DNA of 64,000 nucleotides from Nitrospirota bacterium. Lineage in GTDB: Bacteria; Nitrospirota; UBA9217. The stretch covers positions 1,504,001 through 1,568,000 of the forward strand of contig CAVTRN010000002.1 of the NCBI GenBank assembly GCA_963737155.1, given 5' to 3'. The notes beneath the pieces are model-generated. The model made no database searches, was not told the DNA's origin, and worked only from the letters and a program-made list of their open reading frames with translations. The position numbers and the translations under genes were made by a program. Positions 1 to 64,000 of this stretch are shown piece by piece. Within the stretch, counting starts at the first letter, position 1. Each line of letters starts with the position of its first letter.

Positions 1-1050
1 GAGAATCTCGTCTTTGAGGGTGGTGGCTAGTACTGCATACTCATATCGCTTGGCAACTCCGGGCGCTTCCACAAACCCAAGTTCCATCTGATCCTTCTGC
101 TGCAGGCTTATTGCTACGTCTCCCGTGAGCACTCGTCGAAGGATAATAACGCGACGAGATTTCTGCCATCCCATGAGTTGAAGGGATTCTTCCACACCCT
201 CCCAGCCCTGTCCGGCATCTACCCAATCGTTACTATAGAATGCCTTCTCAATAAGCCTCCGCACGTTCTTCGTGAGGCGTAGCTTCACGAGATAGGGCAA
301 TTCTTTTTCTTCTGCCTGACTCATGAAGCCGTCCGTGCCCCAGCCTGAATCCCCCCGGAAAAAGGCAGGCCAAAAGCGACGCGGGAGTCGTTCCAGAAGC
401 TGCCATAACCCCGGGGTGCTGTAACACGTTGCTGTTTTGTTTCCGGCCTGCACCTCAACATCCAAAACAAGCCGGGTATTGGCCATCAGGTAACTGTGAT
501 AGGTGTGAGACGGCCTGCCGGGCTTATGCGGGTTGTAACCAATGACCGCGCCCTCTTGTTTTCCGTACAACGGTTTGACTGTCGTATCTCCGTCCATAAT
601 CCATGGCATGCACAGGAGGGATTCATAACATCGCCTCATGTGCTCAGTAAGCCATGAGATGCCGGCATGCTCATCCATCTGCTTAAATCCCCGCCGTACG
701 GTGTCTTCGCTCACGACCTTCGTCATGCCGAGTAGTGCCGGGTTGACATTATCGCTTCGAACGCTCGTCATGTGGGAATAACGATGGTGACCGGCTAGAA
801 CGGACAACAGGACTGTACCGAGAAGATCGCGCTTCTCGGGTGCGTTAGGACTCGTGTAGTGCAGTGGACAGTCTGCTACCCATGGTTCGTAGATTCCACC
901 CGTCTTCAAAAAATCGATGAAGAACGCCAGCTGGCCCATTGGCGTAACGGCTGCTGTTGAATCCCATTCAACATGCACTTTTCCTGCAAAGGTATCGACT
1001 GCAATTCTATCTGTTTTATCTGTAGGTGGAGATGAAATCGAGTCACCCAT
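1..1050 (-). CDS. IS1380-family DDE transposase (3' end outside window)
   Basis: Manual translation from ATG 1050 (AGGAGG upstream): ...DTFAGKVHVEWD...TPMGQLAFF...DGDTTVKPLYGKQEGAVIGYNPHKPGRPSH...RGDSGWG; open to the window edge. Confidence 0.85.
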   Translation of the reverse strand, partial: MGDSISSPPTDKTDRIAVDTFAGKVHVEWDSTAAVTPMGQLAFFIDFLKTGGIYEPWVADCPLHYTSPNAPEKRDLLGTVLLSVLAGHHRYSHMTSVRSDNVNPALLGMTKVVSEDTVRRGFKQMDEHAGISWLTEHMRRCYESLLCMPWIMDGDTTVKPLYGKQEGAVIGYNPHKPGRPSHTYHSYLMANTRLVLDVEVQAGNKTATCYSTPGLWQLLERLPRRFWPAFFRGDSGWGTDGFMSQAEEKELPYLVKLRLTKNVRRLIEKAFYSNDWVDAGQGWEGVEESLQLMGWQKSRRVIILRRVLTGDVAISLQQKDQMELGFVEAPGVAKRYEYAVLATTLKDEIL

Positions 1051-1133
1051 TGGGTGAGACCTCCTTGTTGAAAGAAGTATCATAGTATCCAATAGTTAAC
1101 TCAGATTTGCAAGGCCCAACTGCCGTTTATAGG
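1..1133 (-). mobile_element. IS1380-family insertion sequence (partial)
   Basis: Transposase plus terminal CCTATAAACGGCAGTT (minus strand) ending at 1133; the same end recurs at 12730-12788. Confidence 0.75.
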
Positions 1134-1259
1134 ATAATGAATTAAATGATTGCTCATTGCAACCTGAATGATGGGGGCTATTCACGATATAAATAATTGC
1201 GTTTGATATTGTATCCAGCATGCAGTACTAATGGACGCTATCTTTCCCGGGTTCCTTGA

Positions 1260-1741
1260 CGTCCAAACAACATCTTCCAGAACGATCTATGGCTGAAGTC
1301 GGCAATTATGCAGTACAGCCTCTATCCCCAGCCCATCGGCCAGAAAGGACTGAACCGGGTCGATGTGCGCGACATCGCCGACTGTGCAATTAACGCTCTT
1401 ATGAAATCAGGGCAAGAGGGGGGGACGTATGAGGTCCACGGACCCGAAACTCTGACCGGCGAAGGGATCGCCAAGGCCTATACAAAGCATCTGGGACGCG
1501 AGATCCGCTACAGCGGGGACGACCTCGATGCCTGGGCAGAAAAATCAAAAGGTATGATGCCGGAGACCTGCTTGCCGATATGCGTATCATGTATCAGTTC
1601 TTTCAAGATAACGGAATGATCGCGGCGAAGGACGACCTTGAAAAGATAGAGAAGCTCCTTGGACGCAAGTCCCGCAGCTTTGACGACTTCGTTAAGGAGA
1701 TTATCTTGGAGTGGAGGAGCAAGGTGGGAAAAGCCGCGTAA
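1260..1741 (+). pseudogene. NmrA-like NAD(P)-binding protein fragment, 5'-truncated and frameshifted
   Basis: FQND...VDVRDIADCA...GPETLTGEGIAKAYTKHLGREIRY, then a shifted frame MYQFFQDNG...LLGRKSRSFDDFVKE to TAA 1741. Confidence 0.7.
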
Positions 1742-2080
1742 ATGAATCGCTGCCGGAGGCCGTCATGACGGTATCCGGCTTTATTTGTTTGGCATAGTAA
1801 TAATGCCCGTTTGGTTACAAAATATTCCAAATGTACTTTTATTAGATACTGCACCTTCTGCATCAACAAATTCAGCTTTTATCTGATCCATTTCTTATTA
1901 AGCGTTATACGGTACGAGTTTTTAACTTGCAATTCCTGTAGCTTGCTACAGGTTGCCGCATAGACGGAAGAGTTTGGCAAACCGCAGGTTTCTAATAAGA
2001 TAATTGGCTTTCTTTTTATAGATACTCCGCAGCTTGCTGCGGGAAGGTTCATTACTTATTCTTTGAATTTAAAGAATAAT

Positions 2081-2104
2081 TGGCGGGAGAGCATGAGAAT
2101 CGAA
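2081..2104 (-). repeat. att-like direct repeat of the tRNA-Sec 3' end
   Basis: TGGCGGGAGAGCATGAGAATCGAA is identical to 13263-13286. Confidence 0.85.
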
Positions 2105-2183
2105 ACCGCTTTATGCTTAGCTTAATTGAAGCAAAGGCTTACATCTACGTGCCGTATGATTGCTGTACAGAATTATATGGTTA

Positions 2184-2480
<297 letters not shown>

Positions 2481-2840
2481 TTAATTGTCCACCATCTCAT
2501 CGTGTGCATTGTGCCGCGATATCAGCTTGACTGTAACAAGAAACGTTGTATTATTAGTGCTCGTAATTAAAACCAAGATCCCTTCCTTTGCGGGGTCGTA
2601 TTTGCTTAAAAGCGCAGATAGGCTGGCTTTAGAGTCTATGCCATCAATTATATCAAGAACATCGTTTTTGGTTGTGTAATCATACTCAGTGGGAATTTTA
2701 CCATTTATTACTGAATCCGCATAAACAAGAAGCGCACCCCTTCCTTCTGATAAATAACATTCTCTGTACACCATAGAAATTTCGGGCAAAAATGGGTCAA
2801 GTACTGATAAAGCCTTATCTCTTTCTTCTATTGGTGTCAT
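2481..2840 (-). CDS. hypothetical protein
   Basis: 119-aa ORF with globular composition. Confidence 0.55.
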   Translation of the reverse strand: MTPIEERDKALSVLDPFLPEISMVYRECYLSEGRGALLVYADSVINGKIPTEYDYTTKNDVLDIIDGIDSKASLSALLSKYDPAKEGILVLITSTNNTTFLVTVKLISRHNAHDEMVDN

Positions 2841-2861
2841 TAAAATTTATCTCTGTTTCTT

Positions 2862-3251
2862 CTATTGAGAAGTCGGTGGCCCCATTGTTTAGATTATGAT
2901 TTCATTAACATCTTCTTCGTTTAGACCGAGTTTATCATTCATCAGGACAGTTTCTGCCTTTGCCTTGATAAAGCCGCAATAAGATCCATAGTCCATCTTA
3001 TAAAATCAGGGTTCATCCTCAACGGCAACGCATACGATAACAGCTCCTTCTTTGTTGCGTTCGGAATTATGAACAAAATATGCTATCCGTCTACCTTTAA
3101 AAGCAGCCTCTACAAAATCTGTCACTTGATTGCTCAAATCAAGTTATTCCTTTGCTATAGTGACAGACTTTCTCTTTGAGGGGGATATAGTCTTATTCTT
3201 TGCTATAGAGGCAACCATTATCTTTGATGGGGATACAGCCTTGGCTATCAT
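2862..3251 (-). pseudogene. probable decayed hypothetical gene
   Basis: GGAGG RBS, ATG 3251, 130 codons in one frame with three internal stops; imperfect SPSK..IAK tandem repeat at the start. Confidence 0.35.
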
Positions 3252-3621
3252 TTATAACCTCCGAGTTTATTTGTATGCAACTATTTTAGAGTTATTTTGT
3301 AAGAAGTGCAAGTAGGCCGTGAAATACGGTGAATCTGAGATACTATTTCTACCTCAAGCCTATCCCTGACCACACCTTACGGTTTACCAGAAACCAGAAT
3401 CCTGCATAATCACCATAGTATGATACTATCCCCTTAAGAACAACCAGCCGACAATATGGGGCATCTCGTAGGAAAAAAAGAGAATCACATGCCTGACATA
3501 GACAAGATTAAATAATAGACATTCGAGATCGTATTAACCTTGTGACATTAATCACAAAACATATAATACTATTGTGATATTCTCTTTTTTGCAATAAGGT
3601 CCCTCATCCGAAATAAGACTT

Positions 3622-3660
3622 CTGATAAAGGTAAATCAGGGGAAACCCTGCGATCGCAAG
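3622..3660 (+). promoter_or_regulatory. partial c-di-GMP-I (GEMM)-like riboswitch motif
   Basis: GGTAAA-TCAGGG-GAAA-CCCTG-CGATCGCAA resembles the GEMM P2 hairpin with GAAA tetraloop; P3 not recognisable. Confidence 0.35.
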
Positions 3661-3857
3661 TTGTTGAAATTATCATTTCTCTAAATTCATAAAGTTGTAA
3701 TTTGTACTCGACACTATTTCCCCAATACCATTATAATAAACTGGAGATTTACATGGTATTAATCGGTGTTTCTAACATGCTTAGTGACATCTATGAGTGC
3801 GTAAACTTGCAGCGTAATTGATATAGGCTGTTTTTGCACTGAAAGGGAGGTTTGGGC

Positions 3858-4037
3858 ATGAATATTCAGGAAGTCAGAAGCATAGCAAGAAAAATGGGGA
3901 TTGACACAAGGAAGGTGACTATGGCAGACCTTATCAGGGCTATTCAAAAAGCAGAAGGGTACAACCCTTGTTTTGCCACCTCCTCTGTTCAGACATGTGG
4001 CCAAATGAATTGCATGTTGCGTTCATATTGCAAGTAG
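3858..4037 (+). CDS. small SAP/Rho-N-like protein with Cys cluster
   Basis: GGAGG RBS; LIRAIQKAEGYNPCF...CGQMNC...C. Confidence 0.8.
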   Translation: MNIQEVRSIARKMGIDTRKVTMADLIRAIQKAEGYNPCFATSSVQTCGQMNCMLRSYCK

Positions 4038-4293
4038 GATATTAAAATCAGATTTAATATAAGTTGATCTCATTCCTTCCGTGAGAGAGCATCACCTGTT
4101 CTCTCCGATTGCCCTATTTCAAATCTTATCGACCGAAAAAAATGCTTATTTATATTTCCTCCCCAACAGGAAACAACTCGTTTTTTTATCGAAAGTTTTT
4201 TTATTGGACAACACCAGCTACTTACTTCGATTATGGTATAATTATTTTTGGCGGCAAATTCCTACACGCATTGAATGAACCTATAGGGTTGCA

Positions 4294-4540
4294 ATGAAGA
4301 TTATAGACATTAAAGAAGCTGCAAAAAAGAAGGAAGCGCGTGGCAATATATTGAAAAAACTTCAGGAAGTCAGAGCCATCGCAATAAAAAATGGGAATTG
4401 ACACAAGGAACGTGACCAAAGCAGGGCTTATTAGAGCAATCCAAAGAGCCGAGGGTAACAACGATTGTTATATGTCTGCTCAAGTGCTGACCTGCGAGCG
4501 GACGAATTGTCTTTGGCGTGAGGACTGTGCATTATGCTGA
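4294..4540 (+). pseudogene. second SAP/Rho-N-like protein, frameshifted in an A-run
   Basis: MKIIDIKEAA...LQEVRAIAIK, shift, MGIDTRNVTKAGLIRAIQRAEGNNDCY...C...CLWREDC. Confidence 0.65.
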
Positions 4541-4779
4541 GGCTGTTTTAATAGACTTTTTCGATGAAAGTCTGGGTAGGTAATAAATGACTTAGGGTTT
4601 TTCATTGTTCAAGTCTTTCCGCCATCCTCACCTCTTTTCCATTCCGTACCAGTCTTTTATCGGTAATCTGGCCATGACCGGCGACCCCAAATGCTGCCCG
4701 CTGCTTGGGATGATAAAATGTCGAACCTTTCCATACTGGACAGCCCACCTTGAAATCGTGAATCATAGGAGTTACTCTT

Positions 4780-5328
4780 ATGTCAAAACCGATAACCGTT
4801 ACCTTCGAAGGCAATGAATACCTGTGGGATGGTAAAAAGTGGTTTGACAGAAACACGTTCCTTGAACCACCAAAAGCCATTGTATCAAAACTCCACGCTT
4901 TATCTGCAAACCAGTTATCTGCTCAGGATGAAACAATTACCGACATCGATGAACTATTGCGACGAGCCAACCACGCGCAAAAGCATGGACAAATCAAGAG
5001 AGCCTTGAAATTAGCTCGCCTAATTCATGCCCAGAAACCAAAGCATATAGAAGCAGTTGCTATGCTTTGTGGTATCCTCAGAACTGTAAATCAACCTGAA
5101 AAAGCTTTGTTGTTGGCAGATAGATTCCGTTACTCAAATTATTCCCCCATTCTTACATCACGTGCTTCTGCACTCTGTGATTTAAACCGTTGGGAAGAAG
5201 GGCTTAAACAGATTCAACAGGTTATTGCTATTGAAATGAAATCAAAAAAGAGTAGCGGAAGTCCACAAGCTTTATCGGTCTATAGCAGAATCAAGGATAA
5301 TGCACCGGATTTGTTTGATCAAAACTGA
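4780..5328 (+). CDS. TPR-like hypothetical protein
   Basis: AGGAG RBS; helical repeats such as RASALCDLNRWEEGL. Confidence 0.65.
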   Translation: MSKPITVTFEGNEYLWDGKKWFDRNTFLEPPKAIVSKLHALSANQLSAQDETITDIDELLRRANHAQKHGQIKRALKLARLIHAQKPKHIEAVAMLCGILRTVNQPEKALLLADRFRYSNYSPILTSRASALCDLNRWEEGLKQIQQVIAIEMKSKKSSGSPQALSVYSRIKDNAPDLFDQN

Positions 5329-5841
5329 TTGATGGAGGGGTTAACGGTGAAAGGAGAATAGCGGGACATGTATGTAAAGCTTTGCGATAATAGTCACTTC
5401 AAAAGTTACGGTACCACAATAATTAAGAAGCCACCAATCTCATAAAGAAATTTGGGTCTTCTGGGTTTTGTGTGGGTGCTTTTTAACCCCATTTGGCCCA
5501 GAACCACATTTCGCAACGAAATTTAGAGCTGTCATTATTGGCAAATATGGATGTTTCCTAGGTCAAACGATTATACATTTTCATTAATTGCCAGCATTTG
5601 ATTTGGGTCAAGTTTTATGGCGGTACAAATGCCATAAAACGCCTGTCAATTAAGGATAGAATCGCTTTCTGGCTGCAATTTATACCCACAGGAAAGCCGG
5701 AAGAGCCAGAAACTTATTATAACATGCCGACCACGGGATAATACGTAATATGCCAAGCGTAAAAAGTGCACGCCAAACCATCCTATTGAGTGGCTGAAAA
5801 CAAGGATTGAAAACAACCAATAGGGGATACAAGGACAGCGG

Positions 5842-6336
5842 TTATTTCAATGAATGCAGCCCAAACATATTTCCTTCAGTATCATAAACGAGGGAGATAA
5901 ATCCGTACTCACCGATGGAAAATTTCTTTTTCTCAATACTCCCTCCATTTTTCAGCACTCGATTTTCCTCAATTGAGCAATCTGCACAACTGAAGTAAAC
6001 AATGGTGCCATTACCACCAGAGGAAACGCCATCCATTTTAATCAAGGCTCCGCTAGCACCCCAGCCATCTATCTCCATTGGAAAGCCCCATATTTCAATT
6101 TTTGGGTTATTTAATCTACTCAACTTGACTTGAAAGACGGATTCGTAAAATTTCTTCGCACGTCTGAGGTTTTGCACATAGATTTCAAACCAGCCAACGG
6201 GATTGTATTTCACCGGAGTTTCCTTATTGGTTACTTCTCCGATGAACTCCAATAATTCGGCGGCTGCCTTCTTGGTTATTGATGCCTTTTCCGCAACCTG
6301 AGCTACCAATTGAGTTTTCGTCATTGCTTTTGCCAT
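5842..6336 (-). CDS. HU N-terminal helices fused to a VOC/glyoxalase domain
   Basis: aa 1-40 match the HU at 15959-16246; then NPVGWFEIYV...FYESVF...VYFSC...DTEGNMFGLHS. Confidence 0.8.
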   Translation of the reverse strand: MAKAMTKTQLVAQVAEKASITKKAAAELLEFIGEVTNKETPVKYNPVGWFEIYVQNLRRAKKFYESVFQVKLSRLNNPKIEIWGFPMEIDGWGASGALIKMDGVSSGGNGTIVYFSCADCSIEENRVLKNGGSIEKKKFSIGEYGFISLVYDTEGNMFGLHSLK

Positions 6337-7014
6337 TTATCCCTCCATTTTAATTGAACGCATTGTTCTATTGTCAAGAATAGTCAAACCAACTGCAAGT
6401 TGATGTGAGGCCTGTACCAATGCAGATGCTACCTGAGAAGCCTGTACACCCGCCAAAAATGATGGAAAGAGCCAGGTTATCTTCTTGGCGATATGTTCCC
6501 CAAGCCGGTATTCCTGTCTGTCGCCCAGTAGCATGGATGGACGAGCTACCGTAACAGAAGGATACCCAAGTGTCAGGATAGCGTCTTCCAACTCACCTTT
6601 TATGCGATTATAAAAGAACCGAGAGCGGGGATTTGCACCAATGGCACTTACCAGTAGGAATTGACGGGCACCCTGTGAGCGAGCAAGTTTGGCAACTGTA
6701 AGGGGATAATCGAAATCCACTTGTCTGAATGCCGTCTGTGTCTTTGCGTTAGCTATTGTGGTACCAAGAGCACAGAAGACCATATCAACCTCAAACCATT
6801 CAGAGTGTTCCTGTAGCTTTTCAAAATCAGTTATGAGCTCTTTAACAACAGGGGATTTGTCCTCAGACGGCAATGAGCGTCTTGTCAGAGCGCGAACCTC
6901 ACCTATTGTGCTATCCTGAACAAGTAGGTGAAGGATATTCTGCCCTACAAGGCCTGTAGCTCCTACCAACATGGCACGTTGCTTTGTATTTGTCTGATTG
7001 TCAGTCATTGTCAT
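6337..7014 (-). CDS. NAD(P)H-binding oxidoreductase (YraR/TIP30-like)
   Basis: GATGLVG, FCALGTT, VDFDYP, YNRIKGELE, RPSMLLG. Confidence 0.9.
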   Translation of the reverse strand: MTMTDNQTNTKQRAMLVGATGLVGQNILHLLVQDSTIGEVRALTRRSLPSEDKSPVVKELITDFEKLQEHSEWFEVDMVFCALGTTIANAKTQTAFRQVDFDYPLTVAKLARSQGARQFLLVSAIGANPRSRFFYNRIKGELEDAILTLGYPSVTVARPSMLLGDRQEYRLGEHIAKKITWLFPSFLAGVQASQVASALVQASHQLAVGLTILDNRTMRSIKMEG

Positions 7015-7154
7015 ATAGGCTTGATGTTATCAGGCTGGTAATATTTGAATGAGTTCATCTTGGGCGTGACTCGGTATGCTTCAAGTTCCTCCGAAGGGAA
7101 AGGCTTGAGACCGATTATTTCAATGGCACTGTGTATGTCAAGGCATCCGCACAT
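7011..7154 (-). pseudogene. SRAP (SOS response-associated peptidase) with large internal deletion
   Basis: MCGCLDIHSAIEII joined directly to KPFPSEELEAYRVTPKMNS; matches both ends of 17375-18048. Confidence 0.8.
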
Positions 7155-7530
7155 AGGAGAACCTCTGCTAATATTATAGTTGAATTGTTGATGCGTGGAG
7201 TTGATATTCTGCATATCAATCCAGACCTATACTTTACTTCCAAACATATGAATTTCAAGTTGTATTCTGCATTGATAATTCGTCAACCCCGCTACAAGTT
7301 ATAGTATGTAGGTGTTGTTCGCAGAGAGCCGAGTTTAGTAGAGATGAAGTTTATCGGTCGAAACTCATAATGTGTCAACGTGAATACTGAAGTGCCTACA
7401 CATAAGATACCCATAAGGGCATCTCATACTTTTGACTGGTGTGCTGTGCGCTATAGACACGAGTCCTCAAAATAAGTATTATGGAAACATAAAGGGATAT
7501 GAATGTCAGGAATAGGCCACGAAGGCATGC

Positions 7531-10182
7531 ATGAGCACTGATCATATAAAGGATAAATTCATGGACACTGTAGATTATTTCCAGGCGATCTTCGAAGGCA
7601 GCCCGCAACCGATGTGGGTCTATGACCTGGAGACCATGAAGTTCCTTGCGGTGAACAAAGCAGCCGTGGAGCATTACGGGTATACACACGAAGAATTTCT
7701 TTCCATGAACATCAAGGCGATTAGACCTCCCGAGGAAGTGCCCCGCCTTGTCAATATGATCTCGCAACTCGGCCTCGGGGTGCAGCACTTAGGCTCTTGG
7801 AAGCACTGCAGAAAGGACGGTTCTCTCATGTATGTGGAGATATCGTCCCATGGTATCCTCTATGGAGGACGGAAGGCGCGATTTGTTATCGTCCTGGATG
7901 TCACCGAGCACAAGCGGACCGAAGATGCCCTAAAAGTAAGCGAATTTTTCTTCAAGGAATCGCAGCGTGCGGCAGCTATAGGTTCATATAAAACTGATTT
8001 CATCGCCGGTGTTTGGGAATCCTCTGAAGTCCTGGATAAGATTTTCGGTATTGGCAAGAATTACAACCGTAATATTCAAGGTTGGCTGAATATTGTGCAC
8101 CCCGATGACAGTGACATGATGGACCAATATTTAAGAGAAGAGGTCATAGCTAAAAGAAAACCCTTTTCAAAAGAATATAGGATAATTCAAAAAAATAATG
8201 GAGAAACAAAATGGGTATATGGTTTGGGTGAAGTCAAATTCGATACCAATGGTAAAATCTTATCCATGATTGGAACTATCCAGGACATCACCGAGCGTAA
8301 AAAGGCGGAGGAGGCACTACGCGACAGCGAGAAAAAGTTTCGGGACCTCTTTAACAACACCGAAATCGCCATGTTCAGGACAAAGCTTGACGGATCTGAG
8401 GTCCTGGATGTGAACCAGAAGTTTCTTGATCTCGTCGGGATGACGCGGGAGGAGACGTTGGGAAAACCCTCAGTGGTACTTTGGGAAAACCCGAAAGAGC
8501 GCGAAAAGATGTCCAGAATGCTTATAGCCGACGGCAGCGTGTCGAATTTTGAATTCAAAATGCTGAACAAAAGGAAAGGCGTAAGAAACTGTATTACATC
8601 GCTGAGGGTCTACCGGGAACAGGGTATCCTCGATGGGTCCGTTGCTGACATCACTGAGCAGAGACAGGCGGAAGAGGCCCTAAGAAAGTCCTTGGCGAAG
8701 TATCGTGACCTTTTTGAGAATGCCAACGATGCGATCTTCATCGTCAGCTCTGACTTCCGCTATCTCGATGTGAACAAGAAGGCAGTGGAGGTCCTGGGAT
8801 ATACCAAGGAAGAACTGCTGGCCATGAAGATAACCGACCTTATTCCCTCTGATCAGGTCCCGCGGTCATTGGCCGAGTTCAAAAAACTGAATGAGCGCGG
8901 TTCCTACGAGAATTTTGTCGGCAAGGTCAGGACTAAGGAAGGCCAATGGCTCGATGTGGAGGTCAGCTCATCAGCTATCATTGAAGATGGAAAGATCATC
9001 GGTTCGCGTGACATCCTAAGGGACATTACGGACCGTAAGAAGATGGAGGCGGAGCTTCTTAGAGTTCAGAAGCTGGAGTCCCTCGGCACCCTTGCAGGCG
9101 GCATCGCTCACGACTTCAACAATCTTCTCCAGGGTGTCTTTGGCTATATATCCATGGCGAAACTGACCTACGATAAGAGAGATAAATCGCTCACCATGCT
9201 CACGCAGGCAGAGAAGGCCTTGCACCAGTCCGTGAATCTAACCACACAGCTTTTGACTTTCTCGAAGGGTGGCAAGCCGGTAATTAAACCCACCCACGTT
9301 CGACCATTAATAGAGAATGCCGCCAAGTTCGCCCTGAGCGGGTCACGTTCCGAGTGCCGAATTGCCGCTAACGACGCTCTCTGGCAGGTGGCGGGGAACG
9401 ACGGCCAGATTGCCCAGGTGATCCAAAATATTGTTCTAAACGCCGATCAGGCCATGCCGGAGGGCGGACTGGTCGCGATCAGGGCGAAGAATGTGCAAGT
9501 TATCAACCAGTCTCCCGATCTCGCCCTCCCGAAAGGCAGATACGTGGTGATCGTTATCAAGGACAACGGCATCGGCATTCCGGAAGAGCACTGTACGAAG
9601 ATTTTCGACCCCTATTTTACGACAAAGCAAAAGGGCAGCGGTTTGGGGCTTGCGACTTCCTATTCGATTATCAGGAACCATGGCGGCTTGATCAAGGTAA
9701 ACTCTAAGGTAGGCAAAGGCAGCACTTTTTATATATACCTGCCCGCGTCAGGAACACAGGAGAAACTTGAATCCTTGCAAGCGGAGGTCGTCGCAGCACC
9801 GCGGCGTGCCACCAGAATATTGGTCATGGATGATGAAGAAGTCATTAGGAGTCTGAGCATCGATTTACTCGACGCGCTAGGACATACTGTGGAGGTTGCA
9901 GAACACGGCCAGGAGGCCGTGGAAAAGTATCAGAATGCTATGACCGCAGGCAGGCCCTTTGACATCGTCATCCTCGATTTAACTGTTCGGGGTGGTATGG
10001 GGGGATTAGAAACTATACAAAAGCTTCTCCAGATTAATCCTGCTGTGAAAGCAGTCGTGTCGAGCGGGTATTCCGATGATAGCGTCATGTCGAATTATCG
10101 CAAGCAGGGTTTCCAGTCCTGCCTCAATAAACCCTATGATGTAAAAAGTCTACAGAAGACATTGGATTCATTGATTGCATGA
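7531..10182 (+). CDS. multi-PAS hybrid sensor histidine kinase/response regulator
   Basis: Four PAS/PAC units, H-box AHDFNNLL, DNGIG / FTTK / GSGLGL, C-terminal receiver (MDDE, LDL, KPY). Confidence 0.95.
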   Translation: MSTDHIKDKFMDTVDYFQAIFEGSPQPMWVYDLETMKFLAVNKAAVEHYGYTHEEFLSMNIKAIRPPEEVPRLVNMISQLGLGVQHLGSWKHCRKDGSLMYVEISSHGILYGGRKARFVIVLDVTEHKRTEDALKVSEFFFKESQRAAAIGSYKTDFIAGVWESSEVLDKIFGIGKNYNRNIQGWLNIVHPDDSDMMDQYLREEVIAKRKPFSKEYRIIQKNNGETKWVYGLGEVKFDTNGKILSMIGTIQDITERKKAEEALRDSEKKFRDLFNNTEIAMFRTKLDGSEVLDVNQKFLDLVGMTREETLGKPSVVLWENPKEREKMSRMLIADGSVSNFEFKMLNKRKGVRNCITSLRVYREQGILDGSVADITEQRQAEEALRKSLAKYRDLFENANDAIFIVSSDFRYLDVNKKAVEVLGYTKEELLAMKITDLIPSDQVPRSLAEFKKLNERGSYENFVGKVRTKEGQWLDVEVSSSAIIEDGKIIGSRDILRDITDRKKMEAELLRVQKLESLGTLAGGIAHDFNNLLQGVFGYISMAKLTYDKRDKSLTMLTQAEKALHQSVNLTTQLLTFSKGGKPVIKPTHVRPLIENAAKFALSGSRSECRIAANDALWQVAGNDGQIAQVIQNIVLNADQAMPEGGLVAIRAKNVQVINQSPDLALPKGRYVVIVIKDNGIGIPEEHCTKIFDPYFTTKQKGSGLGLATSYSIIRNHGGLIKVNSKVGKGSTFYIYLPASGTQEKLESLQAEVVAAPRRATRILVMDDEEVIRSLSIDLLDALGHTVEVAEHGQEAVEKYQNAMTAGRPFDIVILDLTVRGGMGGLETIQKLLQINPAVKAVVSSGYSDDSVMSNYRKQGFQSCLNKPYDVKSLQKTLDSLIA

Positions 10183-10573
10183 TACAATCAAAAATACTTT
10201 ACCCTTGTCACAAAATTGACCATGCAGACTCGTAGGTGAAGGCAAGTTTCATATAATATTAGCTTAGGTGCAGAAATCATTTTGTATCATTGAGTTTTGT
10301 GATAAAGTAATCTGTCGGCAAGTACATCTTCCTGAAGTCTTAGAGTTGTCTATCCTCGCAACAACATAAATAATCATCTTGAATTCTTCGACGTGCTGTT
10401 CGGCAAATACCCTATCAGCAGCATTGACACTAGCGTGGTTCAGACATATATTCGCGACATAATGCAACATTAATATGCCGGTTATTTTGCTAATCAAACC
10501 AACAACAGCTCTTCCAAAATGACAGTTACTGTTTCCGTCCTATCAGACGCTGGTTGTGTCAGATTAATCGAAT

Positions 10574-10840
10574 ATGAAAGAGAAGTTAGCTTCCTCAATG
10601 ACTTTCTATTATAAAGTGCTATTTCCCTTTCTCTGGTTTACAGGATTCGGAGCAGGCACAATTGCGATGTGGCTTGGCAGACTCAACCAAGCATCGCAGT
10701 CCTCGGACGATCCGAGATTGATAATTTTAGTTGCTTGGATAGCAGTCTCCTTATTCCTGCTGACGTATACTATTTGTCTAAAAGTAGTGTCCCTGGATAA
10801 AGACGTTTTGGTTATCAAAGATTTTCGTGAAAGTAATTAG
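10574..10840 (+). CDS. small membrane protein (possibly truncated)
   Basis: Two hydrophobic segments. Confidence 0.5.
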   Translation: MKEKLASSMTFYYKVLFPFLWFTGFGAGTIAMWLGRLNQASQSSDDPRLIILVAWIAVSLFLLTYTICLKVVSLDKDVLVIKDFRESN

Positions 10841-11177
10841 AGAAATTCCCCTGGCGAGCAATACGACGATTGGCGTCCTGGCTCGATACTATATTAGTAC
10901 TATTTTGGGTGCTGCTGGTATGTTTATTGGGTATCACTTCTAGTGGTTATATGGAGTGTTCATAAAATGCCTTTGGGGATAAAAATATATAGCATACTCT
11001 CGGTGATTTAGGTAAGTTGGAATAACATTTTTTCATTACTGTGTTCACGGCGTCCAGTCGTAAAGATAAAAATATTTAATTCCAGTTGACGCCGATATTC
11101 CTGATGAAAAAAGACTTTTAAAAAGAACTGTAGCTAAAGACATCGGGAGAATACATTGATACGGGAGGAGATGGAGC

Positions 11178-12074
11178 ATGCGAGTCGGATTCATTGGCTT
11201 GGGGCGTATGGGGTTTCCCATGGCGCGGAATCTTATCAAAGCGGGGCATTCGGTGGTGGCGCATAATCGCAGTCGGGGTCCCGTTGACCGGCTCGTCGCA
11301 CTCGGCGCCGTGCCCGCTGCGACACCCGCGGAAGTCGCGCGTTCCGTGGAGATCGTCGTGTCCTGCGTCATGACGCCGGAACAGGTGGAAGACATATACC
11401 TCGGGCCGGAGGGTGCGCTCAAGGGCGCGCGTGCCGGCCAGGTGTACATCGACACCAGCACGATCGACCCTATGACCACCAGAAAAATCGGGGAGGCGCT
11501 TCGTGGCAGAGATGTTGCCTTCATCGACGCCCCGATCAGTGGGGGGCCGCTGGGGGCGGAAAACGGAACGCTCAGCGTCATGGTTGGCGCCGATGCCGCT
11601 GCGCTGGAGAAGGCGCGTCCGGTGCTGGAAGTGTTCGGCAAAAACATATTCCACATGGGGCCGATAGGCGCTGGCTGCTCAACCAAGATCTGCAACCAGA
11701 TGCTCACCGGAACAGCGCATGTCTTGGTGGCGGAAGCGATGGTGCTCGGAGCGAAGCTCGGGCTCGACCCGCAAAAGCTTTTCGACGTGCTGCACGTCAG
11801 CTCCGGGCAATGCAGGGCGCTCGACCGGGCTGTCCCCGAAGCCATCCTGCCGCGCAACTTCGCCGCGGTCTACACGGTCGAGGGTATGATCAAAGACCTG
11901 GAGTGTACCATCCGGACGGCTCGGGAGAACGGAGTGAGGCTCTTGTTGCCCACCGTAGCGCAGCAGATATACCAGGAGGCACGAGGCTTGGGCCACGGCG
12001 GCGAGCACCTGGCTGCGGTGATCATGCCCATGGAGAAAATCGCCGGTGTCGAGGCTGACAAAAAGAAACCGTAG
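11178..12074 (+). CDS. 3-hydroxyisobutyrate dehydrogenase-family NAD(P)-dependent oxidoreductase
   Basis: GFIGLGRMG, DAPISGG, catalytic K in TKICNQ, KDL. Confidence 0.92.
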   Translation: MRVGFIGLGRMGFPMARNLIKAGHSVVAHNRSRGPVDRLVALGAVPAATPAEVARSVEIVVSCVMTPEQVEDIYLGPEGALKGARAGQVYIDTSTIDPMTTRKIGEALRGRDVAFIDAPISGGPLGAENGTLSVMVGADAAALEKARPVLEVFGKNIFHMGPIGAGCSTKICNQMLTGTAHVLVAEAMVLGAKLGLDPQKLFDVLHVSSGQCRALDRAVPEAILPRNFAAVYTVEGMIKDLECTIRTARENGVRLLLPTVAQQIYQEARGLGHGGEHLAAVIMPMEKIAGVEADKKKP

Positions 12075-12107
12075 GTCTGAGATGCGGCGGGCTCAAGGAG
12101 TCAGATC

Positions 12108-12270
12108 ATGAAAGTGGTCATCATTGGGGATTTTACGGGCAGTTCAAAGAAAAGGATCGGTGAACAGTTTCTGTCCGATTGGGAGGATTGCGATCGTATC
12201 TGTCGCGGTGATGGACGCCGAACTGACCGACGCGGAAGTCATCATCCCGGAACACGTCATCGTGGACTGA
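12108..12270 (+). pseudogene. N-terminal remnant of a probable 2-hydroxyacid dehydrogenase
   Basis: AGGAG RBS; MKVVIIGDF..., shift, ELTDAEVIIPEH; truncated. Confidence 0.4.
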
Positions 12271-12554
12271 CCGTTCTGGATATAGGAAATTCCGTTCCCC
12301 ATCCCCGCGTTCATTCACCTGTTTTCATACCATGTCAATGACATAAAAACCCTTATCGGTAGTGACTTCATTGAAAAATCATTGACTCATGCGTGTAAAC
12401 TGATATAACTCAAGTTCTTTGAGAGAATTTTGCACTTGGAGTCTATAAACTGATAGTAACTGTCATTTCAGTATTTTGACGCTTTGTCTATTTGCATAAA
12501 ACACAAAAAATAATAAATAAGTTTATTAACCTAATGATAAATAAAAACGGCAAA

Positions 12555-12619
12555 ACCTAACATCAAGCTCGAGCGCGACAGCCGCTAAATAGCGGCTGTG
12601 GCTCAACATGGCGTTCATG
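12555..12619 (+). other. orphan integron attC-like site
   Basis: ACCTAAC-N5-GCTCGAGC...ACAGCCGC/GCGGCTGT stem...GCTCAAC-N5-GTTCATG, 65 bp. Confidence 0.6.
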
Positions 12620-12729
12620 TGTAAGTTCCTACCAATATTCTGCATAGAGAAATCGTCAACACGACTGCAAGATGGCAGATGTATTTGGTACATCCTTCCC
12701 ACTCGTTATCATGCTTATCTACTGATTGA

Positions 12730-12788
12730 ATCATAGTATCCAATAGTTAACTCAGATTTGCAAGGCCCAACTGCCGTTTATAGGATAA
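12730..12788 (-). mobile_element. isolated terminal fragment of the IS1380 at 1-1133
   Basis: 59-bp identity with 1079-1137. Confidence 0.85.
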
Positions 12789-13152
12789 GGGAGAACCATA
12801 CGTTGCCGCTGCTGACGTATATGCGGTCGTTCCGCACATGGGGCGGAGTGGATGGACTTGGTACACCGGATCGGCTGGGTGGATGTACCGACTTATTGTA
12901 GAATCACTTCTGGGACTGCGGCTTGAAACAGACAAACTGCGCTTCGAGCCGTGCTTGCCCGCGGAGTGGGATTCATTCACGGTGCACTATAGGTACCGGG
13001 AAACCATCTACCATATCAGCGTTCGGCAAATGAGCGACAACAGCGAGGCGAGCGTGACCATCGATGGCGTTGAGCAGAGCGGCAATACGATTTCCCTTGT
13101 TGACGACCGTCGTCGGGAGCACGCGGTCGAGGTGAGAATTGCAGCGAGGTGA
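12789..13152 (+). pseudogene. C-terminal fragment of GH94 / cyclic beta-1,2-glucan synthase (NdvB-like) phosphorylase
   Basis: EPYVAAADVY...GRSGWTWYTGSAGWMYR...PCLPAEW. Confidence 0.85.
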
Positions 13153-13262
13153 GTGATAGTATCGGTGTCGCTTTTAGAACAATCATCGACTAATATGCGG
13201 AGTGCGGGGAGAGTTTTTTTTGATAAAAAAACATATAAGTAGTTGAAATATATATTAAATAA

Positions 13263-13361
13263 TGGCGGGAGAGCATGAGAATCGAACTCACCTTTCCTGA
13301 CCAAAGCCAGGAAACAGCGGATTTGAAGTCCGTGACTAGCACCAGCTCAGTAACCTCTCCC
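13263..13361 (-). tRNA. selC: tRNA-Sec (anticodon UCA)
   Basis: GGGAGAG...GGA-CTTCAAA-TCC, 9-bp variable arm, GTGAG-TTCGATT-CTCAT, CTCTCCC-G-CCA; 99 nt. Confidence 0.9.
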
Positions 13362-14063
13362 TTATTTTTTATGTAATTATTATATAATTTCCTATACTTA
13401 ACATTTTCACTTTACCTCATCGAGTATGTTACAGTCCTGCCGAGATCACTTTAGGGTACACATACATGTTAAGATCAACTGTTTTCGTAAATAATTGTAT
13501 AACTATTGATAATTAATGTCTTTATTATTTGATTACAGTTCTATAAGCTCTTTCCCTGATGCTGCATTTTGGTGATACCTACTCCAAATTCCATTATGAC
13601 CGTTACAAAAATAGTTACAATTTTGGATTGCCTTTAGAGTGTTGTCTGCAGTCGTATTGCACGGTTTTTTTTGATGCTTCCTTCAAATGTGATTCACTTC
13701 TCAAAAAAGTTAATAATAAATGGATCACATTTATACGGGAATAATACCATAAATATTCTCATCACCCGCTTTGTTGAGTAAAAAAAGATTTTACAAGCTT
13801 TGGTTTTGTTTTTGAAGTCGACTCTTTCAAAAAAAGTAGATTTTTATGCGTTCGGCAAATCCTCATTGAAAATTAATTTATTCTACACGAATTGTTCTTA
13901 TTTGAGAACAAGAAAAATAGAGTATGCGTGTTCATAAAACCTTTACCCAAATCTTCCCAAAAAAAATCAAATTTCTTGAAAATGAGTATATAGAAAAACG
14001 TTCGTAAATGATTTCATTTATGAACAATATTTGCGGATACTCTCGTTGGATATAGCGAGTGCG

Positions 14064-15587
14064 CAGGTTATACTGTTTTTAGTTGAAATTGAAAAGAGTG
14101 GCTCCCCCGTGGCATAATCCACGGTAGAGAGAGAAAAAAGAAAGGAGCCACTCAATGAAGGATACCACAAGGAAGAGAAAAAAGGCAATACGAGGAATTG
14201 AAGAGGCATACGGAAGGCGGGAGATCATCGAACAGATGTATTGTGTCTTCGCAAAAGGGAAACAGGGTTTTGATGAATGCATGAAGGAAATGGGCAGAAT
14301 GATGGCAGAGACGATCATGTACATCGAGCGGGAGGAGATTGCCGGCCCCGACTACCAGCCTAACAGTCCCGATCTGCGGAAGTGGGCTAGCCAGGGCGGT
14401 TCCGTCTATATCGGCGATCAGAAGATCCCGGTGACCCACCCTCGGCTTCGAGGTCCGGCGGGTGAGATTGTACTGCAGAGCTATCAGAAGATGAAAAAAC
14501 CGGAAGTCTTCGCAGAAGAATTGCTTGGAAAGGTGCTTCGGGGCATATCATGCCGGAAGTATGCGGAGACAGTTGTAGATACGGCACGAGCATTTGGAGT
14601 GTCCGCCAGCACGGTATCGAGCCATATCGTCGCGGCAACAGCAAAACAGCTTCAGGAGTTTAAGGAACGGTCACTCACGTCATTCGTTCCCTTTGCGGTC
14701 TTTTTAGACACTGTTCACCGCGGCGGAGAGGCATTCATCGTGGCGCTGGGGCTTGATATTGCCGGAAAGAAGCAGACATTGGGGTTCTGGCAGGGGGCGA
14801 CGGAGAACCATGAACTGTGTGAAGAGCTGTTTTCTGATATAGAGCGGCGGGGTCTGATACTTTCACGACGAATCATCTGGGTTACCGATGGCGGCAAGGG
14901 CGTAATCAAGGCACTCCGGGATCGCTTCGGTAAGAAACTCATCCATCAGCGGTGCACGATCCACAAGGACCGGAATATACAGCATCATTTGCCGAAGAAA
15001 TACCGGAAAGGCGCACACTGGAGGTTCCGGACAGCCCTGGAGCAGAATAATTACGCGGACGCTCGTCAGATGCTTCTGGACATGGAGAAATGGCTTCGGG
15101 GCATTAATGAGTCGGCGGCTGATTCGCTCATGGAAGCGATAGAAGACATTCTCACCCTTCATCGATTGAAGGTCCCCGCTCTCTTGAGGAAGACGTTGCA
15201 TTCTACCAATCCTATCGAGAGCATGTTTTCCACGGTGAGAAAAGCAGAAGGCAATATAAAGCGCTACCGCGACAGCAAGATGATGCAGCGCTGGCTCGCT
15301 TCTGTCCTCTTATATGCTGAACAAGGATTCAGAAAGATCAAGGGCCACGCCTTCATCGCGGACGTGATGAAACGGATCGAAGCGGAAGAATTAAATGACC
15401 TAACAGTCAAAGAGGCTGCGTAAAGGGGGATGGTTAGGTATGGCTCGGCCTCAGAAAACTCACATATGGCGATCCTACGAATCCGATTTTATAAACAGCG
15501 ATGATTTACACCGTTGAACCGATAAAAATACTTTAGCCGAAGGGAACGGGCCACTCAGATAATTTCAACTAAAAGCTTGACCTCGTC
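14064..15587 (+). mobile_element. IS256-family insertion sequence
   Basis: Imperfect IRs sharing TTTTAGTTGAAATT; 9-bp target duplication GCGAGTGCG at 14055-14063 and 15588-15596. Confidence 0.9.
14155..15423 (+). CDS. IS256-family transposase
   Basis: GISCRKY, FLD, VTDGGKG, QRCTIHK, STNPIES. Confidence 0.95.
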   Translation: MKDTTRKRKKAIRGIEEAYGRREIIEQMYCVFAKGKQGFDECMKEMGRMMAETIMYIEREEIAGPDYQPNSPDLRKWASQGGSVYIGDQKIPVTHPRLRGPAGEIVLQSYQKMKKPEVFAEELLGKVLRGISCRKYAETVVDTARAFGVSASTVSSHIVAATAKQLQEFKERSLTSFVPFAVFLDTVHRGGEAFIVALGLDIAGKKQTLGFWQGATENHELCEELFSDIERRGLILSRRIIWVTDGGKGVIKALRDRFGKKLIHQRCTIHKDRNIQHHLPKKYRKGAHWRFRTALEQNNYADARQMLLDMEKWLRGINESAADSLMEAIEDILTLHRLKVPALLRKTLHSTNPIESMFSTVRKAEGNIKRYRDSKMMQRWLASVLLYAEQGFRKIKGHAFIADVMKRIEAEELNDLTVKEAA

Positions 15588-15896
15588 GCGAGTGCGACTG
15601 CATAGTACATATCGTAATAATGCATTCAACAAAAATATATCAGTCGCGCGTGGACTGCAATTAGGATAATTATGAATGAAGAAGAGATTCTGGAAACATA
15701 TAAAGCACACGAAGACCTTTATTTACACGGTGATACTCGGTCAAGACACGAGAACGTTCATGGGTGGGGTGCGGTTCTGAGCAGGGAAGGTTGACGGCAG
15801 CGTGACGCGGAATCCGAGGTTCTGCCGATGACGTTAACCTATTGTAAATTTTAAAGGGAACAGGGGGTAGTCCTAGCTCTCCTTTTTATTGTTCAG

Positions 15897-15930
15897 AAAA
15901 ACAAAAGCCCACTCGGTGAGGAATGGGCTT
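15897..15930 (-). terminator. rho-independent terminator after HU
   Basis: AAGCCCA...TGGGCTT stem followed by a T-tract on the minus strand. Confidence 0.65.
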
Positions 15931-15958
15931 GGGTTAACAGAACAGATAGGATAAGGGA

Positions 15959-16246
15959 TTACTTCTTGCCGAGGATTGCATCCTTTGCGGCTTTGGCAAC
16001 TCTGAATTTGACAACCTTTTTCGCGGGTATCTTGATGGCTTCCCCGGTTCCGGGGTTCCTGCCCATACGGGCTTTACGCTGAACAAGTACGAGTTTGCCG
16101 AGTCCAGGAAGCGTGAAGGTGTTCTTGGCTTCCTTGTAAGCGATTTCTGCGATAAAATTGAGAATCTCAGCGGCTGCCTTCTTGGTGATAGATGCCTTTT
16201 CCGCTACCTTTGCTACCAACTGCGCTTTGGTCATTACCTTTGCCAT
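15959..16246 (-). CDS. HU family DNA-binding protein
   Basis: MTKAQLVAKVAE...LPGLGKL...RKARMGRNPGTGEAIKIPAKKVVKF. Confidence 0.95.
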   Translation of the reverse strand: MAKVMTKAQLVAKVAEKASITKKAAAEILNFIAEIAYKEAKNTFTLPGLGKLVLVQRKARMGRNPGTGEAIKIPAKKVVKFRVAKAAKDAILGKK

Positions 16247-16333
16247 GAATGCCCCTCCTATGAAGTAGAATGGTGATTCGATGCTGCAAATATAGTCGAA
16301 TGTAAGAATATTGGCAAGAATTATTAGACCAAT

Positions 16334-16612
16334 CTATCTTTCGTGAAATTTATATGTTATGAAGGCAATTAGTGCCCCGATACATCCGGCACCCAATGAT
16401 ATTACAAGTAGAGTATAAGGCGAACTGATAAAGCGACTCATTACAATGGTACAAACTGGACTAAAAATCACAAAACTGTTAAACATGATAACAAATAACC
16501 GCTTTTTCTCTGACTTGACCCACTTAAACTGCCATCGAGTAGATAATATTATAGATAAAAGAGAGAGTAGAATTATTATAATCGCAGCAAAAAATCATCT
16601 TTGATTTATCAT
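16334..16612 (-). pseudogene. small membrane protein with premature TGA at codon 6
   Basis: MINQR*FFAAIIIILLSLLSII...LLVISLGAGCIGALIAF; 93 codons in one frame. Confidence 0.45.
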
Positions 16613-16627
16613 ATTGGGTGGTTGACG

Positions 16628-16795
16628 TTACTTTAATGAATGAAGCACAAACATATTTCCTTCAGTATCATAAACGAGGGAGATAAATCCGTACTCACCA
16701 ATGGAAAATTTCTTTTTCTCAATACTTCCTCCATTTTTTACCACCGTTTTTCCTCAATTGCGCAATCTGCGCAACTGAAGTAAACTACGGTGCTA
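16628..16795 (-). pseudogene. 3' remnant of the VOC gene
   Basis: Near-identical to 5842-6010. Confidence 0.8.
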
Positions 16796-17378
16796 TCTGA
16801 GAAGCCTGTACGCCTGCCAAAAATGATGGAAAGAGCCAGGTTATCTTCTTGGCGATATGTTCCCCAAGCCGGTATTCCCGTCGGTTGCCCAGTAACATGG
16901 ACGGACGAGCTATCGTAACAGAAGGATACCCAAGTGCCAGGATAGCGTCTTCCAACTCACCTTTTATGCGATTATAAAAGAACCGAGAGCGGGGATTTGC
17001 ACCAATGGCACTTACCAGTAGGAATTGACGGGCACCCTGTGAGCGAACAAGCTTGGCAACTGTAAGGGGATAATCATAATCGACATGCCTAAATGCCGCC
17101 TGTGTCTTTGCCTTAGCTATTGTGGTTCCAAGTGCACAGAAGACTATGTCAACGTCAAACCATTCGGCGTGGTCCTGTAGCCGTTCAAAATCAGCGATTA
17201 GTTCCTTGACCACAGGAGATTTGTCCTGAGATGGCAATGAACGTCTTGTCAGAGCGCGAACCTCAGCTATTGTGCTGTCCTGAACAAGTAGGTGAAGGAT
17301 ATTCTGCCCTACAAGTCCTGTAGCTCCTACCAACATGGCACGTTGCTTTGTATTTGTCTGATTGTCAGTCATTGTCAT
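16785..17378 (-). pseudogene. second NAD(P)H-binding oxidoreductase copy, C-terminally truncated
   Basis: Paralog of 6337-7014; ends at a deletion junction into the VOC remnant. Confidence 0.8.
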
Positions 17379-18048
17379 ATTGGCTCGATGTTATCAGGCT
17401 GGTTATATTTGAATGAGTAATGAGTTCACCTTGGGCGTGACCCTGTAAGCTACGAGTTCCTCCGATGGAAAGGGCTTCAAAAGGGGCAGAAGGACACCTT
17501 TATCGTGTTCATTGGGATTAATCCAAAGTTTGAAATCATCTTGGTGAAGAATCACAGGCATTCTATTGTGGATTGGCTTCATAAGTTCATTTGCATCGGT
17601 CGTGATGATTGTTGAGGTACAGAGTTCCTCACCTTCTGGTGATTTCCAATTATTGAAAAGACCCACGAAGCCCATAGGGTTCTTTGACTTGAGCCGCGTG
17701 TAGTATGGAATCTTCACCTTGTCTTGTTTCTGCCATTCATAAAATCCATCAGCAACAACAAGACAGCGGTGATTAATGAAAGCATCCTTGTATGAACGAC
17801 TGGAATCTACAGTTTCCGACCTTGCGTTTATCATCGAGTATGCACTTTGTTTTTCCTTTGTCCAAAATGGTAAGAATCCCCAATGGCTTGAGATTAGGAT
17901 GTTCTTCTTGCTGTCATTGATGACAATGGGGATCATCCTGCGTTGGAGCCACGTTGTAACTGGGGCGGATGTTAAAATTGATAATGTCTATTTGAAAAAT
18001 CATTGCGATGATGTCAATGGCACTGTGTATGTCAAAGCGTCCGCACAT
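17375..18048 (-). pseudogene. SRAP family protein, frameshifted
   Basis: MCGRF start at 18048, YNVAPTQ, shift, WG..INARSE..RCLVVADGFYEW..HNRMPVIL; second shift near the 3' end. Confidence 0.85.
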
Positions 18049-18359
18049 GGGGAACCTCTGACGATTATTATAACGGAAGAAATCCAGATTTACGAACCTA
18101 ATGTAAATTTCTGACGGAAGAATGTGTGAGGTTATGTCTTTTCTTTTTTGAGGACGCCTTGCGAGTTTTAGGGCTGGTGGTGACTGTCGGCTTTTTAGCT
18201 AGATTACTGATTATACGGGATAACGGGACATCGAGGGCTTTTGAAATAGCGTAAAAGCTTAGGATGGAACCGTTCAGCTAACCGTTCTCCAAATTCGATA
18301 TGAAGGTTGGATGCTGGCTAGACATTTTAGCAAGTTTCTCCTGGGAAAGCTTTTTCGAT

Positions 18360-18907
18360 GTTCGGATGACCCGTTCCGCCAAGGTTCGGCAGACTGGATG
18401 AACCAGAGATTGACCCCAGAGAGAAAGCAGAGGCGCATAAGCGGCCCCATTCCTCGTGGAACTTCCGAAGAAGGCGATTTCATTGTCTATCTGAAGATTC
18501 TCGAGGATGCCCATGCGCTGCCAGACCGAAAAAGAACGATATACACTGTCGCCAAAATCGCCCGATCGAAATAGCTCACTTGGACGCGAGTGATTTTCTC
18601 AGAGGGAGCGAAAGGACCGATTATGGCCGAAGTTGTCCTCCTCAGAGTCTATCCCATCCAGGACGACCGTCCCAGGGAGTCCGAAGGCTGGCTTTTCTTA
18701 AGACGCAAGGCTACGTTTAAAAAAGCCGCGGCACTGACACTGTCGCAAGCGAGATTATTGATTATGGCTGTACTGCCGTGTGCAATGATAACGCCCACGC
18801 ATGTTATTGAGATCGTAGATTATCATAGAAAAAGAAATTACATTGCATATCGATCACACAGAAAAAAGAAACTTATGATGTTGGTAAGCAATAAAAGTCC
18901 GCTGTAG
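18360..18907 (+). pseudogene. IS701-like transposase remnants
   Basis: SEGAKGPI, GWLFLRR, LTLSQAR, YHRKRNYIAYRSHRKK; abuts an XRE-HTH fragment at ~18278-18360 on the minus strand. Confidence 0.65.
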
Positions 18908-18946
18908 TAATAATGAGAACGAGCCTTTCTATCGGTAGGTAGTAGG

Positions 18947-19396
18947 TCATAGCCTCACGATGAGCACGGGGATTTTCGTATCCTTGTGCATTACGCCGTA
19001 CGTTACGCTGCCGAGGACGGCCGCTTTAAGGGCGCTTTTGCCATGGGAGCCTACAACAATCAGGTCAACCTTCGATTTAGTTGCCTCATTCACAATTTTT
19101 TCCACAGGATGTCCTGTCCTTATTACCGCTTTGTATTGAATATGATTCCATTCGCAAACCTTTGCTGTTTCATCCGTAGAGGATTGCGCTGATTGCTTCA
19201 GATTATCTGCGACAGACTCTTTTAAATGGGTCGGTGATGCAGAAGCCGAAGCCGACTGGGCGACTATGAAGCGGTTATCTATAACACTAAGCAGCGTCAA
19301 AGATGCGCCAGTCTGTTTCGCGAGCTCGACCGCATATTTTGCCGCCTTCCGTGACACTTTTGAACCGTCTATTGGTACAAGAATCTTTGAAATCAT
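18947..19396 (-). CDS. universal stress protein (UspA family)
   Basis: KILVPIDGS, DLIVVGSHG...LGSVT, PVLIV. Confidence 0.95.
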   Translation of the reverse strand: MISKILVPIDGSKVSRKAAKYAVELAKQTGASLTLLSVIDNRFIVAQSASASASPTHLKESVADNLKQSAQSSTDETAKVCEWNHIQYKAVIRTGHPVEKIVNEATKSKVDLIVVGSHGKSALKAAVLGSVTYGVMHKDTKIPVLIVRL

Positions 19397-19871
19397 AAAA
19401 CCTCCACTTTTTTATGATTCACGAAGTAATCAAGCCGATGTTCTTTTGCATTAATGACTGGTAAATCGTTATGTTGTGAATTTCTTATAAGCCGTACATT
19501 TGTTGTCCATTCCCTTCTTTCGAGTATAGAGCACTGTTCGTATTGTTTCAAGGTCAGAGACTCGATAAAAGGTGTAATTCAAATGCCGGGCGCATGTAGC
19601 AAACTGAGATCGACACACAAATCGTTCCGTACTATCAATTAGTAACGAAAAATGTGCTACACTTTAATATACAAACATATTGATTGACATGGATTATTCT
19701 CGGTCATAATTTGTTAGCATTCTATGGGTATATAAGCCGTGATGTTGGGTTGGATATCCGCGACTTACATGAGAAGATCTGCGTTTTTTATGAATGAGTG
19801 GCGGCGGCTAAAGGAGTCCTTAGGAGGAAATTTATCCGACCCGAAAGAAACAAAGAAAGGATGACAATATT

Positions 19872-20024
19872 ATGAGGAAAAAAATTAGACTATTGATAAT
19901 CGGGGTCATGTTGGTCGTGTCCAGCAATAGTTTCTGGGGCTGCCGTAGAGGATCTGAGGGCGACCACCACCATGATGAACATCATGAAGATCACGGCGGT
20001 GATGAGCATGGGGATCACCATTAA
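19872..20024 (+). CDS. 50-aa His/Asp/Glu-rich putative lipoprotein
   Basis: MRKKIRLLIIGVMLVVSSNSFWGCRRGSEGDHHHDEHHEDHGGDEHGDHH; paralog at 28426. Confidence 0.7.
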   Translation: MRKKIRLLIIGVMLVVSSNSFWGCRRGSEGDHHHDEHHEDHGGDEHGDHH

Positions 20025-20408
20025 AATGCTGCCGGGTCCGGTCAAGTTAAATTAGGTTAGCGATTTACTTGATTCAACCTGTTACAATATATATGGAAGA
20101 CGTAGTTCGTCGGCGTTTCGCTGAGGGATCAACGATCTGCCTGTAAAACAAGCCATTTGCGGCAATGCTGCGATATTCGACAATCATAAGAATTCAAAAT
20201 ACATAGAGGGTCGGGTGATGTAATTACCCCATGTTCCTTTTACCTTAAAAGGTTCGTATCCAGATAAAAGACAGCAGATTATAGTAAGTGATCCTTCTGT
20301 ATTTAGCAAAGAGGCGCAAGTTCATGGCGTGCCAAGGCGTGTGTGCAACCTGAAGGTCTTATAGTCCAGTTGCCTATCTGGCTAAAGTATAATGCCGATC
20401 CAGAAAAT

Positions 20409-22136
20409 ATGAAAAACCCCTCTTTATCGGACAGACAGAATGATAGTCTCGGCTCCCTTCGCCAGGAGGCCGAAAAAAAGTTGCGCACGCAGCTTGAGAG
20501 GCTGCAAAAACTCTCTGCCCAGGACATTCAGGAGCTTGTCCACGAGCTTGGGACGCACCAGCTCGAGCTGGAGATGCAGAATGAAGAACTGAGCAAGGCC
20601 CGGGATGAACTGGAGTCATCGAGGAATCAGTACGCCGAATTATATGACTTTGCTCCTGTCGGCTATTTTACCATTGATGCACACGGACTGATAGAGGGAG
20701 TAAATCTTACCGGCGCGCGTTTGCTGGGAATCGAGAGGGGATTGCTGCTTAAGAGGCCCTTTACCAGTTTTATCGCAGAAGCGGCGGAAAGGGAGATTTT
20801 TTCGAAACATCGCGAAGAGGTTTATCAAAAACAGGGCAGCCACATATGTGAAATCAGGCTTAGGAAAAAAGAAGGCGCGGCATTTTATGCGCAGCTCCAT
20901 AGCGTAGCGAAGGGAAATATCAACGACGAAACCGGCTATATCCTTACCACGATCATCGACGTCTCCGATCGCAGGAGGGCAGAAGACGCGCTTCAAAACG
21001 CGTATGGCGAGCTTGACGTGAAGGTAAAGGAACGGACAGGAGAGTTGATTAGAGTAAACGAGCTGCTCATGAAGGAAATAGATGAGCGAAAGGGATCGGA
21101 AGAGTCGCTTCGGAAAGCGTATTCGGAAAATGCGCACTTAAAGGACCGGTTCCAGGCCGAGAATATCTATCTTCACAAAGATATAGACAGGGAGTTCAAC
21201 TTCGGTGAAATCATTGGGCGTAGCAATGCTCTCGAGTATGTGTTCTTCCGGGTCGAACAGGTGGCTCCCCAGGATGCGACCGTTCTCCTCCTTGGCGAGA
21301 CCGGGACGGGCAAGGGAGTGGTAGCGCGCGCTATTCACAGCAGGAGTAGCCGCAAGGACCGGATAATGATAACGGTCAACTGCTCGGCACTTCCGACGAA
21401 CCTCATTGAAAGCGAGCTTTTCGGTCGGGAAAAGGGCGCGTTCACCGGCTCCAATGAACGGCAGATGGGGCGCTTCGAACTTGCTGACAACAGTACCCTG
21501 TTTCTCGACGAGATCGGCGAAATGCCTATGGATCTTCAGACCAAGCTGCTCAGGGTCCTCCAGGACGGTGAGTTTGAGCGTCTGGGCGGCCCAAAGACCA
21601 TCAAGGTCAATGTGAGGATCATCGCGTCCACCAACCGGAATCTGGAGGATGAGATCCGGAAGGGCAGGTTCCGTGAAGACCTGTTCTACCGGCTGAATGT
21701 TTTCCCCATCACGATCCCGCCGCTCCGACAGCGCAAGGAGGACATCCCGCTTCTTGTCGATTATTTTGTCGCCAAATTCAACAAGAAAACAGGAAAGAAG
21801 ATCGAAACAGTGTCGAAAGACACCCTGAACGTTTTGCAGGAATACCATTGGCCGGGCAACGTGCGCGAGCTGGAGAGTATCATCGAGCGGGCAGTGATCA
21901 CGAGCCAGGGATCTCGCTTGCAGATACTGGACCGGTTCGAGAATTCCCTGCGGGCTGGAGAACAGGAGGCGCACCAATACAAGGCCCTTGTTGATCTCGA
22001 ACGTGACCATATCCTTCAAGCGCTCGAAAAAACAGGGTGGAGGATCGAAGGGAAAAAAGGCGCAGCGTCGTTGCTTGGTCTCAACCCCAGCACGCTTCGT
22101 GGCCGGATGCGGAAAGGTGGCATCCGCCGATCATAA
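20409..22136 (+). CDS. PAS-domain sigma-54-dependent transcriptional activator (FhlA/NtrC type)
   Basis: PAS (YDFAPVGY), [33 protein letters not shown]-terminal HTH. Confidence 0.95.
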
Positions 22137-22720
22137 GAACGGTTCCATTCTGGAAAGAATATTTGGAAGCGGATTTATCAAGACTACGAACCCGTTGCAC
22201 AAATGCCTGGGCAGCCGCTTAGATCGCCTATGTGGGACGGTGACAGGCTGACATTATTGTATCGGCGAAGCACACGGCATGAAAGAACAATCGCGTTGGT
22301 TCTTTATGTCGTCATCTGAGGCGCGATCCCTTTGCCGCTTCGCCAAAGCTTCAGCAGATTATGTTACGCAGAGTAAGTTTCCATTCCTGCTAGAATGCAT
22401 CAAGCCCCCGGCGCAGATAGTATCGTATTCCACGATTATCTTTGACCTGACCAAATACCGTTTCGACAGTCTGGCCTCGTTTCTATTGTTTTAGGAACGG
22501 GAAACGTCTCCTTAGTTCTAAACTGCTCAGGTCAAAAAAGGGACAAGAAAAAACTTCGCACGCAAAGCCTATAGTTCAAATTGCATAGGATCCGTTCTGG
22601 ACGGAAAAATCGCGCAAACATTTTGCTTCTTGTCGACCATTCAGCTTTTCTTTGTGTCGAGGAGCCTGCCTTTGCACGGATATATTATTAAAGACTTTTA
22701 TATCGGGAGCTGAGAAGTTT

Positions 22721-22940
22721 GTGTGCCAAGCAAGCTTGTCTATTCAAGCCGGTGAAAGTCCGGCCTGGGCAAAGGCTCACTGCCAGCCCAGTACCAAATC
22801 CCGCATGCAGTGAGGTAACGATCTGCATGAAGTCGGGAGGTATCGGGCTTCAACGCAATTGAAGTTATTGAGCCCCCAAAATCTGCTTACTCACAGAGGC
22901 CGACATGCTAAACTTCCATGGAAGGCACGGTTCCGTGAGG
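22721..22940 (+). mobile_element. 5' fragment (domain I) of a group II intron
   Basis: GTGTGCC start, CCGGTGAAAGTCCGG, GAGGTAAC hairpin, TGAGCCCC, GGCCGAC...GGAAGGC; no RT ORF or domain V seen. Confidence 0.65.
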
Positions 22941-23107
22941 GGCATGATATACCTCACATGGTTGAATGATGTGGCACTCCTCCTACCGAAAGGTACGAGA
23001 AGCGGAGAACATAAACCAAATCTAGGTTAGACACAGGACATGTATACTCGACCAATAAAGCACAATAAATACGGCAAAAGAAACACAGAAAATTTCTCAC
23101 AAGACGG

Positions 23108-23255
23108 CCGTCACATTTGGCGGTTCTGTTAAATGCGACGGCCTACCGTGATGGTTTTTTCTTTCCCACTGCATCTTACATTCCATATTAATTCAAGACA
23201 ATCAATGTATTATTCCTTTCAATAACTATAAATATATCCCGGCATGATAGTTGTA
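23108..23255 (+). promoter_or_regulatory. putative sigma-54 promoter with enhancer sites and IHF site
   Basis: CCGTCA-N4-TGGCGG and CTGTTA-N4-CGACGG; AATCAATGTATTA (IHF consensus) at 23200-23212; CGGCATGATAGTTGTA at 23240-23255. Confidence 0.55.
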
Positions 23256-23565
23256 ATATTCATGATTGTTCTATTCTTTATCAGGATTTTATACCGTCAA
23301 AAGGTTTATGAAAACCAGAGAGGCGAGTGTGAAATCATAGAGGGCGCAGAGAAAACTGGTTAATGCCTGTGCCTAATTTTTCAGTAAGATACTCTGTGAT
23401 CTCGTAGTTGATCCATCAAGAGAAGGACGAGGAACGCTGGTAATAAGGAGGGCATAGGGCGGGGAGAAATGCTAGTGGCTGATTGACTGACTGAATTCAA
23501 TATGTTCTCTGTTTTCTATGCCTAATAGTTTGACAATACGCAAGATTTATTTACGAGGTAAAAAA

Positions 23566-24243
23566 ATGAAAAAGTTTTGTTTTGGTATATTGATTTTGGC
23601 TCTGCCAATTGTCGTCCCTGTTCCAACGATGGCAGGGGTAGATGTAAACGTCAATATTGCTCTGCCACCACCAATCGTATTTTCCGCACCACCAGCGCTG
23701 ATAGTACTGCCTGAGACGTATGTCTACGTCGCTCCTGACGTAGACACGGACCTCTTCTTCTACAACGGTTGGTGGTGGCGTCCGTGGGAAGGACGTTGGT
23801 ATCGCTCACGGAGTTACAACTCAGGCTGGGCCTACTATCAAAGGGTTCCATCTTTTTATTCAGGAATACCCTCAGGTTGGAGGAATGACTACAGGGATCA
23901 TAGTTGGAATGGGCATGAGTGGAACTACCAGCGAATACCTCAGCAGCAAGTTCAACAGAACTGGAAGGGCTGGCAAAAGAGCAACTATTGGGAGAAGCAA
24001 CAATCTTGGGGTGTGAAAGGTTTGGAACCCCGCACGCGATCACAACAGCCGTCTCAAACAGTCCGAGCAAAAGCTAAGGCAAAACCGCAAGTTAGAAAGG
24101 CAGTGCAACCACAACAATCGCGACCGAGATCCGGAGAGATCCAACCACAGCACCCACAGCAACAACACAAGGTGACACCACAAGCATCTAAACCTCAAGC
24201 GGGAAAACCTGAAAAAGGGGAGGAAAGAGAGGATAAAAAGTAG
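23566..24243 (+). CDS. secreted Trp/Tyr-rich (YXWGXW-like) protein with Q/K/P tail, copy 1
   Basis: Signal peptide, PPPIV, FFYNGWWWRPWEGRWY, low-complexity tail. Confidence 0.8.
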   Translation: MKKFCFGILILALPIVVPVPTMAGVDVNVNIALPPPIVFSAPPALIVLPETYVYVAPDVDTDLFFYNGWWWRPWEGRWYRSRSYNSGWAYYQRVPSFYSGIPSGWRNDYRDHSWNGHEWNYQRIPQQQVQQNWKGWQKSNYWEKQQSWGVKGLEPRTRSQQPSQTVRAKAKAKPQVRKAVQPQQSRPRSGEIQPQHPQQQHKVTPQASKPQAGKPEKGEEREDKK

Positions 24244-24428
24244 GATGATAAAAAGTTTACCCAACTTATGTGAAGATGACGCAGGTGAGCAGTTATATGA
24301 TGGACAGGGTACATTCACCTCCTGCTGATAATTACTATCATCGTTTTGGTCGCGTTCCTTCAAGGGTGCAGTTGGAGTTAGGTTGCGGTAGGTCATAAAC
24401 TTAAATGACGATATGAAGGAGGCACGAA

Positions 24429-24650
24429 ATGAAAACGAACACGCTGTTAGGAATCATTCTCATTGTTGTAGGGATTGTGGCCTTCGCGTATCAGGGCATT
24501 ACCTACACGACCAGAGAGAAGGTTGTCGATCTCGGTCCAATGCACATGACGGCTGATAGGACGAGGACGATTCCGCTCCCTCCGATTGTGGGCGCTATTG
24601 CGCTTGTAGGCGGCATTGTGCTGGTCTTTACGGGGAGCAAAAAAAACTGA
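24429..24650 (+). CDS. DUF3185-like small membrane protein
   Basis: AGGAGG RBS; YQGITYTTREKVVDLGP...IPLPPIVG. Confidence 0.8.
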   Translation: MKTNTLLGIILIVVGIVAFAYQGITYTTREKVVDLGPMHMTADRTRTIPLPPIVGAIALVGGIVLVFTGSKKN

Positions 24651-24906
24651 GAAAAGTCACTCAGTTAAATTCAAGATGATGGTGACGACTACACAGTAGG
24701 ACGTTCTCTTGCAGAGTTCTGTGAACAGCAGAGAGACCGAGGAACGGCTTGTAACAAACCCCGGGGAAATCAAGGGTGTGAAATCCGTGAAGGTCTTTTT
24801 AAGGAGGAAGAGAGAAAGTAAGTCTTCTCAGGCAGCATTTAGATAAAGGAGTTAACTGCGGCTAAAGCACTAGCAGCTCAATCGAAATCTTTAAGGGAGG
24901 AACTCT

Positions 24907-25092
24907 ATGAAATCCAGCATGCAGGACACAGCGAAAGGCTCGTATCACGAAGCAAAGGGTAAGGTCAAGGATATGGCCGGGGAAATCACTAATGATCCAA
25001 GGTTGGAGGCCGAAGGAAAAGACGAAAGGATAGCAGGTAAAGTGCAGAAAAGGCTCGGTCAGACCAATAGGCTCTTTCGGTCAAGTCAATAG
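24907..25092 (+). CDS. CsbD family protein
   Basis: KGKVKDMAG...LEAEGK...GKVQ. Confidence 0.85.
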   Translation: MKSSMQDTAKGSYHEAKGKVKDMAGEITNDPRLEAEGKDERIAGKVQKRLGQTNRLFRSSQ

Positions 25093-25192
25093 GCTCTTGG
25101 GGGAGTAGTGAGAACGGCGTATCCGGGGTCGGCGTATCCTTGGGCGACAGCTGCGATTGTATGTTACACCACTAGCAGGACGCTGAAAGTCA

Positions 25193-25337
25193 CTAGTGTA
25201 GTGCGTCATAAATCCCTTTATATCGGCTGCCAATTCTGAGCGAAGTGAAGAATCCCGCTTTTCCAAATACTTGAGACTCTTCACTTTGTTCAGGGTGACA
25301 GTGCTAAAGTCAAGAAGCGTTGGACGCATTACACCAG
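25193..25337. repeat. MITE-like element with internal REP-like palindrome
   Basis: IRs CTAGTGTAGTGCGTC / GACGCATTACACCAG enclose CTGAGCGAAGTGAAGA...TCTTCACTTTGTTCAG; absent from the paralogous csbD-BON spacer. Confidence 0.55.
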
Positions 25338-25396
25338 GTCTTCGGAGTAAAAGAGTTTAAAAAACAATAATAACAGCAAGAATAGGAGAAGATACA

Positions 25397-26152
25397 ATGA
25401 AAGAAATATATTCTGTAGTTCTGATGGTGGCAGTAATGGCTATTGCGACGATCGATGTGCCTGCGTATGCGACCAAGATGGATAATCGCATCGAATCATC
25501 AGCAAAGCAGTCGTATGTGTTCAAAACCTATCTCAAGAACGATGATATTAAAATAGAGTCTAATAACGGCGTGGTCACCTTGACAGGGACTGTCTCAGAG
25601 GGATACCACAAATCATTGGCCCAGGAGACCGTGGCGGGTCTGCCCGGGGTCAAAAGCGTCGACAACAAACTGGAAGTCAAGGGGGAACACCCCGCTGAGA
25701 ACTCGGATGCGTGGCTAACTGCAAAAGTGAAAGCAACGCTCCTGTTTCACCGAAGCGTGAGCGCCATGACGAAAGTTACCACTAAAGATGGAATCGTGAC
25801 CCTCCAAGGCGATGCAACGAGCCAAGCGCAAAAGGAATTGACGACTGAATACGCCAAGGATATCGAAGGGGTCAAAGACGTCAATAATGAGATGACCGTG
25901 TCTCAGACTCCTAAAAAGGCACCCCAAACAACGGGTGAAAAAATAGATGATGCTTCCATTACTGCCCAGGTCAAGATGGCGCTGCTGTTCCATCGTTCGA
26001 CCAGCGCCCTCAACACCACGGTAGCGACAAAGCGCGGCGTAGTCACGGTGGGCGGTAAGGCTGGGAATCAAGCCGAAATAGACCTGGTGTCCAAACTCGT
26101 CAACGACGTAAAGGGTGTGAAGAGAGTAAAGAACCGGATGACTATAGAGTAG
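25397..26152 (+). CDS. triple BON-domain (OsmY-like) protein, copy 1
   Basis: Signal peptide; three GxVTLxG...GVKxVxNxL/M repeats. Confidence 0.92.
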   Translation: MKEIYSVVLMVAVMAIATIDVPAYATKMDNRIESSAKQSYVFKTYLKNDDIKIESNNGVVTLTGTVSEGYHKSLAQETVAGLPGVKSVDNKLEVKGEHPAENSDAWLTAKVKATLLFHRSVSAMTKVTTKDGIVTLQGDATSQAQKELTTEYAKDIEGVKDVNNEMTVSQTPKKAPQTTGEKIDDASITAQVKMALLFHRSTSALNTTVATKRGVVTVGGKAGNQAEIDLVSKLVNDVKGVKRVKNRMTIE

Positions 26153-26230
26153 TTGATTTCAGGTACGCATAGATTGCCGGGCCGATTAGCGCGTGGTCAA
26201 TGGGCTTTAGCAATCCGGAAGGAGGACCAA

Positions 26231-26380
26231 ATGCTGTGGACAATCGCTGTGGTATTGCTGGTTCTGTGGGCAGTCGGGCTGGTGAGCAGTTACACGATGG
26301 GTGGATTTATCCATATATTGCTCGTGCTCGCAATTATAGTTATTGTGATCAACCTCATTCAGGGACGAAGACTTGGGTAA
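26231..26380 (+). CDS. lmo0937/DUF5670-like small membrane protein
   Basis: AGGAGG RBS; MLWTIAVVLLVLW...GGFIHILLVLA...GRR. Confidence 0.85.
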   Translation: MLWTIAVVLLVLWAVGLVSSYTMGGFIHILLVLAIIVIVINLIQGRRLG

Positions 26381-26616
26381 ATGATTTAAAGGTAATAATT
26401 GGCGATATTGCATTAAACAAAGAATAAGAGAGTAAGCTTGTACCGCACAATTCGCGAGACACGACTTCGTGGGCGGGGCATTAGATTCTCGTCCTTGATC
26501 AATGGCCTCCGCCTTCGGTCCCGCCGCCGTCGACCCTCGACGGCGCGCGGTTCCCGCACGACGAGCCGTAGGGCGTACTAAGGGACTTGGTCATGTAACA
26601 GGGAAGGAGAAAAAAC

Positions 26617-26769
26617 ATGGGATTAATACTACTTATAATTTTGATCCTCGTGCTTATCGGTGCACTACCTACTTGGCCTCACAGCAGGGGCTGGGGATAC
26701 TATCCAAGCAGCGGACTCGGATTGATCATTGTGATTTTGATCATCCTGTTGCTCCTTGGGCGGATCTGA
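26617..26769 (+). CDS. DUF3309 family small membrane protein
   Basis: MGLILLIILILVLIGALPTWPHSRGWGYYPSSGLG...LLLLGRI (not in the ORF track). Confidence 0.85.
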   Translation: MGLILLIILILVLIGALPTWPHSRGWGYYPSSGLGLIIVILIILLLLGRI

Positions 26770-26796
26770 AAAGGTTCCAGAATAAGAGAAATCATT

Positions 26797-27010
26797 ATGA
26801 ACTCGGCTAAGAGGAGAGGTGCAAGATAAAATTAAAGACCTGAAGCAAAACGAGTTGAAACAATTAAGAGATGCAGTTAAACAGTGACGGGGAACGCTCA
26901 CTGACAAAGACATTTATACGGTCGATGGGAACGTGGTTTAGCTGCAGGCATGATACGGATGCACAGGAGAACAAGCAGAAAAGAAGATAGCTTTATATTC
27001 CTCAGCAATA
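26797..27010 (+). pseudogene. degenerate CsbD/YjbJ-like remnant
   Basis: LKQLRDAVKQ*RGTLTDKDIYTVDG resembles the YjbJ-type WKQxKGxxKxxWGKLTDDD pattern. Confidence 0.45.
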
Positions 27011-27247
27011 TGAAACCAAGGGGGAAAAAAACGGTTCAAACAGTATGTGAAACATTCTCAGACTCGACTCCTGAAGAGAGGCCTCTGCTGAAAAATAGTC
27101 TATTAAAGACTAAAGATACAGGAGAGCGGAAGGGGTTATCCACGCAGGTAATGCATTGACACGGCAAACACTGCAGGCAGATTGTGAAGTGGGGCTAGTA
27201 TGGCTATCTTGGACGGAGTAGAAGCAAGGCATGAAAGAAGGGATACT

Positions 27248-27439
27248 ATGCTGTTAACTCATGTAGTCATTATTTTAGTTGTTATTGGGGTGATTCTATG
27301 GTTAGTGAATAGCTACATACCGATGCAGTCTACCATAAAGAATATCTTCAATGTCGTTGTGATTATTGCGGTGATCCTCTGGCTATTGAGTGTCTTCGGA
27401 ATCTTAAGCTCTCTCCAAACGATTCGTGTTGGAAGGTGA
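27248..27439 (+). CDS. small membrane protein (Thivi_2564-like)
   Basis: GVILWLVNSYIPM...IKNIFNVVVIIAVILWLL. Confidence 0.8.
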   Translation: MLLTHVVIILVVIGVILWLVNSYIPMQSTIKNIFNVVVIIAVILWLLSVFGILSSLQTIRVGR

Positions 27440-27777
27440 AGGATCTGAAAATACACTCAAAGTAGTGAAGACGGAGCACTTGTGCCTGCTATGTGAACAA
27501 TCGTTGTGGTACTTATGGTGCTCTGGTGCTAAGATTTATCGCCGGTAATACGATTAACGGAAAATCCATGTTTTCCTTGTGATCGCAATTCTTGTAGTGT
27601 TGATAAGAGTCATTTAGGGACGAAAGACATGTAGTTGATGGGGGCGTGAGACATGGACGAAGATTATTTCTAGGAAATTCCCTCCAGCCACTGGTGTTGT
27701 TTTTTACACGAGCCGCTGAGCCATTTCGCAAAATTCCTTTACGCCATCAATCGCCTTACATATTAAGGAGATCGGCC

Positions 27778-28098
27778 ATGATCGAAACCACCATTAAGAT
27801 GACGGTGCCTGTTGATAAACGGAAGGAAATCCTTCAAACGGTAAAAGCGATACTTGGCTCAATCCGGAACGAGCGTGGCTGCATAAGCTGCAATTGCTAC
27901 ATTGATGTGGAGGATGAACGCGTCTTATTCTTTGAGGAGGAGTGGAAGACAAAAGAGGACTTGGAAAACCATTTGAGGTCCGACCATTTCGGTGTTTTGA
28001 ACGGAGCAATGAGACTGCTTCTCGAAGAGCCGGACATCAGATTCAATACCATTGCATTCACGGCAGGGCCGGAAGCGATAAAAACGGCGCGGGCGTGA
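27778..28098 (+). CDS. antibiotic biosynthesis monooxygenase (ABM) family protein
   Basis: AAGGAG RBS; RNERGC...EEWKTKEDLENHLRSDHF. Confidence 0.85.
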   Translation: MIETTIKMTVPVDKRKEILQTVKAILGSIRNERGCISCNCYIDVEDERVLFFEEEWKTKEDLENHLRSDHFGVLNGAMRLLLEEPDIRFNTIAFTAGPEAIKTARA

Positions 28099-28425
28099 TG
28101 AGGAAAAAACGAGTTGAACAGGTAAGCGGACAGTATGATCACGGTAATGTTGATGATAACGAAATAGGCGTGTTTATTTGGAACCTAACAAACCTGGCAC
28201 GCTAAAGTAATGGAGGACCAATAAAAAAAAATACGAATTGCATTGCCTTTGCAACATGAAACTAGAGGGGGGAAATCCGCTTCAAGCAGTACGTGGAACC
28301 TTCTCAGAATTGACTCCTTGAAGAAGAGGCACCTGTTGAAAAGAGTCTATTAAAAAAAAACAAAGACGCAACTTTAGTAGAAAATTCATTCGACTCGAAA
28401 GAAACATAGAAAGGATGGAAATATT

Positions 28426-28596
28426 ATGTGGAAAAAAATTAAACTATTGATAATCGGGGTCATGTTGCTCGTATCCAGCAACGGTTGTTGGTGGCGGGGT
28501 GACCATGGAGGACCTGGGGACGGTGGCCATGATGAACATCATGATGAACATCATGAAGAACATCATGAAGACCAAGGCGGTGATGAGCACCATTAA
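28426..28596 (+). CDS. 56-aa His/Asp/Glu-rich putative lipoprotein
   Basis: MWKKIKLLIIGVMLLVSSNGCWWRGDHGGPGDGGHDEHHDEHHEEHHEDQGGDEHH. Confidence 0.75.
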   Translation: MWKKIKLLIIGVMLLVSSNGCWWRGDHGGPGDGGHDEHHDEHHEEHHEDQGGDEHH

Positions 28597-28908
28597 AATG
28601 CTGCCGGGTCCGGTCAAGATTGATTTACCTTCATAGCATTTTATGCAGGAGAAGAAACATCAGGTTAAAATGAAGCTTTCTTACTGCGTCTGACAAACAG
28701 ACGCAAATTCACGACTCGACGAGGCACACGTGCAACCTGATGGTCTTTCCGTCGTTCTTAGGGAAGGGAAATATTCCATGGTCAGGTGTGTCTGTATTGA
28801 TATTATTGACACATTGGAATAAAGCTATAATGCGGATCGCTCGGCACGATTGTTGTAATTCTTCTGTGTGTCAGGTCATCAGGATTGATTTGTATAGGAG
28901 GTAACAAA

Positions 28909-29586
28909 ATGAAAAAGTTGTTTTTGGGGGCATTGGTTTTAGCTATGGCATTTGTAGCTCCTGTTCCAACGATGGCAGGGGTAGATGTAAACGTCAATAT
29001 TGCTCTGCCACCACCAATCGTATTTTCCGCACCACCAGCGCTGATAGTACTGCCTGAGACGTATGTTTATGTGGCTCCTGATGTAGACACGGACCTCTTC
29101 TTCTACAACGGTTGGTGGTGGCGTCCATGGGAAGGACGTTGGTATCGCTCACGGAGTTACAACTCAGGCTGGGCCTACTATCAAAGGGTTCCATCTTTTT
29201 ATTCAGGAATACCCTCAGGTTGGAGGAATGACTACAGGGATCATAGTTGGAATGGGCATGAGTGGAACTACCAGCGAATACCTCAGCAGCAAGTTCAACA
29301 GAACTGGAAGGGCTGGCAAAAGAGCAACTATTGGGAGAAGCAACAATCTTGGGGTGTGAAAGGTTTGGAACCCCGCACGCGATCACAACAGCCGTCTCAA
29401 ACAGTCCGAGCAAAAGCTAAGGCAAAACCGCAAGTTAGAAAGGCAGTGCAACCACAACAATCGCGACCGAAATCCGGAGAGATCCAATCACAGCACTCAC
29501 AGCAACAACAAAAGGTGACACCAAAAAAATCTAAACCTCAAGAGGGAAAACCTGAAAAAGGGGAGGAAAAAGAGGATAGAAAGTAG
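28909..29586 (+). CDS. secreted Trp/Tyr-rich protein, copy 2
   Basis: AGGAGG RBS; mature part near-identical to 23566-24243. Confidence 0.8.
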   Translation: MKKLFLGALVLAMAFVAPVPTMAGVDVNVNIALPPPIVFSAPPALIVLPETYVYVAPDVDTDLFFYNGWWWRPWEGRWYRSRSYNSGWAYYQRVPSFYSGIPSGWRNDYRDHSWNGHEWNYQRIPQQQVQQNWKGWQKSNYWEKQQSWGVKGLEPRTRSQQPSQTVRAKAKAKPQVRKAVQPQQSRPKSGEIQSQHSQQQQKVTPKKSKPQEGKPEKGEEKEDRK

Positions 29587-29587
29587 G

Positions 29588-29835
29588 ATGACAAAAAGTT
29601 TACCCAACTATGAAGATGACGCTTCCATTAGCGCACGATTCGAGATGGCACTGCTGCTCCATCGTTTGACCAACCCACTTAACACCAAGGTAGCGACTAA
29701 GCGTGACGCGTACACAGGGGATGTTGTTCTGCAGGGTTTTATGAACGTAGAGATACCGAGGAACGGATTGTAAGATCAGGGAAATCAAGGCCGTAAAATC
29801 TGTGAAGAGTCTCTTGATGGTGGGGAAAAAAGGTA
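29588..29835 (+). pseudogene. BON-domain remnant
   Basis: DDASISARFEMALLLHR...GDVVLQGF; frameshifted; a similar relic lies at ~24690-24820. Confidence 0.55.
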
Positions 29836-30179
29836 AGTCTTCTCGGGTGGCAATTTGATGACGGAGTTAACTGCGGCTAAAGTACTTGCAGCCAAATTGA
29901 TATCGATACTGTAAAAAGTTTTATGAAAATCAAAGAGGCAAGTGTGAAACCATAGAGGGCGCAGAGGAAACCGGTTAATGCCGGTGCCTGATTTTTCAGT
30001 AAGATACTCTGTGATCTTGTAGTTGACCCATCAGGATAAGGATCAGAAACGATGGTAATAAAGGGGGCAAAGAGGGGGGAGAAATGCAAGTGGCTGATTG
30101 ACTCACTGAATTCAATATGTTCTCTGTTTTCTATGCCTCATAGTTTGACAATACGTTGATATCTTTAAGGAGGGACTCC

Positions 30180-30359
30180 ATGAAATCCAGCATGAAGGAC
30201 AAAGTGAAAGGCAAGTTTCACAGGGCAAAGGGTAAGGTCAAGGAAATCGCCGGGAAAATCAGCGATAATCCCAAGTTGGAGGCCGAAGGAAAAGGCGAAA
30301 AGATAGCCGGCAAAGCACAGGAAAAGATCGGTCAGGTCAAGAAGGTCCTGGGGAGGTAG
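30180..30359 (+). CDS. CsbD family protein, copy 2
   Basis: KGKVKEIAG...LEAEGKGEKIAGKAQEKIG. Confidence 0.9.
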   Translation: MKSSMKDKVKGKFHRAKGKVKEIAGKISDNPKLEAEGKGEKIAGKAQEKIGQVKKVLGR

Positions 30360-30452
30360 TGAGGGTGGCGTATCATGCACTGGAGTGTCCTTGGACCGCC
30401 GGCTGCGGTTGCATGATAAACTACAGTAACAACAATAAAGGGAGGACTTGTT

Positions 30453-31211
30453 ATGAAAGCAATATATTCTGTGGCTTTGGTGGTGGCCGCAATGGCCCTG
30501 CTAACGATCGATGTGTCTGCGTACGCGACCAAGATGGATAACCGCATCGAATCATCAGCCAAACAGTCGTATGTGTTCAAGACCTATCTCAAGGACGATG
30601 ATATTAAAATAGAGTCAAGGGACGGTGCCGTCACCTTGACGGGGACAGTCTCAGAAGAACCCCATAAATCATTGGCTCAAGAGACCGTAGCGGCCCTGCC
30701 CGGTGTGAAAAGCGTTGACAACAGGCTGGAAGTTAAAGGGGAACGCCCGGCTGAAAACTCGGATGCGTGGCTCATGACGAAAGTGAAAACAACACTCTTG
30801 TTCCATCGGAGCGTGAGCGGCTTCAAAACGGAAGTTAACGTGAAAGACGGAAACGTCACTTTGCAAGGCAAAGCGAACAGCCAGGCGCAAAAGGATCTTG
30901 CGACCGAATACGCTAAGGATGTCGAAGGGGTCAAAGACGTCAATAATGAGATGACCGTGTCTCAGAATCCGAAAAAGGCACCCCAAACAACGGGTGAAAA
31001 GATCGATGACGCCTCAATTACCGCCCAGGTAAAGATGGCGTTGCTGTTCCATCGCACGACCAGTGCACTGCACACCACAGTCGCGACAAAGCGCGGCGTA
31101 GTCACGGTAAGCGGCAAGGCCAGGTTTGCACCCGAAAAAGACTTGGTGACCAAACTCGTCAAAGACATAAAAGGTGTGAAGAGAGTAAATAACCGTATGA
31201 CCATCGAGTAG
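30453..31211 (+). CDS. triple BON-domain protein, copy 2
   Basis: Paralog of 25397-26152. Confidence 0.92.
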   Translation: MKAIYSVALVVAAMALLTIDVSAYATKMDNRIESSAKQSYVFKTYLKDDDIKIESRDGAVTLTGTVSEEPHKSLAQETVAALPGVKSVDNRLEVKGERPAENSDAWLMTKVKTTLLFHRSVSGFKTEVNVKDGNVTLQGKANSQAQKDLATEYAKDVEGVKDVNNEMTVSQNPKKAPQTTGEKIDDASITAQVKMALLFHRTTSALHTTVATKRGVVTVSGKARFAPEKDLVTKLVKDIKGVKRVNNRMTIE

Positions 31212-31287
31212 TTAAAAAGCAGGTACGCATAGATTGCCGGGCCGATGAGCACGTGGGCACGGGGCCTGAGCAACGAGGTATTTGTCC

Positions 31288-32367
31288 ATGACTGAACAGA
31301 GTAATTCTCAGACGGGGATCCACTTCCTTTTCATCGCGGCCGCGCTTATCATTATCATCTGGGGCATCAATCAGGCACAGTCGGTCCTCGTGCCCTTCCT
31401 TTTCGCCGTTTTCCTTGCTATACTCGGGACTCCATTGGTACTCTGGCTCGAGCGGAAACGCATTCCCTCCGTCGTTGCGGTATTGATCGTGGTAACAGGC
31501 ATGATCACCATTCTACTGATCGTCGGCGGTCTTGTAGGCACGTCCCTCAACGGATTTATCGATTCCCTGCCTTCATATCAACAACGCATGCATGAACAAG
31601 TCTCGTCACTCAAGGCGCTGCTGGCAAATAAAGGTATTCGGGTCACGGACAAGATGCTGTTCGAGTATATCAATCCGAATGCGATGATGAGGATGGCAGT
31701 CGGCATGATCGGGGGGTTGGGCTCAGCGCTCTCGAACATTATCCTGATCCTGCTAACCATAACGTTTATCCTGCTCGAAGCCTCAAGCTTCCCTGTCAAG
31801 CTCCGTGCTGTCCTCGGTGATCCTCAACAGTCATTTCCCCAGTTCACGAGGTTCGTTGATGATATTAAGCGGTATATGATCATCAAGACGGTGATCAGCC
31901 TGACTGCAGGTATTCTGATCGGGATATGGCTTTCTGTCCTCGGTGTAGATTCTCCTGTTCTGTGGGGTTTTCTGGCCTTTTTGCTCCACTATGTACCCAA
32001 TGTCGGGTTTATCATCGCCGCGATCCCCGCGGTTATTCTCACCCTTGTTCAACTCGGGTTCGGCAGTGCCGCGCTCGCCGCTGCCGGATATCTGGCCATT
32101 AGTTTCATACTCGGCAATGTCGTCGAGCCGAGGCTAATGGGGCGGAGGCTCGGTCTGTCCACGCTGGTTGTATTTCTCTCGCTGATCTTTTGGGGAAGCC
32201 TTCTGGGTTTGATTGGTGTGGTTCTGTGCATACCGTTTACCATGACGCTGAAGTTCGCATGCGAGAACAATAAAAGCACACGATGGATAGCAGTATTGCT
32301 CGGGCCTGAAACACCCGCTGAAAGCATTCCACCATTATCGAAAAAAGAAGCCGACCTTGAGACCTGA
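31288..32367 (+). CDS. AI-2E family transporter
   Basis: Multi-TM; LWGFLAFLLHYVPNVG, EPRLMG, FWGSLLG. Confidence 0.9.
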   Translation: MTEQSNSQTGIHFLFIAAALIIIIWGINQAQSVLVPFLFAVFLAILGTPLVLWLERKRIPSVVAVLIVVTGMITILLIVGGLVGTSLNGFIDSLPSYQQRMHEQVSSLKALLANKGIRVTDKMLFEYINPNAMMRMAVGMIGGLGSALSNIILILLTITFILLEASSFPVKLRAVLGDPQQSFPQFTRFVDDIKRYMIIKTVISLTAGILIGIWLSVLGVDSPVLWGFLAFLLHYVPNVGFIIAAIPAVILTLVQLGFGSAALAAAGYLAISFILGNVVEPRLMGRRLGLSTLVVFLSLIFWGSLLGLIGVVLCIPFTMTLKFACENNKSTRWIAVLLGPETPAESIPPLSKKEADLET

Positions 32368-33538
32368 ACAAATATTGAGAAGGCTCGATAGAGAAGAAAA
32401 ATGGTAATTCCTCGGGAACATCATTTGATGCTGCAATGACGAAGAGCTAAAAACTTGGAACCGCTACGGCGCAAAGATCTCGATGGTTTTTTTAAAGCCT
32501 TAAACGGGTTCAGTCCGTTCTTTGTGACGTCGCGATTTAAAATATATTATCTTATTAAGCCTTGCCTGACTAGTTATGGAAAATGTCCCTAAGGAGAAAC
32601 GAATATGCCGGGAAAAAACACATGATAAAGAACTAGAGGTACTGAAGGCCAATATTGCGCCCGAGTGAAGAGATCGCCGGATTCGCTGCAGGAGTGGAGA
32701 AATCCGCAGAAAATTATACCGAACAGTCGCACGTAGCTGCCCAACAGGAAACCCCCACCCATGGCGAGGAAGGCCGCGGTGTATGGGCGGACCTATTGCA
32801 CAAGCTTGATTCATCGGGGATCAAGGGTGAAAAAGTCGTCAGGGACCTTGCTGCCGAAGTGGTCCAGCACCGATGGTGTGTATTATGGCCGCATTCGAAC
32901 TGGGCTATATAATCGCCAAACTGTTATACTTCGAGAACAAATAATAAGGATACTAATGGCGCTCATTGATATCGCGACGGCCTTTCTGCATTTTCTGGAG
33001 CTAGAAGGGAAAACACTGAAAATAGCTTTGATGAATGTGGGATGGGCGCTTGCATTTTTCGGGTTTGCGTTCATTCTGATCTTGACTGCGGCGGGCTTTT
33101 CACTGGGTGGCCGCATCGCTCCTTGTGTCGTTCCTGGCTTTTGTACTTGTACTGATTTTCGCGAGCGTCGCAAGTTGGAAGACCGCTGCTGGCCTGCAAT
33201 GAGATGCGCATCTGTTCGCGAGTGGTCTCACCTGATGCAGGAGGCGATAGGCCATTTGGATGGCCAACTTATTGTTTATTATGAGTGGCCTAATGAAGTG
33301 TGATGAAAAGATAAAAGAGTAGCTCGTTCATGCACTATCTAAACTGCGTCCGCAATATGTCGCGCCAAAAAATCAATAACCGGGCTATTTCGGCTGAGCT
33401 CGCGGTCGAGAAGGCCCGTTGCTATGCCAAAAGCATCGTGGAAACTGTTCGAGAGCCTATTTCGGTCCTGGATGACAAACTGGAGATAATTTTGGAGACC
33501 CGCAGCGGGTTACCGCTAAAGCATCCCACGGAGGCATA

Positions 33539-34528
33539 ATGAAAAAAATAATGATCGTTTTTATCCCAGTGCTGTTTTTTTCCGTCAATGGCGACGCAGG
33601 TGAGCTTATTGCACAGGTTAATTCTGCGGAGGTTGCCCCACAGGCTTATACGGTGAGTCAACCACAAGACGTGAATGATCCTGAAAACACACTGCCCACT
33701 GTTCAGCAACAGCAATCACCTCAAAGCGCGTATGCTGGGAAGAAAACGGACCGTGCAGTTTCTACAGACAAGGTGAATTATTTTTCTTTAAATAATTGGC
33801 CCGGAAACAACGACGCGCAGGCCAAGTTCCAGATAAGCATGAAGTTCCGGGTGCTGCAACCGAACTTATATGTCTTCAAATATAACATTTTTCCTGCATA
33901 TTTAGCCTATACGCAGAAGTCGCTCTGGAACTTAGGGCGGCACCCTTTTTTTGCGGAAAGCAATTATAACCCGGAGTTTTTTTTAGATTATCCGGTCAAC
34001 GCCGTGATCTTCGGCCGGGTTAAATTGCGTAACATACTTATAAGTCCGCTCGAACACGAATCCGACGGTCTCGCCGGCGCACAGGCACGAAGCTGGAACA
34101 GGCAATATGTTCTGATCAAGTTCGGCCTCGAGTCGAAGGAGAAGCTGGAAGAAACGAGTTCTTTCCTGTCGGACAAGGCGTTATTGTATATTAAACTCTG
34201 GTACGCAGAGGGTTATTCCGACGAGACTGCCTATCTGCAATCTATCGGCAACAAAGCAACATTCCTCGACTACATGGGGCGAGGGGAGGTCGGGGTAAGC
34301 GTCAGGAATTTCCTCTGGGGCGGAAGCTTGAGGGACCACCAACTGGATGTAAAAACGCCGATATTCCGCGATTTCAACAAAGATTCTTACGAATTCGAAT
34401 TCCGGCAGCAACTTCCGAATACGAATTTCGCACTTTACCTGCAGTACTGGTATGGTTACGGAGAAACCCTGATGCGATTCGATCAGTTTGGACGAAGAGG
34501 TTTTATGGGGCTTGCTTTTTCTTATTAA
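33539..34528 (+). CDS. pldA: outer membrane phospholipase A (OMPLA)-like protein
   Basis: KFQISMK, YTQKSLW, ESNYNPE, HESDG, RSWNR, GYGETL, terminal aromatic residue. Confidence 0.85.
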   Translation: MKKIMIVFIPVLFFSVNGDAGELIAQVNSAEVAPQAYTVSQPQDVNDPENTLPTVQQQQSPQSAYAGKKTDRAVSTDKVNYFSLNNWPGNNDAQAKFQISMKFRVLQPNLYVFKYNIFPAYLAYTQKSLWNLGRHPFFAESNYNPEFFLDYPVNAVIFGRVKLRNILISPLEHESDGLAGAQARSWNRQYVLIKFGLESKEKLEETSSFLSDKALLYIKLWYAEGYSDETAYLQSIGNKATFLDYMGRGEVGVSVRNFLWGGSLRDHQLDVKTPIFRDFNKDSYEFEFRQQLPNTNFALYLQYWYGYGETLMRFDQFGRRGFMGLAFSY

Positions 34529-34714
34529 AGGTATGCGGATGCAGCAGTGGAGTATTTTAAATACCTCCATGGTATATAAAGAGTAATAAAACATGAAACC
34601 AATCCGCACCAGCATGCATATGCGTGTACGAGATGATACCTTAGGAGGTGGCGATTGATGGTAAAAAACGACAGGAGCAATACCCGACCGGAATAGTGAA
34701 GAAAGGTACGAATC

Positions 34715-36595
34715 ATGGCTGAAGATACGAAAGATGAGAAAGGCGGCATCCCCAAAATCTATTGGAGATATTTTGCTGTATTTATAGCAATTTCGATACT
34801 TATGTATGGTTGGAATATCTTTTTCAACCCCAACGCTCCCGCGCGCACTACGATAAACTACAGTCAGTTTATCGATCAACTGAGTGCAGGCAACATCAAA
34901 TCCGTTTCAATAAAAAAGGAACTGGTAAACGGAGAGTTGATTAAAGAGGTGAGCGTCTTACCGCCGGAAGAAAAGAAGCCCGTGCAAGTGAAATACTTCC
35001 AGACCGTCCTGCCTTCTTTCCAGGGTGAAGGACTCCTGTCCCAACTAAGGGAAAAGAATGTGATCATCACCATCGAGCCTGCTGAACAGGGCATGTTATG
35101 GCAGATGGTGGTCGGGGTCCTGCCCTGGGTGCTGATCATCGGTTTCTGGGTCCTGATGATGAAAAAGAATCAGCAGATTCAGGGAGGCGCTGGAGGCCTC
35201 TTTACCTTCGGTGCAAGCAAGGCCAAACTGTATGATGCGAAAAAACCGAGTGTGACCTTTAAAGACGTAGCCGGGATGGACAATGTGAAGATGGAACTGA
35301 GAGAGACCATAGAGTTTCTGAAAGACCCCTCCCGGTTCGAGAAGATCGGAGCAAAGGTCCCGAAGGGCGTGCTTCTTATCGGTCCTCCGGGAACAGGCAA
35401 GACCCTTTTTGCGCGGGCAACCGCAGGGGAGGCCGCAGTGCCTTTTTACAGCATCAGCGCTTCCGAGTTCATAGAGATGTTCGTAGGGGTCGGCGCCTCA
35501 CGGGTCAGGGACATGTTCAAAAAAGCCAAGGACACCCAGCCGAGCATTATTTTTATAGATGAAATTGATGCAGTAGGACGTACTCGCGGCGCGGGGCTTG
35601 GAGGCGGAAGTGATGAACGGGAGCAAACGCTGAACCAGCTTTTGAGTGAAATGGATGGATTTAATCCCCACGAAGAAGTGATCGTTATGGCTGCGACTAA
35701 CAGGCCGGATGTTCTGGACCCAGCACTTCTCCGCCCGGGAAGGTTTGACCGGCATATTGTGATAGACAGGCCGGGCTGGAAAGAGCGGAAGGCGATACTG
35801 GAAATCCATGTGAGGGGCAAGAAACTGGCGCGTGATGTCGATTTCGAAGCCCTGGCAAAGGGTACTCCGGGCATGACCGGCGCCGACCTCGAGAATCTCA
35901 CCAACGAGGCCGCTTTGATCGCCTTGCGGAAGAACAAAGAAATGATAGACCGGCTTGATTTTTTAGAGGCCGAGGACAGTATCCTGATGGGAACAGTGAA
36001 GGAGTTGACCATCAGCGATTTGGAAAAGCGGATAACGGCCTATCATGAGGCAGGTCACACGCTCACCGCGTGGCTATTGCCTGGAGCCGATCCCATATAC
36101 AAGGTTAGTATTATACCCCGCGGGATCGCGATGGGTGTTACTCAGCTCCTGCCCGGCGAAGACCGGCATTATTATCCCCGCACCTATCTTATGAACAGGT
36201 TGAGCATCAACCTTGCCGGACGAGTTGCGGAAAAGATCGTTTTTAACGATATTAGCAGCGGCGCACAGAATGACCTGAAAGATGCGACTTCTCTTGCCGA
36301 GAAAATGGTGGCACAGTGGGGAATGAGCGATAAGGTAGGTCCGATCAATCTCGGGCGCGGTGAAGAACATCCATTCTTGGGCAGGGAGTTGTCTCTGCCA
36401 AAACGGTACAGCGAGGAGATGGCCTGGCTTATGGACCAGGAAATCCAGAAAATCGTTATCGATGCAGAATCCAGGGCAACTGAAATATTGTCAGGGAAAA
36501 GGCATGCTCTTGACGCGCTTGCGGAAGCGTTAATAAAGGAAGAGGTGCTTGAAAGGGCCGATGTGGAACGGATAATACAGGGTACTCAAAAATAG
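34715..36595 (+). CDS. ftsH: ATP-dependent zinc metalloprotease FtsH
   Basis: Two TMs, [24 protein letters not shown]. Confidence 0.97.
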
Positions 36596-36747
36596 TGCAT
36601 CAGACCGGATCCCCCGGGCGAATAACTCTCCTTGGGCACGAAATGAGCAATGCTTTAAAAAAACGTCAATGTGAATAAGCAACGAAATCGATGCTTCTAA
36701 ACGCGATATACTTAGAATGATGAATTAGTATCCCCAAGGAGAAGTCT

Positions 36748-37120
36748 ATGAAAACGGCAAAGGGTTTGTGGATCGACCATAGAAAGGCCGTTATCATGGC
36801 TGTTACGGAGAAAGGAGAGGTAGTAAAAGAGATAGTTTCATTGGTGGAAAAACAACTCGGCCGTTTTGAGGGCATGCGCTCAACGACTCCCTATGAATCT
36901 CAGCTGGTTCCGGCAGATGATTCACAGGAAAGAGGTCTACGGGACATCTCGTCAAATACTACGCGAGGTGATATTGCATCTTAACGATGCGGAATTAATC
37001 CTGATCTTTGGTTCCGGCGAGGCAAAGGGTTCCAAGCTGAGTGGCCGTGTAGCAGGTATTGAGACAGTTGACAAGATGACCGATCGTCAGAGTGCGGCGA
37101 AAGTCCGGACGTACTTGTAA
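36748..37120 (+). pseudogene. release-factor-fold / host-attachment-like protein, frameshifted
   Basis: GLWIDHRKAVI..., shift, ILIFGSGEAK...ETVDKMTDRQ..AKVR. Confidence 0.7.
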
Positions 37121-37312
37121 AACAATGTTCAGAAATAGGGTTGAGGTAAAAAATCAGCCTGGTGCCCGGCAAGGTCCACTGCAACGGAAGAAGGCAGGTC
37201 GCTGTGTGCGAGCTTGATTGAACCGCAATACGCTAACATCTTTCTTCCAATTGTGCAACCGCCTTGGCAATGCCACTATGGTCCCTTCAAGATGCCGAAC
37301 TATCTTAATAAC

Positions 37313-38782
37313 ATGGTTGTACACAAGAAAAAAATTTTATTCATAACTACGGGCGTAATCACGCTTGTAGTCTTAGTGAGCGTCCTCGTTCTCCTGCTCA
37401 ATATGCAATGCTTCAAGCCGCAGATCGAGGCAGCTGCATCGAATGCTCTGGGAATGGATATCCGGATCAGGGGCAGGATGGGCATTGCTCTCTTCCCGGG
37501 TTTCGGTCTGTCGCTGAAGAACACCAGCGTGCAGAACGGGGAAGCGGATGTAGTTACCATTGAGAAGATGAGGATCGGTTTGAAGCTCATCCCCCTTATG
37601 AGGCACGAAATCCAGATAAGCCGGGTTGAGCTTATCAAGCCGGCCTTCTCCATCGTGCGGGACAAGAACGGGATGCTAAATTTTAAAAAAACAGGACGCA
37701 CGCTTTTGGGAAAGCCCCTCGCTGTGGAAAAGATATCCATCTCCCAGGGGAGACTTGTTTATACTAACGAAAGATCCGGCGAGAGGGTCGAAGTGGGCGA
37801 CTTCGATATGACCATACGAAACCTGTCGTACAACGGTACAAATAGCGTGGAACCAGCTAAGAACGGCTCATTCACCGGCGATATCAGCTGCAAGAAGCTC
37901 AAGATCAACAACATCACTATTACAAACCTGGTGATGAGAGCAACAGGGGAAAACGGAATACTCGATATCAACCAAGTCAGGATGGACATATTCGGCGGGA
38001 CCGGGAAGGGGAGCATTCATGTGGACGTGACGGGGGCATCGCCTTATTTCCGGGTAATCTATACTCTCAACCGGTTCAGGATCGAGGAACTAATGCAGGC
38101 ATCCCCGCCCGGGAAAATCCCAAAGAAAAGCATAGAAGGGACGGTCAACTTTTCCGCAAACCTGACGGCAACGGGGAAGAGCGCAGATGAAGTGAAGCGA
38201 TCGCTCAACGGCGACCTTTCTTTGAATGGGGAGAACCTTATGCTCAACGGCATCGATATCGATGCCCTTATCCCAAAGTACGAACGAAGCCAGAACTTCA
38301 ACCTCGTGGATGTAGGGGCGTTCTTCCTCGCCGGCCCCTTCGGCCCGGTACTCACCAAGAGCTACAATTTCGCAAGCCTGTACGAAGAGTCGCGAGGCGG
38401 AAAAGGGATCATCAGAAAACTTGTCTCACTCTGGAAAGTAAATCACGGTATTGCCGAGGCGAACGACGTGGCCCTTGCATCAAACAAACACAGGATCGCC
38501 ATGAAGGGTGGATTGAACTTCATCGACGACCGTTTTGTTGACGTAGTCGTAGCGGTTCTCGATAAAAGAGGGTGCGCTGTTTACAGCCAGAAGGTACACG
38601 GACCGTTCCGTAAACCGCAGATCGAGAAGGTAAGTGTCTTAAAATCAATATCGGGGTCCGTGTTGAACGCGCTGGGGGATGTGTGGAAATTAATTCAGGG
38701 TAAATCGTGCACACCATTTTACTCAGGTTCGGTGGCGCAACCGGAGGGGTTCTCAACTGGTCATGCTTTAATTGTATATTAG
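37313..38782 (+). CDS. AsmA family protein (last 10 aa read from the inserted element)
   Basis: N-terminal TM, KPQIEAAASNALG, RVELIKP, beta-rich repeats; start uncertain (37214-37313). Confidence 0.85.
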   Translation: MVVHKKKILFITTGVITLVVLVSVLVLLLNMQCFKPQIEAAASNALGMDIRIRGRMGIALFPGFGLSLKNTSVQNGEADVVTIEKMRIGLKLIPLMRHEIQISRVELIKPAFSIVRDKNGMLNFKKTGRTLLGKPLAVEKISISQGRLVYTNERSGERVEVGDFDMTIRNLSYNGTNSVEPAKNGSFTGDISCKKLKINNITITNLVMRATGENGILDINQVRMDIFGGTGKGSIHVDVTGASPYFRVIYTLNRFRIEELMQASPPGKIPKKSIEGTVNFSANLTATGKSADEVKRSLNGDLSLNGENLMLNGIDIDALIPKYERSQNFNLVDVGAFFLAGPFGPVLTKSYNFASLYEESRGGKGIIRKLVSLWKVNHGIAEANDVALASNKHRIAMKGGLNFIDDRFVDVVVAVLDKRGCAVYSQKVHGPFRKPQIEKVSVLKSISGSVLNALGDVWKLIQGKSCTPFYSGSVAQPEGFSTGHALIVY

Positions 38783-38821
38783 CAACTTTTATGATATATT
38801 ATATTTAATGGAATATATAAA

Positions 38822-40377
38822 CCTCAATAATGCACGAAAAAGGATATCTTAGTCATAAAACCAGCATAAACATTGATCGACGAAGTACGAGTTACTTGCA
38901 AAATCGTTAAAATTAAACTAGCTTGAGCCTATCAATTTTCTTGAGGGCAGCCTCAAACTGCTCGCGGTAGTGGTAATCGTGTGGCAATGCCAGGACATTC
39001 CGGCTGCCTTCCTTGCTCAGCTTGGCTGGCAAAACAAGGAAATCGGTACGTATTGAATCCAGTGTGGCGTTCAAATACTCTTTCGGAAGACAGAGCCGCT
39101 TGAACCAATGCATGATGTCGAAGGCTAATAACAATAATTGGAAGAATGCTACATTCGCCAGCCAATCCTCCGTCGGTATTTTGCCAAGGGGATAATCGTA
39201 AAGCAGTTCTCGAATGTTCTTCTCGATAGTTGCCCGTTTGGCGTAGAACTGCCAGATTCGCCAGGGATGAGCTTTGATGTTCGTCACAATGACGTGATAG
39301 GCATACTTCCGATCTTTGAAAAGTGTCAGTTGCTTGGCTTCTATCGGATCGTCGGGGATGGGACGCCGTACCACGATAAAACGATGCAGATTTTTCCAGT
39401 GCAACGGTTTGTACTTGAACTCGCTCACTTCCCAACCAGTCCCCAGTGATTTGAATCTGCATGCCCTGGCTTGGGATTTGATGGTGGAATATTCTTTGGC
39501 TACAATCGCGTAACCTATGCCAAGGGCATCGAGAAATTCGATCACATTGTGGCCGAAGAACCCTGAATCGGCCCGTATACGGATTCTTGACCGCGAGATG
39601 TTTTTGGGTGCTTTGGCCAAGCAGCGCTTCATGAACGAGATCACACCTGAACTGGAAGCAGCATTCCCCGGTCGGAGTGATCCATGCCAGAATTCCTGAA
39701 GATGCGCTTCGAAACACAAAAGCGGATGATAAGAACGTCTGCCTCGCTTCTTGGGATTGTACCCGACACGGGCGAACTGTATTTTCCCATAGATTGTCAG
39801 CACCACGGAGTCCAGGTCGAAGATCAGCGATGTTCTCGGTTTGGGTAAAGGAAACAACATAAGCCGAAGCCGATCGTGGAGTGCAACAAGTTGCCGGATG
39901 TCTTTGGGCGTAAGTCGTTTGAGAAATCGACGGATCGTAGACTGATTCGGGAATTGTGGCAACCCTAAGAGCGAGAGAAACACTCCGTTGTATTGTAATA
40001 TCTCGGTCTTGTTGATTCGGCGAAGGCCAACCATGACCGCAAAGAGCAGGGCGAGGATGAGATCGGAAGGACGATAGCTGCCATTGCGGAGATTCACTGT
40101 CACCACTTGCTTTAATAGGCGGCGCAGTCCGAGTTTGTTGCAAAATCGTTGGAGTAGTACCATCCCGCCGAAGTGCGTTAGGTGAGTATCTTTGAACGAT
40201 AGACGCAGTGTTTGCAGGCCTTTTGACATTGTAAAACGCGAAATAAGGTGAGTAAATGGCTTCTTCCGGAAACCGTCCATTTTGGACGGATTCCGGTATA
40301 TAAAAATTATAACGTTCTATATGCATTTTTGCTGAATCTTTTGATATCGCATTCATGATTTTCATGCATTATTGAGG
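38822..40377 (-). mobile_element. IS1380-family insertion sequence
   Basis: IRs CCTCAATAATGCAYGAAAA; 5-bp duplication ATAAA at 38817-38821 and 40378-40382. Confidence 0.92.
38913..40280 (-). CDS. IS1380-family transposase
   Basis: LTHFGG, QSTIRRFL, DLDS, GYNPKKRGRRSYHPL, LRPGN, RADSGF, YAKRATIE. Confidence 0.93.
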   Translation of the reverse strand: MDGFRKKPFTHLISRFTMSKGLQTLRLSFKDTHLTHFGGMVLLQRFCNKLGLRRLLKQVVTVNLRNGSYRPSDLILALLFAVMVGLRRINKTEILQYNGVFLSLLGLPQFPNQSTIRRFLKRLTPKDIRQLVALHDRLRLMLFPLPKPRTSLIFDLDSVVLTIYGKIQFARVGYNPKKRGRRSYHPLLCFEAHLQEFWHGSLRPGNAASSSGVISFMKRCLAKAPKNISRSRIRIRADSGFFGHNVIEFLDALGIGYAIVAKEYSTIKSQARACRFKSLGTGWEVSEFKYKPLHWKNLHRFIVVRRPIPDDPIEAKQLTLFKDRKYAYHVIVTNIKAHPWRIWQFYAKRATIEKNIRELLYDYPLGKIPTEDWLANVAFFQLLLLAFDIMHWFKRLCLPKEYLNATLDSIRTDFLVLPAKLSKEGSRNVLALPHDYHYREQFEAALKKIDRLKLV

Positions 40378-40425
40378 ATAAATAAGGGTTACGCATCAGT
40401 AAACCAATAACTTGAGGCCGTAAAA

Positions 40426-42117
40426 ATGTCAAATGGGAAAAGAAGCAAAAATAAGAATGTTGGTGGAAAAGACACCCTGTCATTCACTGCAAATATGCTT
40501 CTGGATGATCATCCCTACCCGGAAATAAAGACCTCTCTTTACGCCATCCTCGACGATACGGGCATCTTGTATGGCCGTATAAAGAGGACTCTGTTCAAAG
40601 ACTGCATTCGCTCCGGCAAAAAAACAACAGAATTAAAGAACGAGTACCTGTCAACGTACAAGATCACCGCACGGCAGTTCAATGCAATCCGCTATGATCT
40701 GGACGGGAATGTCAAGGTGGTAACGGAAATCAACAAGCTCAGGACCCTGGATCTTGAAGAGAAAATAATATCGGTAAAAAAGTGGATTGCAAACAATGAA
40801 TCAGGAATACTCAAAATAACGGCTGATGCGGGTATCCCGAACACTGAAAAAAAGAACCAGGCAAGAGAGCTTCAGTATCGTGTTGATAATAAGAAACGAA
40901 AGCTTGCTTCTTTGGAGCAAAAGCTTTCCAAACTCAGGGAAGATCAGAAAAACGGGCGGGTAAGGATTTGTTTCGGGTCAAACAAGATATTCAGAAAACA
41001 ATTTTCCCTGGAGGAAAACGGGTACAAGAGCCACAATGAATGGCTTCTGGACTGGAAAGGGTCTCGCAATAACACCTTCTTTTGCCTTGGCTCGAAGGAC
41101 GAATCGGGCGGGAACCAAACGTGCACCCTGAAGTCCGATGGGACGATGAGATTAAGGGTCCCTGATTGTATAAAGGACAAATACGGGCATTCCATTATAA
41201 TGCCCAGCATAAAATATCCCTATGGCCAGGAACATATCGAAGCGGCCCTTCAGGCCGGAACAGCGATTTCTCACCGGTTTACCAGGGGCGGGAAGGGCTG
41301 GTACCTGCACACGACGGTAGATATTCCAAAGGCAAAAACAGTTACTTGCAAGCCAAAGGAAATCGGGTCTATCGGAGTGGACGTCAATGAAAAAGAAATT
41401 GCGGTTAGCGAGACCGACCGGTACGGGAATTATGTCAGGAGCATAACATATCCATCCTGCGTTAAGGATTTGCGCACTGAACAGACAGAAGCAATGTATA
41501 GCGATATCTGCAAATCCATCGTGGACCGGGCAGCCAAGACGGGAAAACCTATATCCCACGAAGAACTCGATTTTAGCAAGAAGAAAGCATCCTTAAAAGA
41601 GCAGGGCGTTACTTACGCAAGGATGCTTTCCGGTTTTGCCTACGGAACCTTCCTCACCCTGCTGGATAGAAGGGCGGCAAAACATGGCGTTTCCGTGCTC
41701 CCGGTCAACCCTGCTTTCACCACGATCATAGGGAAATTTAATTACGTGGACCGCTATGGCATTACGTCGCATGAAGCTGCGGCGCTGGCCATCGCGAGAC
41801 GTTCTCAACATTTCAGTGAAAGGCCTGATTCCGCCAGAATCGCGTCTCCCGTACCTGCAAGGAATCGGGGGGCGCATATCTGGAGCATTTGGAGAAGGCT
41901 GAAGACGAGACGGGCGGGCGGTAGCATTAGCCTGACCGGCTCAAGGCGGTCCTTACAGGACTCCTCAGGTTGCGCTGAACCACAAACGAAATTTACAGCA
42001 ACGACGACAGCGCAATCCATGCGGCCACCTCTTGCTACAATAAAGAGTGTACACCGCCGCATGGGATCCCAATTCATAAATCACGGGACTTGGGTGAATC
42101 AGAGGCATGCGCCCTGA
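40426..42117 (+). CDS. tnpB: TnpB-related RNA-guided nuclease (large, zinc-finger-less type)
   Basis: RuvC-I IGVDVN, RuvC-II HEELDF, VNPAFTT...SHEAAALAIARR. Confidence 0.85.
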   Translation: MSNGKRSKNKNVGGKDTLSFTANMLLDDHPYPEIKTSLYAILDDTGILYGRIKRTLFKDCIRSGKKTTELKNEYLSTYKITARQFNAIRYDLDGNVKVVTEINKLRTLDLEEKIISVKKWIANNESGILKITADAGIPNTEKKNQARELQYRVDNKKRKLASLEQKLSKLREDQKNGRVRICFGSNKIFRKQFSLEENGYKSHNEWLLDWKGSRNNTFFCLGSKDESGGNQTCTLKSDGTMRLRVPDCIKDKYGHSIIMPSIKYPYGQEHIEAALQAGTAISHRFTRGGKGWYLHTTVDIPKAKTVTCKPKEIGSIGVDVNEKEIAVSETDRYGNYVRSITYPSCVKDLRTEQTEAMYSDICKSIVDRAAKTGKPISHEELDFSKKKASLKEQGVTYARMLSGFAYGTFLTLLDRRAAKHGVSVLPVNPAFTTIIGKFNYVDRYGITSHEAAALAIARRSQHFSERPDSARIASPVPARNRGAHIWSIWRRLKTRRAGGSISLTGSRRSLQDSSGCAEPQTKFTATTTAQSMRPPLATIKSVHRRMGSQFINHGTWVNQRHAP

Positions 42118-42442
42118 CGTTAACCGGCAGCAGCACTGTTCGGCTGCCGTCCTAGTATATGGAAATAAAATACTATGGTTCCAAGAACGGTAAGAGTACT
42201 CAACCGTTACTTCTTTCACTTTAGGCGGAGCAGGAGCAAGACGATTCTACTCTGTTGTAATAATTGCATCGTTGTCATTCTCCAAGGTCCACCTCTCCGC
42301 ATAACAATATACTCTGCATTATGCTCGATTTATGGGGTCAACTATAGACTTATAAATTTGCGCTAAGACTTTGTATATGCTAAAATTGTTTATCCATACT
42401 AACATGTAATGTTTCGGTGATAACCTCTCGAAGGGAACGATT

Positions 42443-43564
42443 ATGGGCGGTATAGAGATTATTGTTGCGGAAGGGGGGTCGGAATTAAAGGACTTCATTG
42501 ACCTGCCGTGGAGGATCCATGCTAAGCACCCCAACTGGGTTCCTCCCCTTAAGAAAGAGGTTCTCCGGATGCTGGACCCCCACAGACACCCTTTCTGGGA
42601 GTTTTCTGAGGGCATCCTCTTTCTGGCCCGACGTGGTTCGGAAACGGTGGGAAGGATCGCGGGCATCATAGATCGCCGTTATAACCAGTTCCACAACGAA
42701 AAGATGGGCATCTGGGGATTCTTCGAATGTGCTGACGATCCGGAGATTGCGGCAGCCCTCTTCTCTTCCGTGGAAACGTGGGTTCGCCGGAAAGGGATGG
42801 CCTTCATGAGAGGCCCGCTCAACCTGTCCACCAATTACGAGGTGGGCTTGCTCATTGAGGGCTTCAATTATCCGCCTGTCGTGATGATGGCATACAACCC
42901 GCCGTACTACCTGGGGCTGGTCGAATCGTGCGGCTACACCAAAGAAAAGGACCTGTTGGCTTTCCTGATAGATGGCGAGTACCGGCTTCCTGAGTGGATG
43001 GATCATCTTGCTGAACGGATAGCCAAAAAAAAGGGTATCCATATCAGGCTCTTTCGTCCAAAAGAAGAGGATGCTGAGTTTGCCCTTATCAGGGAGATAT
43101 ACAATGCCTCTTGGTCCAGTAATTGGGGTTTCGTCCCCCTGACCGATAACGAAATGCGGGACATTCAAAAGAACGTAATGGAATTCGCAGATCCGGACTT
43201 GGCTTTTTTCATCTATTATGAGAATGAACCCGCAGCAGTATGCGTGATCTTTCCCGACATTAACCCATTGCTCAAGCGTCTTAACGGGCGGATCGGTCTC
43301 ATGGGTCTGCTGAAGTTCCTCATATATCGGCGTGAGATCAAGGGACTGAGGTGTTTGATGTTCGGGATCAAGGAAGAGTACCGACAACTGGGAATCCCTT
43401 TGCTTGCCTTTCACCACATATATGAGATCGCGAGGAGACAAAAGAAATATCAGCAGCTGGAGATGGGCTGGACCCTGGAGGACAACGAGTCGATCAACTC
43501 TTTGATTGATGAAGCGGGCGCAAAAAGATATAAAAAATATCGAATATTCAGAAAGTCCTTATGA
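42443..43564 (+). CDS. YghO / bacterial ceramide synthase-like GNAT acyltransferase
   Basis: FIDLPW...WVPPL, VGRIA, GFFEC, RGP, GLLIEGF, YNPPYY, WGFVP, PDIN, WTLEDN. Confidence 0.85.
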   Translation: MGGIEIIVAEGGSELKDFIDLPWRIHAKHPNWVPPLKKEVLRMLDPHRHPFWEFSEGILFLARRGSETVGRIAGIIDRRYNQFHNEKMGIWGFFECADDPEIAAALFSSVETWVRRKGMAFMRGPLNLSTNYEVGLLIEGFNYPPVVMMAYNPPYYLGLVESCGYTKEKDLLAFLIDGEYRLPEWMDHLAERIAKKKGIHIRLFRPKEEDAEFALIREIYNASWSSNWGFVPLTDNEMRDIQKNVMEFADPDLAFFIYYENEPAAVCVIFPDINPLLKRLNGRIGLMGLLKFLIYRREIKGLRCLMFGIKEEYRQLGIPLLAFHHIYEIARRQKKYQQLEMGWTLEDNESINSLIDEAGAKRYKKYRIFRKSL

Positions 43565-44100
43565 TTATATAGCCTTGCATAAATAGGGCTACCTCTGCTT
43601 ATTTTCTCTTAGCTCCGCTAGCTGCTTATATGAACTAAACATGTACCGTTATTAACGCAAGTTGGCAAACATCCGGGTGGATGTTAATATTGCTGCGCTT
43701 TTGTTGATCAAATTGATTTTAGGCAATGCAATTTTAGAGTATTAAGGATAAGCTCACGATCGTTCGGGAGCTTCTTCTTGAAAATATGTTTGCCGTTCTC
43801 ATCCTCAATGCCAAGGTACGTGTTGTTTTAATGTAGGTCTAATCCCGTGAACAATTTCATATAGCATCTCCAAGGTTAGAATGGGCCTCTTTCCTTAAAG
43901 CATACCAGAGTGCCGATTCGCTTTGGTATGCTGAGGTGTCTTCATATGATTATCAACGATGGTAGTGTATTTGATGGGCAAGAGTGCAATGGTGGTATTT
44001 AAAGGGAAATCACGAACGAGCTCGCTGGGAGTTGGATGGTTCAGGTGGTAATGATTGGTTGACGTTGGCCATGGGGCAAGGGTAAAATAGTAAGGACCGA

Positions 44101-44958
44101 ATGAACAGCAAAGCAACCGTACGAGCATGTCGAGAGAGCCTCCTCGAGTTGATGAAATGGCTGGTGGGGGTTGCGATCGGATTCGTTCACCAGACGCCCA
44201 GGCTCCACGCTCCGATGCAACCCGACGGCTGGAGTGCCCAGCCCCTATCGGTTGCGTGCCGCTTTGCCCCTGATGCCGACCTTGATCACGCCACCGGAAC
44301 GCCCGTGGGGGACGAGGGATTTTACCTCTACATCCTGAACGAAGCTGCCAATTGGGACTACAGCGATGCGAAGTCGATTCTCTTCTCGATTTGGCAGCGT
44401 CCGTGGGCGCATAGTTGGATCATCCTGGAAAGTCCCCAGGATCGTCAGGAATTCGGCCACACCGGCGACTTCGGGCAAACGAGGCCGCGTTACCATGAGG
44501 GCGTGTTTCAGAGAATTCGGGATGGGCATCCCGATCCTATCGCTTACTTGTGGCAAATGATGTCCGATGGCCAATTCCAGATTGGCAAGCCCAATCGCCC
44601 GCCCTCGTTCGTCTGGCGAATGCCGATTACCCGGCGACGGTATCAATTGATCTATGAATATGTGTTGCAGCGGAAGTATGGCCAGTTCGGCGTGAGGGCC
44701 AACAACTGCACCGATATGGTGATAGAAACGGCGGCGCTGGCGGGTATCAACCTGATTCACCGCATTCGCCTCACCTTGCCGCCGGAAGCAAAGGTTTGGG
44801 GTCGGACGCGGCGTGTTTGGACGGATCCCCAATACCGCATACTGGAGTACAGTACGCCCGACGTTCTGGAGGCAGATCTGCGCCAGCTTGCCCGGTTAGG
44901 GATCGGGAGTGATGCCACGGAGTGGCATCTTGCTTTGATGCGGGGACGATCGAGCTGA
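44101..44958 (+). CDS. hypothetical protein, possible permuted papain-like (His...NNC) fold
   Basis: AHSWII and YGQFGVRANNCTD motifs. Confidence 0.7.
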   Translation: MNSKATVRACRESLLELMKWLVGVAIGFVHQTPRLHAPMQPDGWSAQPLSVACRFAPDADLDHATGTPVGDEGFYLYILNEAANWDYSDAKSILFSIWQRPWAHSWIILESPQDRQEFGHTGDFGQTRPRYHEGVFQRIRDGHPDPIAYLWQMMSDGQFQIGKPNRPPSFVWRMPITRRRYQLIYEYVLQRKYGQFGVRANNCTDMVIETAALAGINLIHRIRLTLPPEAKVWGRTRRVWTDPQYRILEYSTPDVLEADLRQLARLGIGSDATEWHLALMRGRSS

Positions 44959-45018
44959 TACGTGGGCGCATCGGGTGGAATATACCCAACTGGCGAATTG
45001 TCATTAAAAGGTGAATGC

Positions 45019-48000
45019 ATGGTGATGAAGCAGAGGTCTGACATAGTGGCTGAGCATGGGATCTCTATCATCGGTTTTGTCTGGCGGCCTGAGGAGATCA
45101 CCCCATCGGTGATTCAAATGGCTCAGCGAACAGGGAGTAGGGCCGTCTTCGATTTTTCCATGACGAGGGTGGAGGGGTTACGTTCTTTCTTGCGAAAGGC
45201 TGACCCTGCCGGCCGCGTTAGGGACATCAAAATTGCTGTCCCTGCCTTCTTTGATCCATCGTTGGGGCAGTTATTGAAGGAAACTGGGGTCGACGACATC
45301 TGGGTAGAGTGCCATCCCGAGTTCTTTCAGGGAGATCCTTCCCTCTTTATGCAGCGATTGAGGGAATTGTCGGAAAACCACCATTGCTTTCCCATCATCG
45401 GTGACATGGATCTCCTGATAGCGATTTTGAAGGATAGCTCGGGCATCGGGCGCATCGTCCTGAAAGGATGCGAGGCCTCTGGATTTGTGAGCGGTGAGAC
45501 GACCACGGCTCTCTATTCGATGGCCAAGGAAATGCTGCATTCGCCCTCAAATGCTCTCGACATCCTAATCTGGGGAGGCGTCTCTACCCCTGAGGCGGCA
45601 GCGGCATTTCTGTCGACCGGGGCAACTGGGATCGTTTTCGAGAGCGTCCATTGGCTGACAGATATGGTTGCCATGGATGATGTTCAACGCCAGCAACTCT
45701 CCAATCTCCGCCTGGATTCTACCGATCTGGTTGGCTTGGATCTGCAGGTTCCCTGTCGCCTTTTCAACAAAGGAAACTCGCTTGCGTTCAAGGAGATTAA
45801 AACGTTTGAGGATTCGCTGCGCGGAGCGGAGATTACGGAAGAAAGCCGCCGCTCTTTTGTAAGCCAGGTGTATGCCAGTGCCCTCCATCCTTTGGAAAGC
45901 CGTTTCGGTCAGTATGAGGTCATCCCTCTTGGCGTGGAAGCTGCCTTTGCTGGGTCGTTTGTTGAGCGTTTTGGGGCTGGAACTGAGGAGGCCGTGAAAG
46001 CCTTCATCGACGAAATTCGTAACACATGCCGACTGGCTGAGGCAAAAAAGGATTGCTTTCTGGACAGTCCTGTCGCCAGAGAGATGGGAACCCTCTACCC
46101 CTTTATCCAGGGTGCCATGTCCTGGATCACGGATGTCCCGGAGTTTGCCGCTAGAGTTGCTGATGCCGGTGGATTGCCCACCATCGCCCTTGGCCTGATG
46201 GACGCAGAGACCCTTGACCGGAGGCTGGGACGCTTGCCGGAGATCATGGGGGGGCGCCCTTATGCAGTGAATGTCGTCTCTTTGGCAGAGAACCCTTTCC
46301 GGGAAACGCATTTGGCCTGGATAAAGAAACAGAGACCCAGTTTTGTCGTGATCGCAGGTGGCGATCTCTCCCCTTTGAGAGAATTGATAGAATGCGGCTT
46401 AGGGGTTATGTATATTGCTCCTGATGAGGCGCTGCTGAAACTCGCCGTGGAAGCCGGCGTTCGGTACGTGGTCTGCGAGGGGTATGAGGCCGGCGGCCAC
46501 GTTGGGCAGCATAGCACGCTAACCCTTGCTCAAATGGTGCTGGATCTGAAACGGCGCACGCCATCCCTGTTCAAGAACTGTCGCGTGATCCTTGCAGGGG
46601 GAATCTTTAATCGGGAGACCGCATTCATGGCCGCCATGCTCGGCGCGGACGCCATCCAGATGGGCACCGCCTATCTGGCCACCCAGGAGATCGTTGAAAC
46701 GGGCGCCTTGACGGCACTCTATCAGCGGCTGATTCTGAAATCGCCTCCGGGGGGAACAGTCGTTTCAGGCCGGGACACTGGACTTCGGGTGCGGTCCTTG
46801 AAGACCCCGAGAGTTGAAGCTATTTTATCTCTGGAGAGGGAGTTTGCAGCAGGCCACCAGGACGAGGCTTCTTTCCGGGTGAGAATGGAGGAAATGGCTG
46901 CGGGGAGCCTCTTCGCTGCAGCCCGGGGCATGGATAGGCCAGGCGAGGTGTCACTGGATGAACGGGCCTGTCTGGAACGAGGGCAATTCATGAGTGGGGC
47001 CTGCGCCGGTCTCATACGCGAGGTCCAAAATCTGCAGTCCTTTCACCGCGATCTGGCCGAGGGTCCTCTCTCGCTGCATCTGCCCGCTGTGGGTTCGATC
47101 GAGAGAACCGCGGAGGCGCCATTCTCCTCGGTCAGCCCGGGACGGAAGCGAGTTGTGCCCCACGGAGACGATCGTGAAAGGGTTGCCATCACCGGGATGA
47201 GCATACTTAATGCCCTGGGGAAGAGTCCGGAGGAAGTCTGGACTTCAAGCCTGGCCATGAAGAGCGGGATTACCTTGGTTCCGCCTTCGCGGTGGGATCA
47301 CACACTTTTCTATGATCCCCGGCCGAACGTTCCGGACAAGACCTACTGCAAGGTGGGCGCCTTTACCGATTTTCATATTTCTCGCAATGACCTCGGGATT
47401 TCTCCCCATGATTTCCGTTCCATGACCGAAGCAACAAAGATCACCCTGTGGTTGGCGGACAAGGCCATCCGGGCATCGGGTATCCTCGATTCGGACATCC
47501 CGCGCGAACGGATCGGCGTCCTCATCTCCCAGAACTCGGGAGAGGCGGCAGGGGTTCTTACCAATACCATAATCAGGGCGTACGTTCACGATATCCTCAT
47601 TTCCGCCAAAAGGGCCGTGCACCTTACGCCGCACCAGGAGAGCGCCATCGAACGAGAGGTGAAGTCAGGACGCATGTCACCTGACGACACCACACTTCTG
47701 GGCAGACTCAATTGCGCGGTGGCCGGCTTCATCTGCAGCCGGTATGGGTTCATGGGGCCAAGCTACGCCGTCTCTGCAGCCTGTGCGACCTCGCTGGTTG
47801 CACTTCACAGCGCCATCCAGATGATCCGGAGCGGTATCATCGATGCAGCCATCGTTGGCGGGGGCGAGGAGAATCTCACTCATTTGCATTTTCTGGAATT
47901 CTCCGCCCTGGGCGCACTTTTCGGGATGTCCGGAAAGGAAAGACCCGCTCACGAGACCTCCCGTCCCTTCGATGCAGAACGAGATGGGATGATCCTCGGC

Positions 48001-51000
48001 GAAGGCGGGGGGATGATCGTCATCGAGCGGGAAAGCCTGGCCCGCGCACGAGGGGCGCGTCTCCACGCATTCGTGACAGGCATGGGAGCGAGCAATAACC
48101 ATCTGAGCATGGTGGAGTCCTCCCATGTCACCCAACAGATGGCCATCCGTGCCTCTTTCCGAGGGATACCCTATGGACCCGATGCCGTGGACCTCGTGGA
48201 ATGCCATGCCACGAGCACCCGGCAAGGGGACGTGGAGGAGGTCCGCGCTCTGAAGGCCGTCTTCAATTCCTCCAAGCGCACCGTGATCACCTCATTCAAA
48301 TCCCAGATAGGACACACGCTGGGCGCCTCGGGTATTAACAGCCTCATTCGAGGAGTCACGGCTATGAAGGCGGGGATTTTTCCTCCTACCCTCAATTATA
48401 TGCATCCAGATCCGGAAATCGACTTGAACGGATCGGGTCTCCTCATCGCCCCGGAGCCACTTGACTGGACTTGCAGGGTCGGCGAGCCAAGAAGGCTTCA
48501 GGTCAATGCCTTCGGGTTTGGAGGTTCCAACTACGTTGCGCAGGTGGAGCAGGCTATGGATGAATCGGATACGATCCTGGTCTCACCCGGCAGAGAATCC
48601 GGACTTGATAGAGAGAAGAGGGATGGCTCTCCCACGCTCCAAGGCGTTTTTTTCTTTCGAACTGAGATCGACGGCCGCAATCTCCGGCTGGCCGTCGTGG
48701 CGCAAACCGAAGAGAATGCGCTCATGGTCATCGAAAGGTCGGCCTCCATCGTCGAAGCCGGGGTTGCCTCACCCAGAATATTGAGATCCTTGGCGCAGCA
48801 GGGGATTTTCATGAGCCCCGAGGATATGCCGGCCCTACCGCTTGCCTTTGTATTTCCCGGACAGGGATCACAGTACGGAGGAATGGGGCTGGATCTCTAC
48901 GAGTCCTTTCCCGTCATCAAGGAGTGGATGGATCGGGCTGCAGTTGTAGCGGACTTCGACCTCCTTCATTTATTGTTCCACGATCGAGAGGAGAATCTTC
49001 AGAAGACCCGGTGGCAGCAACCTGCCATGTTCGCCATGGAACACGCCATGGCTCGATACCTCACTACTCTGGGTATCCATCCCGTGGCCATGGCTGGCCA
49101 TAGTTTGGGCGAACTGATCGCCTTGTGCCTGGCCGGTGTCTATTCCGCGGAGGACGGATTTCGAATTGTGAACAAGAGGGCCCTCTGCATGGACAAGGCC
49201 GCTGCCATTCACAGGGAACCCGGCGTCATGGCGGCCGTGGACGCTCCCCTGGATCTGCTGAAAGAGATGATCCGGGGACGGGAGAATGTCCACATCGGCA
49301 ATATTAATTCACCGAACCAGGTCGTCCTGAGCGGTAACACCGGGGCGGTCAAGGATATTGGCAAAAGACTGAAGGAAATGGGATACCGGGCCACCCTGCT
49401 GCCGGTTAGCATGGCCTTCCACTCTCCTAACATGAGGGTCATTCATGACGAGCTCGAGGCGTACATTGCCTCCATTCCATTTAATTCCCCGCAGATTCCG
49501 GTCATCTCCAACACGACCATGGCACCGTATCCGTCAGATCCCGGGGAAATCAGGCGAATCCTGATGGCTCACCTGGAATCTACCGTCCATTGGATGAATA
49601 ATGTCCAGACCCTCTGGAATGACTACGGAGCCCGGCTCTTCGTGGAGGTGGGCCCCGGAGAAATACTAAGCAATCTCATCTCAGACACGCTTCCTGAACC
49701 GGTATGCATCCAGACGTGCCTTCCTTCCGCAGAGGGCCTGACCTACAAGACCGCTCTCGCTCAGCTCTTCGTTCAGGGTCATCTAAGGGCTGAAGGAGAA
49801 CTGCGGTTTGTTCCCCTCCCTGCAGTCGGAAAAACTCCTGGGTCTCGCCGGATCGCCCCGGCACCCTCGTTATGGCCGTCGGAACCTGGGCTTGCAGGCT
49901 CCAACCCGGTGGAGAGGATCATCCAAAGGGAAATCAACCGATTCGTGATGAAGAACTTCGGACGCTCCCTTAAGCCCAACATCCTGGAAGCGATCCGCCA
50001 GGAGCTTGACCCAACATTCCAGGAAGGCGACCTGTCATCCGTCATCAGATCCATGTTTGAGGGTTCCGGGCCTCCTGAAGATCAGAAACAGGTCGTTCTC
50101 GGTAAACCGGCATCCCCGTATTTCGATTCCACACGTTCCATTCCGGGACAGGCCTCACTTGCCCCCGGTGAGGCGTCCGAGGGCCAGGATCTTATGGAGA
50201 GGCTTATACGGATCATCATGGATGCTACAGGGTTCAATAGGGAGGAGATCCAACCCGATATGGATCTCAGGAAGGACCTCTCCATCCGGTCCAGCCGCCT
50301 CCCCATCATCATGGATGCTGCGGAACGCCAATTCGGGATCACTATCGAATTGGAGGATTTTATCAATGTCCGCACTGTGAAAGACATTGCCCAGAGAATC
50401 TCCAAGATAATCGCCAGGCAGGGAGGTACCGTCCTGACGCCAGCCACTCAGACGGCTGAAGCGGGCTTCATGCACGGTAAAGCCCTGAAGCCCTCTCCGG
50501 CCATTCCGGGACAGGCCTCCCTTGCCCCCGGTGAGGCGTCCGAGGGCCAGGATCTTATGGAGAGGCTTATACGGATCATCATGGATGCTACAGGGTTCAA
50601 TAGGGATGAGATCCAACCCGACATGGATCTCAGGAGGGACCTCTCCATCCGCTCCAGCCGCCTCCCCATCATCATGGATGCTGCGGAACGCCAATTCGGG
50701 ATTACTATCGAATTGGAGGATTTTATCAATGTCCGCACTGTGAAAGACATTGCCCAGAGAATCTCCAAGATAATCGCCAGGCAGGGAGGTACCGTCCTGA
50801 CGCCAGCCACCCAGGCGGCTGAAGCGGGCTTCATGCACGGTGAAACCCTGAAGCCCTTACAGGATGAGTCGAGTTTAAAGCGGCTCGTATTCAAGAGCGT
50901 TCCTCTGAAGCTATCGGCCCCGGCTCCACTACAAATGAGCCCAGGCGAGTCAGTGCTTCTTCTGTCACCGGAAAGGGATGACGAGATTGCTAGGAATGTC

Positions 51001-53337
51001 GATGATATATTCCGGCAGGATTATGGGGTTGACACGATTCCCCAACTCTTTATGAAGGAGAAAGATGCTGGACAAAAAGATTGTGATATTCTAACTGATG
51101 AAGGATCCCGTAAGGTATCGGAGCGAATATCGAGTTTGACGTCCCTGGCCGGGTTGGTTATCACCTTACCGAAAGGTTGGTCGGGAAAGTTAAAGGGCAT
51201 GGCTGATGTTTCGCGACTCCTTAGGGGACTCTTTCTCCTCCTGAAGCCATTTCTTCAATCACCGGCAAAGAAATTCGTGGTGCTGATCCATTCCAGGGAG
51301 GATACCGAAACTCTCGGTCGGCTGCTGGCGGAAGGGATGCTTGGACTTTTTCTGAGCGCAGCGCAGGAACACCCATCTGTCCAGTTTCGCACCGTAGAGA
51401 TTGGGATCGATACCGACCTTCGCGTTGCCTTGCGCGATGCTCTGGACAGAGGATGCACTGTAGTGGAGATCATGCATCGTGATGGAAGGGTCTTCACTTC
51501 GGAGGCACACCTGGCCCCTTCAATTTTCGGGAATTCACCAGGTCTGGCCCTGAGCCCTGGAGACGTTGTCGTCATGTCCGGGGGCGCAACCGGGATCAGC
51601 GCTCACTTGGCCCGCAGCCTTGTGCCTTTCGCGCCCCGCCTGGTCTTTCTGGGAAGGACCCTTCTCGATTCAGGCATCCATCCAGAAAAGCCGCGGACCG
51701 GACATTCGGCTTCCGAGGCGTTCTCTTTAGACCCAAGGGCAGCGGAGATTGCCCGGATGCTTGCGGATCTGCACTCCGCGGGGGTCGAGGCAATCTATCG
51801 TACCTGCGATGTAACCGACCCCGAAGCGGTCCGAGCGATCATGGGCGAGGTGACAAACCATTATGGCAGGATCGATGGGATCATTCACGGCGCCGGTGTC
51901 CTCAGGGATGGCCTATTAATCCAAATGACCCCGGAGGATCTCTCCCTGGTCATGGACGTCAAATTCCTCGGGGCCTGGAATCTATTCTCAACTGCAGAGG
52001 GGGCCGGCCTGAGGTTTTTCGTGGGCCTCTCCTCGGCGGCCGCGATCCAGGGGAATCCTGGCCAGGCCAACTACGCTGCAGCCAACCGGATGATGTCTGC
52101 GTTACTCGGAAACCTCCGCCGGAAGAATGGCGCCATCCGGTTCAAGGCTTTGATGCTTCCCCCTGTCGAGGGGACGGGCATGGCTGAGGACCCGGAGGTT
52201 CGGGAACTGATGAAGCGGAAGGGCGCGGCGTACATCCATGTAAATGAGCTTGCGGGGCTTTTCTGCCGGGAGCTCTTCATAGCCCCGGCTGACGATGATT
52301 GGGTGATGTTCATGCGGAGGCTGCCATCCGTGAGGACGGCACTGCTCAACGATACAGCCCGTCCTTCACTCAGCGGAGAACTGGATGGAGGCACCGTATC
52401 CTTAAGCCCTGAAAACTTTCCCATGATAGAAAGGATCTCTTTTCTGGACATCTACCGGGAAGAACTGGAGGCCTTCAGATCCTTCTCCCGGGAGAAGGAT
52501 CATTGGATCGAGGATCATCGGCCTTTCAAGTTCGTCAAGCATCCTCTGGTCTCAGCCGCAATGGTCCTGGAGATATTCATGGAAGCCGCCCGTATGCTAT
52601 ATCCCCATCTGCAGGTGCGAGGAGTTAGCCGGGTGCGGTTCATGGACATGATTGAATGTCCCCCCGGGGTTCCACGGACTTCCAGGATATCGTGCCGCCG
52701 GACCGGCAACGGCCTTCGGGAGGTAGTGTGCGAGGTCTCTCTCGCAGCACAGGAGATCTCCCCCGCTGGGAGATTGACCGACCTTCTTACCCCGCACTGC
52801 AAGGGCCACGTGATCCTTGATGGCGGGGATGGCGGAGGAGAACATGTCGGAGAGGTGCTCCCGGATTTTACTGTCCGGCTGGACGAACTGCGGACGAGGC
52901 CCATGGATCATAAAAAAGTGATTAAATGGTATGAAGACCGCAGCGGCCTCGGAGGCAGGTATCGTGTGATGGAGTTCCTTGACGGTGCGGGTCCAAGAGT
53001 GGTGCGGGGCCGAACCATATACCGTGAGACAAGTGATTTCGCACATCTCCGGAGCACCCAGTACCAATATTCTCCCTACCTTTTCGAAGCCCTTTTGCAG
53101 ATGGCCGGCTTCCACGTCGCTGCAACGGACCCCTCAGAGCGACGATCGATGGTCCCCATGGAGATAGGGGACATGAGGTTCTTGCGCAAATGCCGGGCAG
53201 GGGAACAAATAACCCTGGAGGCCCGCATGCGGGCGCAGGATGACAAAGGCGTCGTCTGGGACGCCAGAGGGATTGACGACCAGGGCCGCACCGTCATGCA
53301 GATTCGTGGCATTCGGTTGCACTGGGTTTTGGATTGA
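45019..53337 (+). CDS. iterative type I FAS/PKS (Pfa-like): FabK/NMO-like x2 - KS - AT - ACP - ACP - KR - DH
   Basis: EAGGHVG, AGGI, QMGTAYL; KS ACATS / CHATST / IGHTLGAS; AT FPGQG / GHSLG / AFHS; KR GGATGI / YAAAN; DH DHRP...EALLQ. Confidence 0.93.
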   Translation: MVMKQRSDIVAEHGISIIGFVWRPEEITPSVIQMAQRTGSRAVFDFSMTRVEGLRSFLRKADPAGRVRDIKIAVPAFFDPSLGQLLKETGVDDIWVECHPEFFQGDPSLFMQRLRELSENHHCFPIIGDMDLLIAILKDSSGIGRIVLKGCEASGFVSGETTTALYSMAKEMLHSPSNALDILIWGGVSTPEAAAAFLSTGATGIVFESVHWLTDMVAMDDVQRQQLSNLRLDSTDLVGLDLQVPCRLFNKGNSLAFKEIKTFEDSLRGAEITEESRRSFVSQVYASALHPLESRFGQYEVIPLGVEAAFAGSFVERFGAGTEEAVKAFIDEIRNTCRLAEAKKDCFLDSPVAREMGTLYPFIQGAMSWITDVPEFAARVADAGGLPTIALGLMDAETLDRRLGRLPEIMGGRPYAVNVVSLAENPFRETHLAWIKKQRPSFVVIAGGDLSPLRELIECGLGVMYIAPDEALLKLAVEAGVRYVVCEGYEAGGHVGQHSTLTLAQMVLDLKRRTPSLFKNCRVILAGGIFNRETAFMAAMLGADAIQMGTAYLATQEIVETGALTALYQRLILKSPPGGTVVSGRDTGLRVRSLKTPRVEAILSLEREFAAGHQDEASFRVRMEEMAAGSLFAAARGMDRPGEVSLDERACLERGQFMSGACAGLIREVQNLQSFHRDLAEGPLSLHLPAVGSIERTAEAPFSSVSPGRKRVVPHGDDRERVAITGMSILNALGKSPEEVWTSSLAMKSGITLVPPSRWDHTLFYDPRPNVPDKTYCKVGAFTDFHISRNDLGISPHDFRSMTEATKITLWLADKAIRASGILDSDIPRERIGVLISQNSGEAAGVLTNTIIRAYVHDILISAKRAVHLTPHQESAIEREVKSGRMSPDDTTLLGRLNCAVAGFICSRYGFMGPSYAVSAACATSLVALHSAIQMIRSGIIDAAIVGGGEENLTHLHFLEFSALGALFGMSGKERPAHETSRPFDAERDGMILGEGGGMIVIERESLARARGARLHAFVTGMGASNNHLSMVESSHVTQQMAIRASFRGIPYGPDAVDLVECHATSTRQGDVEEVRALKAVFNSSKRTVITSFKSQIGHTLGASGINSLIRGVTAMKAGIFPPTLNYMHPDPEIDLNGSGLLIAPEPLDWTCRVGEPRRLQVNAFGFGGSNYVAQVEQAMDESDTILVSPGRESGLDREKRDGSPTLQGVFFFRTEIDGRNLRLAVVAQTEENALMVIERSASIVEAGVASPRILRSLAQQGIFMSPEDMPALPLAFVFPGQGSQYGGMGLDLYESFPVIKEWMDRAAVVADFDLLHLLFHDREENLQKTRWQQPAMFAMEHAMARYLTTLGIHPVAMAGHSLGELIALCLAGVYSAEDGFRIVNKRALCMDKAAAIHREPGVMAAVDAPLDLLKEMIRGRENVHIGNINSPNQVVLSGNTGAVKDIGKRLKEMGYRATLLPVSMAFHSPNMRVIHDELEAYIASIPFNSPQIPVISNTTMAPYPSDPGEIRRILMAHLESTVHWMNNVQTLWNDYGARLFVEVGPGEILSNLISDTLPEPVCIQTCLPSAEGLTYKTALAQLFVQGHLRAEGELRFVPLPAVGKTPGSRRIAPAPSLWPSEPGLAGSNPVERIIQREINRFVMKNFGRSLKPNILEAIRQELDPTFQEGDLSSVIRSMFEGSGPPEDQKQVVLGKPASPYFDSTRSIPGQASLAPGEASEGQDLMERLIRIIMDATGFNREEIQPDMDLRKDLSIRSSRLPIIMDAAERQFGITIELEDFINVRTVKDIAQRISKIIARQGGTVLTPATQTAEAGFMHGKALKPSPAIPGQASLAPGEASEGQDLMERLIRIIMDATGFNRDEIQPDMDLRRDLSIRSSRLPIIMDAAERQFGITIELEDFINVRTVKDIAQRISKIIARQGGTVLTPATQAAEAGFMHGETLKPLQDESSLKRLVFKSVPLKLSAPAPLQMSPGESVLLLSPERDDEIARNVDDIFRQDYGVDTIPQLFMKEKDAGQKDCDILTDEGSRKVSERISSLTSLAGLVITLPKGWSGKLKGMADVSRLLRGLFLLLKPFLQSPAKKFVVLIHSREDTETLGRLLAEGMLGLFLSAAQEHPSVQFRTVEIGIDTDLRVALRDALDRGCTVVEIMHRDGRVFTSEAHLAPSIFGNSPGLALSPGDVVVMSGGATGISAHLARSLVPFAPRLVFLGRTLLDSGIHPEKPRTGHSASEAFSLDPRAAEIARMLADLHSAGVEAIYRTCDVTDPEAVRAIMGEVTNHYGRIDGIIHGAGVLRDGLLIQMTPEDLSLVMDVKFLGAWNLFSTAEGAGLRFFVGLSSAAAIQGNPGQANYAAANRMMSALLGNLRRKNGAIRFKALMLPPVEGTGMAEDPEVRELMKRKGAAYIHVNELAGLFCRELFIAPADDDWVMFMRRLPSVRTALLNDTARPSLSGELDGGTVSLSPENFPMIERISFLDIYREELEAFRSFSREKDHWIEDHRPFKFVKHPLVSAAMVLEIFMEAARMLYPHLQVRGVSRVRFMDMIECPPGVPRTSRISCRRTGNGLREVVCEVSLAAQEISPAGRLTDLLTPHCKGHVILDGGDGGGEHVGEVLPDFTVRLDELRTRPMDHKKVIKWYEDRSGLGGRYRVMEFLDGAGPRVVRGRTIYRETSDFAHLRSTQYQYSPYLFEALLQMAGFHVAATDPSERRSMVPMEIGDMRFLRKCRAGEQITLEARMRAQDDKGVVWDARGIDDQGRTVMQIRGIRLHWVLD
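50138..50856 (+). repeat. 363-bp tandem duplication encoding two ACP domains
   Basis: Units start at 50138 and 50501 and are near-identical. Confidence 0.92.
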
Positions 53338-53385
53338 GCCTCCCGGACTCGGAAGGGACGCAGACCGGGAAGCAGGGGAGCGAAT

Positions 53386-54120
53386 GTGGCAAAGGATCGC
53401 GAAGGAGTAACCGTCCATACGATGAGTCCCGTTCCTCGAAGGGGGCCGGTCTTCTATGCATCCCTGCCACGTGACACCGAAGCCCCCACGGGACAGGGTA
53501 CGAACGGAGAAGATGACAAGCACCGCCTCGTCTCCGCCTTGTGGGATCACCTTGTGGCGATGGAAAATCCTCTTTGGAAACGCTGTCAATCTTCCACCAG
53601 CGCTGCTTTCCCAATTCAGGTGGTCCGCGGCCTGCTTGGCAGGCCCCATCTCCTGTTGGGAGAATCCCATGGTCCGGCCATCTCCTTCAGCGAGGGTGGA
53701 GGAAAAGTCTGGGCTGCTCTTTGTGGCGATGAGTCTGATATCGGCATTGATGCGGTAGGGACCGATGAATTCCATAGAGGATACCCTTATCAACGGGTCT
53801 TCCATCCGCAAGAGCTCCAACATGCCCAGGGATTGGCGGGCGGAGATCTGGAAATGGCATCAGCCCTGCTCTGGTCCATCAAGGAAGCCATAGTCAAGGC
53901 ACTGGGATGTGCATTCCATCTCGTGGATCCGCGGCAGATCACCGTCAATCCATCGGCAGGGGGGAACGGCGTGTATACCTTTCCGGTTGGCTTATCAGGG
54001 AAGGCCCTTGCGCGATTTCCCCTGGCTGCGCGTGGGTCCTTATGGGTGCATTCGCTTCCCCAGAGCAAGATGTGGCTTTCCATCGCCCTCTTGAACCGGA
54101 GACCAGCAGACCATGAATAA
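53386..54120 (+). CDS. 4'-phosphopantetheinyl transferase
   Basis: GRPHL, ISFS, IGID, WSIKEAIVKALG. Confidence 0.85.
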   Translation: MAKDREGVTVHTMSPVPRRGPVFYASLPRDTEAPTGQGTNGEDDKHRLVSALWDHLVAMENPLWKRCQSSTSAAFPIQVVRGLLGRPHLLLGESHGPAISFSEGGGKVWAALCGDESDIGIDAVGTDEFHRGYPYQRVFHPQELQHAQGLAGGDLEMASALLWSIKEAIVKALGCAFHLVDPRQITVNPSAGGNGVYTFPVGLSGKALARFPLAARGSLWVHSLPQSKMWLSIALLNRRPADHE

Positions 54121-55291
54121 CCTTACCTGCAATCACGTGCCGCGGTCAGACGGAGTGCCGGCGGCAGATCTTGGACGGCTTTTCCCAGAGCCGTCTATTA
54201 CCGCCCCCCTTCTTTCGCTGTTACAGGAATCGGGTATTGACGGTTTTAACCTGCGCAGTATCGTGGTGTCGAAAGATGATGTTCCTGTTCTCTTATTGCC
54301 GTTATTTGAGACTCGTTTTGATTTGTCCACTTTTGCGGAGGGATGGATCAAGAAATCGCTGAAAGTGTCAGGCCGTCTCGTCCCCTCGGTTTTTCAACCC
54401 CGCGTTCTGGGCGTGGGATTGGTGGAAGGGGAATGGAGTGAAATCGGGATCGATCCTCAAATCGATGAGGGCACCCTAGATGCGGCGTGCAACATGGCCT
54501 TGAGCGTCCTGCACACGCTTGCGGCCGAACTTAAAAGCGACATCGAGGCGCTTTACAACTTTAATCAGTACAGCAAGCTTCCCGGGGAAGTATTCAAGAA
54601 ATTCAACCAGGTGCAATTTAGGTCTTGCGCCCGCTTGCCGATCAATTTTAACAGCATGGAGGAATACCTAGGTCGCCTTTCAAGTGCCGCGAGAAAAGAC
54701 CTGCACCGCAAAATGCGGGTTGCCCCCGAAATCCGGGTAATTCGAAGTCGTACTATTTCGCCTTTTCTGGACAGGATCTACCAGCTTTATCGGGAAACAG
54801 TGGAGCGCAGTCCCATGGCGCTTGGCGTGCACAACCGTTTATTTTTTGAAAAGATCTGTGAAAAAGTACCGGGCGCCGAGTACACGCTCTATTTTGTGCA
54901 GGAAGAACTCGCCGCTTTCAACCTTCTCGTCATAAAACAGCAATGGATGGAGGATATATATTTCTGCATGGATCACGAGCTTGGCAGCAACTACAACCTT
55001 TATTTCTTATCCTGGCTTGAAAATGTCCGCACCTGCGTCGAGCGGAAGATCCCGCTCTATTACGCGGGCCAGGGCACGGAGAAGACCAAAGCGCATATGG
55101 GTGCGACGTTTATCCCGAGCTTTATTTTATTCAAGCACCGCCATCTGGTATTTGACCGTCTTCTTGCCGGGCAGCCGGCGTTGATTGCGAAGGTCCTCAG
55201 CCATCTCGGGTTTTGGCCAGCCGCCTCCTCGAGCCGCTTCGGATGTTCTGGCGCGGAGCCGACAGGAGCAGGTCCTTGTACGCCGCCTTGA
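54113..55291 (+). CDS. GNAT / FemAB-like acyltransferase
   Basis: MEEYLGRLSSAARKDLHRK, LYFLSW, GQGTEKTKAHMGA. Confidence 0.8.
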   Translation: MNNLTCNHVPRSDGVPAADLGRLFPEPSITAPLLSLLQESGIDGFNLRSIVVSKDDVPVLLLPLFETRFDLSTFAEGWIKKSLKVSGRLVPSVFQPRVLGVGLVEGEWSEIGIDPQIDEGTLDAACNMALSVLHTLAAELKSDIEALYNFNQYSKLPGEVFKKFNQVQFRSCARLPINFNSMEEYLGRLSSAARKDLHRKMRVAPEIRVIRSRTISPFLDRIYQLYRETVERSPMALGVHNRLFFEKICEKVPGAEYTLYFVQEELAAFNLLVIKQQWMEDIYFCMDHELGSNYNLYFLSWLENVRTCVERKIPLYYAGQGTEKTKAHMGATFIPSFILFKHRHLVFDRLLAGQPALIAKVLSHLGFWPAASSSRFGCSGAEPTGAGPCTPP

Positions 55292-55402
55292 TCCGGTCGC
55301 GCAGAAGAATGAACTCAGACGGGGTGAGCGTCTTCAACGCCCGCAGAAGTCCTGACGTAACAACGTTCAATACCGTTTCCCATAGAGGCGAGATGGAGAT
55401 TC

Positions 55403-56353
55403 ATGACCAAAGAAACTGAATACGCAATCGAAGTCGAAAAACTGACGAAGCGATACGTGGATTTACTGGCGGTCAAAGACATATCGTTCAACGTCAGGAA
55501 AGGCGAGGTGTTCGCCCTGCTGGGGCCGAATGGCGCCGGCAAGACCACTACCGTCGAGATCATCGACACAATCCGCACGCCCACGTCTGGGAAAGTGACC
55601 CTTCTTGGCATGGACGTCACGAAGAAGAAGCATAACATCGTCCACCGCATCGGCGTCCTCCCGCAGGGGTTCAGCTCTTTCGACAGGATAACGGTCAAAG
55701 AGACCTTGCAGTACTACTCGCGGCTTTTCAGCCACCCGAAAACCGATATTGACGGACTAATAGAGCTCGTGAACCTCAAGGACAAGACCAAAGAGCAGTA
55801 CAGGAACCTCTCTGGGGGACTGAGGCAGCGCCTAGGAATCGCGATCGCGCTTGTGAACGATCCCGAGGTCGTGTTCCTCGACGAGCCGTCGACAGGGCTC
55901 GACCCCCGAGCAAGACGCGAGGTGTGGGAAGTCCTGCAAGGGCTGAAGAAAAAGGGGAAAACGGTGTTTCTGACCACACACTACATGGAGGAGGCGGAAC
56001 TTCTTGCAGACACGGTCGCAATCATCTCGAGGGGGAAAATCATCGCGATGGGCTCACCCGGAGAACTCATCGAAAACAACGCACATGACTTGGTTCTTAC
56101 TCTGCAGTCCGTCGATGAAAAAGTCCTACACATCGTCCGGAAGATGGGCTTCAAGACGGCTCTGAACGACCATAACATCAAGATCAGGCTGGAGCACACG
56201 GACGATGTGCAGAAGATACTGAGCGCCATCAAGGATGCCGGGGCGTTGTACCTCGGCTTGGATGTTCGGAAACCCAACCTTGAAGAGGTCTTCCTGAAGC
56301 TCACCGGCGAGGTGCTCCGCGATGGTCCCGTCGGGGCAAAGGGGGCGGAATGA
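55403..56353 (+). CDS. ABC-2 exporter ATP-binding protein
   Basis: GPNGAGKT, LSGG, LDEP, TTHYMEEA. Confidence 0.95.
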   Translation: MTKETEYAIEVEKLTKRYVDLLAVKDISFNVRKGEVFALLGPNGAGKTTTVEIIDTIRTPTSGKVTLLGMDVTKKKHNIVHRIGVLPQGFSSFDRITVKETLQYYSRLFSHPKTDIDGLIELVNLKDKTKEQYRNLSGGLRQRLGIAIALVNDPEVVFLDEPSTGLDPRARREVWEVLQGLKKKGKTVFLTTHYMEEAELLADTVAIISRGKIIAMGSPGELIENNAHDLVLTLQSVDEKVLHIVRKMGFKTALNDHNIKIRLEHTDDVQKILSAIKDAGALYLGLDVRKPNLEEVFLKLTGEVLRDGPVGAKGAE

Positions 56354-57465
56354 ACCTGCGCATCATCGGTGCAAATCTCTTCGTGAAACTCATGAGTGTC
56401 TACCGCGAGAAGGCCGCCATGTTCTTCACGATTGCGTTCCCGATAATCCTGATACTCGTGTTCGGTACGATCTTTATGAGCAAGGACAACGTGAGCTTCC
56501 ACCTTTGCGTGCAGGACCTCGACCAGACGAATTCGTCCGCACAGACCGTCAAGGCCCTCGAGCTCGACGGGAAGTTCAAGATAACCAAGGTCGACCCGGC
56601 CATCAACGCCACCCAGTACATCAGGGACAACAAGGTGAACCTGGTCCTCGTTATTCCCAAAGGCTATGAAAGGTCCCTCTCGCAGAGGGCGATGTTCAGC
56701 GACCCCACCGCATCCGTCACCATCACCTATATATACGACCCCAGTTCCTCTTCGGTGCCCACGAAGATACAGATCCTGAACGCGGTGATCGCCGGGATTA
56801 ATCAGAAGATGTCCGGGACGCCGCCGTTCATCAGGTCGGCCGAGACATCGATACTTACCAAGAAATACCGGTTCATCGAGTTCTTCATTCCCGGCATCAT
56901 CGCAATGGCGGTGATGACGTTGAGCCTGTTCGGCACGGTGAACTTGAACACGGAGCTGCGACAGAAGGGCATCATCAGGAAACTGTCTACGACGCCTATC
57001 ACCCGTACCGACTGGATACTTTCGAACATTCTGTTCCAGTTTACGATCGCGGTCATATCCACGATCGCGATGCTGCTGGTAAGCTATGCCGTGTTTCACG
57101 TCCGCCTGCATATAGATGCATGGCTCCTTGTGTTCATTTTGCTTGACGTCTTCGCGTTCGTTGGGATCGGGATGATACTCACCCGCTTCGTCAAAGAGGC
57201 GCAGAGCGCCGCCGCCGCCGCAAACGCCATCAGTTTCCCAATGATGTTCCTCTCCGGGAGTTTCTTCCCCATCGAGCTGATGCCGGGCTTCCTGCAGACA
57301 TTCGCCAAGATACTGCCGCTGTATTACGTGAACGAGGGGCTCCGGGCATCAATGATATTTGAAGACAACATGGCTGCGCTGCGTTACTCAGCGATCATAG
57401 GGGTTTTTGCGGCCGTGGTCTTCATCCTGGGCATAATAGCCACCAAGTGGGAAGAGGACGCGTGA
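56350..57465 (+). CDS. ABC-2 exporter permease
   Basis: TM, periplasmic loop, further TMs; FIPGII, FLSGSFFP. Confidence 0.92.
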   Translation: MNLRIIGANLFVKLMSVYREKAAMFFTIAFPIILILVFGTIFMSKDNVSFHLCVQDLDQTNSSAQTVKALELDGKFKITKVDPAINATQYIRDNKVNLVLVIPKGYERSLSQRAMFSDPTASVTITYIYDPSSSSVPTKIQILNAVIAGINQKMSGTPPFIRSAETSILTKKYRFIEFFIPGIIAMAVMTLSLFGTVNLNTELRQKGIIRKLSTTPITRTDWILSNILFQFTIAVISTIAMLLVSYAVFHVRLHIDAWLLVFILLDVFAFVGIGMILTRFVKEAQSAAAAANAISFPMMFLSGSFFPIELMPGFLQTFAKILPLYYVNEGLRASMIFEDNMAALRYSAIIGVFAAVVFILGIIATKWEEDA

Positions 57466-57565
57466 TATAGCATAGTACTCCCTTCGCATCATCACTCAAG
57501 GAAGGAGGTTCGGCAAAAAAGACGCTGGTTGGTTTTATGGAAAAAAATATTGGAGAGATGAAAAC

Positions 57566-58918
57566 ATGAAAATAAAACTTATCGCACCCCATGAACATCG
57601 TCAAGACGCTTTATCCAGCCCTTTCAAGTTCCAAAGGGTGAATCTTCCTCTTCTGTCTGCGCTTACCCCGCCCGGCCACACAGTGACCCTTGTCGAGGAA
57701 TCTTTTGCGCCCGATGACATCAATCAAGATGTTGATTTGGTGGGCATCACCGTCTTGACCGAACTTGCGTTAAGAGCCTATCATATCGGTGACACCTATC
57801 GCCAGAAGGGTGTGAAGGTGGTGATGGGAGGAATACACCCCACGGTATTGCCAGACGAAGCTTTAAAGCATGCAGACGCTGTCGTTGTAGGAGAAGCGGA
57901 GGGCGTCTGGCCGCGACTTGTATCGGATGCCGCCTTGGGACAGATGCAAAGGCTATATCGGGCGGGTAAAATGACCGATCTCAAAGGCCTACCGAAACCA
58001 CAGCGAAATCTCTCACCTGGAACCAACGGTAAAGGTTATATCCCGATCCCGATCGGCGTCGAGACATCCCGCGGCTGTCCGTACGATTGTGAATTCTGTT
58101 GCATTGGCCAGACATTGGGGCATCAGTATCGAGTCAGGCCGGTTCAGGAGGTGATTGCCGAGATAGAGTCCATTGATTCCCCTCACCTCTTCTTCGTCGA
58201 TGACGCCCTTGGACTGAACCGGAATGCAGCGAAAAAGCTCTTTACTGAAATGATACCTCTTCGGCGGCGATGGCTGGCGCAAGGAACAGTGTCGTTGGCT
58301 GAGGACGTGGAGCTGCTCAGATTGATGGAACGTGCGGGGTGCCTGGGGCTTTTGATCGGGTTCGAATCGGTACAGAAAGGAACACAGAATGAGGTGAATA
58401 AAATAAAGAACCTGAGAATCGATTTTTATGAGGCCATGCATCGATTCCATGGCGAAGGTTTCGGTATACTCGGCTCCTTTGTTTTTGGCTTTGATTACGA
58501 AAATAAGGATGTGTTCGAGCAGACCCTTGAGTTTATAATGAGGAGTCGTATGGATGTTGCCCAGCTGAGGATTCTCACTCCTTATCCGGGAACACGGTTA
58601 TATGAGCGTCTCTTAAGCGAAGGCAGGTTGTTGGCCCGTGATTGGTGGCTCCGTGGATATCCTCCGGATACAGTCCTTTATCAACCCAAGGGCATGACTG
58701 CCGACGAACTCATTAACGGCTTCTCCCGCTTGAACAGACAAGTATATTCTTTCGGCGCAATGACAAAACGATTCTTTGGCATGAGCCCATGGAAACGGAC
58801 TCTGCTCGGCTGCCAGGCGTACGTTGGAGTCAATCTATCTACTCGTAAACGCTATTTCAAAGGTCTGAAGAATCCACAACCATTTGCAGAGGCTTCCAAC
58901 TCAATAGAAAAGCGGTAG
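57566..58918 (+). CDS. B12-binding radical SAM protein
   Basis: VVMGGIHPT, VVGEAE, SRGCPYDCEFC, TPYPGT. Confidence 0.93.
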   Translation: MKIKLIAPHEHRQDALSSPFKFQRVNLPLLSALTPPGHTVTLVEESFAPDDINQDVDLVGITVLTELALRAYHIGDTYRQKGVKVVMGGIHPTVLPDEALKHADAVVVGEAEGVWPRLVSDAALGQMQRLYRAGKMTDLKGLPKPQRNLSPGTNGKGYIPIPIGVETSRGCPYDCEFCCIGQTLGHQYRVRPVQEVIAEIESIDSPHLFFVDDALGLNRNAAKKLFTEMIPLRRRWLAQGTVSLAEDVELLRLMERAGCLGLLIGFESVQKGTQNEVNKIKNLRIDFYEAMHRFHGEGFGILGSFVFGFDYENKDVFEQTLEFIMRSRMDVAQLRILTPYPGTRLYERLLSEGRLLARDWWLRGYPPDTVLYQPKGMTADELINGFSRLNRQVYSFGAMTKRFFGMSPWKRTLLGCQAYVGVNLSTRKRYFKGLKNPQPFAEASNSIEKR

Positions 58919-59119
58919 ACATCACCTATGAAAAAACCGGCAAATATACACCGCGCATATCCTCTCAAAAGATCTTTACAGAATAAAATGGCTGACCCTC
59001 ACACCTCGCCATCGCTTCAAACCCAGATACCATGCTGTAACAGCAGAGTTTTCAATTTGAGCGTCGGTGTCACGCCAGGGCAGCGGCGCTCCTTCGACTT
59101 CTCTCCTTTTAACCATGCG

Positions 59120-59300
59120 GTCTTCCAAGAGCAACATTACCATCAAGAGCGTAACCACCAAGGAAGAGGTAATGTGTTGTCTTTTCCTTCTCCACGATAG
59201 GAGCAAAAGCGCGATCATCCTCATCAATGTCGAGAAAGGTTCGGAGGTCTGTTTAAATATTACGACCATAAGGCCGCATGAGTTGTTTGGTCGTACGGGA
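59120..59300 (+). pseudogene. C-terminal remnant of an integrase-core-domain transposase
   Basis: HYHQERNHQGRGN and ERFGGLFKYYDHKAA*. Confidence 0.6.
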
Positions 59301-60466
59301 TAACAAAAAAGCTGCCGCACGCATCCCTGGCTGTCACTCTGCGCAACGTGAAGAGTCCGGCAATAGCAAAAAAGAGATGCTTTGCTACGCTCAGAATTAC
59401 GGACCGGGCAGAATCGACGTTTGAGAAGCAAACTCAAAAGCTGAGCAACTATCACAATAAAACTTTTCGGTAAACTCCGCGCCCTCCGTGGCGGATGTTT
59501 TAGTAATCATGCATTCTTGTTTGCAAGCAGAAGCGAGGGGGCATCCATGGCCGAAAAAGAGAAAAAAACTCTGTTACCGCAAGATCAAACGGCTGCAGCT
59601 AAGCTCCAAGGCTCCGTGATCTACGGGCCGAGCTTGCTGACAGACCGTGACATTTACCTCTTTAAGGAAGGCAGCCACTCCCGGTTGTACGAAAAACTTG
59701 GGTCCCATCTCATGACCGTTGACGGCAAGGCGGGCGTGCTCTTCGCGGTATGGGCGCCGAACGCCGAGAAGGTTTCGGTCATGGGTGACTTCAACGGCTG
59801 GAACAATGCCTCCCATCAGCTTGCACCTCTGAGGGATGAATCGGGCATCTGGGAAGGGTTCGTGCCGGGCCTCGGGAACAGCAGCCTGTACAAGTACCAC
59901 GTTGTTTCCCGGCTTGGCGGCTACCGCGTGGACAAGGGGGATCCCTATGCCTTTGCCTGGGAGCTGTCGCACAAGACGGGGACCGCGTCTGTGGTCTGGG
60001 ACCTTAGGCAAGAGTGGAACGACCAGGACTGGATGCAGACCAGAAAGGCCAGAAATGCGCCGGACGCGCCCATTGCCGTATACGAAATGCACCTCGGCTC
60101 CTGGCGACGGGTGCCCGAGGACGGGAACCGATCGCTCAATTACCGCGAAATGGCCGAGTGGCTCCCGTCCTATCTCAAGGACACGGGCTTCACCCACGTG
60201 GAGTTCATGCCCGTGATGGAACACCCCTTCTTCGGGTCCTGGGGATACCAGGTGACGGGATACTTCGCGCCCACGAGCCGCTACGGCATGCCACAGGACT
60301 TCATGCATTTGATCGATCGCCTACACCAGGAAGGCATCGGCGTGATCCTCGACTGGGTGCCGTCCAATTTCCCGAGCGACGAACACGGTCTCGGTTATTT
60401 CGACGGGACACACCTGTACGAACATGCGGACCCGCGCAAGGGCTTACACCCCGACTGGAACACTTA

Positions 60467-61568
60467 CTAAGAACTACGTTAGTATAACCTCATAATTTTG
60501 CGTACGCACAAGTAGGCACATGAAAGAAACTCTCAACAATTTCCGGCATCTTTTGCAATCGACGCATCACTCGTCCGATCATGGACTTCATCTCGACCTT
60601 GGTCTGTGTAGTCGCTTTGGCAATTTTTGCCTTCACATGAGCCCACGCCAATTCGTCAGGATTCAGTTCTGGCGAATAAGGCGGCAGGAAGAACAGTTCG
60701 ATTTTCTTGCTGTTATCCTCAATAAACTGTTTTACCAACTTGGACTTATGGGCAGGATGGCTATCCACAATCAAAAAAACCTTTCTGTCCATATTAGTAA
60801 TCAGCCGTTCCAAAAACTCTCGAAACACGATGCCATTGACACGACCGTCGACTGTCATGAAACGAAAATGTCCCAAGGCATTCACCGCAGAAAGCATATT
60901 CATCGAGTAGCGTGCTCCAGTAGCTTTCACGATCGGTGTTTGCCCCTTGGTTCCCCACGTCGTACCGGCGTGGTAGTCCGACCGGACGCCCGATTCGTCA
61001 GCAAAGAATATCAGCGCGCCTTCTCGCTTGGCACGCGCAGCGATCTTGGGGTATTCTTCCGTCTTCCATTGATCCACCAGCACAGGATTCTGCTGCCAAG
61101 CCCGATACAGGGGGCGTTGCGGAGTAAAGCCAAGCCGTCTCATCAGTCGCCCCACCGAGACCTCACTCAATTTGATGCCAAAGTCACGTCGTATCAACTC
61201 ACGGATAATTGCCAGAGTCCACAGGGCGTATTCAAACTTCATTTGCAGCGGATTTTTCTCGCGTACTATTTTGGCAAGCTTCGCCATCTGCTTGGCATTT
61301 ACCTTCGTCGGCGCACCAGGGATCGGTTTGGCTCTCAACCCCGCTTCACCCTGGTAATGGTATCCCGAAAGCCATCGATAGATTGTTCTGCGGTTGATAC
61401 CAAGCCCCAACGCAACAAACTCTGGGCTTTCCCCGGCTTCAATGCGCTTTACCGCGCCCAGTCGCATTTCTTCCAAAGTCGTGTGAGAGTACGCTCGTCC
61501 GTCGGTAGTTTTTTTGCATTTCATGCCTCATAGTATAGCATATGAGGCTTTACTTGTGAAGTTCTTAG
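60467..61568 (-). mobile_element. IS630-family insertion sequence
   Basis: IRs CTAAGAACT / AGTTCTTAG; TA duplicated at 60465-60466 and 61569-61570. Confidence 0.92.
60490..61524 (-). CDS. IS630-family transposase
   Basis: HTH, FADESG, IVDSHPAH, LPPYSPELNPDE. Confidence 0.95.
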   Translation of the reverse strand: MKCKKTTDGRAYSHTTLEEMRLGAVKRIEAGESPEFVALGLGINRRTIYRWLSGYHYQGEAGLRAKPIPGAPTKVNAKQMAKLAKIVREKNPLQMKFEYALWTLAIIRELIRRDFGIKLSEVSVGRLMRRLGFTPQRPLYRAWQQNPVLVDQWKTEEYPKIAARAKREGALIFFADESGVRSDYHAGTTWGTKGQTPIVKATGARYSMNMLSAVNALGHFRFMTVDGRVNGIVFREFLERLITNMDRKVFLIVDSHPAHKSKLVKQFIEDNSKKIELFFLPPYSPELNPDELAWAHVKAKIAKATTQTKVEMKSMIGRVMRRLQKMPEIVESFFHVPTCAYAKL

Positions 61569-62785
61569 TATATCTTCAACTACGGAAGGCACGAGGTTCG
61601 GTCTTTTCTCTTGAGCAGCGCGCTCTTCTGGCTCGACCGCTATCACGCCGACGGCCTCAGGATCGACGCTGTGGCTTCCATGCTCTATCTCGACTACGGC
61701 AGGAAACAGGGTGAGTGGATCCCGAACGAGTACGGCGGCAAGGAGAACCTGGATGCCATCACGTTCCTGCGCAAGTTGAATGAGGAGGTCTACCGCGTCT
61801 TCCCCGACGTGCAGACCATTGCAGAGGAGTCCACAGCCTGGCCCATGGTCTCCCGGCCGGTCTACGCAGGCGGTCTGGGATTCGGGATGAAGTGGAACAT
61901 GGGGTGGATGCACGACATGCTCTTCTATTTCTCACGGGAACCCATTAACCGCAAATACCACCAGGGCCAGCTCACATTCAGCCTCTGGTACGCCTTCACC
62001 GAGAACTTCATGCTCGCCCTGTCCCACGACGAGGTGGTCCATGGCAAGGGATCCCTCATGGGCAAAATGCCGGGGGACGACTGGCAGAAGTTCGCGAACA
62101 TGCGGCTGCTCTTGGGCTACCTCTACACCCATCCGGGGAAAAAGCTTTTCTTCATGGGTGGGGAGATCGGCCAGCGGCGTGAATGGAACCACGATTGGAG
62201 CGTGGACTGGCATCTCCTTGATTTCGCGCCCCACCAGGGACTGCGGCGGTGGGTGCAGCATCTGAACATCCTCTACCGGGGCGAATCAGCGCTCTTCGAG
62301 CTCGATTTCGATCCCGCCGGGTTCGAGTGGGTTGATTTTACCGATGCCGACAACAGCGTTGTCTGCTTTCTGAGAAAAGGCAGGAACCCCGGCTATGCGA
62401 TCCTGGTCGTCTGCAATTTTACGCCGGTGACACGACACGACTACCACGTCGGCGTCCCCCTGGGCGGGTTTTGGCGGGAACTGCTGAATAGCGACGCACG
62501 GGAGTATGGCGGGAGCGACCATGGAAATATCGGAGGCGTCGAAGCTGTTCCGGTGCCCATGCACGGACGCTATCAGTCTCTCTCGCTCACCCTGCCGCCG
62601 CTGGGGATGGTGGTGTTTAAGAAGATTTAGGAGCGTGGGATGTAAGTTTAATCTCTCTATGAGATGTGTTTAAAAGATAACGTCCTTGGGAAAACCGCAA
62701 GCAACATTTAAGGTACGTCTGGTTGATCGATCAGAACCATCCATTACCTTAGACATCGAATTAATATACGGCATGAAGATTTTAA

Positions 62786-64000
62786 GGCTCTTGGCACGAT
62801 ACTATGGGCTGAAATGCGTTGAAAAGACACCCGGAAAGCGTTAACTTCTTGCAAATGACTCGCAATCATTAAGCAAGGAGGGGCCTTCCGGATGCATTTA
62901 GATTATCTCACACGCTTATTAGGAATTCAAGGGCATCATGTGACGGAGTTTGATATAGGATACCGAAAGGAACGTATATCCGTCATTGTTACGATAGCTC
63001 GGGATCATAAAACTCATACATGCGCGAAGTGTGGTGTAATAGACGTCGGCGGATACGACAGCAAGGAATTTGAGGTCCGCCATTTACTGTTTTGGAGTAC
63101 CCCAACATTTATCCGATTCGAGCGCTACCGCGGCAACTGTAAAGCGTGCGGGATTTTATCGGAACCTCTTGATTTTGTAGATGTCCGAGGACCGCGGGTC
63201 ACCGCAGAATTGGCGCATGTAACCAAGGAATTGTGCAAAGTGACAACGGTCAAGGCCGTGGGCGATATCCTGATGCTGCACCGACATACGGTCAAGGCGA
63301 TCGATAAACAGGCATTACAAGAAGAGCAGGCAAACCGCCCTCTGGACGGCATAAACGTATTGGGCATGGATGAACTTTCCCATGGAAAGGGCAAGGGTCA
63401 TAAGTATAAGCACATGATAAGCGCTCTGGATGGACCTCGTGGTCCCGAGATGCTGTTTGTGGGAAAAGGGCGAAAAGAACGCAACTTGAGCAAGTTCTGG
63501 AAGTGGTTTGGCAAAGAGCGTGCTCATATAATCACCCATGCAGTAATGGACATGTGGAAGCCGTTCCGCAACAGTGTCCGCAAGCACTGTCCGAGTGCGC
63601 AGATTATTTACGATAAGTTTCACGTTATCCAACACTTACTAAAAGCTCTTAATGCTGTGCGAGTACAGGAGATCCGAAAGGCCGGGAAATGGATGAAAGG
63701 CCGACTGTCGGGGAAAAAATTTATTCTGCTTTCCCGTCAAGCCCATGTACGAGGAAATGCGCGGGTAGAGCTGAATGACGCATTGCGAGCAAATAAGCGA
63801 TTGTTTAAGGCGCATTTGATGAAAGAGACGTTTGGGCACTTGTGGAGCTATGAATCAATAACATGGGCACGCAAGTTCTTTCGAGGTTGGGTAGACCAAC
63901 TTAAATGGAGTCGACTGAAGCCGATGCAAAAATTCGCACGTATGGTGGAAAAGCATCTGGATGGTATTTTGGCGTATTGCGATAATAAAGCGCCGCTTGG
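62786..64000 (+). mobile_element. ISL3-family insertion sequence (partial)
   Basis: GGCTCT terminus at 62786 followed by the transposase. Confidence 0.8.
62892..64000 (+). CDS. ISL3-family transposase (runs off window)
   Basis: AAGGAGG RBS; CAKCG..CKACG zinc ribbon, GMDE, MDMWKPF, DKFHV. Confidence 0.9.
   Translation, partial: MHLDYLTRLLGIQGHHVTEFDIGYRKERISVIVTIARDHKTHTCAKCGVIDVGGYDSKEFEVRHLLFWSTPTFIRFERYRGNCKACGILSEPLDFVDVRGPRVTAELAHVTKELCKVTTVKAVGDILMLHRHTVKAIDKQALQEEQANRPLDGINVLGMDELSHGKGKGHKYKHMISALDGPRGPEMLFVGKGRKERNLSKFWKWFGKERAHIITHAVMDMWKPFRNSVRKHCPSAQIIYDKFHVIQHLLKALNAVRVQEIRKAGKWMKGRLSGKKFILLSRQAHVRGNARVELNDALRANKRLFKAHLMKETFGHLWSYESITWARKFFRGWVDQLKWSRLKPMQKFARMVEKHLDGILAYCDNKAPL

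Follow-up and report, generated by a model that had tools for sequence, protein, structure and literature searches.

An IS607-family tnpB-only element inserted directly before the stop codon of asmA, with a predicted right-end guide RNA

An insertion separates asmA from its stop codon

In the window (the whole 64,000-nucleotide stretch that was analysed, from a Nitrospirota bacterium), the last Gly codon of asmA is separated from its TAA stop by a 3.44-kb insertion (38750-42190). The insertion consists of a 1.88-kb IS607-family tnpB-only element that is divided by a nested IS1380. The features of the locus are as follows.

37214..38749, + strand: asmA coding sequence to its native last codon (Pfam AsmA, E 6.8e-40; orthologs end in QPEG or QPE before the stop)
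38748..38749, + strand: left core GG (crossover site); the preceding GG gives GGGG (consensus RGGG)
38750..38821, + strand: AT-rich left-end segment, starting TTCTCAACTGG..., in register with five other copies
38822..40377, - strand: IS1380-family insertion sequence (NF033539, 274.7 bits, cut-off 180; inverted repeats; ATAAA duplication)
38913-40280, - strand: IS1380 transposase ORF (NF033539)
40378..40425, + strand: remaining 5' untranslated left part of the element, contiguous with 38750-38821 in five other copies
40426..42117, + strand: tnpB-like ORF, 563 aa, with D319 (RuvC-I), E379 (RuvC-II) and H449 (RuvC-III position)
41945..42190, + strand: predicted omegaRNA (reRNA) scaffold, ~245 nt, 10 helices, ending ...GAACGG (covariation)
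41945-48/42118-21, 41962-70/42088-97 and 42099-104/42112-17, + strand: predicted scaffold helices, part 1 (covariation)
42125-31/42143-49 and 42151-57/42171-77, + strand: predicted scaffold helices, part 2 (covariation)
42189..42190, + strand: right core GG; element-side context ACGG versus flank-side RGGG, differing at -3
42191-42193, + strand: displaced asmA stop TAA, directly 3' of the right GG
42191..42210, + strand: right flank, putative guide source (guide start uncertain by 1 nt)

The 3' part of asmA reads CAA CCG GAG GGG, with Gly512 encoded by the GGG at 38747-38749. Past 38749 the frame runs on from TTC through 10 added codons (FSTGHALIVY) to a stop inside the element (38780-38782), so that the effect on the host is small, AsmA gaining a 10-residue tail. 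The true start of asmA probably lies downstream of 37214, as orthologs match only from residue 32.

An earlier sequence-only reading of this DNA had proposed a precise insertion with an empty asmA allele to be sought in relatives. Consistent with this proposal, all three orthologs found in relatives (G009 and G011 among them) lack the insertion, ending in QPEG, QPEG and QPE followed directly by the stop, and none of the three is a tnpB-free asmA ending in FSTGHALIVY. Relative to the G011 ortholog, asmA is 92% identical over 749 nt, and homology breaks off exactly at 38749.

Genomic copies define the ends of the element

Five further copies of the element occur in the genome (family 1, six copies in all, 96% identical); their ends are shared and their flanks unrelated. 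These copies begin GG followed by TTCTCAAC... and end in ...GGAACGG, the flanks diverging beyond; in the window the right terminus reads ...CCAAGAACGG up to 42190 and is followed by the TAA of 42191-42193. Conservation among the copies falls right after 42190. Because the five other copies have identical ends and then unrelated flanks, the boundaries are not a matter of chance, and the alignment of other copies that had been suggested for confirming the ends returned the same boundaries in all five.

The genome also holds a sibling family (family 2; 58% identity at the amino acid level), with whose left end the segment 38750-38821 aligns in register as well. One family-2 copy has just GG before the T, which fixes the left boundary. 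The left-end GG core is present at 19 of 20 sites, the one degenerate copy having GC, and the right-end GG in 25 of 31 matches, fragments included, the other six being degenerate or mis-projected fragments. The copies thus bear out IS607-type GG ends without target duplication, as had been claimed, here at 38748-38749 and 42189-42190.

No serine-recombinase tnpA was found between 38750 and 42190, and the window element is therefore non-autonomous. The earlier statement that a serine recombinase is absent holds for this element but not for the genome, where the IS607 transposase model (NF033518, cut-off 110) has 15 matches above its cut-off, in sibling elements; the family-2 tnpA scores 197 bits. 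Along tnpB the two families share an identity of 0.5-0.77, which climbs to 0.85-0.92 over the last ~100 nt, and with so nearly identical a right end, the family-2 TnpA likely mobilises the family-1 element in trans.

An IS1380 is nested in the left end

The sequence-only reading had noted an IS1380 about 50 bp upstream of tnpB. It does end 48 bp before the tnpB ATG (40426), but the IS1380 does not merely adjoin the element; it lies inside the element's left end. It is bounded by 19-nt inverted repeats that are 95% complementary (38822-38840 and 40359-40377) and by a 5-bp ATAAA duplication, which is formed by its target, the final 5 nt of the left-end segment 38750-38821, and by a second copy at 40378-40382. 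This is the single full IS1380 copy in the genome, and in its transposase model, inverted repeats and short target duplication it is like other members of its family, with nothing unusual. It landed in the AT-rich left end after the element had integrated.

With the IS1380 in between, tnpB is cut off from the left 72 nt of the element, a possible place for a promoter, and for this reason the guide RNA of the window copy may not be made. A sigma-70 consensus scan of the left end of an intact copy found no promoter, although this consensus may not suit the organism.

Contigs from IS1380-free paralogs run directly from 38816 into 40378, the two sides having 5 letters in common. As candidates for an IS1380-free form of this locus, the joints 38816-40378 and 38814-40380 were both rejected as deriving from paralogous copies. 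The contig with the former joint has a loose end before 38747 that bears the left flank of another copy, and the latter presumably stems from an IS1380-free paralogous copy.

Flank motif and proposed mode of action

Across 20 insertion sites, the left flank has G at -1 in 19 and a purine at -2 in all 20, yielding the motif 5'-RGGG, with GGGG at the window site. Of the TAM of about 5'-GAGGGG that had been read from this locus, the RGGG part (here GGGG) is retained, but the full GAGGGG is unsupported across the 20 sites. Among 54 related loci from different phyla, 51 have CGG at the right end. Because the element was inserted precisely at the boundary of the final asmA codon and its stop, the predicted target motif and guide can be read directly; by analogy with known systems, the right flank from 42191 would be transcribed as the guide. 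The copies, the orthologs and published IS607 TnpB work support both the assignment of the TAM to the left flank and the guide to the right flank and the junction reading GAG GGG TAA. All sequence statements of the sequence-only reading held on re-inspection.

Taken as a whole, the locus is best explained, with a probability of about 0.8, as a non-autonomous IS607-family transposon carrying only a tnpB-like gene and a right-end guide RNA. The element integrated by recombination at the GG within RGGG followed by T, a site made by the last Gly codon and the TAA of asmA, which accounts for the 10-residue tail of AsmA and the 3.44-kb shift of its stop. Mobilisation would have been through the serine recombinase TnpA of family 2, the IS607 sibling in this genome. 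By analogy, transcription of the last ~245 nt would yield a structured omegaRNA extending into the flank, and the TnpB-RNA complex would recognise the vacated site, a TAM of about GGGG followed by the flank from 42191, and spare the occupied site, which reads ACGG. Recognition of the vacated but not the occupied site would in turn make it more likely that the element is retained once it has been excised. This mode of working is that of transposons already described.

The closest parallel is the IS607 IStron of C. botulinum (TnpA-S, CboTnpB and omegaRNA), for which the preprint (bioRxiv 10.1101/2023.11.20.567912) reports that the TnpA target and the TnpB TAM are both TGGG, that the omegaRNA ends in UCGG and that self and non-self are told apart at -3. 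The window element shares the GG cores at both ends, the guide taken from the right flank, the xGGG left flank (there common to transposase target and TnpB TAM), and the scaffold ending in CGG, by which position -3 separates occupied from vacated sites. It differs from the IStron in having RGGG instead of TGGG, a RuvC-III His, no zinc finger, a longer predicted scaffold (~245 nt) and, in the window copy, no tnpA; it also lacks a group I intron, with no Rfam match and a left end of only ~120 nt. The same source gives 5'-TTGAT as the TAM of an IS605-superfamily IStron. The TnpB of ISXfa1, another IS607 element, depletes GGG according to PMC10711439. The IS607 context recurs here, as do, as predictions, the GGG TAM and a right-end RNA crossing the transposon boundary. 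At about 150 nt, however, the ISXfa1 RNA is shorter, and its protein is of the D-E-D type with a zinc finger, the protein here being D-E-H with the zinc finger absent.

The TnpB-like protein is non-canonical

The protein scores 41 bits against the TnpB model NF040570, below its cut-off of 100, and matches no Pfam family. For comparison, ISDra2 TnpB is 408 aa long. D319 and E379 are invariant, and H449, which we equate with the RuvC-III Asp via the motif shared around it, occupies that position in 38/38 aligned relatives, so that the site reads D-E-H and not the D-E-D triad of RuvC. No C4 zinc finger was found, with 0/38 sequences having a cysteine between residues 428 and 449. The description of the element as tnpB-only is supported, with the qualification that its TnpB is non-canonical.

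A structure model of the protein (pLDDT 80.6, residues 497-563 predicted disordered) has, by comparison with solved structures, what is a TnpB/Cas12 (WED-REC-RuvC) fold. It matches ISDra2 TnpB (8exa) with Z 14.4 over 286 residues at 3.8 A, and Cas12f and Cas12k with Z 14-15.5, covering model residues 16-490; Cas12k and Cas12m are among the top structural matches. A profile search of the sequences of solved structures returned Cas12f only, at a marginal E of 0.04-0.07. ISDra2 TnpB (8exa, 8bf8) shares the WED-REC-RuvC fold and a guide RNA overlapping the 3' end of its gene (predicted here), but is described as being of the IS200/IS605 type (Y1 transposase) and a member of the typical clade, keeping the canonical RuvC-III Asp and zinc finger.

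By its published description, the catalogued major TnpB clade RIIIr-4 is matched by this protein: PMC10691335 describes for it a RuvC-III Asp to His change, which supports equating the H449 position with Asp, together with a missing C4 zinc finger, both of which are seen in 38/38 aligned relatives here. Part of the clade is linked there to RHH/MazE-like antitoxins. Our literature search found no published experiments on RIIIr-4.

We infer nuclease activity for the protein, which is uncertain because the protein has neither the canonical RuvC-III Asp nor a zinc finger and scores below the cut-off of the TnpB model. The element could be as described above and its His-variant TnpB still not cut, acting instead by binding or nicking DNA under RNA guidance, in some function distinct from double-strand-break homing, such as repressing or marking the vacated site. 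The His in 38/38 aligned relatives and the lost zinc finger point in this direction, as do the binding without cleavage of Cas12k and Cas12m and the TnpB-derived non-cutting regulators described in the literature, PMC10691335 included. We nevertheless consider such a protein unlikely: D319 and E379 are invariant, the His is itself invariant and not degenerate, PMC10691335 takes conserved rearrangements of this kind as a sign of activity kept, and the elements resemble active homing systems in being mobile, occurring in multiple copies and having a TAM-like flank. The more specific proposal that a D-E-His, zinc-finger-less TnpB of a widespread clade uses its unusually long guide RNA (~245 nt) for binding or nicking at the vacated RGGG is somewhat less probable still; if it held, the mechanism by which such IS607 elements are retained or re-targeted would not be the one shown for canonical TnpB.

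For a TnpB clade apparently catalogued by computation alone, the locus provides an unusually clean natural read-out. It supplies exact transposon ends, a 20-site flank motif, a guide whose target is known, and RNA scaffold boundaries backed by covariation in several phyla. These are all that is required to assay cleavage or binding by an RNA-guided protein that is compact (~500 aa) and has a His in its active site.

A conserved RNA structure is predicted at the right end

The last ~245 nt of the element are predicted, from strong covariation, to form a structured RNA that ends at the transposon boundary. The CGGCAGC/GCTGCCG hairpin previously noted after tnpB is present (42125-42131/42143-42149) and is part of this structure. 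Over a 260-nt RNA region, the share of paired cells is 95.2%, compared with 33-42% with the partners slid, and compensatory changes occur in 19/59 pairs, a score reached by 0/500 shuffles. The 3' module of the scaffold was found in 55/61 related loci from several phyla, where 93.9% of cells are paired and 19/20 pairs are compensatory among 53 distinct sequences, in an alignment that was fitted to its model and so favours pairing. The scaffold overlaps the 3' end of tnpB, over the codons of protein residues 497-563. A search of Rfam yielded nothing relevant, with only two chance matches at E <= 1.

A different reading of the conserved 3' region, in which it is a DNA site for the recombinase and no RNA, the flank motif reflects TnpA preference and TnpB is guide-independent, draws on the last ~100 nt being the most conserved between the two families, as expected of a shared TnpA site, and on the preference for TGGG of C. 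botulinum TnpA alone (bioRxiv 10.1101/2023.11.20.567912). The flank motif could indeed be a matter of TnpA preference alone. Yet both long-range and local helices keep compensatory pairing over 245 nt, beyond the terminal ~100 nt, and all 55 matches have the structure on the strand of tnpB, which makes a pure DNA site very improbable.

For the preferred reading, a guide RNA, it had been suggested that pairing of ACCGTT in the guide with the terminal AACGGT might sequester the guide. In predicted free-RNA folding of the scaffold plus 20 nt, the pairing probability of the window guide is 0.48, unexceptional among 19 copies (0.27-0.69), and sequestration is therefore unsupported.

The junction in relatives and metagenomes

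That two element copies recombined, so that the flanks were never contiguous and the empty allele never existed, would fit the many genome copies able to recombine and the absence, in the 1.5 kb that follow each of the three orthologs, of a match to the sequence 3' of 42191, but is hardly credible given the in-frame TAA directly after the right GG, where the orthologs stop, the fit of the site to the consensus RGGG followed by T on both sides, and the start of the right flank (~15 nt), which resembles the sequence after the G011 asmA stop. Homology of the right flank to an ortholog is limited to this ~15-nt resemblance, and synteny is not kept downstream. Among the contigs of four soil-metagenome runs (contigs only), none carries a direct 38749-42191 joint; contigs break at 38746/38747 and 42191-42198.

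Boundaries and copies of the element

The asmA ORF (Pfam AsmA match, E 6.8e-40) reads ...CAA CCG GAG GGG, with its Gly codon at 38747-38749, and runs from there into AT-rich DNA beginning at 38750, which adds ten codons (FSTGHALIVY) before a stop at 38780-38782. At the other side, the right end ...GAACGG closes at 42190 and is followed by TAA. The sequence-only reading had described the locus correctly in these respects, including a hairpin after the tnpB-like gene. The features of the locus are as follows.

Features of the element, by window position
38750-42190, + strand: element, one GG counted, delimited by the shared ends of copies
38822-40377, - strand: IS1380-family insertion sequence (transposase model, inverted repeats, ATAAA on both sides)
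38913-40280, - strand: IS1380 transposase (NF033539, 274.7 bits against a cut-off of 180)
40426-42117, + strand: tnpB-like ORF of 563 aa, downstream of the IS1380
42125-42131/42143-42149, + strand: hairpin, after the 563-aa ORF
41945-42190, + strand: predicted structured RNA, overlapping the last ~57 codons of the ORF

The stretch 40378-42191 recurs in five more copies in the same genome at 96% identity (family 1, the tnpB-only elements). The left end, GG followed by TTCTCAACTGG, is common to the window copy and four of the five others, the fifth (on contig C1) being truncated there, while all five close with ...GGAACGG before unrelated flanks; aligning other copies, as had been proposed for confirming the ends, thus recovered common boundaries. 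A sibling IS607 family that carries both tnpA and tnpB (family 2, about a dozen copies, 58% amino-acid identity to family 1) has a near-identical right end and a left end in register with family 1 from GG/T (slash, boundary). A single family-2 copy has only GG ahead of the T, which fixes the boundary at GG and not GGG.

Joining the flanks at the GG gives CCG GAG GGG TAA, the empty junction read earlier from the sequence, and the ends of asmA orthologs agree with it. Orthologs in three relatives (83%, 74% and 72% identity) end ...AQPEG, ...PQPEG and ...AQPE, each followed directly by a stop and lacking the FSTGHALIVY tail. For the closest of these (relative G011, 92% nucleotide identity over 749 nt), homology ends exactly at 38749; at the point where the window carries the element, G011 has its stop codon. 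The first ~15 nt past 42190 are similar to the sequence after the G011 asmA stop; because the right flank has no match to the orthologous loci downstream of these, its homology is only suggestive.

The fifth of these other family-1 copies, at C1:1463094-1464975, in which the left end is replaced or truncated (the match begins at left-end position 21) and a stop falls within the first 70 codons, is probably dead. The genome also has some ten solitary pieces, 50-110 nt long (for example C2:327259, C2:1151723, C2:2748631, C2:3015640 and C1:256115), that match only the 3' RNA module at the element's right end and lie next to no tnpB; these may be left over from decayed copies or be guide-RNA units in their own right.

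A nested IS1380

In other copies, the left 72 nt of the element (38750-38821) run straight into 40378, which places the IS1380 inside the element. Bounded by inverted repeats of 19 nt that are 95% complementary, and lying between ATAAA sequences, it is the only full IS1380 copy in the genome and is absent from all five other family-1 copies. Its position, earlier put ~50 bp upstream of tnpB, is 48 bp upstream of the ATG. Since it splits the left 72 nt from tnpB, expression of the guide from this copy is doubtful; TnpB protein could be supplied by the other five copies.

Target motif

Across 20 left ends of both families (a 21st match, with a truncated left end, was excluded), 19 have G immediately before the GG, and the position one further out holds a purine in every one of the 20 (A 13, G 7). 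After the right GG, full-length copies of the same genome have T (17/19) or C (2/19). The insertion site consensus is RGGG/T, and the element's own right end is ACGG. Among 54 related loci of other genomes, the match ends in GG in 53 and CGG in 51, followed by T (36), C (17) or A (1). This first right-flank base, almost always a pyrimidine in the related loci and the 19 own copies, may be part of the recombinase target or RNA scaffold rather than the guide.

A study of a C. botulinum IS607 IStron describes TGGG as both TnpA target and TnpB TAM, an omegaRNA (guide-RNA scaffold) ending in UCGG, and separation of vacated from occupied sites by the G at -3 (bioRxiv 10.1101/2023.11.20.567912). The RGGG flank and ACGG right end parallel that TGGG and UCGG as described. 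Depletion of GGG by ISXfa1 TnpB is described in another report (PMC10711439).

A conserved RNA structure at the right end

When the 3'-terminal 260 nt of ten elements (two from family 1, two from family 2 and six from Nitrospirota assemblies) are aligned, they share a consensus fold with 59 pairs and 10 helices, some long-range, and 19 of the 59 pairs show compensatory changes. Paired cells amount to 95.2%, compared with 33-42% after a shift of the partners by 1-3 columns, and none of 500 shuffles reached the covariation score. Of 61 related loci (from 80 fetched) searched with a covariance model built on the final 110 nt, 55 gave a match, always on the tnpB strand and just past the gene. In the resulting alignment, which was fitted to the model so that pairing is favoured, 19/20 pairs are compensatory and 93.9% of cells pair (28-42% when shifted). 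The right end would be transcribed into a predicted omegaRNA with the flank as its 3' part. The proposed sequestration of the guide by AACGGT/ACCGTT pairing proved unremarkable, as the guide's mean pairing probability in the window copy (0.48, scaffold plus 20 nt folded) lies inside the range of 19 copies (0.27-0.69). In one Nitrospirota relative (L034, 3217-3237), the 7 nt leading up to GAACGG occur twice in tandem (TTTTTAG), showing that a length change is tolerated just before the boundary.

A TnpB-like protein with a variant active site

The 563-aa protein has no Pfam family match, and its hit to the TnpB model NF040570, over residues 361-435, reaches only 41 bits where the cut-off is 100. 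In a word-based search 423 relatives scored E <= 0.001, and a genome scan gave 531 stretches encoding relatives, the closest in Nitrospirota and others in Chlamydiota, Bacillota, Verrucomicrobiota, Pseudomonadota and Chloroflexota. In 38 aligned relatives, picked from 120 listed, D319, E379 and H449 are invariant and no cysteines occur at the zinc-finger place. H449 lies three residues ahead of an invariant Ala-Ala, and from the motif around that pair we take its position to be that of the RuvC-III Asp of canonical TnpB. The AlphaFold model (pLDDT 80.6; below 50 for residues 497-563, the part overlapping the RNA region) has a TnpB-like fold, with VIA-align giving Z 14.4 and rmsd 3.8 A over 286 residues for ISDra2 TnpB (8exa), Z 13.7-14.9 for Cas12f and Z 15-15.5 for Cas12k; Foldseek was run as well.

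PMC10691335 describes a major clade, RIIIr-4, in which the Asp is replaced by His and the C4 zinc finger is absent, states the equivalence of this His to the RuvC-III Asp and predicts activity for the clade. These two characters, compared by description, are common to RIIIr-4 and the window's TnpB, which would by that description belong to it. A full-text literature search found no experimental work on RIIIr-4.

Proposed mobilisation and mechanism

The genome has 15 matches above cut-off to the IS607 transposase model NF033518, none of them inside family-1 copies. The earlier statement that no serine recombinase is present therefore holds for the family-1 copies but not for the genome, where intact IS607 transposase genes include that of family 2, a 189-aa gene upstream of and overlapping its tnpB (197 bits, cut-off 110; also a Pfam Resolvase match). 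The two families share 0.5-0.77 of positions along tnpB, and this identity climbs to 0.85-0.92 over the terminal ~100 nt, a pattern that fits a shared recombinase site. Family-2 TnpA may thus excise and integrate family-1 elements at GG in trans. The TnpB-RNA complex would then act on the vacated site (GGGG plus the sequence from 42191), whether by cutting, nicking or only binding, and would ignore the ACGG of the occupied site.

The system is an IS607 OMEGA element, a kind already known, to which it adds a TnpB of the His-variant, zinc-finger-less clade, apparently without experimental study. With its ends, its motif, its guide and its scaffold, the locus offers material for a test of that clade.

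Genes downstream of the insertion

The gene 3' of the insertion (42443-43564, + strand) is a 373-aa ORF whose only match, to a GNAT-type acetyltransferase, is sub-threshold, and nothing corresponding to it follows asmA in the orthologous loci of the three relatives. About 3 kb downstream, an ORF of 2791 aa (44962-53337, + strand) has NMO (enoyl reductase-like), ketosynthase, acyltransferase, carrier-protein, ketoreductase and dehydratase domains, making it a megaenzyme that resembles a polyketide or polyunsaturated-fatty-acid synthase.

Follow-up and report, generated by a model that had tools for sequence, protein, structure and literature searches.

We suggest that the eight genes g1 to g8 (Table 1) form a cassette that probably adds a dedicated acyl chain to the bacterial ceramide pathway, and that this cassette is intact and horizontally acquired. 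It is found in the window, i.e., the whole 64,000-nucleotide stretch of DNA that was analysed. That it belongs to sphingolipid metabolism is quite likely, and it is about an even bet that its synthase makes the N-acyl chain rather than the long-chain base. The cassette has the look of an accessory module, an as yet uncharacterised branch of ceramide synthesis in bacteria, and not that of a pathway independent of serine palmitoyltransferase (SPT).

Table 1. The predicted cassette genes and their upstream neighbours in the window.
Feature	Position	Strand	Length	Assignment	Basis
AsmA-family protein	37214..38782	+			Pfam AsmA, 7e-40
DDE_Tnp_1_4 transposase	38913-40280	minus		mobile element upstream of g1	Pfam
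ORF with TnpB-like C-terminus	40426-42117	+	563 aa	mobile element upstream of g1	Pfam and NCBIfam
g1	42443..43564	+	373 aa	tandem-GNAT N-acyltransferase, YghO/bCerS family, cassette-type clade	
g2	44101..44958	+	285 aa	optional, predicted exported Cys/His protein, unnamed family	
g3	44962..53337	+	2791 aa	self-contained iterative type I FAS/PKS	
g4	53386..54120	+		Sfp-type 4'-phosphopantetheinyl transferase (PPTase)	Pfam ACPS
g5	54113..55291	+		optional FemAB-like/Acetyltransf_6 GNAT-fold transferase	Pfam below cut-off and ESM Atlas
g6	55403..56353	+		ABC transporter ATPase, DrrA/NodI-like	Pfam ABC_tran
g7	56350..57465	+		ABC-2 type permease	Pfam ABC2_membrane_3
g8	57566..58918	+		B12-binding radical SAM enzyme (rSAM), DUF4070 tail	Pfam

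An ORF check of the window shows that the eight reading frames are intact and co-directional, with the coordinates that the sequence-only reading had claimed. The gene identities it had assigned, including a YghO/bCerS-like g1 and a self-contained reducing synthase, agree with Pfam, NCBIfam, structure and sequence identity. It had also described the window as lacking SPT/AONS, thioesterase (TE), NRPS and chain-length factor (CLF). No TE, NRPS or CLF is present in the scanned larger ORFs (18 of the 19 picked in 1-34.8 kb and 18 in 34.7-64 kb), and no SPT/AONS is present within the window. The latter holds for the window only, as all four AONS-family matches of the genome lie elsewhere.

The sequence of g1 places it in the same GNAT family as SPT-adjacent acyltransferases. 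Its Pfam match to Acetyltransf_6 is below threshold (18.9 bits, cut-off 22). The AF2 model (pLDDT 85.2) has a tandem GNAT fold, and its best Foldseek matches are the tandem GNATs 5kf1 and 2wpw (E about 1e-13). Over its full length g1 is 38% identical (E 3e-97) to a GNAT of its own genome located directly after SPT and a CerR-like SDR, and 33% identical (E 3e-68) to E. coli YghO. It is also 42-43% identical (tblastn) to Gemmatimonadota GNATs from five loci, all five of which adjoin SPT. What assigns g1 to the bCerS family is its similarity to these SPT-adjacent homologues, together with the way RefSeq annotates the E. coli cluster, and not Caulobacter bCerS itself. In the phylogeny, an analysis that the sequence-only reading had proposed, the cassette-type GNATs form one clade (support 97/90) nested among SPT-adjacent GNATs. 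The stem of this clade is long, 0.77 + 0.37 + 0.11 changes per site, and the acceptor or donor could have changed along it.

The synthase g3 starts with a degenerate FabK-like TIM (aa 1-375) and a FabK-type ER (376-698), followed by KS (739-1146), AT (1296-1580), ACP1 (1746-1813), ACP2 (about 1862-1937), KR (2203-2409) and the N-terminal half of a PS-DH (2656-2787). Pfam detects the NMO/FabK-type ER (aa 376-636), KS, AT, two PP-binding domains, KR and the PS-DH half, and the N-terminal 375 aa match FabK structures weakly (E about 1e-3). The KS Cys/His/His, the AT GHSLG motif and the KR Tyr motif are all present in the translation, and the domain search of g3 found no TE, CLF or FabA-type DH. 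Only the N-terminal half of a PKS DH is detected by Pfam, and a search for solved relatives of aa 2400-2791 was negative; the complete reducing cycle is therefore a prediction. The two best NCBIfam models, PKS_plus_SDR (530 bits, cut-off 1740) and PfaA (428 bits, cut-off 1010), both score below cut-off, so g3 is an equivalog of neither. Among the rSAM-centred loci whose upstream flank is 9 kb or longer, 33 of 43 have the PPTase g4 (Pfam ACPS, 5e-11) downstream of the synthase.

The order GNAT-(g2)-synthase-PPTase-(g5)-ABC-permease-rSAM recurs in several phyla at 65-90% protein identity and is found in more than 100 loci of other genomes, beyond what chance would give, which bears out the co-occurrence that the sequence-only reading had put forward as a check. 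Its statement that it did not recognise the combination as a characterised pathway also stands: no matching characterised cluster was found, and our literature search found no paper describing the eight-gene cassette. Where a cassette-type g1 has 1.5 kb or more of flank downstream, the synthase is the next gene in all 62 loci; after distant GNATs it is the next gene in 0 of 11.

Sequence comparison indicates that the cassette was acquired horizontally and has spread across phyla. The g1 protein shares 86-87% identity with copies in MAGs whose RpoB is only 50-66% identical, but only 79-81% with the copies of same-family genomes, whose RpoB is 88-91% identical. All 13 other genomes of the genus lack the cassette. 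Mobile elements flank it; the guided_TnpB match of the ORF with the TnpB-like C-terminus reaches 41 bits against a cut-off of 100. Composition is uninformative: the GC content is 0.50-0.58 for the cassette, 0.49-0.50 for the genome and 0.59 for the neighbouring glgB.

The link to sphingolipids comes from other genomes and from genes elsewhere in the own genome. In the window itself, no SPT, CerR or PAP2_3 gene is adjacent to the cassette. The own genome contains two SPT genes, and behind each lies a GNAT with 38% identity to g1; the framing of the sequence-only reading as a pathway with no SPT is not upheld by this genome search. In other genomes SPT, CerR-like reductase and PAP2_3 head-group genes adjoin the cassette. 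Counting SPT at 50% identity or more, or AONS at 30-50%, in loci with at least 5 kb of flank on the side concerned, SPT/AONS is found within 10 kb in 6 of 50 loci upstream of g1 and in 20 of 54 downstream of g8. A CerR-like epimerase/reductase is the first upstream neighbour in 7 of 41 loci. The first downstream neighbour is a sphingomyelin-synthase-like PAP2_3 (PAP2_3/PAP2_C) in 8 of 39 loci scanned, with further examples, and a DAGK-type lipid kinase follows the rSAM gene in one locus. Given the SPT-GNAT pairs of the own genome and these recurrent neighbours, the acceptor of g1 is most likely a sphingoid base.

At the genome level, 50 cassette-linked genomes, chosen for long flanks, were searched with an SPT model. 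A match at E <= 1e-130 is present in 31; in a further 8 an AONS domain is part of an ORF of 1100-1200 aa. Three have BioF-level scores only and five have no match at E <= 1e-60; these eight are all MAGs, and some of the five, which come from rSAM loci without a synthase, are perhaps not genuine carriers. In the phylum sample of 301 genomes all four cassette carriers have SPT, which is weak evidence by itself because SPT is common in the phylum (136 of 301).

An unlikely but possible alternative is that g3 makes the long-chain base, i.e., its ACP-bound chain would be condensed by SPT/AONS with serine or alanine as in Pseudomonas SgaAB, and g1 would be a ceramide synthase of the usual kind that draws its chain from the general fatty-acid pool. 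An iterative PKS and an alpha-oxoamine synthase are described as making long-chain sphinganines (PMC12134224, Nat Commun 2025), and SPT lies directly after the last cassette gene in five loci. In addition, three genomes (G008, G009 and G010) have SPT and the cassette GNAT as the sole GNAT-family member found, so there it must be the general ceramide synthase. However, it is the GNAT that invariably accompanies the synthase (62 of 62 loci), and not SPT, which is nearby in 26 of 104 flank-sufficient loci. Variant cassettes also contain a FAAL-ACP-AONS fusion (L110:4510-7905 and L041:562-3885; FAAL, fatty acyl-AMP ligase). With this fusion the base would come from a free fatty acid by a separate route, and the N-acyl position would be left to the synthase product. 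Finally, the own genome keeps the canonical SPT-GNAT pair in two copies, which fits a distinct donor for g1.

It is rather improbable that the GNAT was recruited, independently of SPT, to another amine or alcohol, such as an amino acid, a polyamine or a sugar amine, giving an exported lipoamino-acid-type or surfactant-like lipid; an acceptor of this kind was the proposal of the sequence-only reading. The absence of SPT from the window is consistent with it, as are the 44 of 50 upstream-flank and 34 of 54 downstream-flank loci without SPT/AONS within 10 kb, the five genomes lacking an AONS match and the long stem of the GNAT clade. The structural relatives of g1 act on sugar amines and small amines, which they acylate, and an ABC-2 exporter with a Fem-like enzyme would suit a secreted lipopeptide-like product. 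However, the cassette has SPT, AONS fusions, CerR-like SDRs and PAP2_3 genes as neighbours far more often than chance would give for a single-copy gene, and all four carriers among the 301 genomes have SPT. Moreover, the cassette GNAT is the only family member found in the three genomes named above; in the copies of G009 and G010 (L018 and L020) it lies about 1 kb downstream of SDR-SPT, in L020 with PAP2_3 between. A Pfa-type secondary-lipid synthase for hydrocarbons, olefins or polyunsaturated fatty acids with loosely related neighbours is very improbable: PfaA is the second-best model for g3, and Shulse and Allen 2011 (PMC3098273), as far as consulted, list pfa-like types from Deltaproteobacteria, Planctomycetes and Acidobacteria that are uncharacterised, with an olefin link suggested for their type I and a type S (Desulfobacterium autotrophicum) that may or may not correspond to this cassette, but the PfaA score is under half its cut-off, the cassette has no KS-CLF, FabA-type DH/isomerase or Ole genes, and its fixed partners are the GNAT, the ABC-2 pair and the rSAM enzyme.

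In the favoured reading, a dedicated N-acyl chain for ceramide, the steps are suggested by domain content and gene context. The PPTase would activate both ACPs of g3. On its own ACP, and without a thioesterase, g3 would build an acyl chain that is saturated and possibly very long. The cytoplasmic tandem GNAT g1 would then use this chain to N-acylate a sphingoid base, 3-ketosphinganine or a 1-deoxy analogue. The base would be supplied by the SPT encoded elsewhere in the own genome, and beside the cassette in many other genomes. The rSAM enzyme may modify the unactivated chain without oxygen, C-methylation being the most likely reaction, and the ABC-2 pair would move the lipid from the inner membrane towards the outer membrane. 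The predicted exported Cys/His protein g2 and the Fem-like g5 may act as optional tailoring or remodelling enzymes.

The ATPase g6 (Pfam ABC_tran, 3e-31; NCBIfam drrA 269 bits, under the cut-off of 312) is present in 40 of 43 loci, and the permease g7 (ABC2_membrane_3, 5e-38) is upstream of the rSAM gene in 52 of 53. In g8, Pfam detects B12-binding, Radical_SAM and DUF4070 domains. The best NCBIfam scores are HpnJ 102 bits (cut-off 578) and BchE 85 bits, and g8 is therefore not an equivalog of any named family. Its best solved relative is AprD4 (6fd2, 2.5e-14). These best named relatives (HpnJ, BchE and AprD4) include non-methylating enzymes. Of the 80 loci kept, 78 have a g8 ortholog at 70-91% identity; L150 is at 56% and L155 at 72%.

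The genes g2 and g5 are optional parts of the cassette, present in 23 of 62 and 25 of 43 loci, respectively. For g2, no Pfam, NCBIfam or PDB sequence match was found. All 14 aligned orthologs share H104, H120, C203 (the 'NNC' cysteine) and D205 without exception. A lipoprotein-type signal with a lipobox-type Cys, where g2 of the window has Phe (F28), is present in 13 of 13 orthologs, and g2 should thus act outside the cytoplasm. Its AF2 model is poor (pLDDT 58.5) and gave no Foldseek matches. Other leads are the TseH and IcsB_M clusters of the Atlas and faint Peptidase_C97 matches in 2 of 25 relatives; g2 is probably papain-like. The Pfam matches of g5 are both sub-threshold (FemAB_like 23 bits, cut-off 27; ATE_C 21.7 bits), and in its nearest ESM Atlas clusters (score 0.97) 83-98% of the members carry PF04339 or PF13480. 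With g2 predicted to be extracytoplasmic and both genes optional, the earlier proposal that up to three acyltransferases offload the chain is unlikely.

Among known systems, the Caulobacter pathway Spt-bCerS-CerR (Stankeviciute et al. 2022, via PMC11087976 and PMC11334938) shares with the cassette the g1 GNAT family, seen here as SPT-adjacent acyltransferases in the own genome, Gemmatimonadota and E. coli, and the SPT and CerR-like SDR genes that adjoin the cassette in many genomes. There, bCerS is described as a cytoplasmic peripheral membrane enzyme, with 3-ketosphinganine acylated before export (PMC11087976, PMC11334938), which fits a g1 followed by an exporter. However, a dedicated type I synthase, a PPTase, a B12 radical SAM enzyme and an ABC-2 pair are all absent from the pathway as presented in these sources, and the cassette GNATs form their own long-stemmed clade, with both GNAT types in the own genome. 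SgaAB of Pseudomonas fluorescens MYb115, a two-gene PKS and alpha-oxoamine synthase that makes the long-chain base and occurs mainly in Burkholderia and Pseudomonas, is, in the portions of PMC12134224 consulted, likewise an iterative type I synthase dedicated to a sphingolipid chain and a cluster widely spread among bacteria. Compared by description, the cassette differs in its fixed bCerS-type GNAT, rSAM enzyme and exporter, and in a Pfa-like synthase with an N-terminal FabK-type ER.

The synthase resembles PfaA/PfaD and the pfa-like clusters, as outlined in PMC3098273, in its KS-AT-tandem ACP-KR-DH' order, PfaD/FabK-type ER and cognate PPTase, and the 'secondary lipid' clusters outlined there also have a patchy, HGT-shaped distribution. 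Unlike Pfa synthases, g3 has everything in one 2791-aa protein with only two ACPs, and the cassette has no PfaB or PfaC (KS-CLF, FabA-type DH). In a UPEC genome, RefSeq annotation places yghO beside FAAL, NAD-dependent epimerase, ACP, serine palmitoyltransferase and LptG/LptF. The same functions are fused (FAAL-ACP-AONS) or adjacent in cassette variants, but this E. coli locus lacks both a type I synthase and an rSAM enzyme. In K-12, yghO adjoins an IS5, and that position does not contain the genes from FAAL to spt.

Upstream of g1 in the window, the AsmA-family gene is separated from the cassette by two mobile elements (38913..42117). An AsmA/DUF748 protein is the first neighbour upstream of g1 in 4 of the 41 loci scanned, and from this recurrence the AsmA-family protein is possibly a candidate associate of the cassette.

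The eight co-directional open reading frames described by the sequence-only reading are all present where it had placed them, and each is full length compared with its orthologs. Chance does not account for this cassette. When species-representative genomes were scanned with the GNAT, g1, 123 of 151 pattern matches were confirmed as relatives, and 80 loci were kept, 69 of which are at least 65% identical to g1. The synthase, g3, lies next to g1 in all 62 cassette-type loci with at least 1.5 kb downstream, and next to the GNAT in none of the 11 distant GNAT loci. When the radical SAM gene, g8, is used as the query, the permease of the ABC-2 pair is found upstream in 52 of the 53 loci with at least 3.5 kb of upstream flank. 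That the genes recur together in other genomes, as the sequence-only reading required, is clear from both ends of the cassette. Among 43 g8 loci with at least 9 kb upstream, the synthase is present in 38, the ATPase in 40, the PPTase (g4) in 33 and the FemAB-like gene (g5) in 25. The Cys/His protein, g2, was found in only 23 of 62 loci, and therefore g2 and g5 are optional parts.

Taxonomic labels of the carriers include Thermodesulfobacteriota, Nitrospirota, Acidobacteriota, Planctomycetota, Verrucomicrobiota, Aminicenantota and Deferrimicrobiota. The permease and the radical SAM gene stand 1765–1855 bp apart in 12 loci. In the two such gaps that were scanned, the space is filled by a protein of about 590 aa from the Sulfatase family with an N-terminal membrane region, noted in L127 and L085 and also in L084 and L101; this gene is absent from the window and has shrunk to a 179-aa ORF in L082. 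In the L091 cassette, the synthase is followed by an inserted XhoI-type restriction endonuclease and DNA methylase, and downstream there is a group II intron reverse transcriptase (intervals noted at this locus: 5155–6926 and 13760–15118).

g1 is homologous over its full length to GNATs encoded beside serine palmitoyltransferase (SPT). It is 38% identical to the SPT-adjacent GNAT of its own genome (full length, E 3e-97), 42–43% identical to five SPT-adjacent GNATs of Gemmatimonadota (tblastn) and 33% identical to E. coli YghO (E 3e-68). In uropathogenic E. coli (UPEC) the neighbours of yghO carry the RefSeq names fatty acyl-AMP ligase, NAD-dependent epimerase, acyl carrier protein, serine palmitoyltransferase and LptG/LptF. 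K-12 (3129043–3131340) appears to have lost this sphingolipid-type locus beside yghO, as IS5 abuts yghO and the FAAL-epimerase-ACP-spt genes of UPEC are missing at that position. In a maximum-likelihood tree the cassette GNATs form a single supported clade (97/90) nested among SPT-adjacent GNATs; its internal branches are very short and the phyla are intermixed. The label "YghO/bCerS-like" given to g1 in the sequence-only reading is thus supported by the identity to YghO, the neighbours of yghO in UPEC and the position in the tree, i.e., it is assigned through YghO and SPT-adjacent homologues and not through Caulobacter bCerS itself. An AF2 model (pLDDT 85.2) predicts a tandem GNAT fold, and in Foldseek it matches the tandem GNATs 5kf1, 2wpw, 7q3a and MshD at E-values from 1e-10 to 1e-13. 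Searches of the PDB with g1, by single sequence and by profile, gave nothing useful, and both g1 and g5 reach GNAT-type Pfam families below the curated cut-offs only. From these relationships, the predicted role of g1 is the N-acylation of a sphingoid base.

The sequence-only reading had stressed the absence of SPT. This is true of the window, where no AONS (the enzyme family of SPT), thioesterase, NRPS or CLF was found among the ORFs scanned, but it does not hold for the genome. The 4.84 Mb assembly, in two contigs, contains one BioF and two nearly identical SPT-like genes, for which the best model is NF047600 (570 bits, cut-off 640). The SPT-GNAT pair occurs twice, at L162 on the first contig and L163 on the second, as a 2722-bp repeat with 99.56% identity. 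On the first contig the order is CerR-like SDR, SPT and a 370-aa GNAT; the upstream SDR was seen for this copy alone.

SPT is also found beside the cassette itself in other genomes. Where a locus has 5 kb or more of sequence on the side considered, it holds SPT or an AONS domain in 6 of 50 cases upstream and in 20 of 54 downstream, i.e., in 26 of 104 flank-sufficient loci. An SDR-SPT pair lies upstream of g1 in L018, L020 and L023 (with a PAP2_3 gene in between in L020), while SPT is directly 3' of g8 in L082, L083, L088, L091 and L093, and a few kb 3' of it in L085, L105, L108, L119, L123, L127, L131, L135–L137, L141 and others. There is also a second form of the cassette, in which the cluster includes a FAAL-ACP-AONS protein of 1107–1131 aa, a PAP2 gene and a CerR-like epimerase. 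The functions fused in this protein are each encoded by a gene of their own at the yghO locus of E. coli. A PAP2_3/PAP2_C protein, from Pfam families that include sphingomyelin and IPC synthases, comes next after g8 in 8 of 39 scanned loci and occurs in more loci besides, and a CerR-like epimerase directly precedes g1 in 7 of 41.

At the genome level, SPT was surveyed in 50 cassette-linked genomes, all MAGs, chosen for long flanks from 160 loci. Thirty-one have a match to the SPT model at E <= 1e-130 and eight have an AONS domain in an ORF of 1100–1200 aa. The rest comprise two borderline cases, one split gene, three with BioF-level scores only and five with nothing at E <= 1e-60, some of the latter coming from radical SAM loci without a synthase. 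Of 301 genomes sampled evenly from the phylum of the window, 136 have SPT; the cassette GNAT is present in four, including the source genome, and all four have SPT. In three of five genomes examined the cassette GNAT is the sole family member found and SPT is present, and there it is presumably the ceramide synthase. The favoured reading is that the cassette forms an accessory, mobile branch of the ceramide pathway. Of the novel lipid pathway put forward in the sequence-only reading, the observation is confirmed and the interpretation is partly right, but an SPT-free pathway is unlikely given the SPT genes in the genome and beside cassettes elsewhere.

The synthase g3 has 2791 aa, and Pfam and NCBIfam place in it a FabK/NMO-type enoyl reductase, KS, AT, two ACPs, KR and the N-terminal half of a PKS dehydratase. 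Motifs of KS, AT, both ACPs, KR and the FabK-type ER are visible in the translation, while of the DH the N-terminal half alone was detected. The first 375 residues show a weak likeness to a second, degenerate FabK-like barrel, and the sequence search found no solved relative for the C-terminal part (aa 2400–2791). An assignment as a Pfa (PUFA) synthase was rejected, as its score with TIGR02813 is 428 bits, under the cut-off of 1010, and neither a CLF nor a FabA-type DH was matched. The two ACP domains (window 50197–50772) form a tandem duplication, almost identical in sequence, with a period of 363 bp, and hairpin-like strings are repeated at 50328 and 50691.

Among the remaining genes, Pfam and NCBIfam identify g4 as a PPTase and g6 with g7 as the two parts of an ABC-2 transporter. 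g5 is at best a distant FemAB-like/Acetyltransf_6 member; its Pfam score of 23 bits does not reach the gathering threshold of 27, and the nearest Atlas clusters are 83–98% FemAB_like or Acetyltransf_6. Its possible role is the addition of an aminoacyl or acyl group. The last gene, g8, encodes a radical SAM protein that has a B12-binding domain and ends in DUF4070 (Pfam B12-binding 1e-9, Radical_SAM 2.5e-13). These domains give it the class B architecture, an N-terminal B12-binding domain followed by the radical SAM core, and a peptide pattern drawn from g8, YDCEFCCI, covers Cys 2 and 3 of a CxxxCxxC motif. The commonest reaction of class B radical SAM enzymes is methylation of an unactivated carbon. 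The best named relatives of g8, HpnJ, BchE, PhpK and AprD4, are all far under the cut-off, and the nearest named ones include ring-forming and dehydrating enzymes.

No family was assigned to g2 by profile search. The His and the Cys of "NNC" singled out in the sequence-only reading are among four residues invariant in 14 of 14 orthologs. A lipoprotein-type signal is found in 13 of 13 orthologs; residue 28 of the window protein (44182–44184) is Phe instead of the lipobox-type Cys of all 13 aligned orthologs, so this copy may lack lipidation. g2 is likely an extracytoplasmic hydrolase or acyltransferase of the Cys/His type. Leads to a papain-like assignment are weak: the AF2 model is poor (pLDDT 58.5) and gave no Foldseek match at E <= 0.001, and a sequence search of the PDB found no match.

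The steps of a mechanism are inferred here from what was observed of the domains, the order of the genes, their family relations and their distribution. g4 would activate the ACPs of g3, which would build a saturated chain iteratively. As there is no thioesterase, offloading would fall to the adjacent GNAT, g1, which would use the chain to acylate the amino group of a sphingoid base. The cytoplasmic g1 would act first and the ABC-2 exporter after it. This order fits bCerS, which PMC11087976 describes as a cytoplasmic peripheral membrane enzyme acting prior to export and periplasmic reduction. Alternatively, the synthase chain could feed SPT, as in the SgaAB system (PMC12134224). However, the cassettes with a FAAL-ACP-AONS protein have their own free-fatty-acid route to the base. 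Because these variants exist, we argue that the base would be made from a free fatty acid and that the synthase product would take the amide position. The SgaAB unit consists of two genes, a monomodular PKS and an alpha-oxoamine synthase, whereas the cassette has no AONS in the window and has a fixed partner GNAT; by this gene content it is set apart from an SgaAB-type cluster.

Bacterial sphingolipids have lately been recognised as far commoner than was thought, and understanding is limited to the three core enzymes. [quoted passage not shown] In the full-text literature, where subscription journals are thinly covered, we found no description of a bCerS paralogue together with a fused Pfa-like synthase with an N-terminal ER, a PPTase, an ABC-2 pair and a B12 radical SAM protein. 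Among the pfa-like types without characterisation that Shulse and Allen catalogued (PMC3098273), the cassette may be included. The cassette points to a candidate second type of ceramide synthase, tied to its own fatty-acid synthase, and supplies candidate genes for oxygen-independent chain modification and export. For genome mining it means that a Pfa-like or "hglE-type" cluster with this GNAT should be taken as sphingolipid-related.

The cassette could also account for environmental ceramides with unusual acyl chains, and for lipid biomarkers of anoxic sediments and soils. In euxinic Black Sea water, orphan 1-deoxyceramides carry amide-linked fatty acids of C32–C39, over half of them odd-numbered, and some bear sulfono or sulfate groups; Ding et al. 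(PMC11334938) assign them tentatively to Desulfobacterota or Bacteroidota and names no genes for the chains. It is plausible, as a speculation, that the cassette is a candidate source of these acyl chains. A fuller version would make it the genetic basis of these ceramides: the Pfa-like synthase would make the very long chain, the bCerS paralogue would have evolved to take it directly from the synthase ACP, the B12 radical SAM protein would add methyl branches or another oxygen-independent change, and the unit would move among at least eight phyla of anaerobes as an outer-membrane remodelling module. Methyl branching by the radical SAM protein would then explain the odd carbon numbers. Taken as a whole, we consider this version unlikely.

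The transfer of the cassette is striking, with a 16-kb lipid pathway whose proteins are 65–90% identical across phyla. The other 13 genomes of the genus lack the cassette GNAT, and 2 of 56 genomes of the family carry it. g1 is 86–87% identical to copies in MAGs labelled "delta proteobacterium", the nearest cassette donors, whose RpoB is 50–66% identical, and 79–81% identical to copies in the same family, where RpoB is 88–91% identical. GC content was dismissed as evidence for transfer (genome 0.49–0.50, cassette 0.50–0.58, neighbouring glgB 0.59). Two mobile elements bound the cassette upstream, and no assignment was made for the N-terminal 350 aa of the TnpB-like ORF. On the downstream side are glgB, interrupted by an IS630-type transposase, and an ISL3 transposase. 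There are hints that the surroundings of the cassette are an envelope-lipid neighbourhood.

Coordinates of features in the window and in related loci
Feature	Location	Strand	Length	Remark
DDE_Tnp_1_4 transposase	window 38913–40280	-		
TnpB-like ORF	window 40426–42117	+	563 aa	weak C-terminal TnpB/Cas12f-like match (guided_TnpB 41 bits, cut-off 100)
glgB (branching enzyme), N-terminal part	window 59517–60470			
IS630-type DDE_3 transposase	window 60490–61524	-		splits glgB
glgB, C-terminal part	window 61611–62630			
ISL3 transposase	window, starts 62892			
FAAL-ACP-AONS protein	L110:4510–7905		1131 aa	
FAAL-ACP-AONS protein	L041:562–3885		1107 aa	
Sulfatase-family protein	L127:8220–10001			
Sulfatase-family protein	L085:8201–9979			
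SDR-SPT-GNAT genes (L162)	C1:1249595–1253659			
SPT-GNAT pair (L163)	C2 near 2928051			

No Rfam match at E <= 0.1, for a cobalamin or any other riboswitch, was found in the 537-bp gap between g1 and g2 or in the 36–64 kb region, and promoter-like and terminator-like sites do not exceed the shuffled expectation. Upstream, window positions 25397–38782 encode two BON-domain proteins, an AI-2E transporter, an outer-membrane phospholipase A1, FtsH and an AsmA-family protein. Elsewhere, too, the cassette is flanked by BON, AI-2E and AsmA/DUF748 genes, in L002, L008, L009, L011, L012, L021, L029, L057, L106 and L133.
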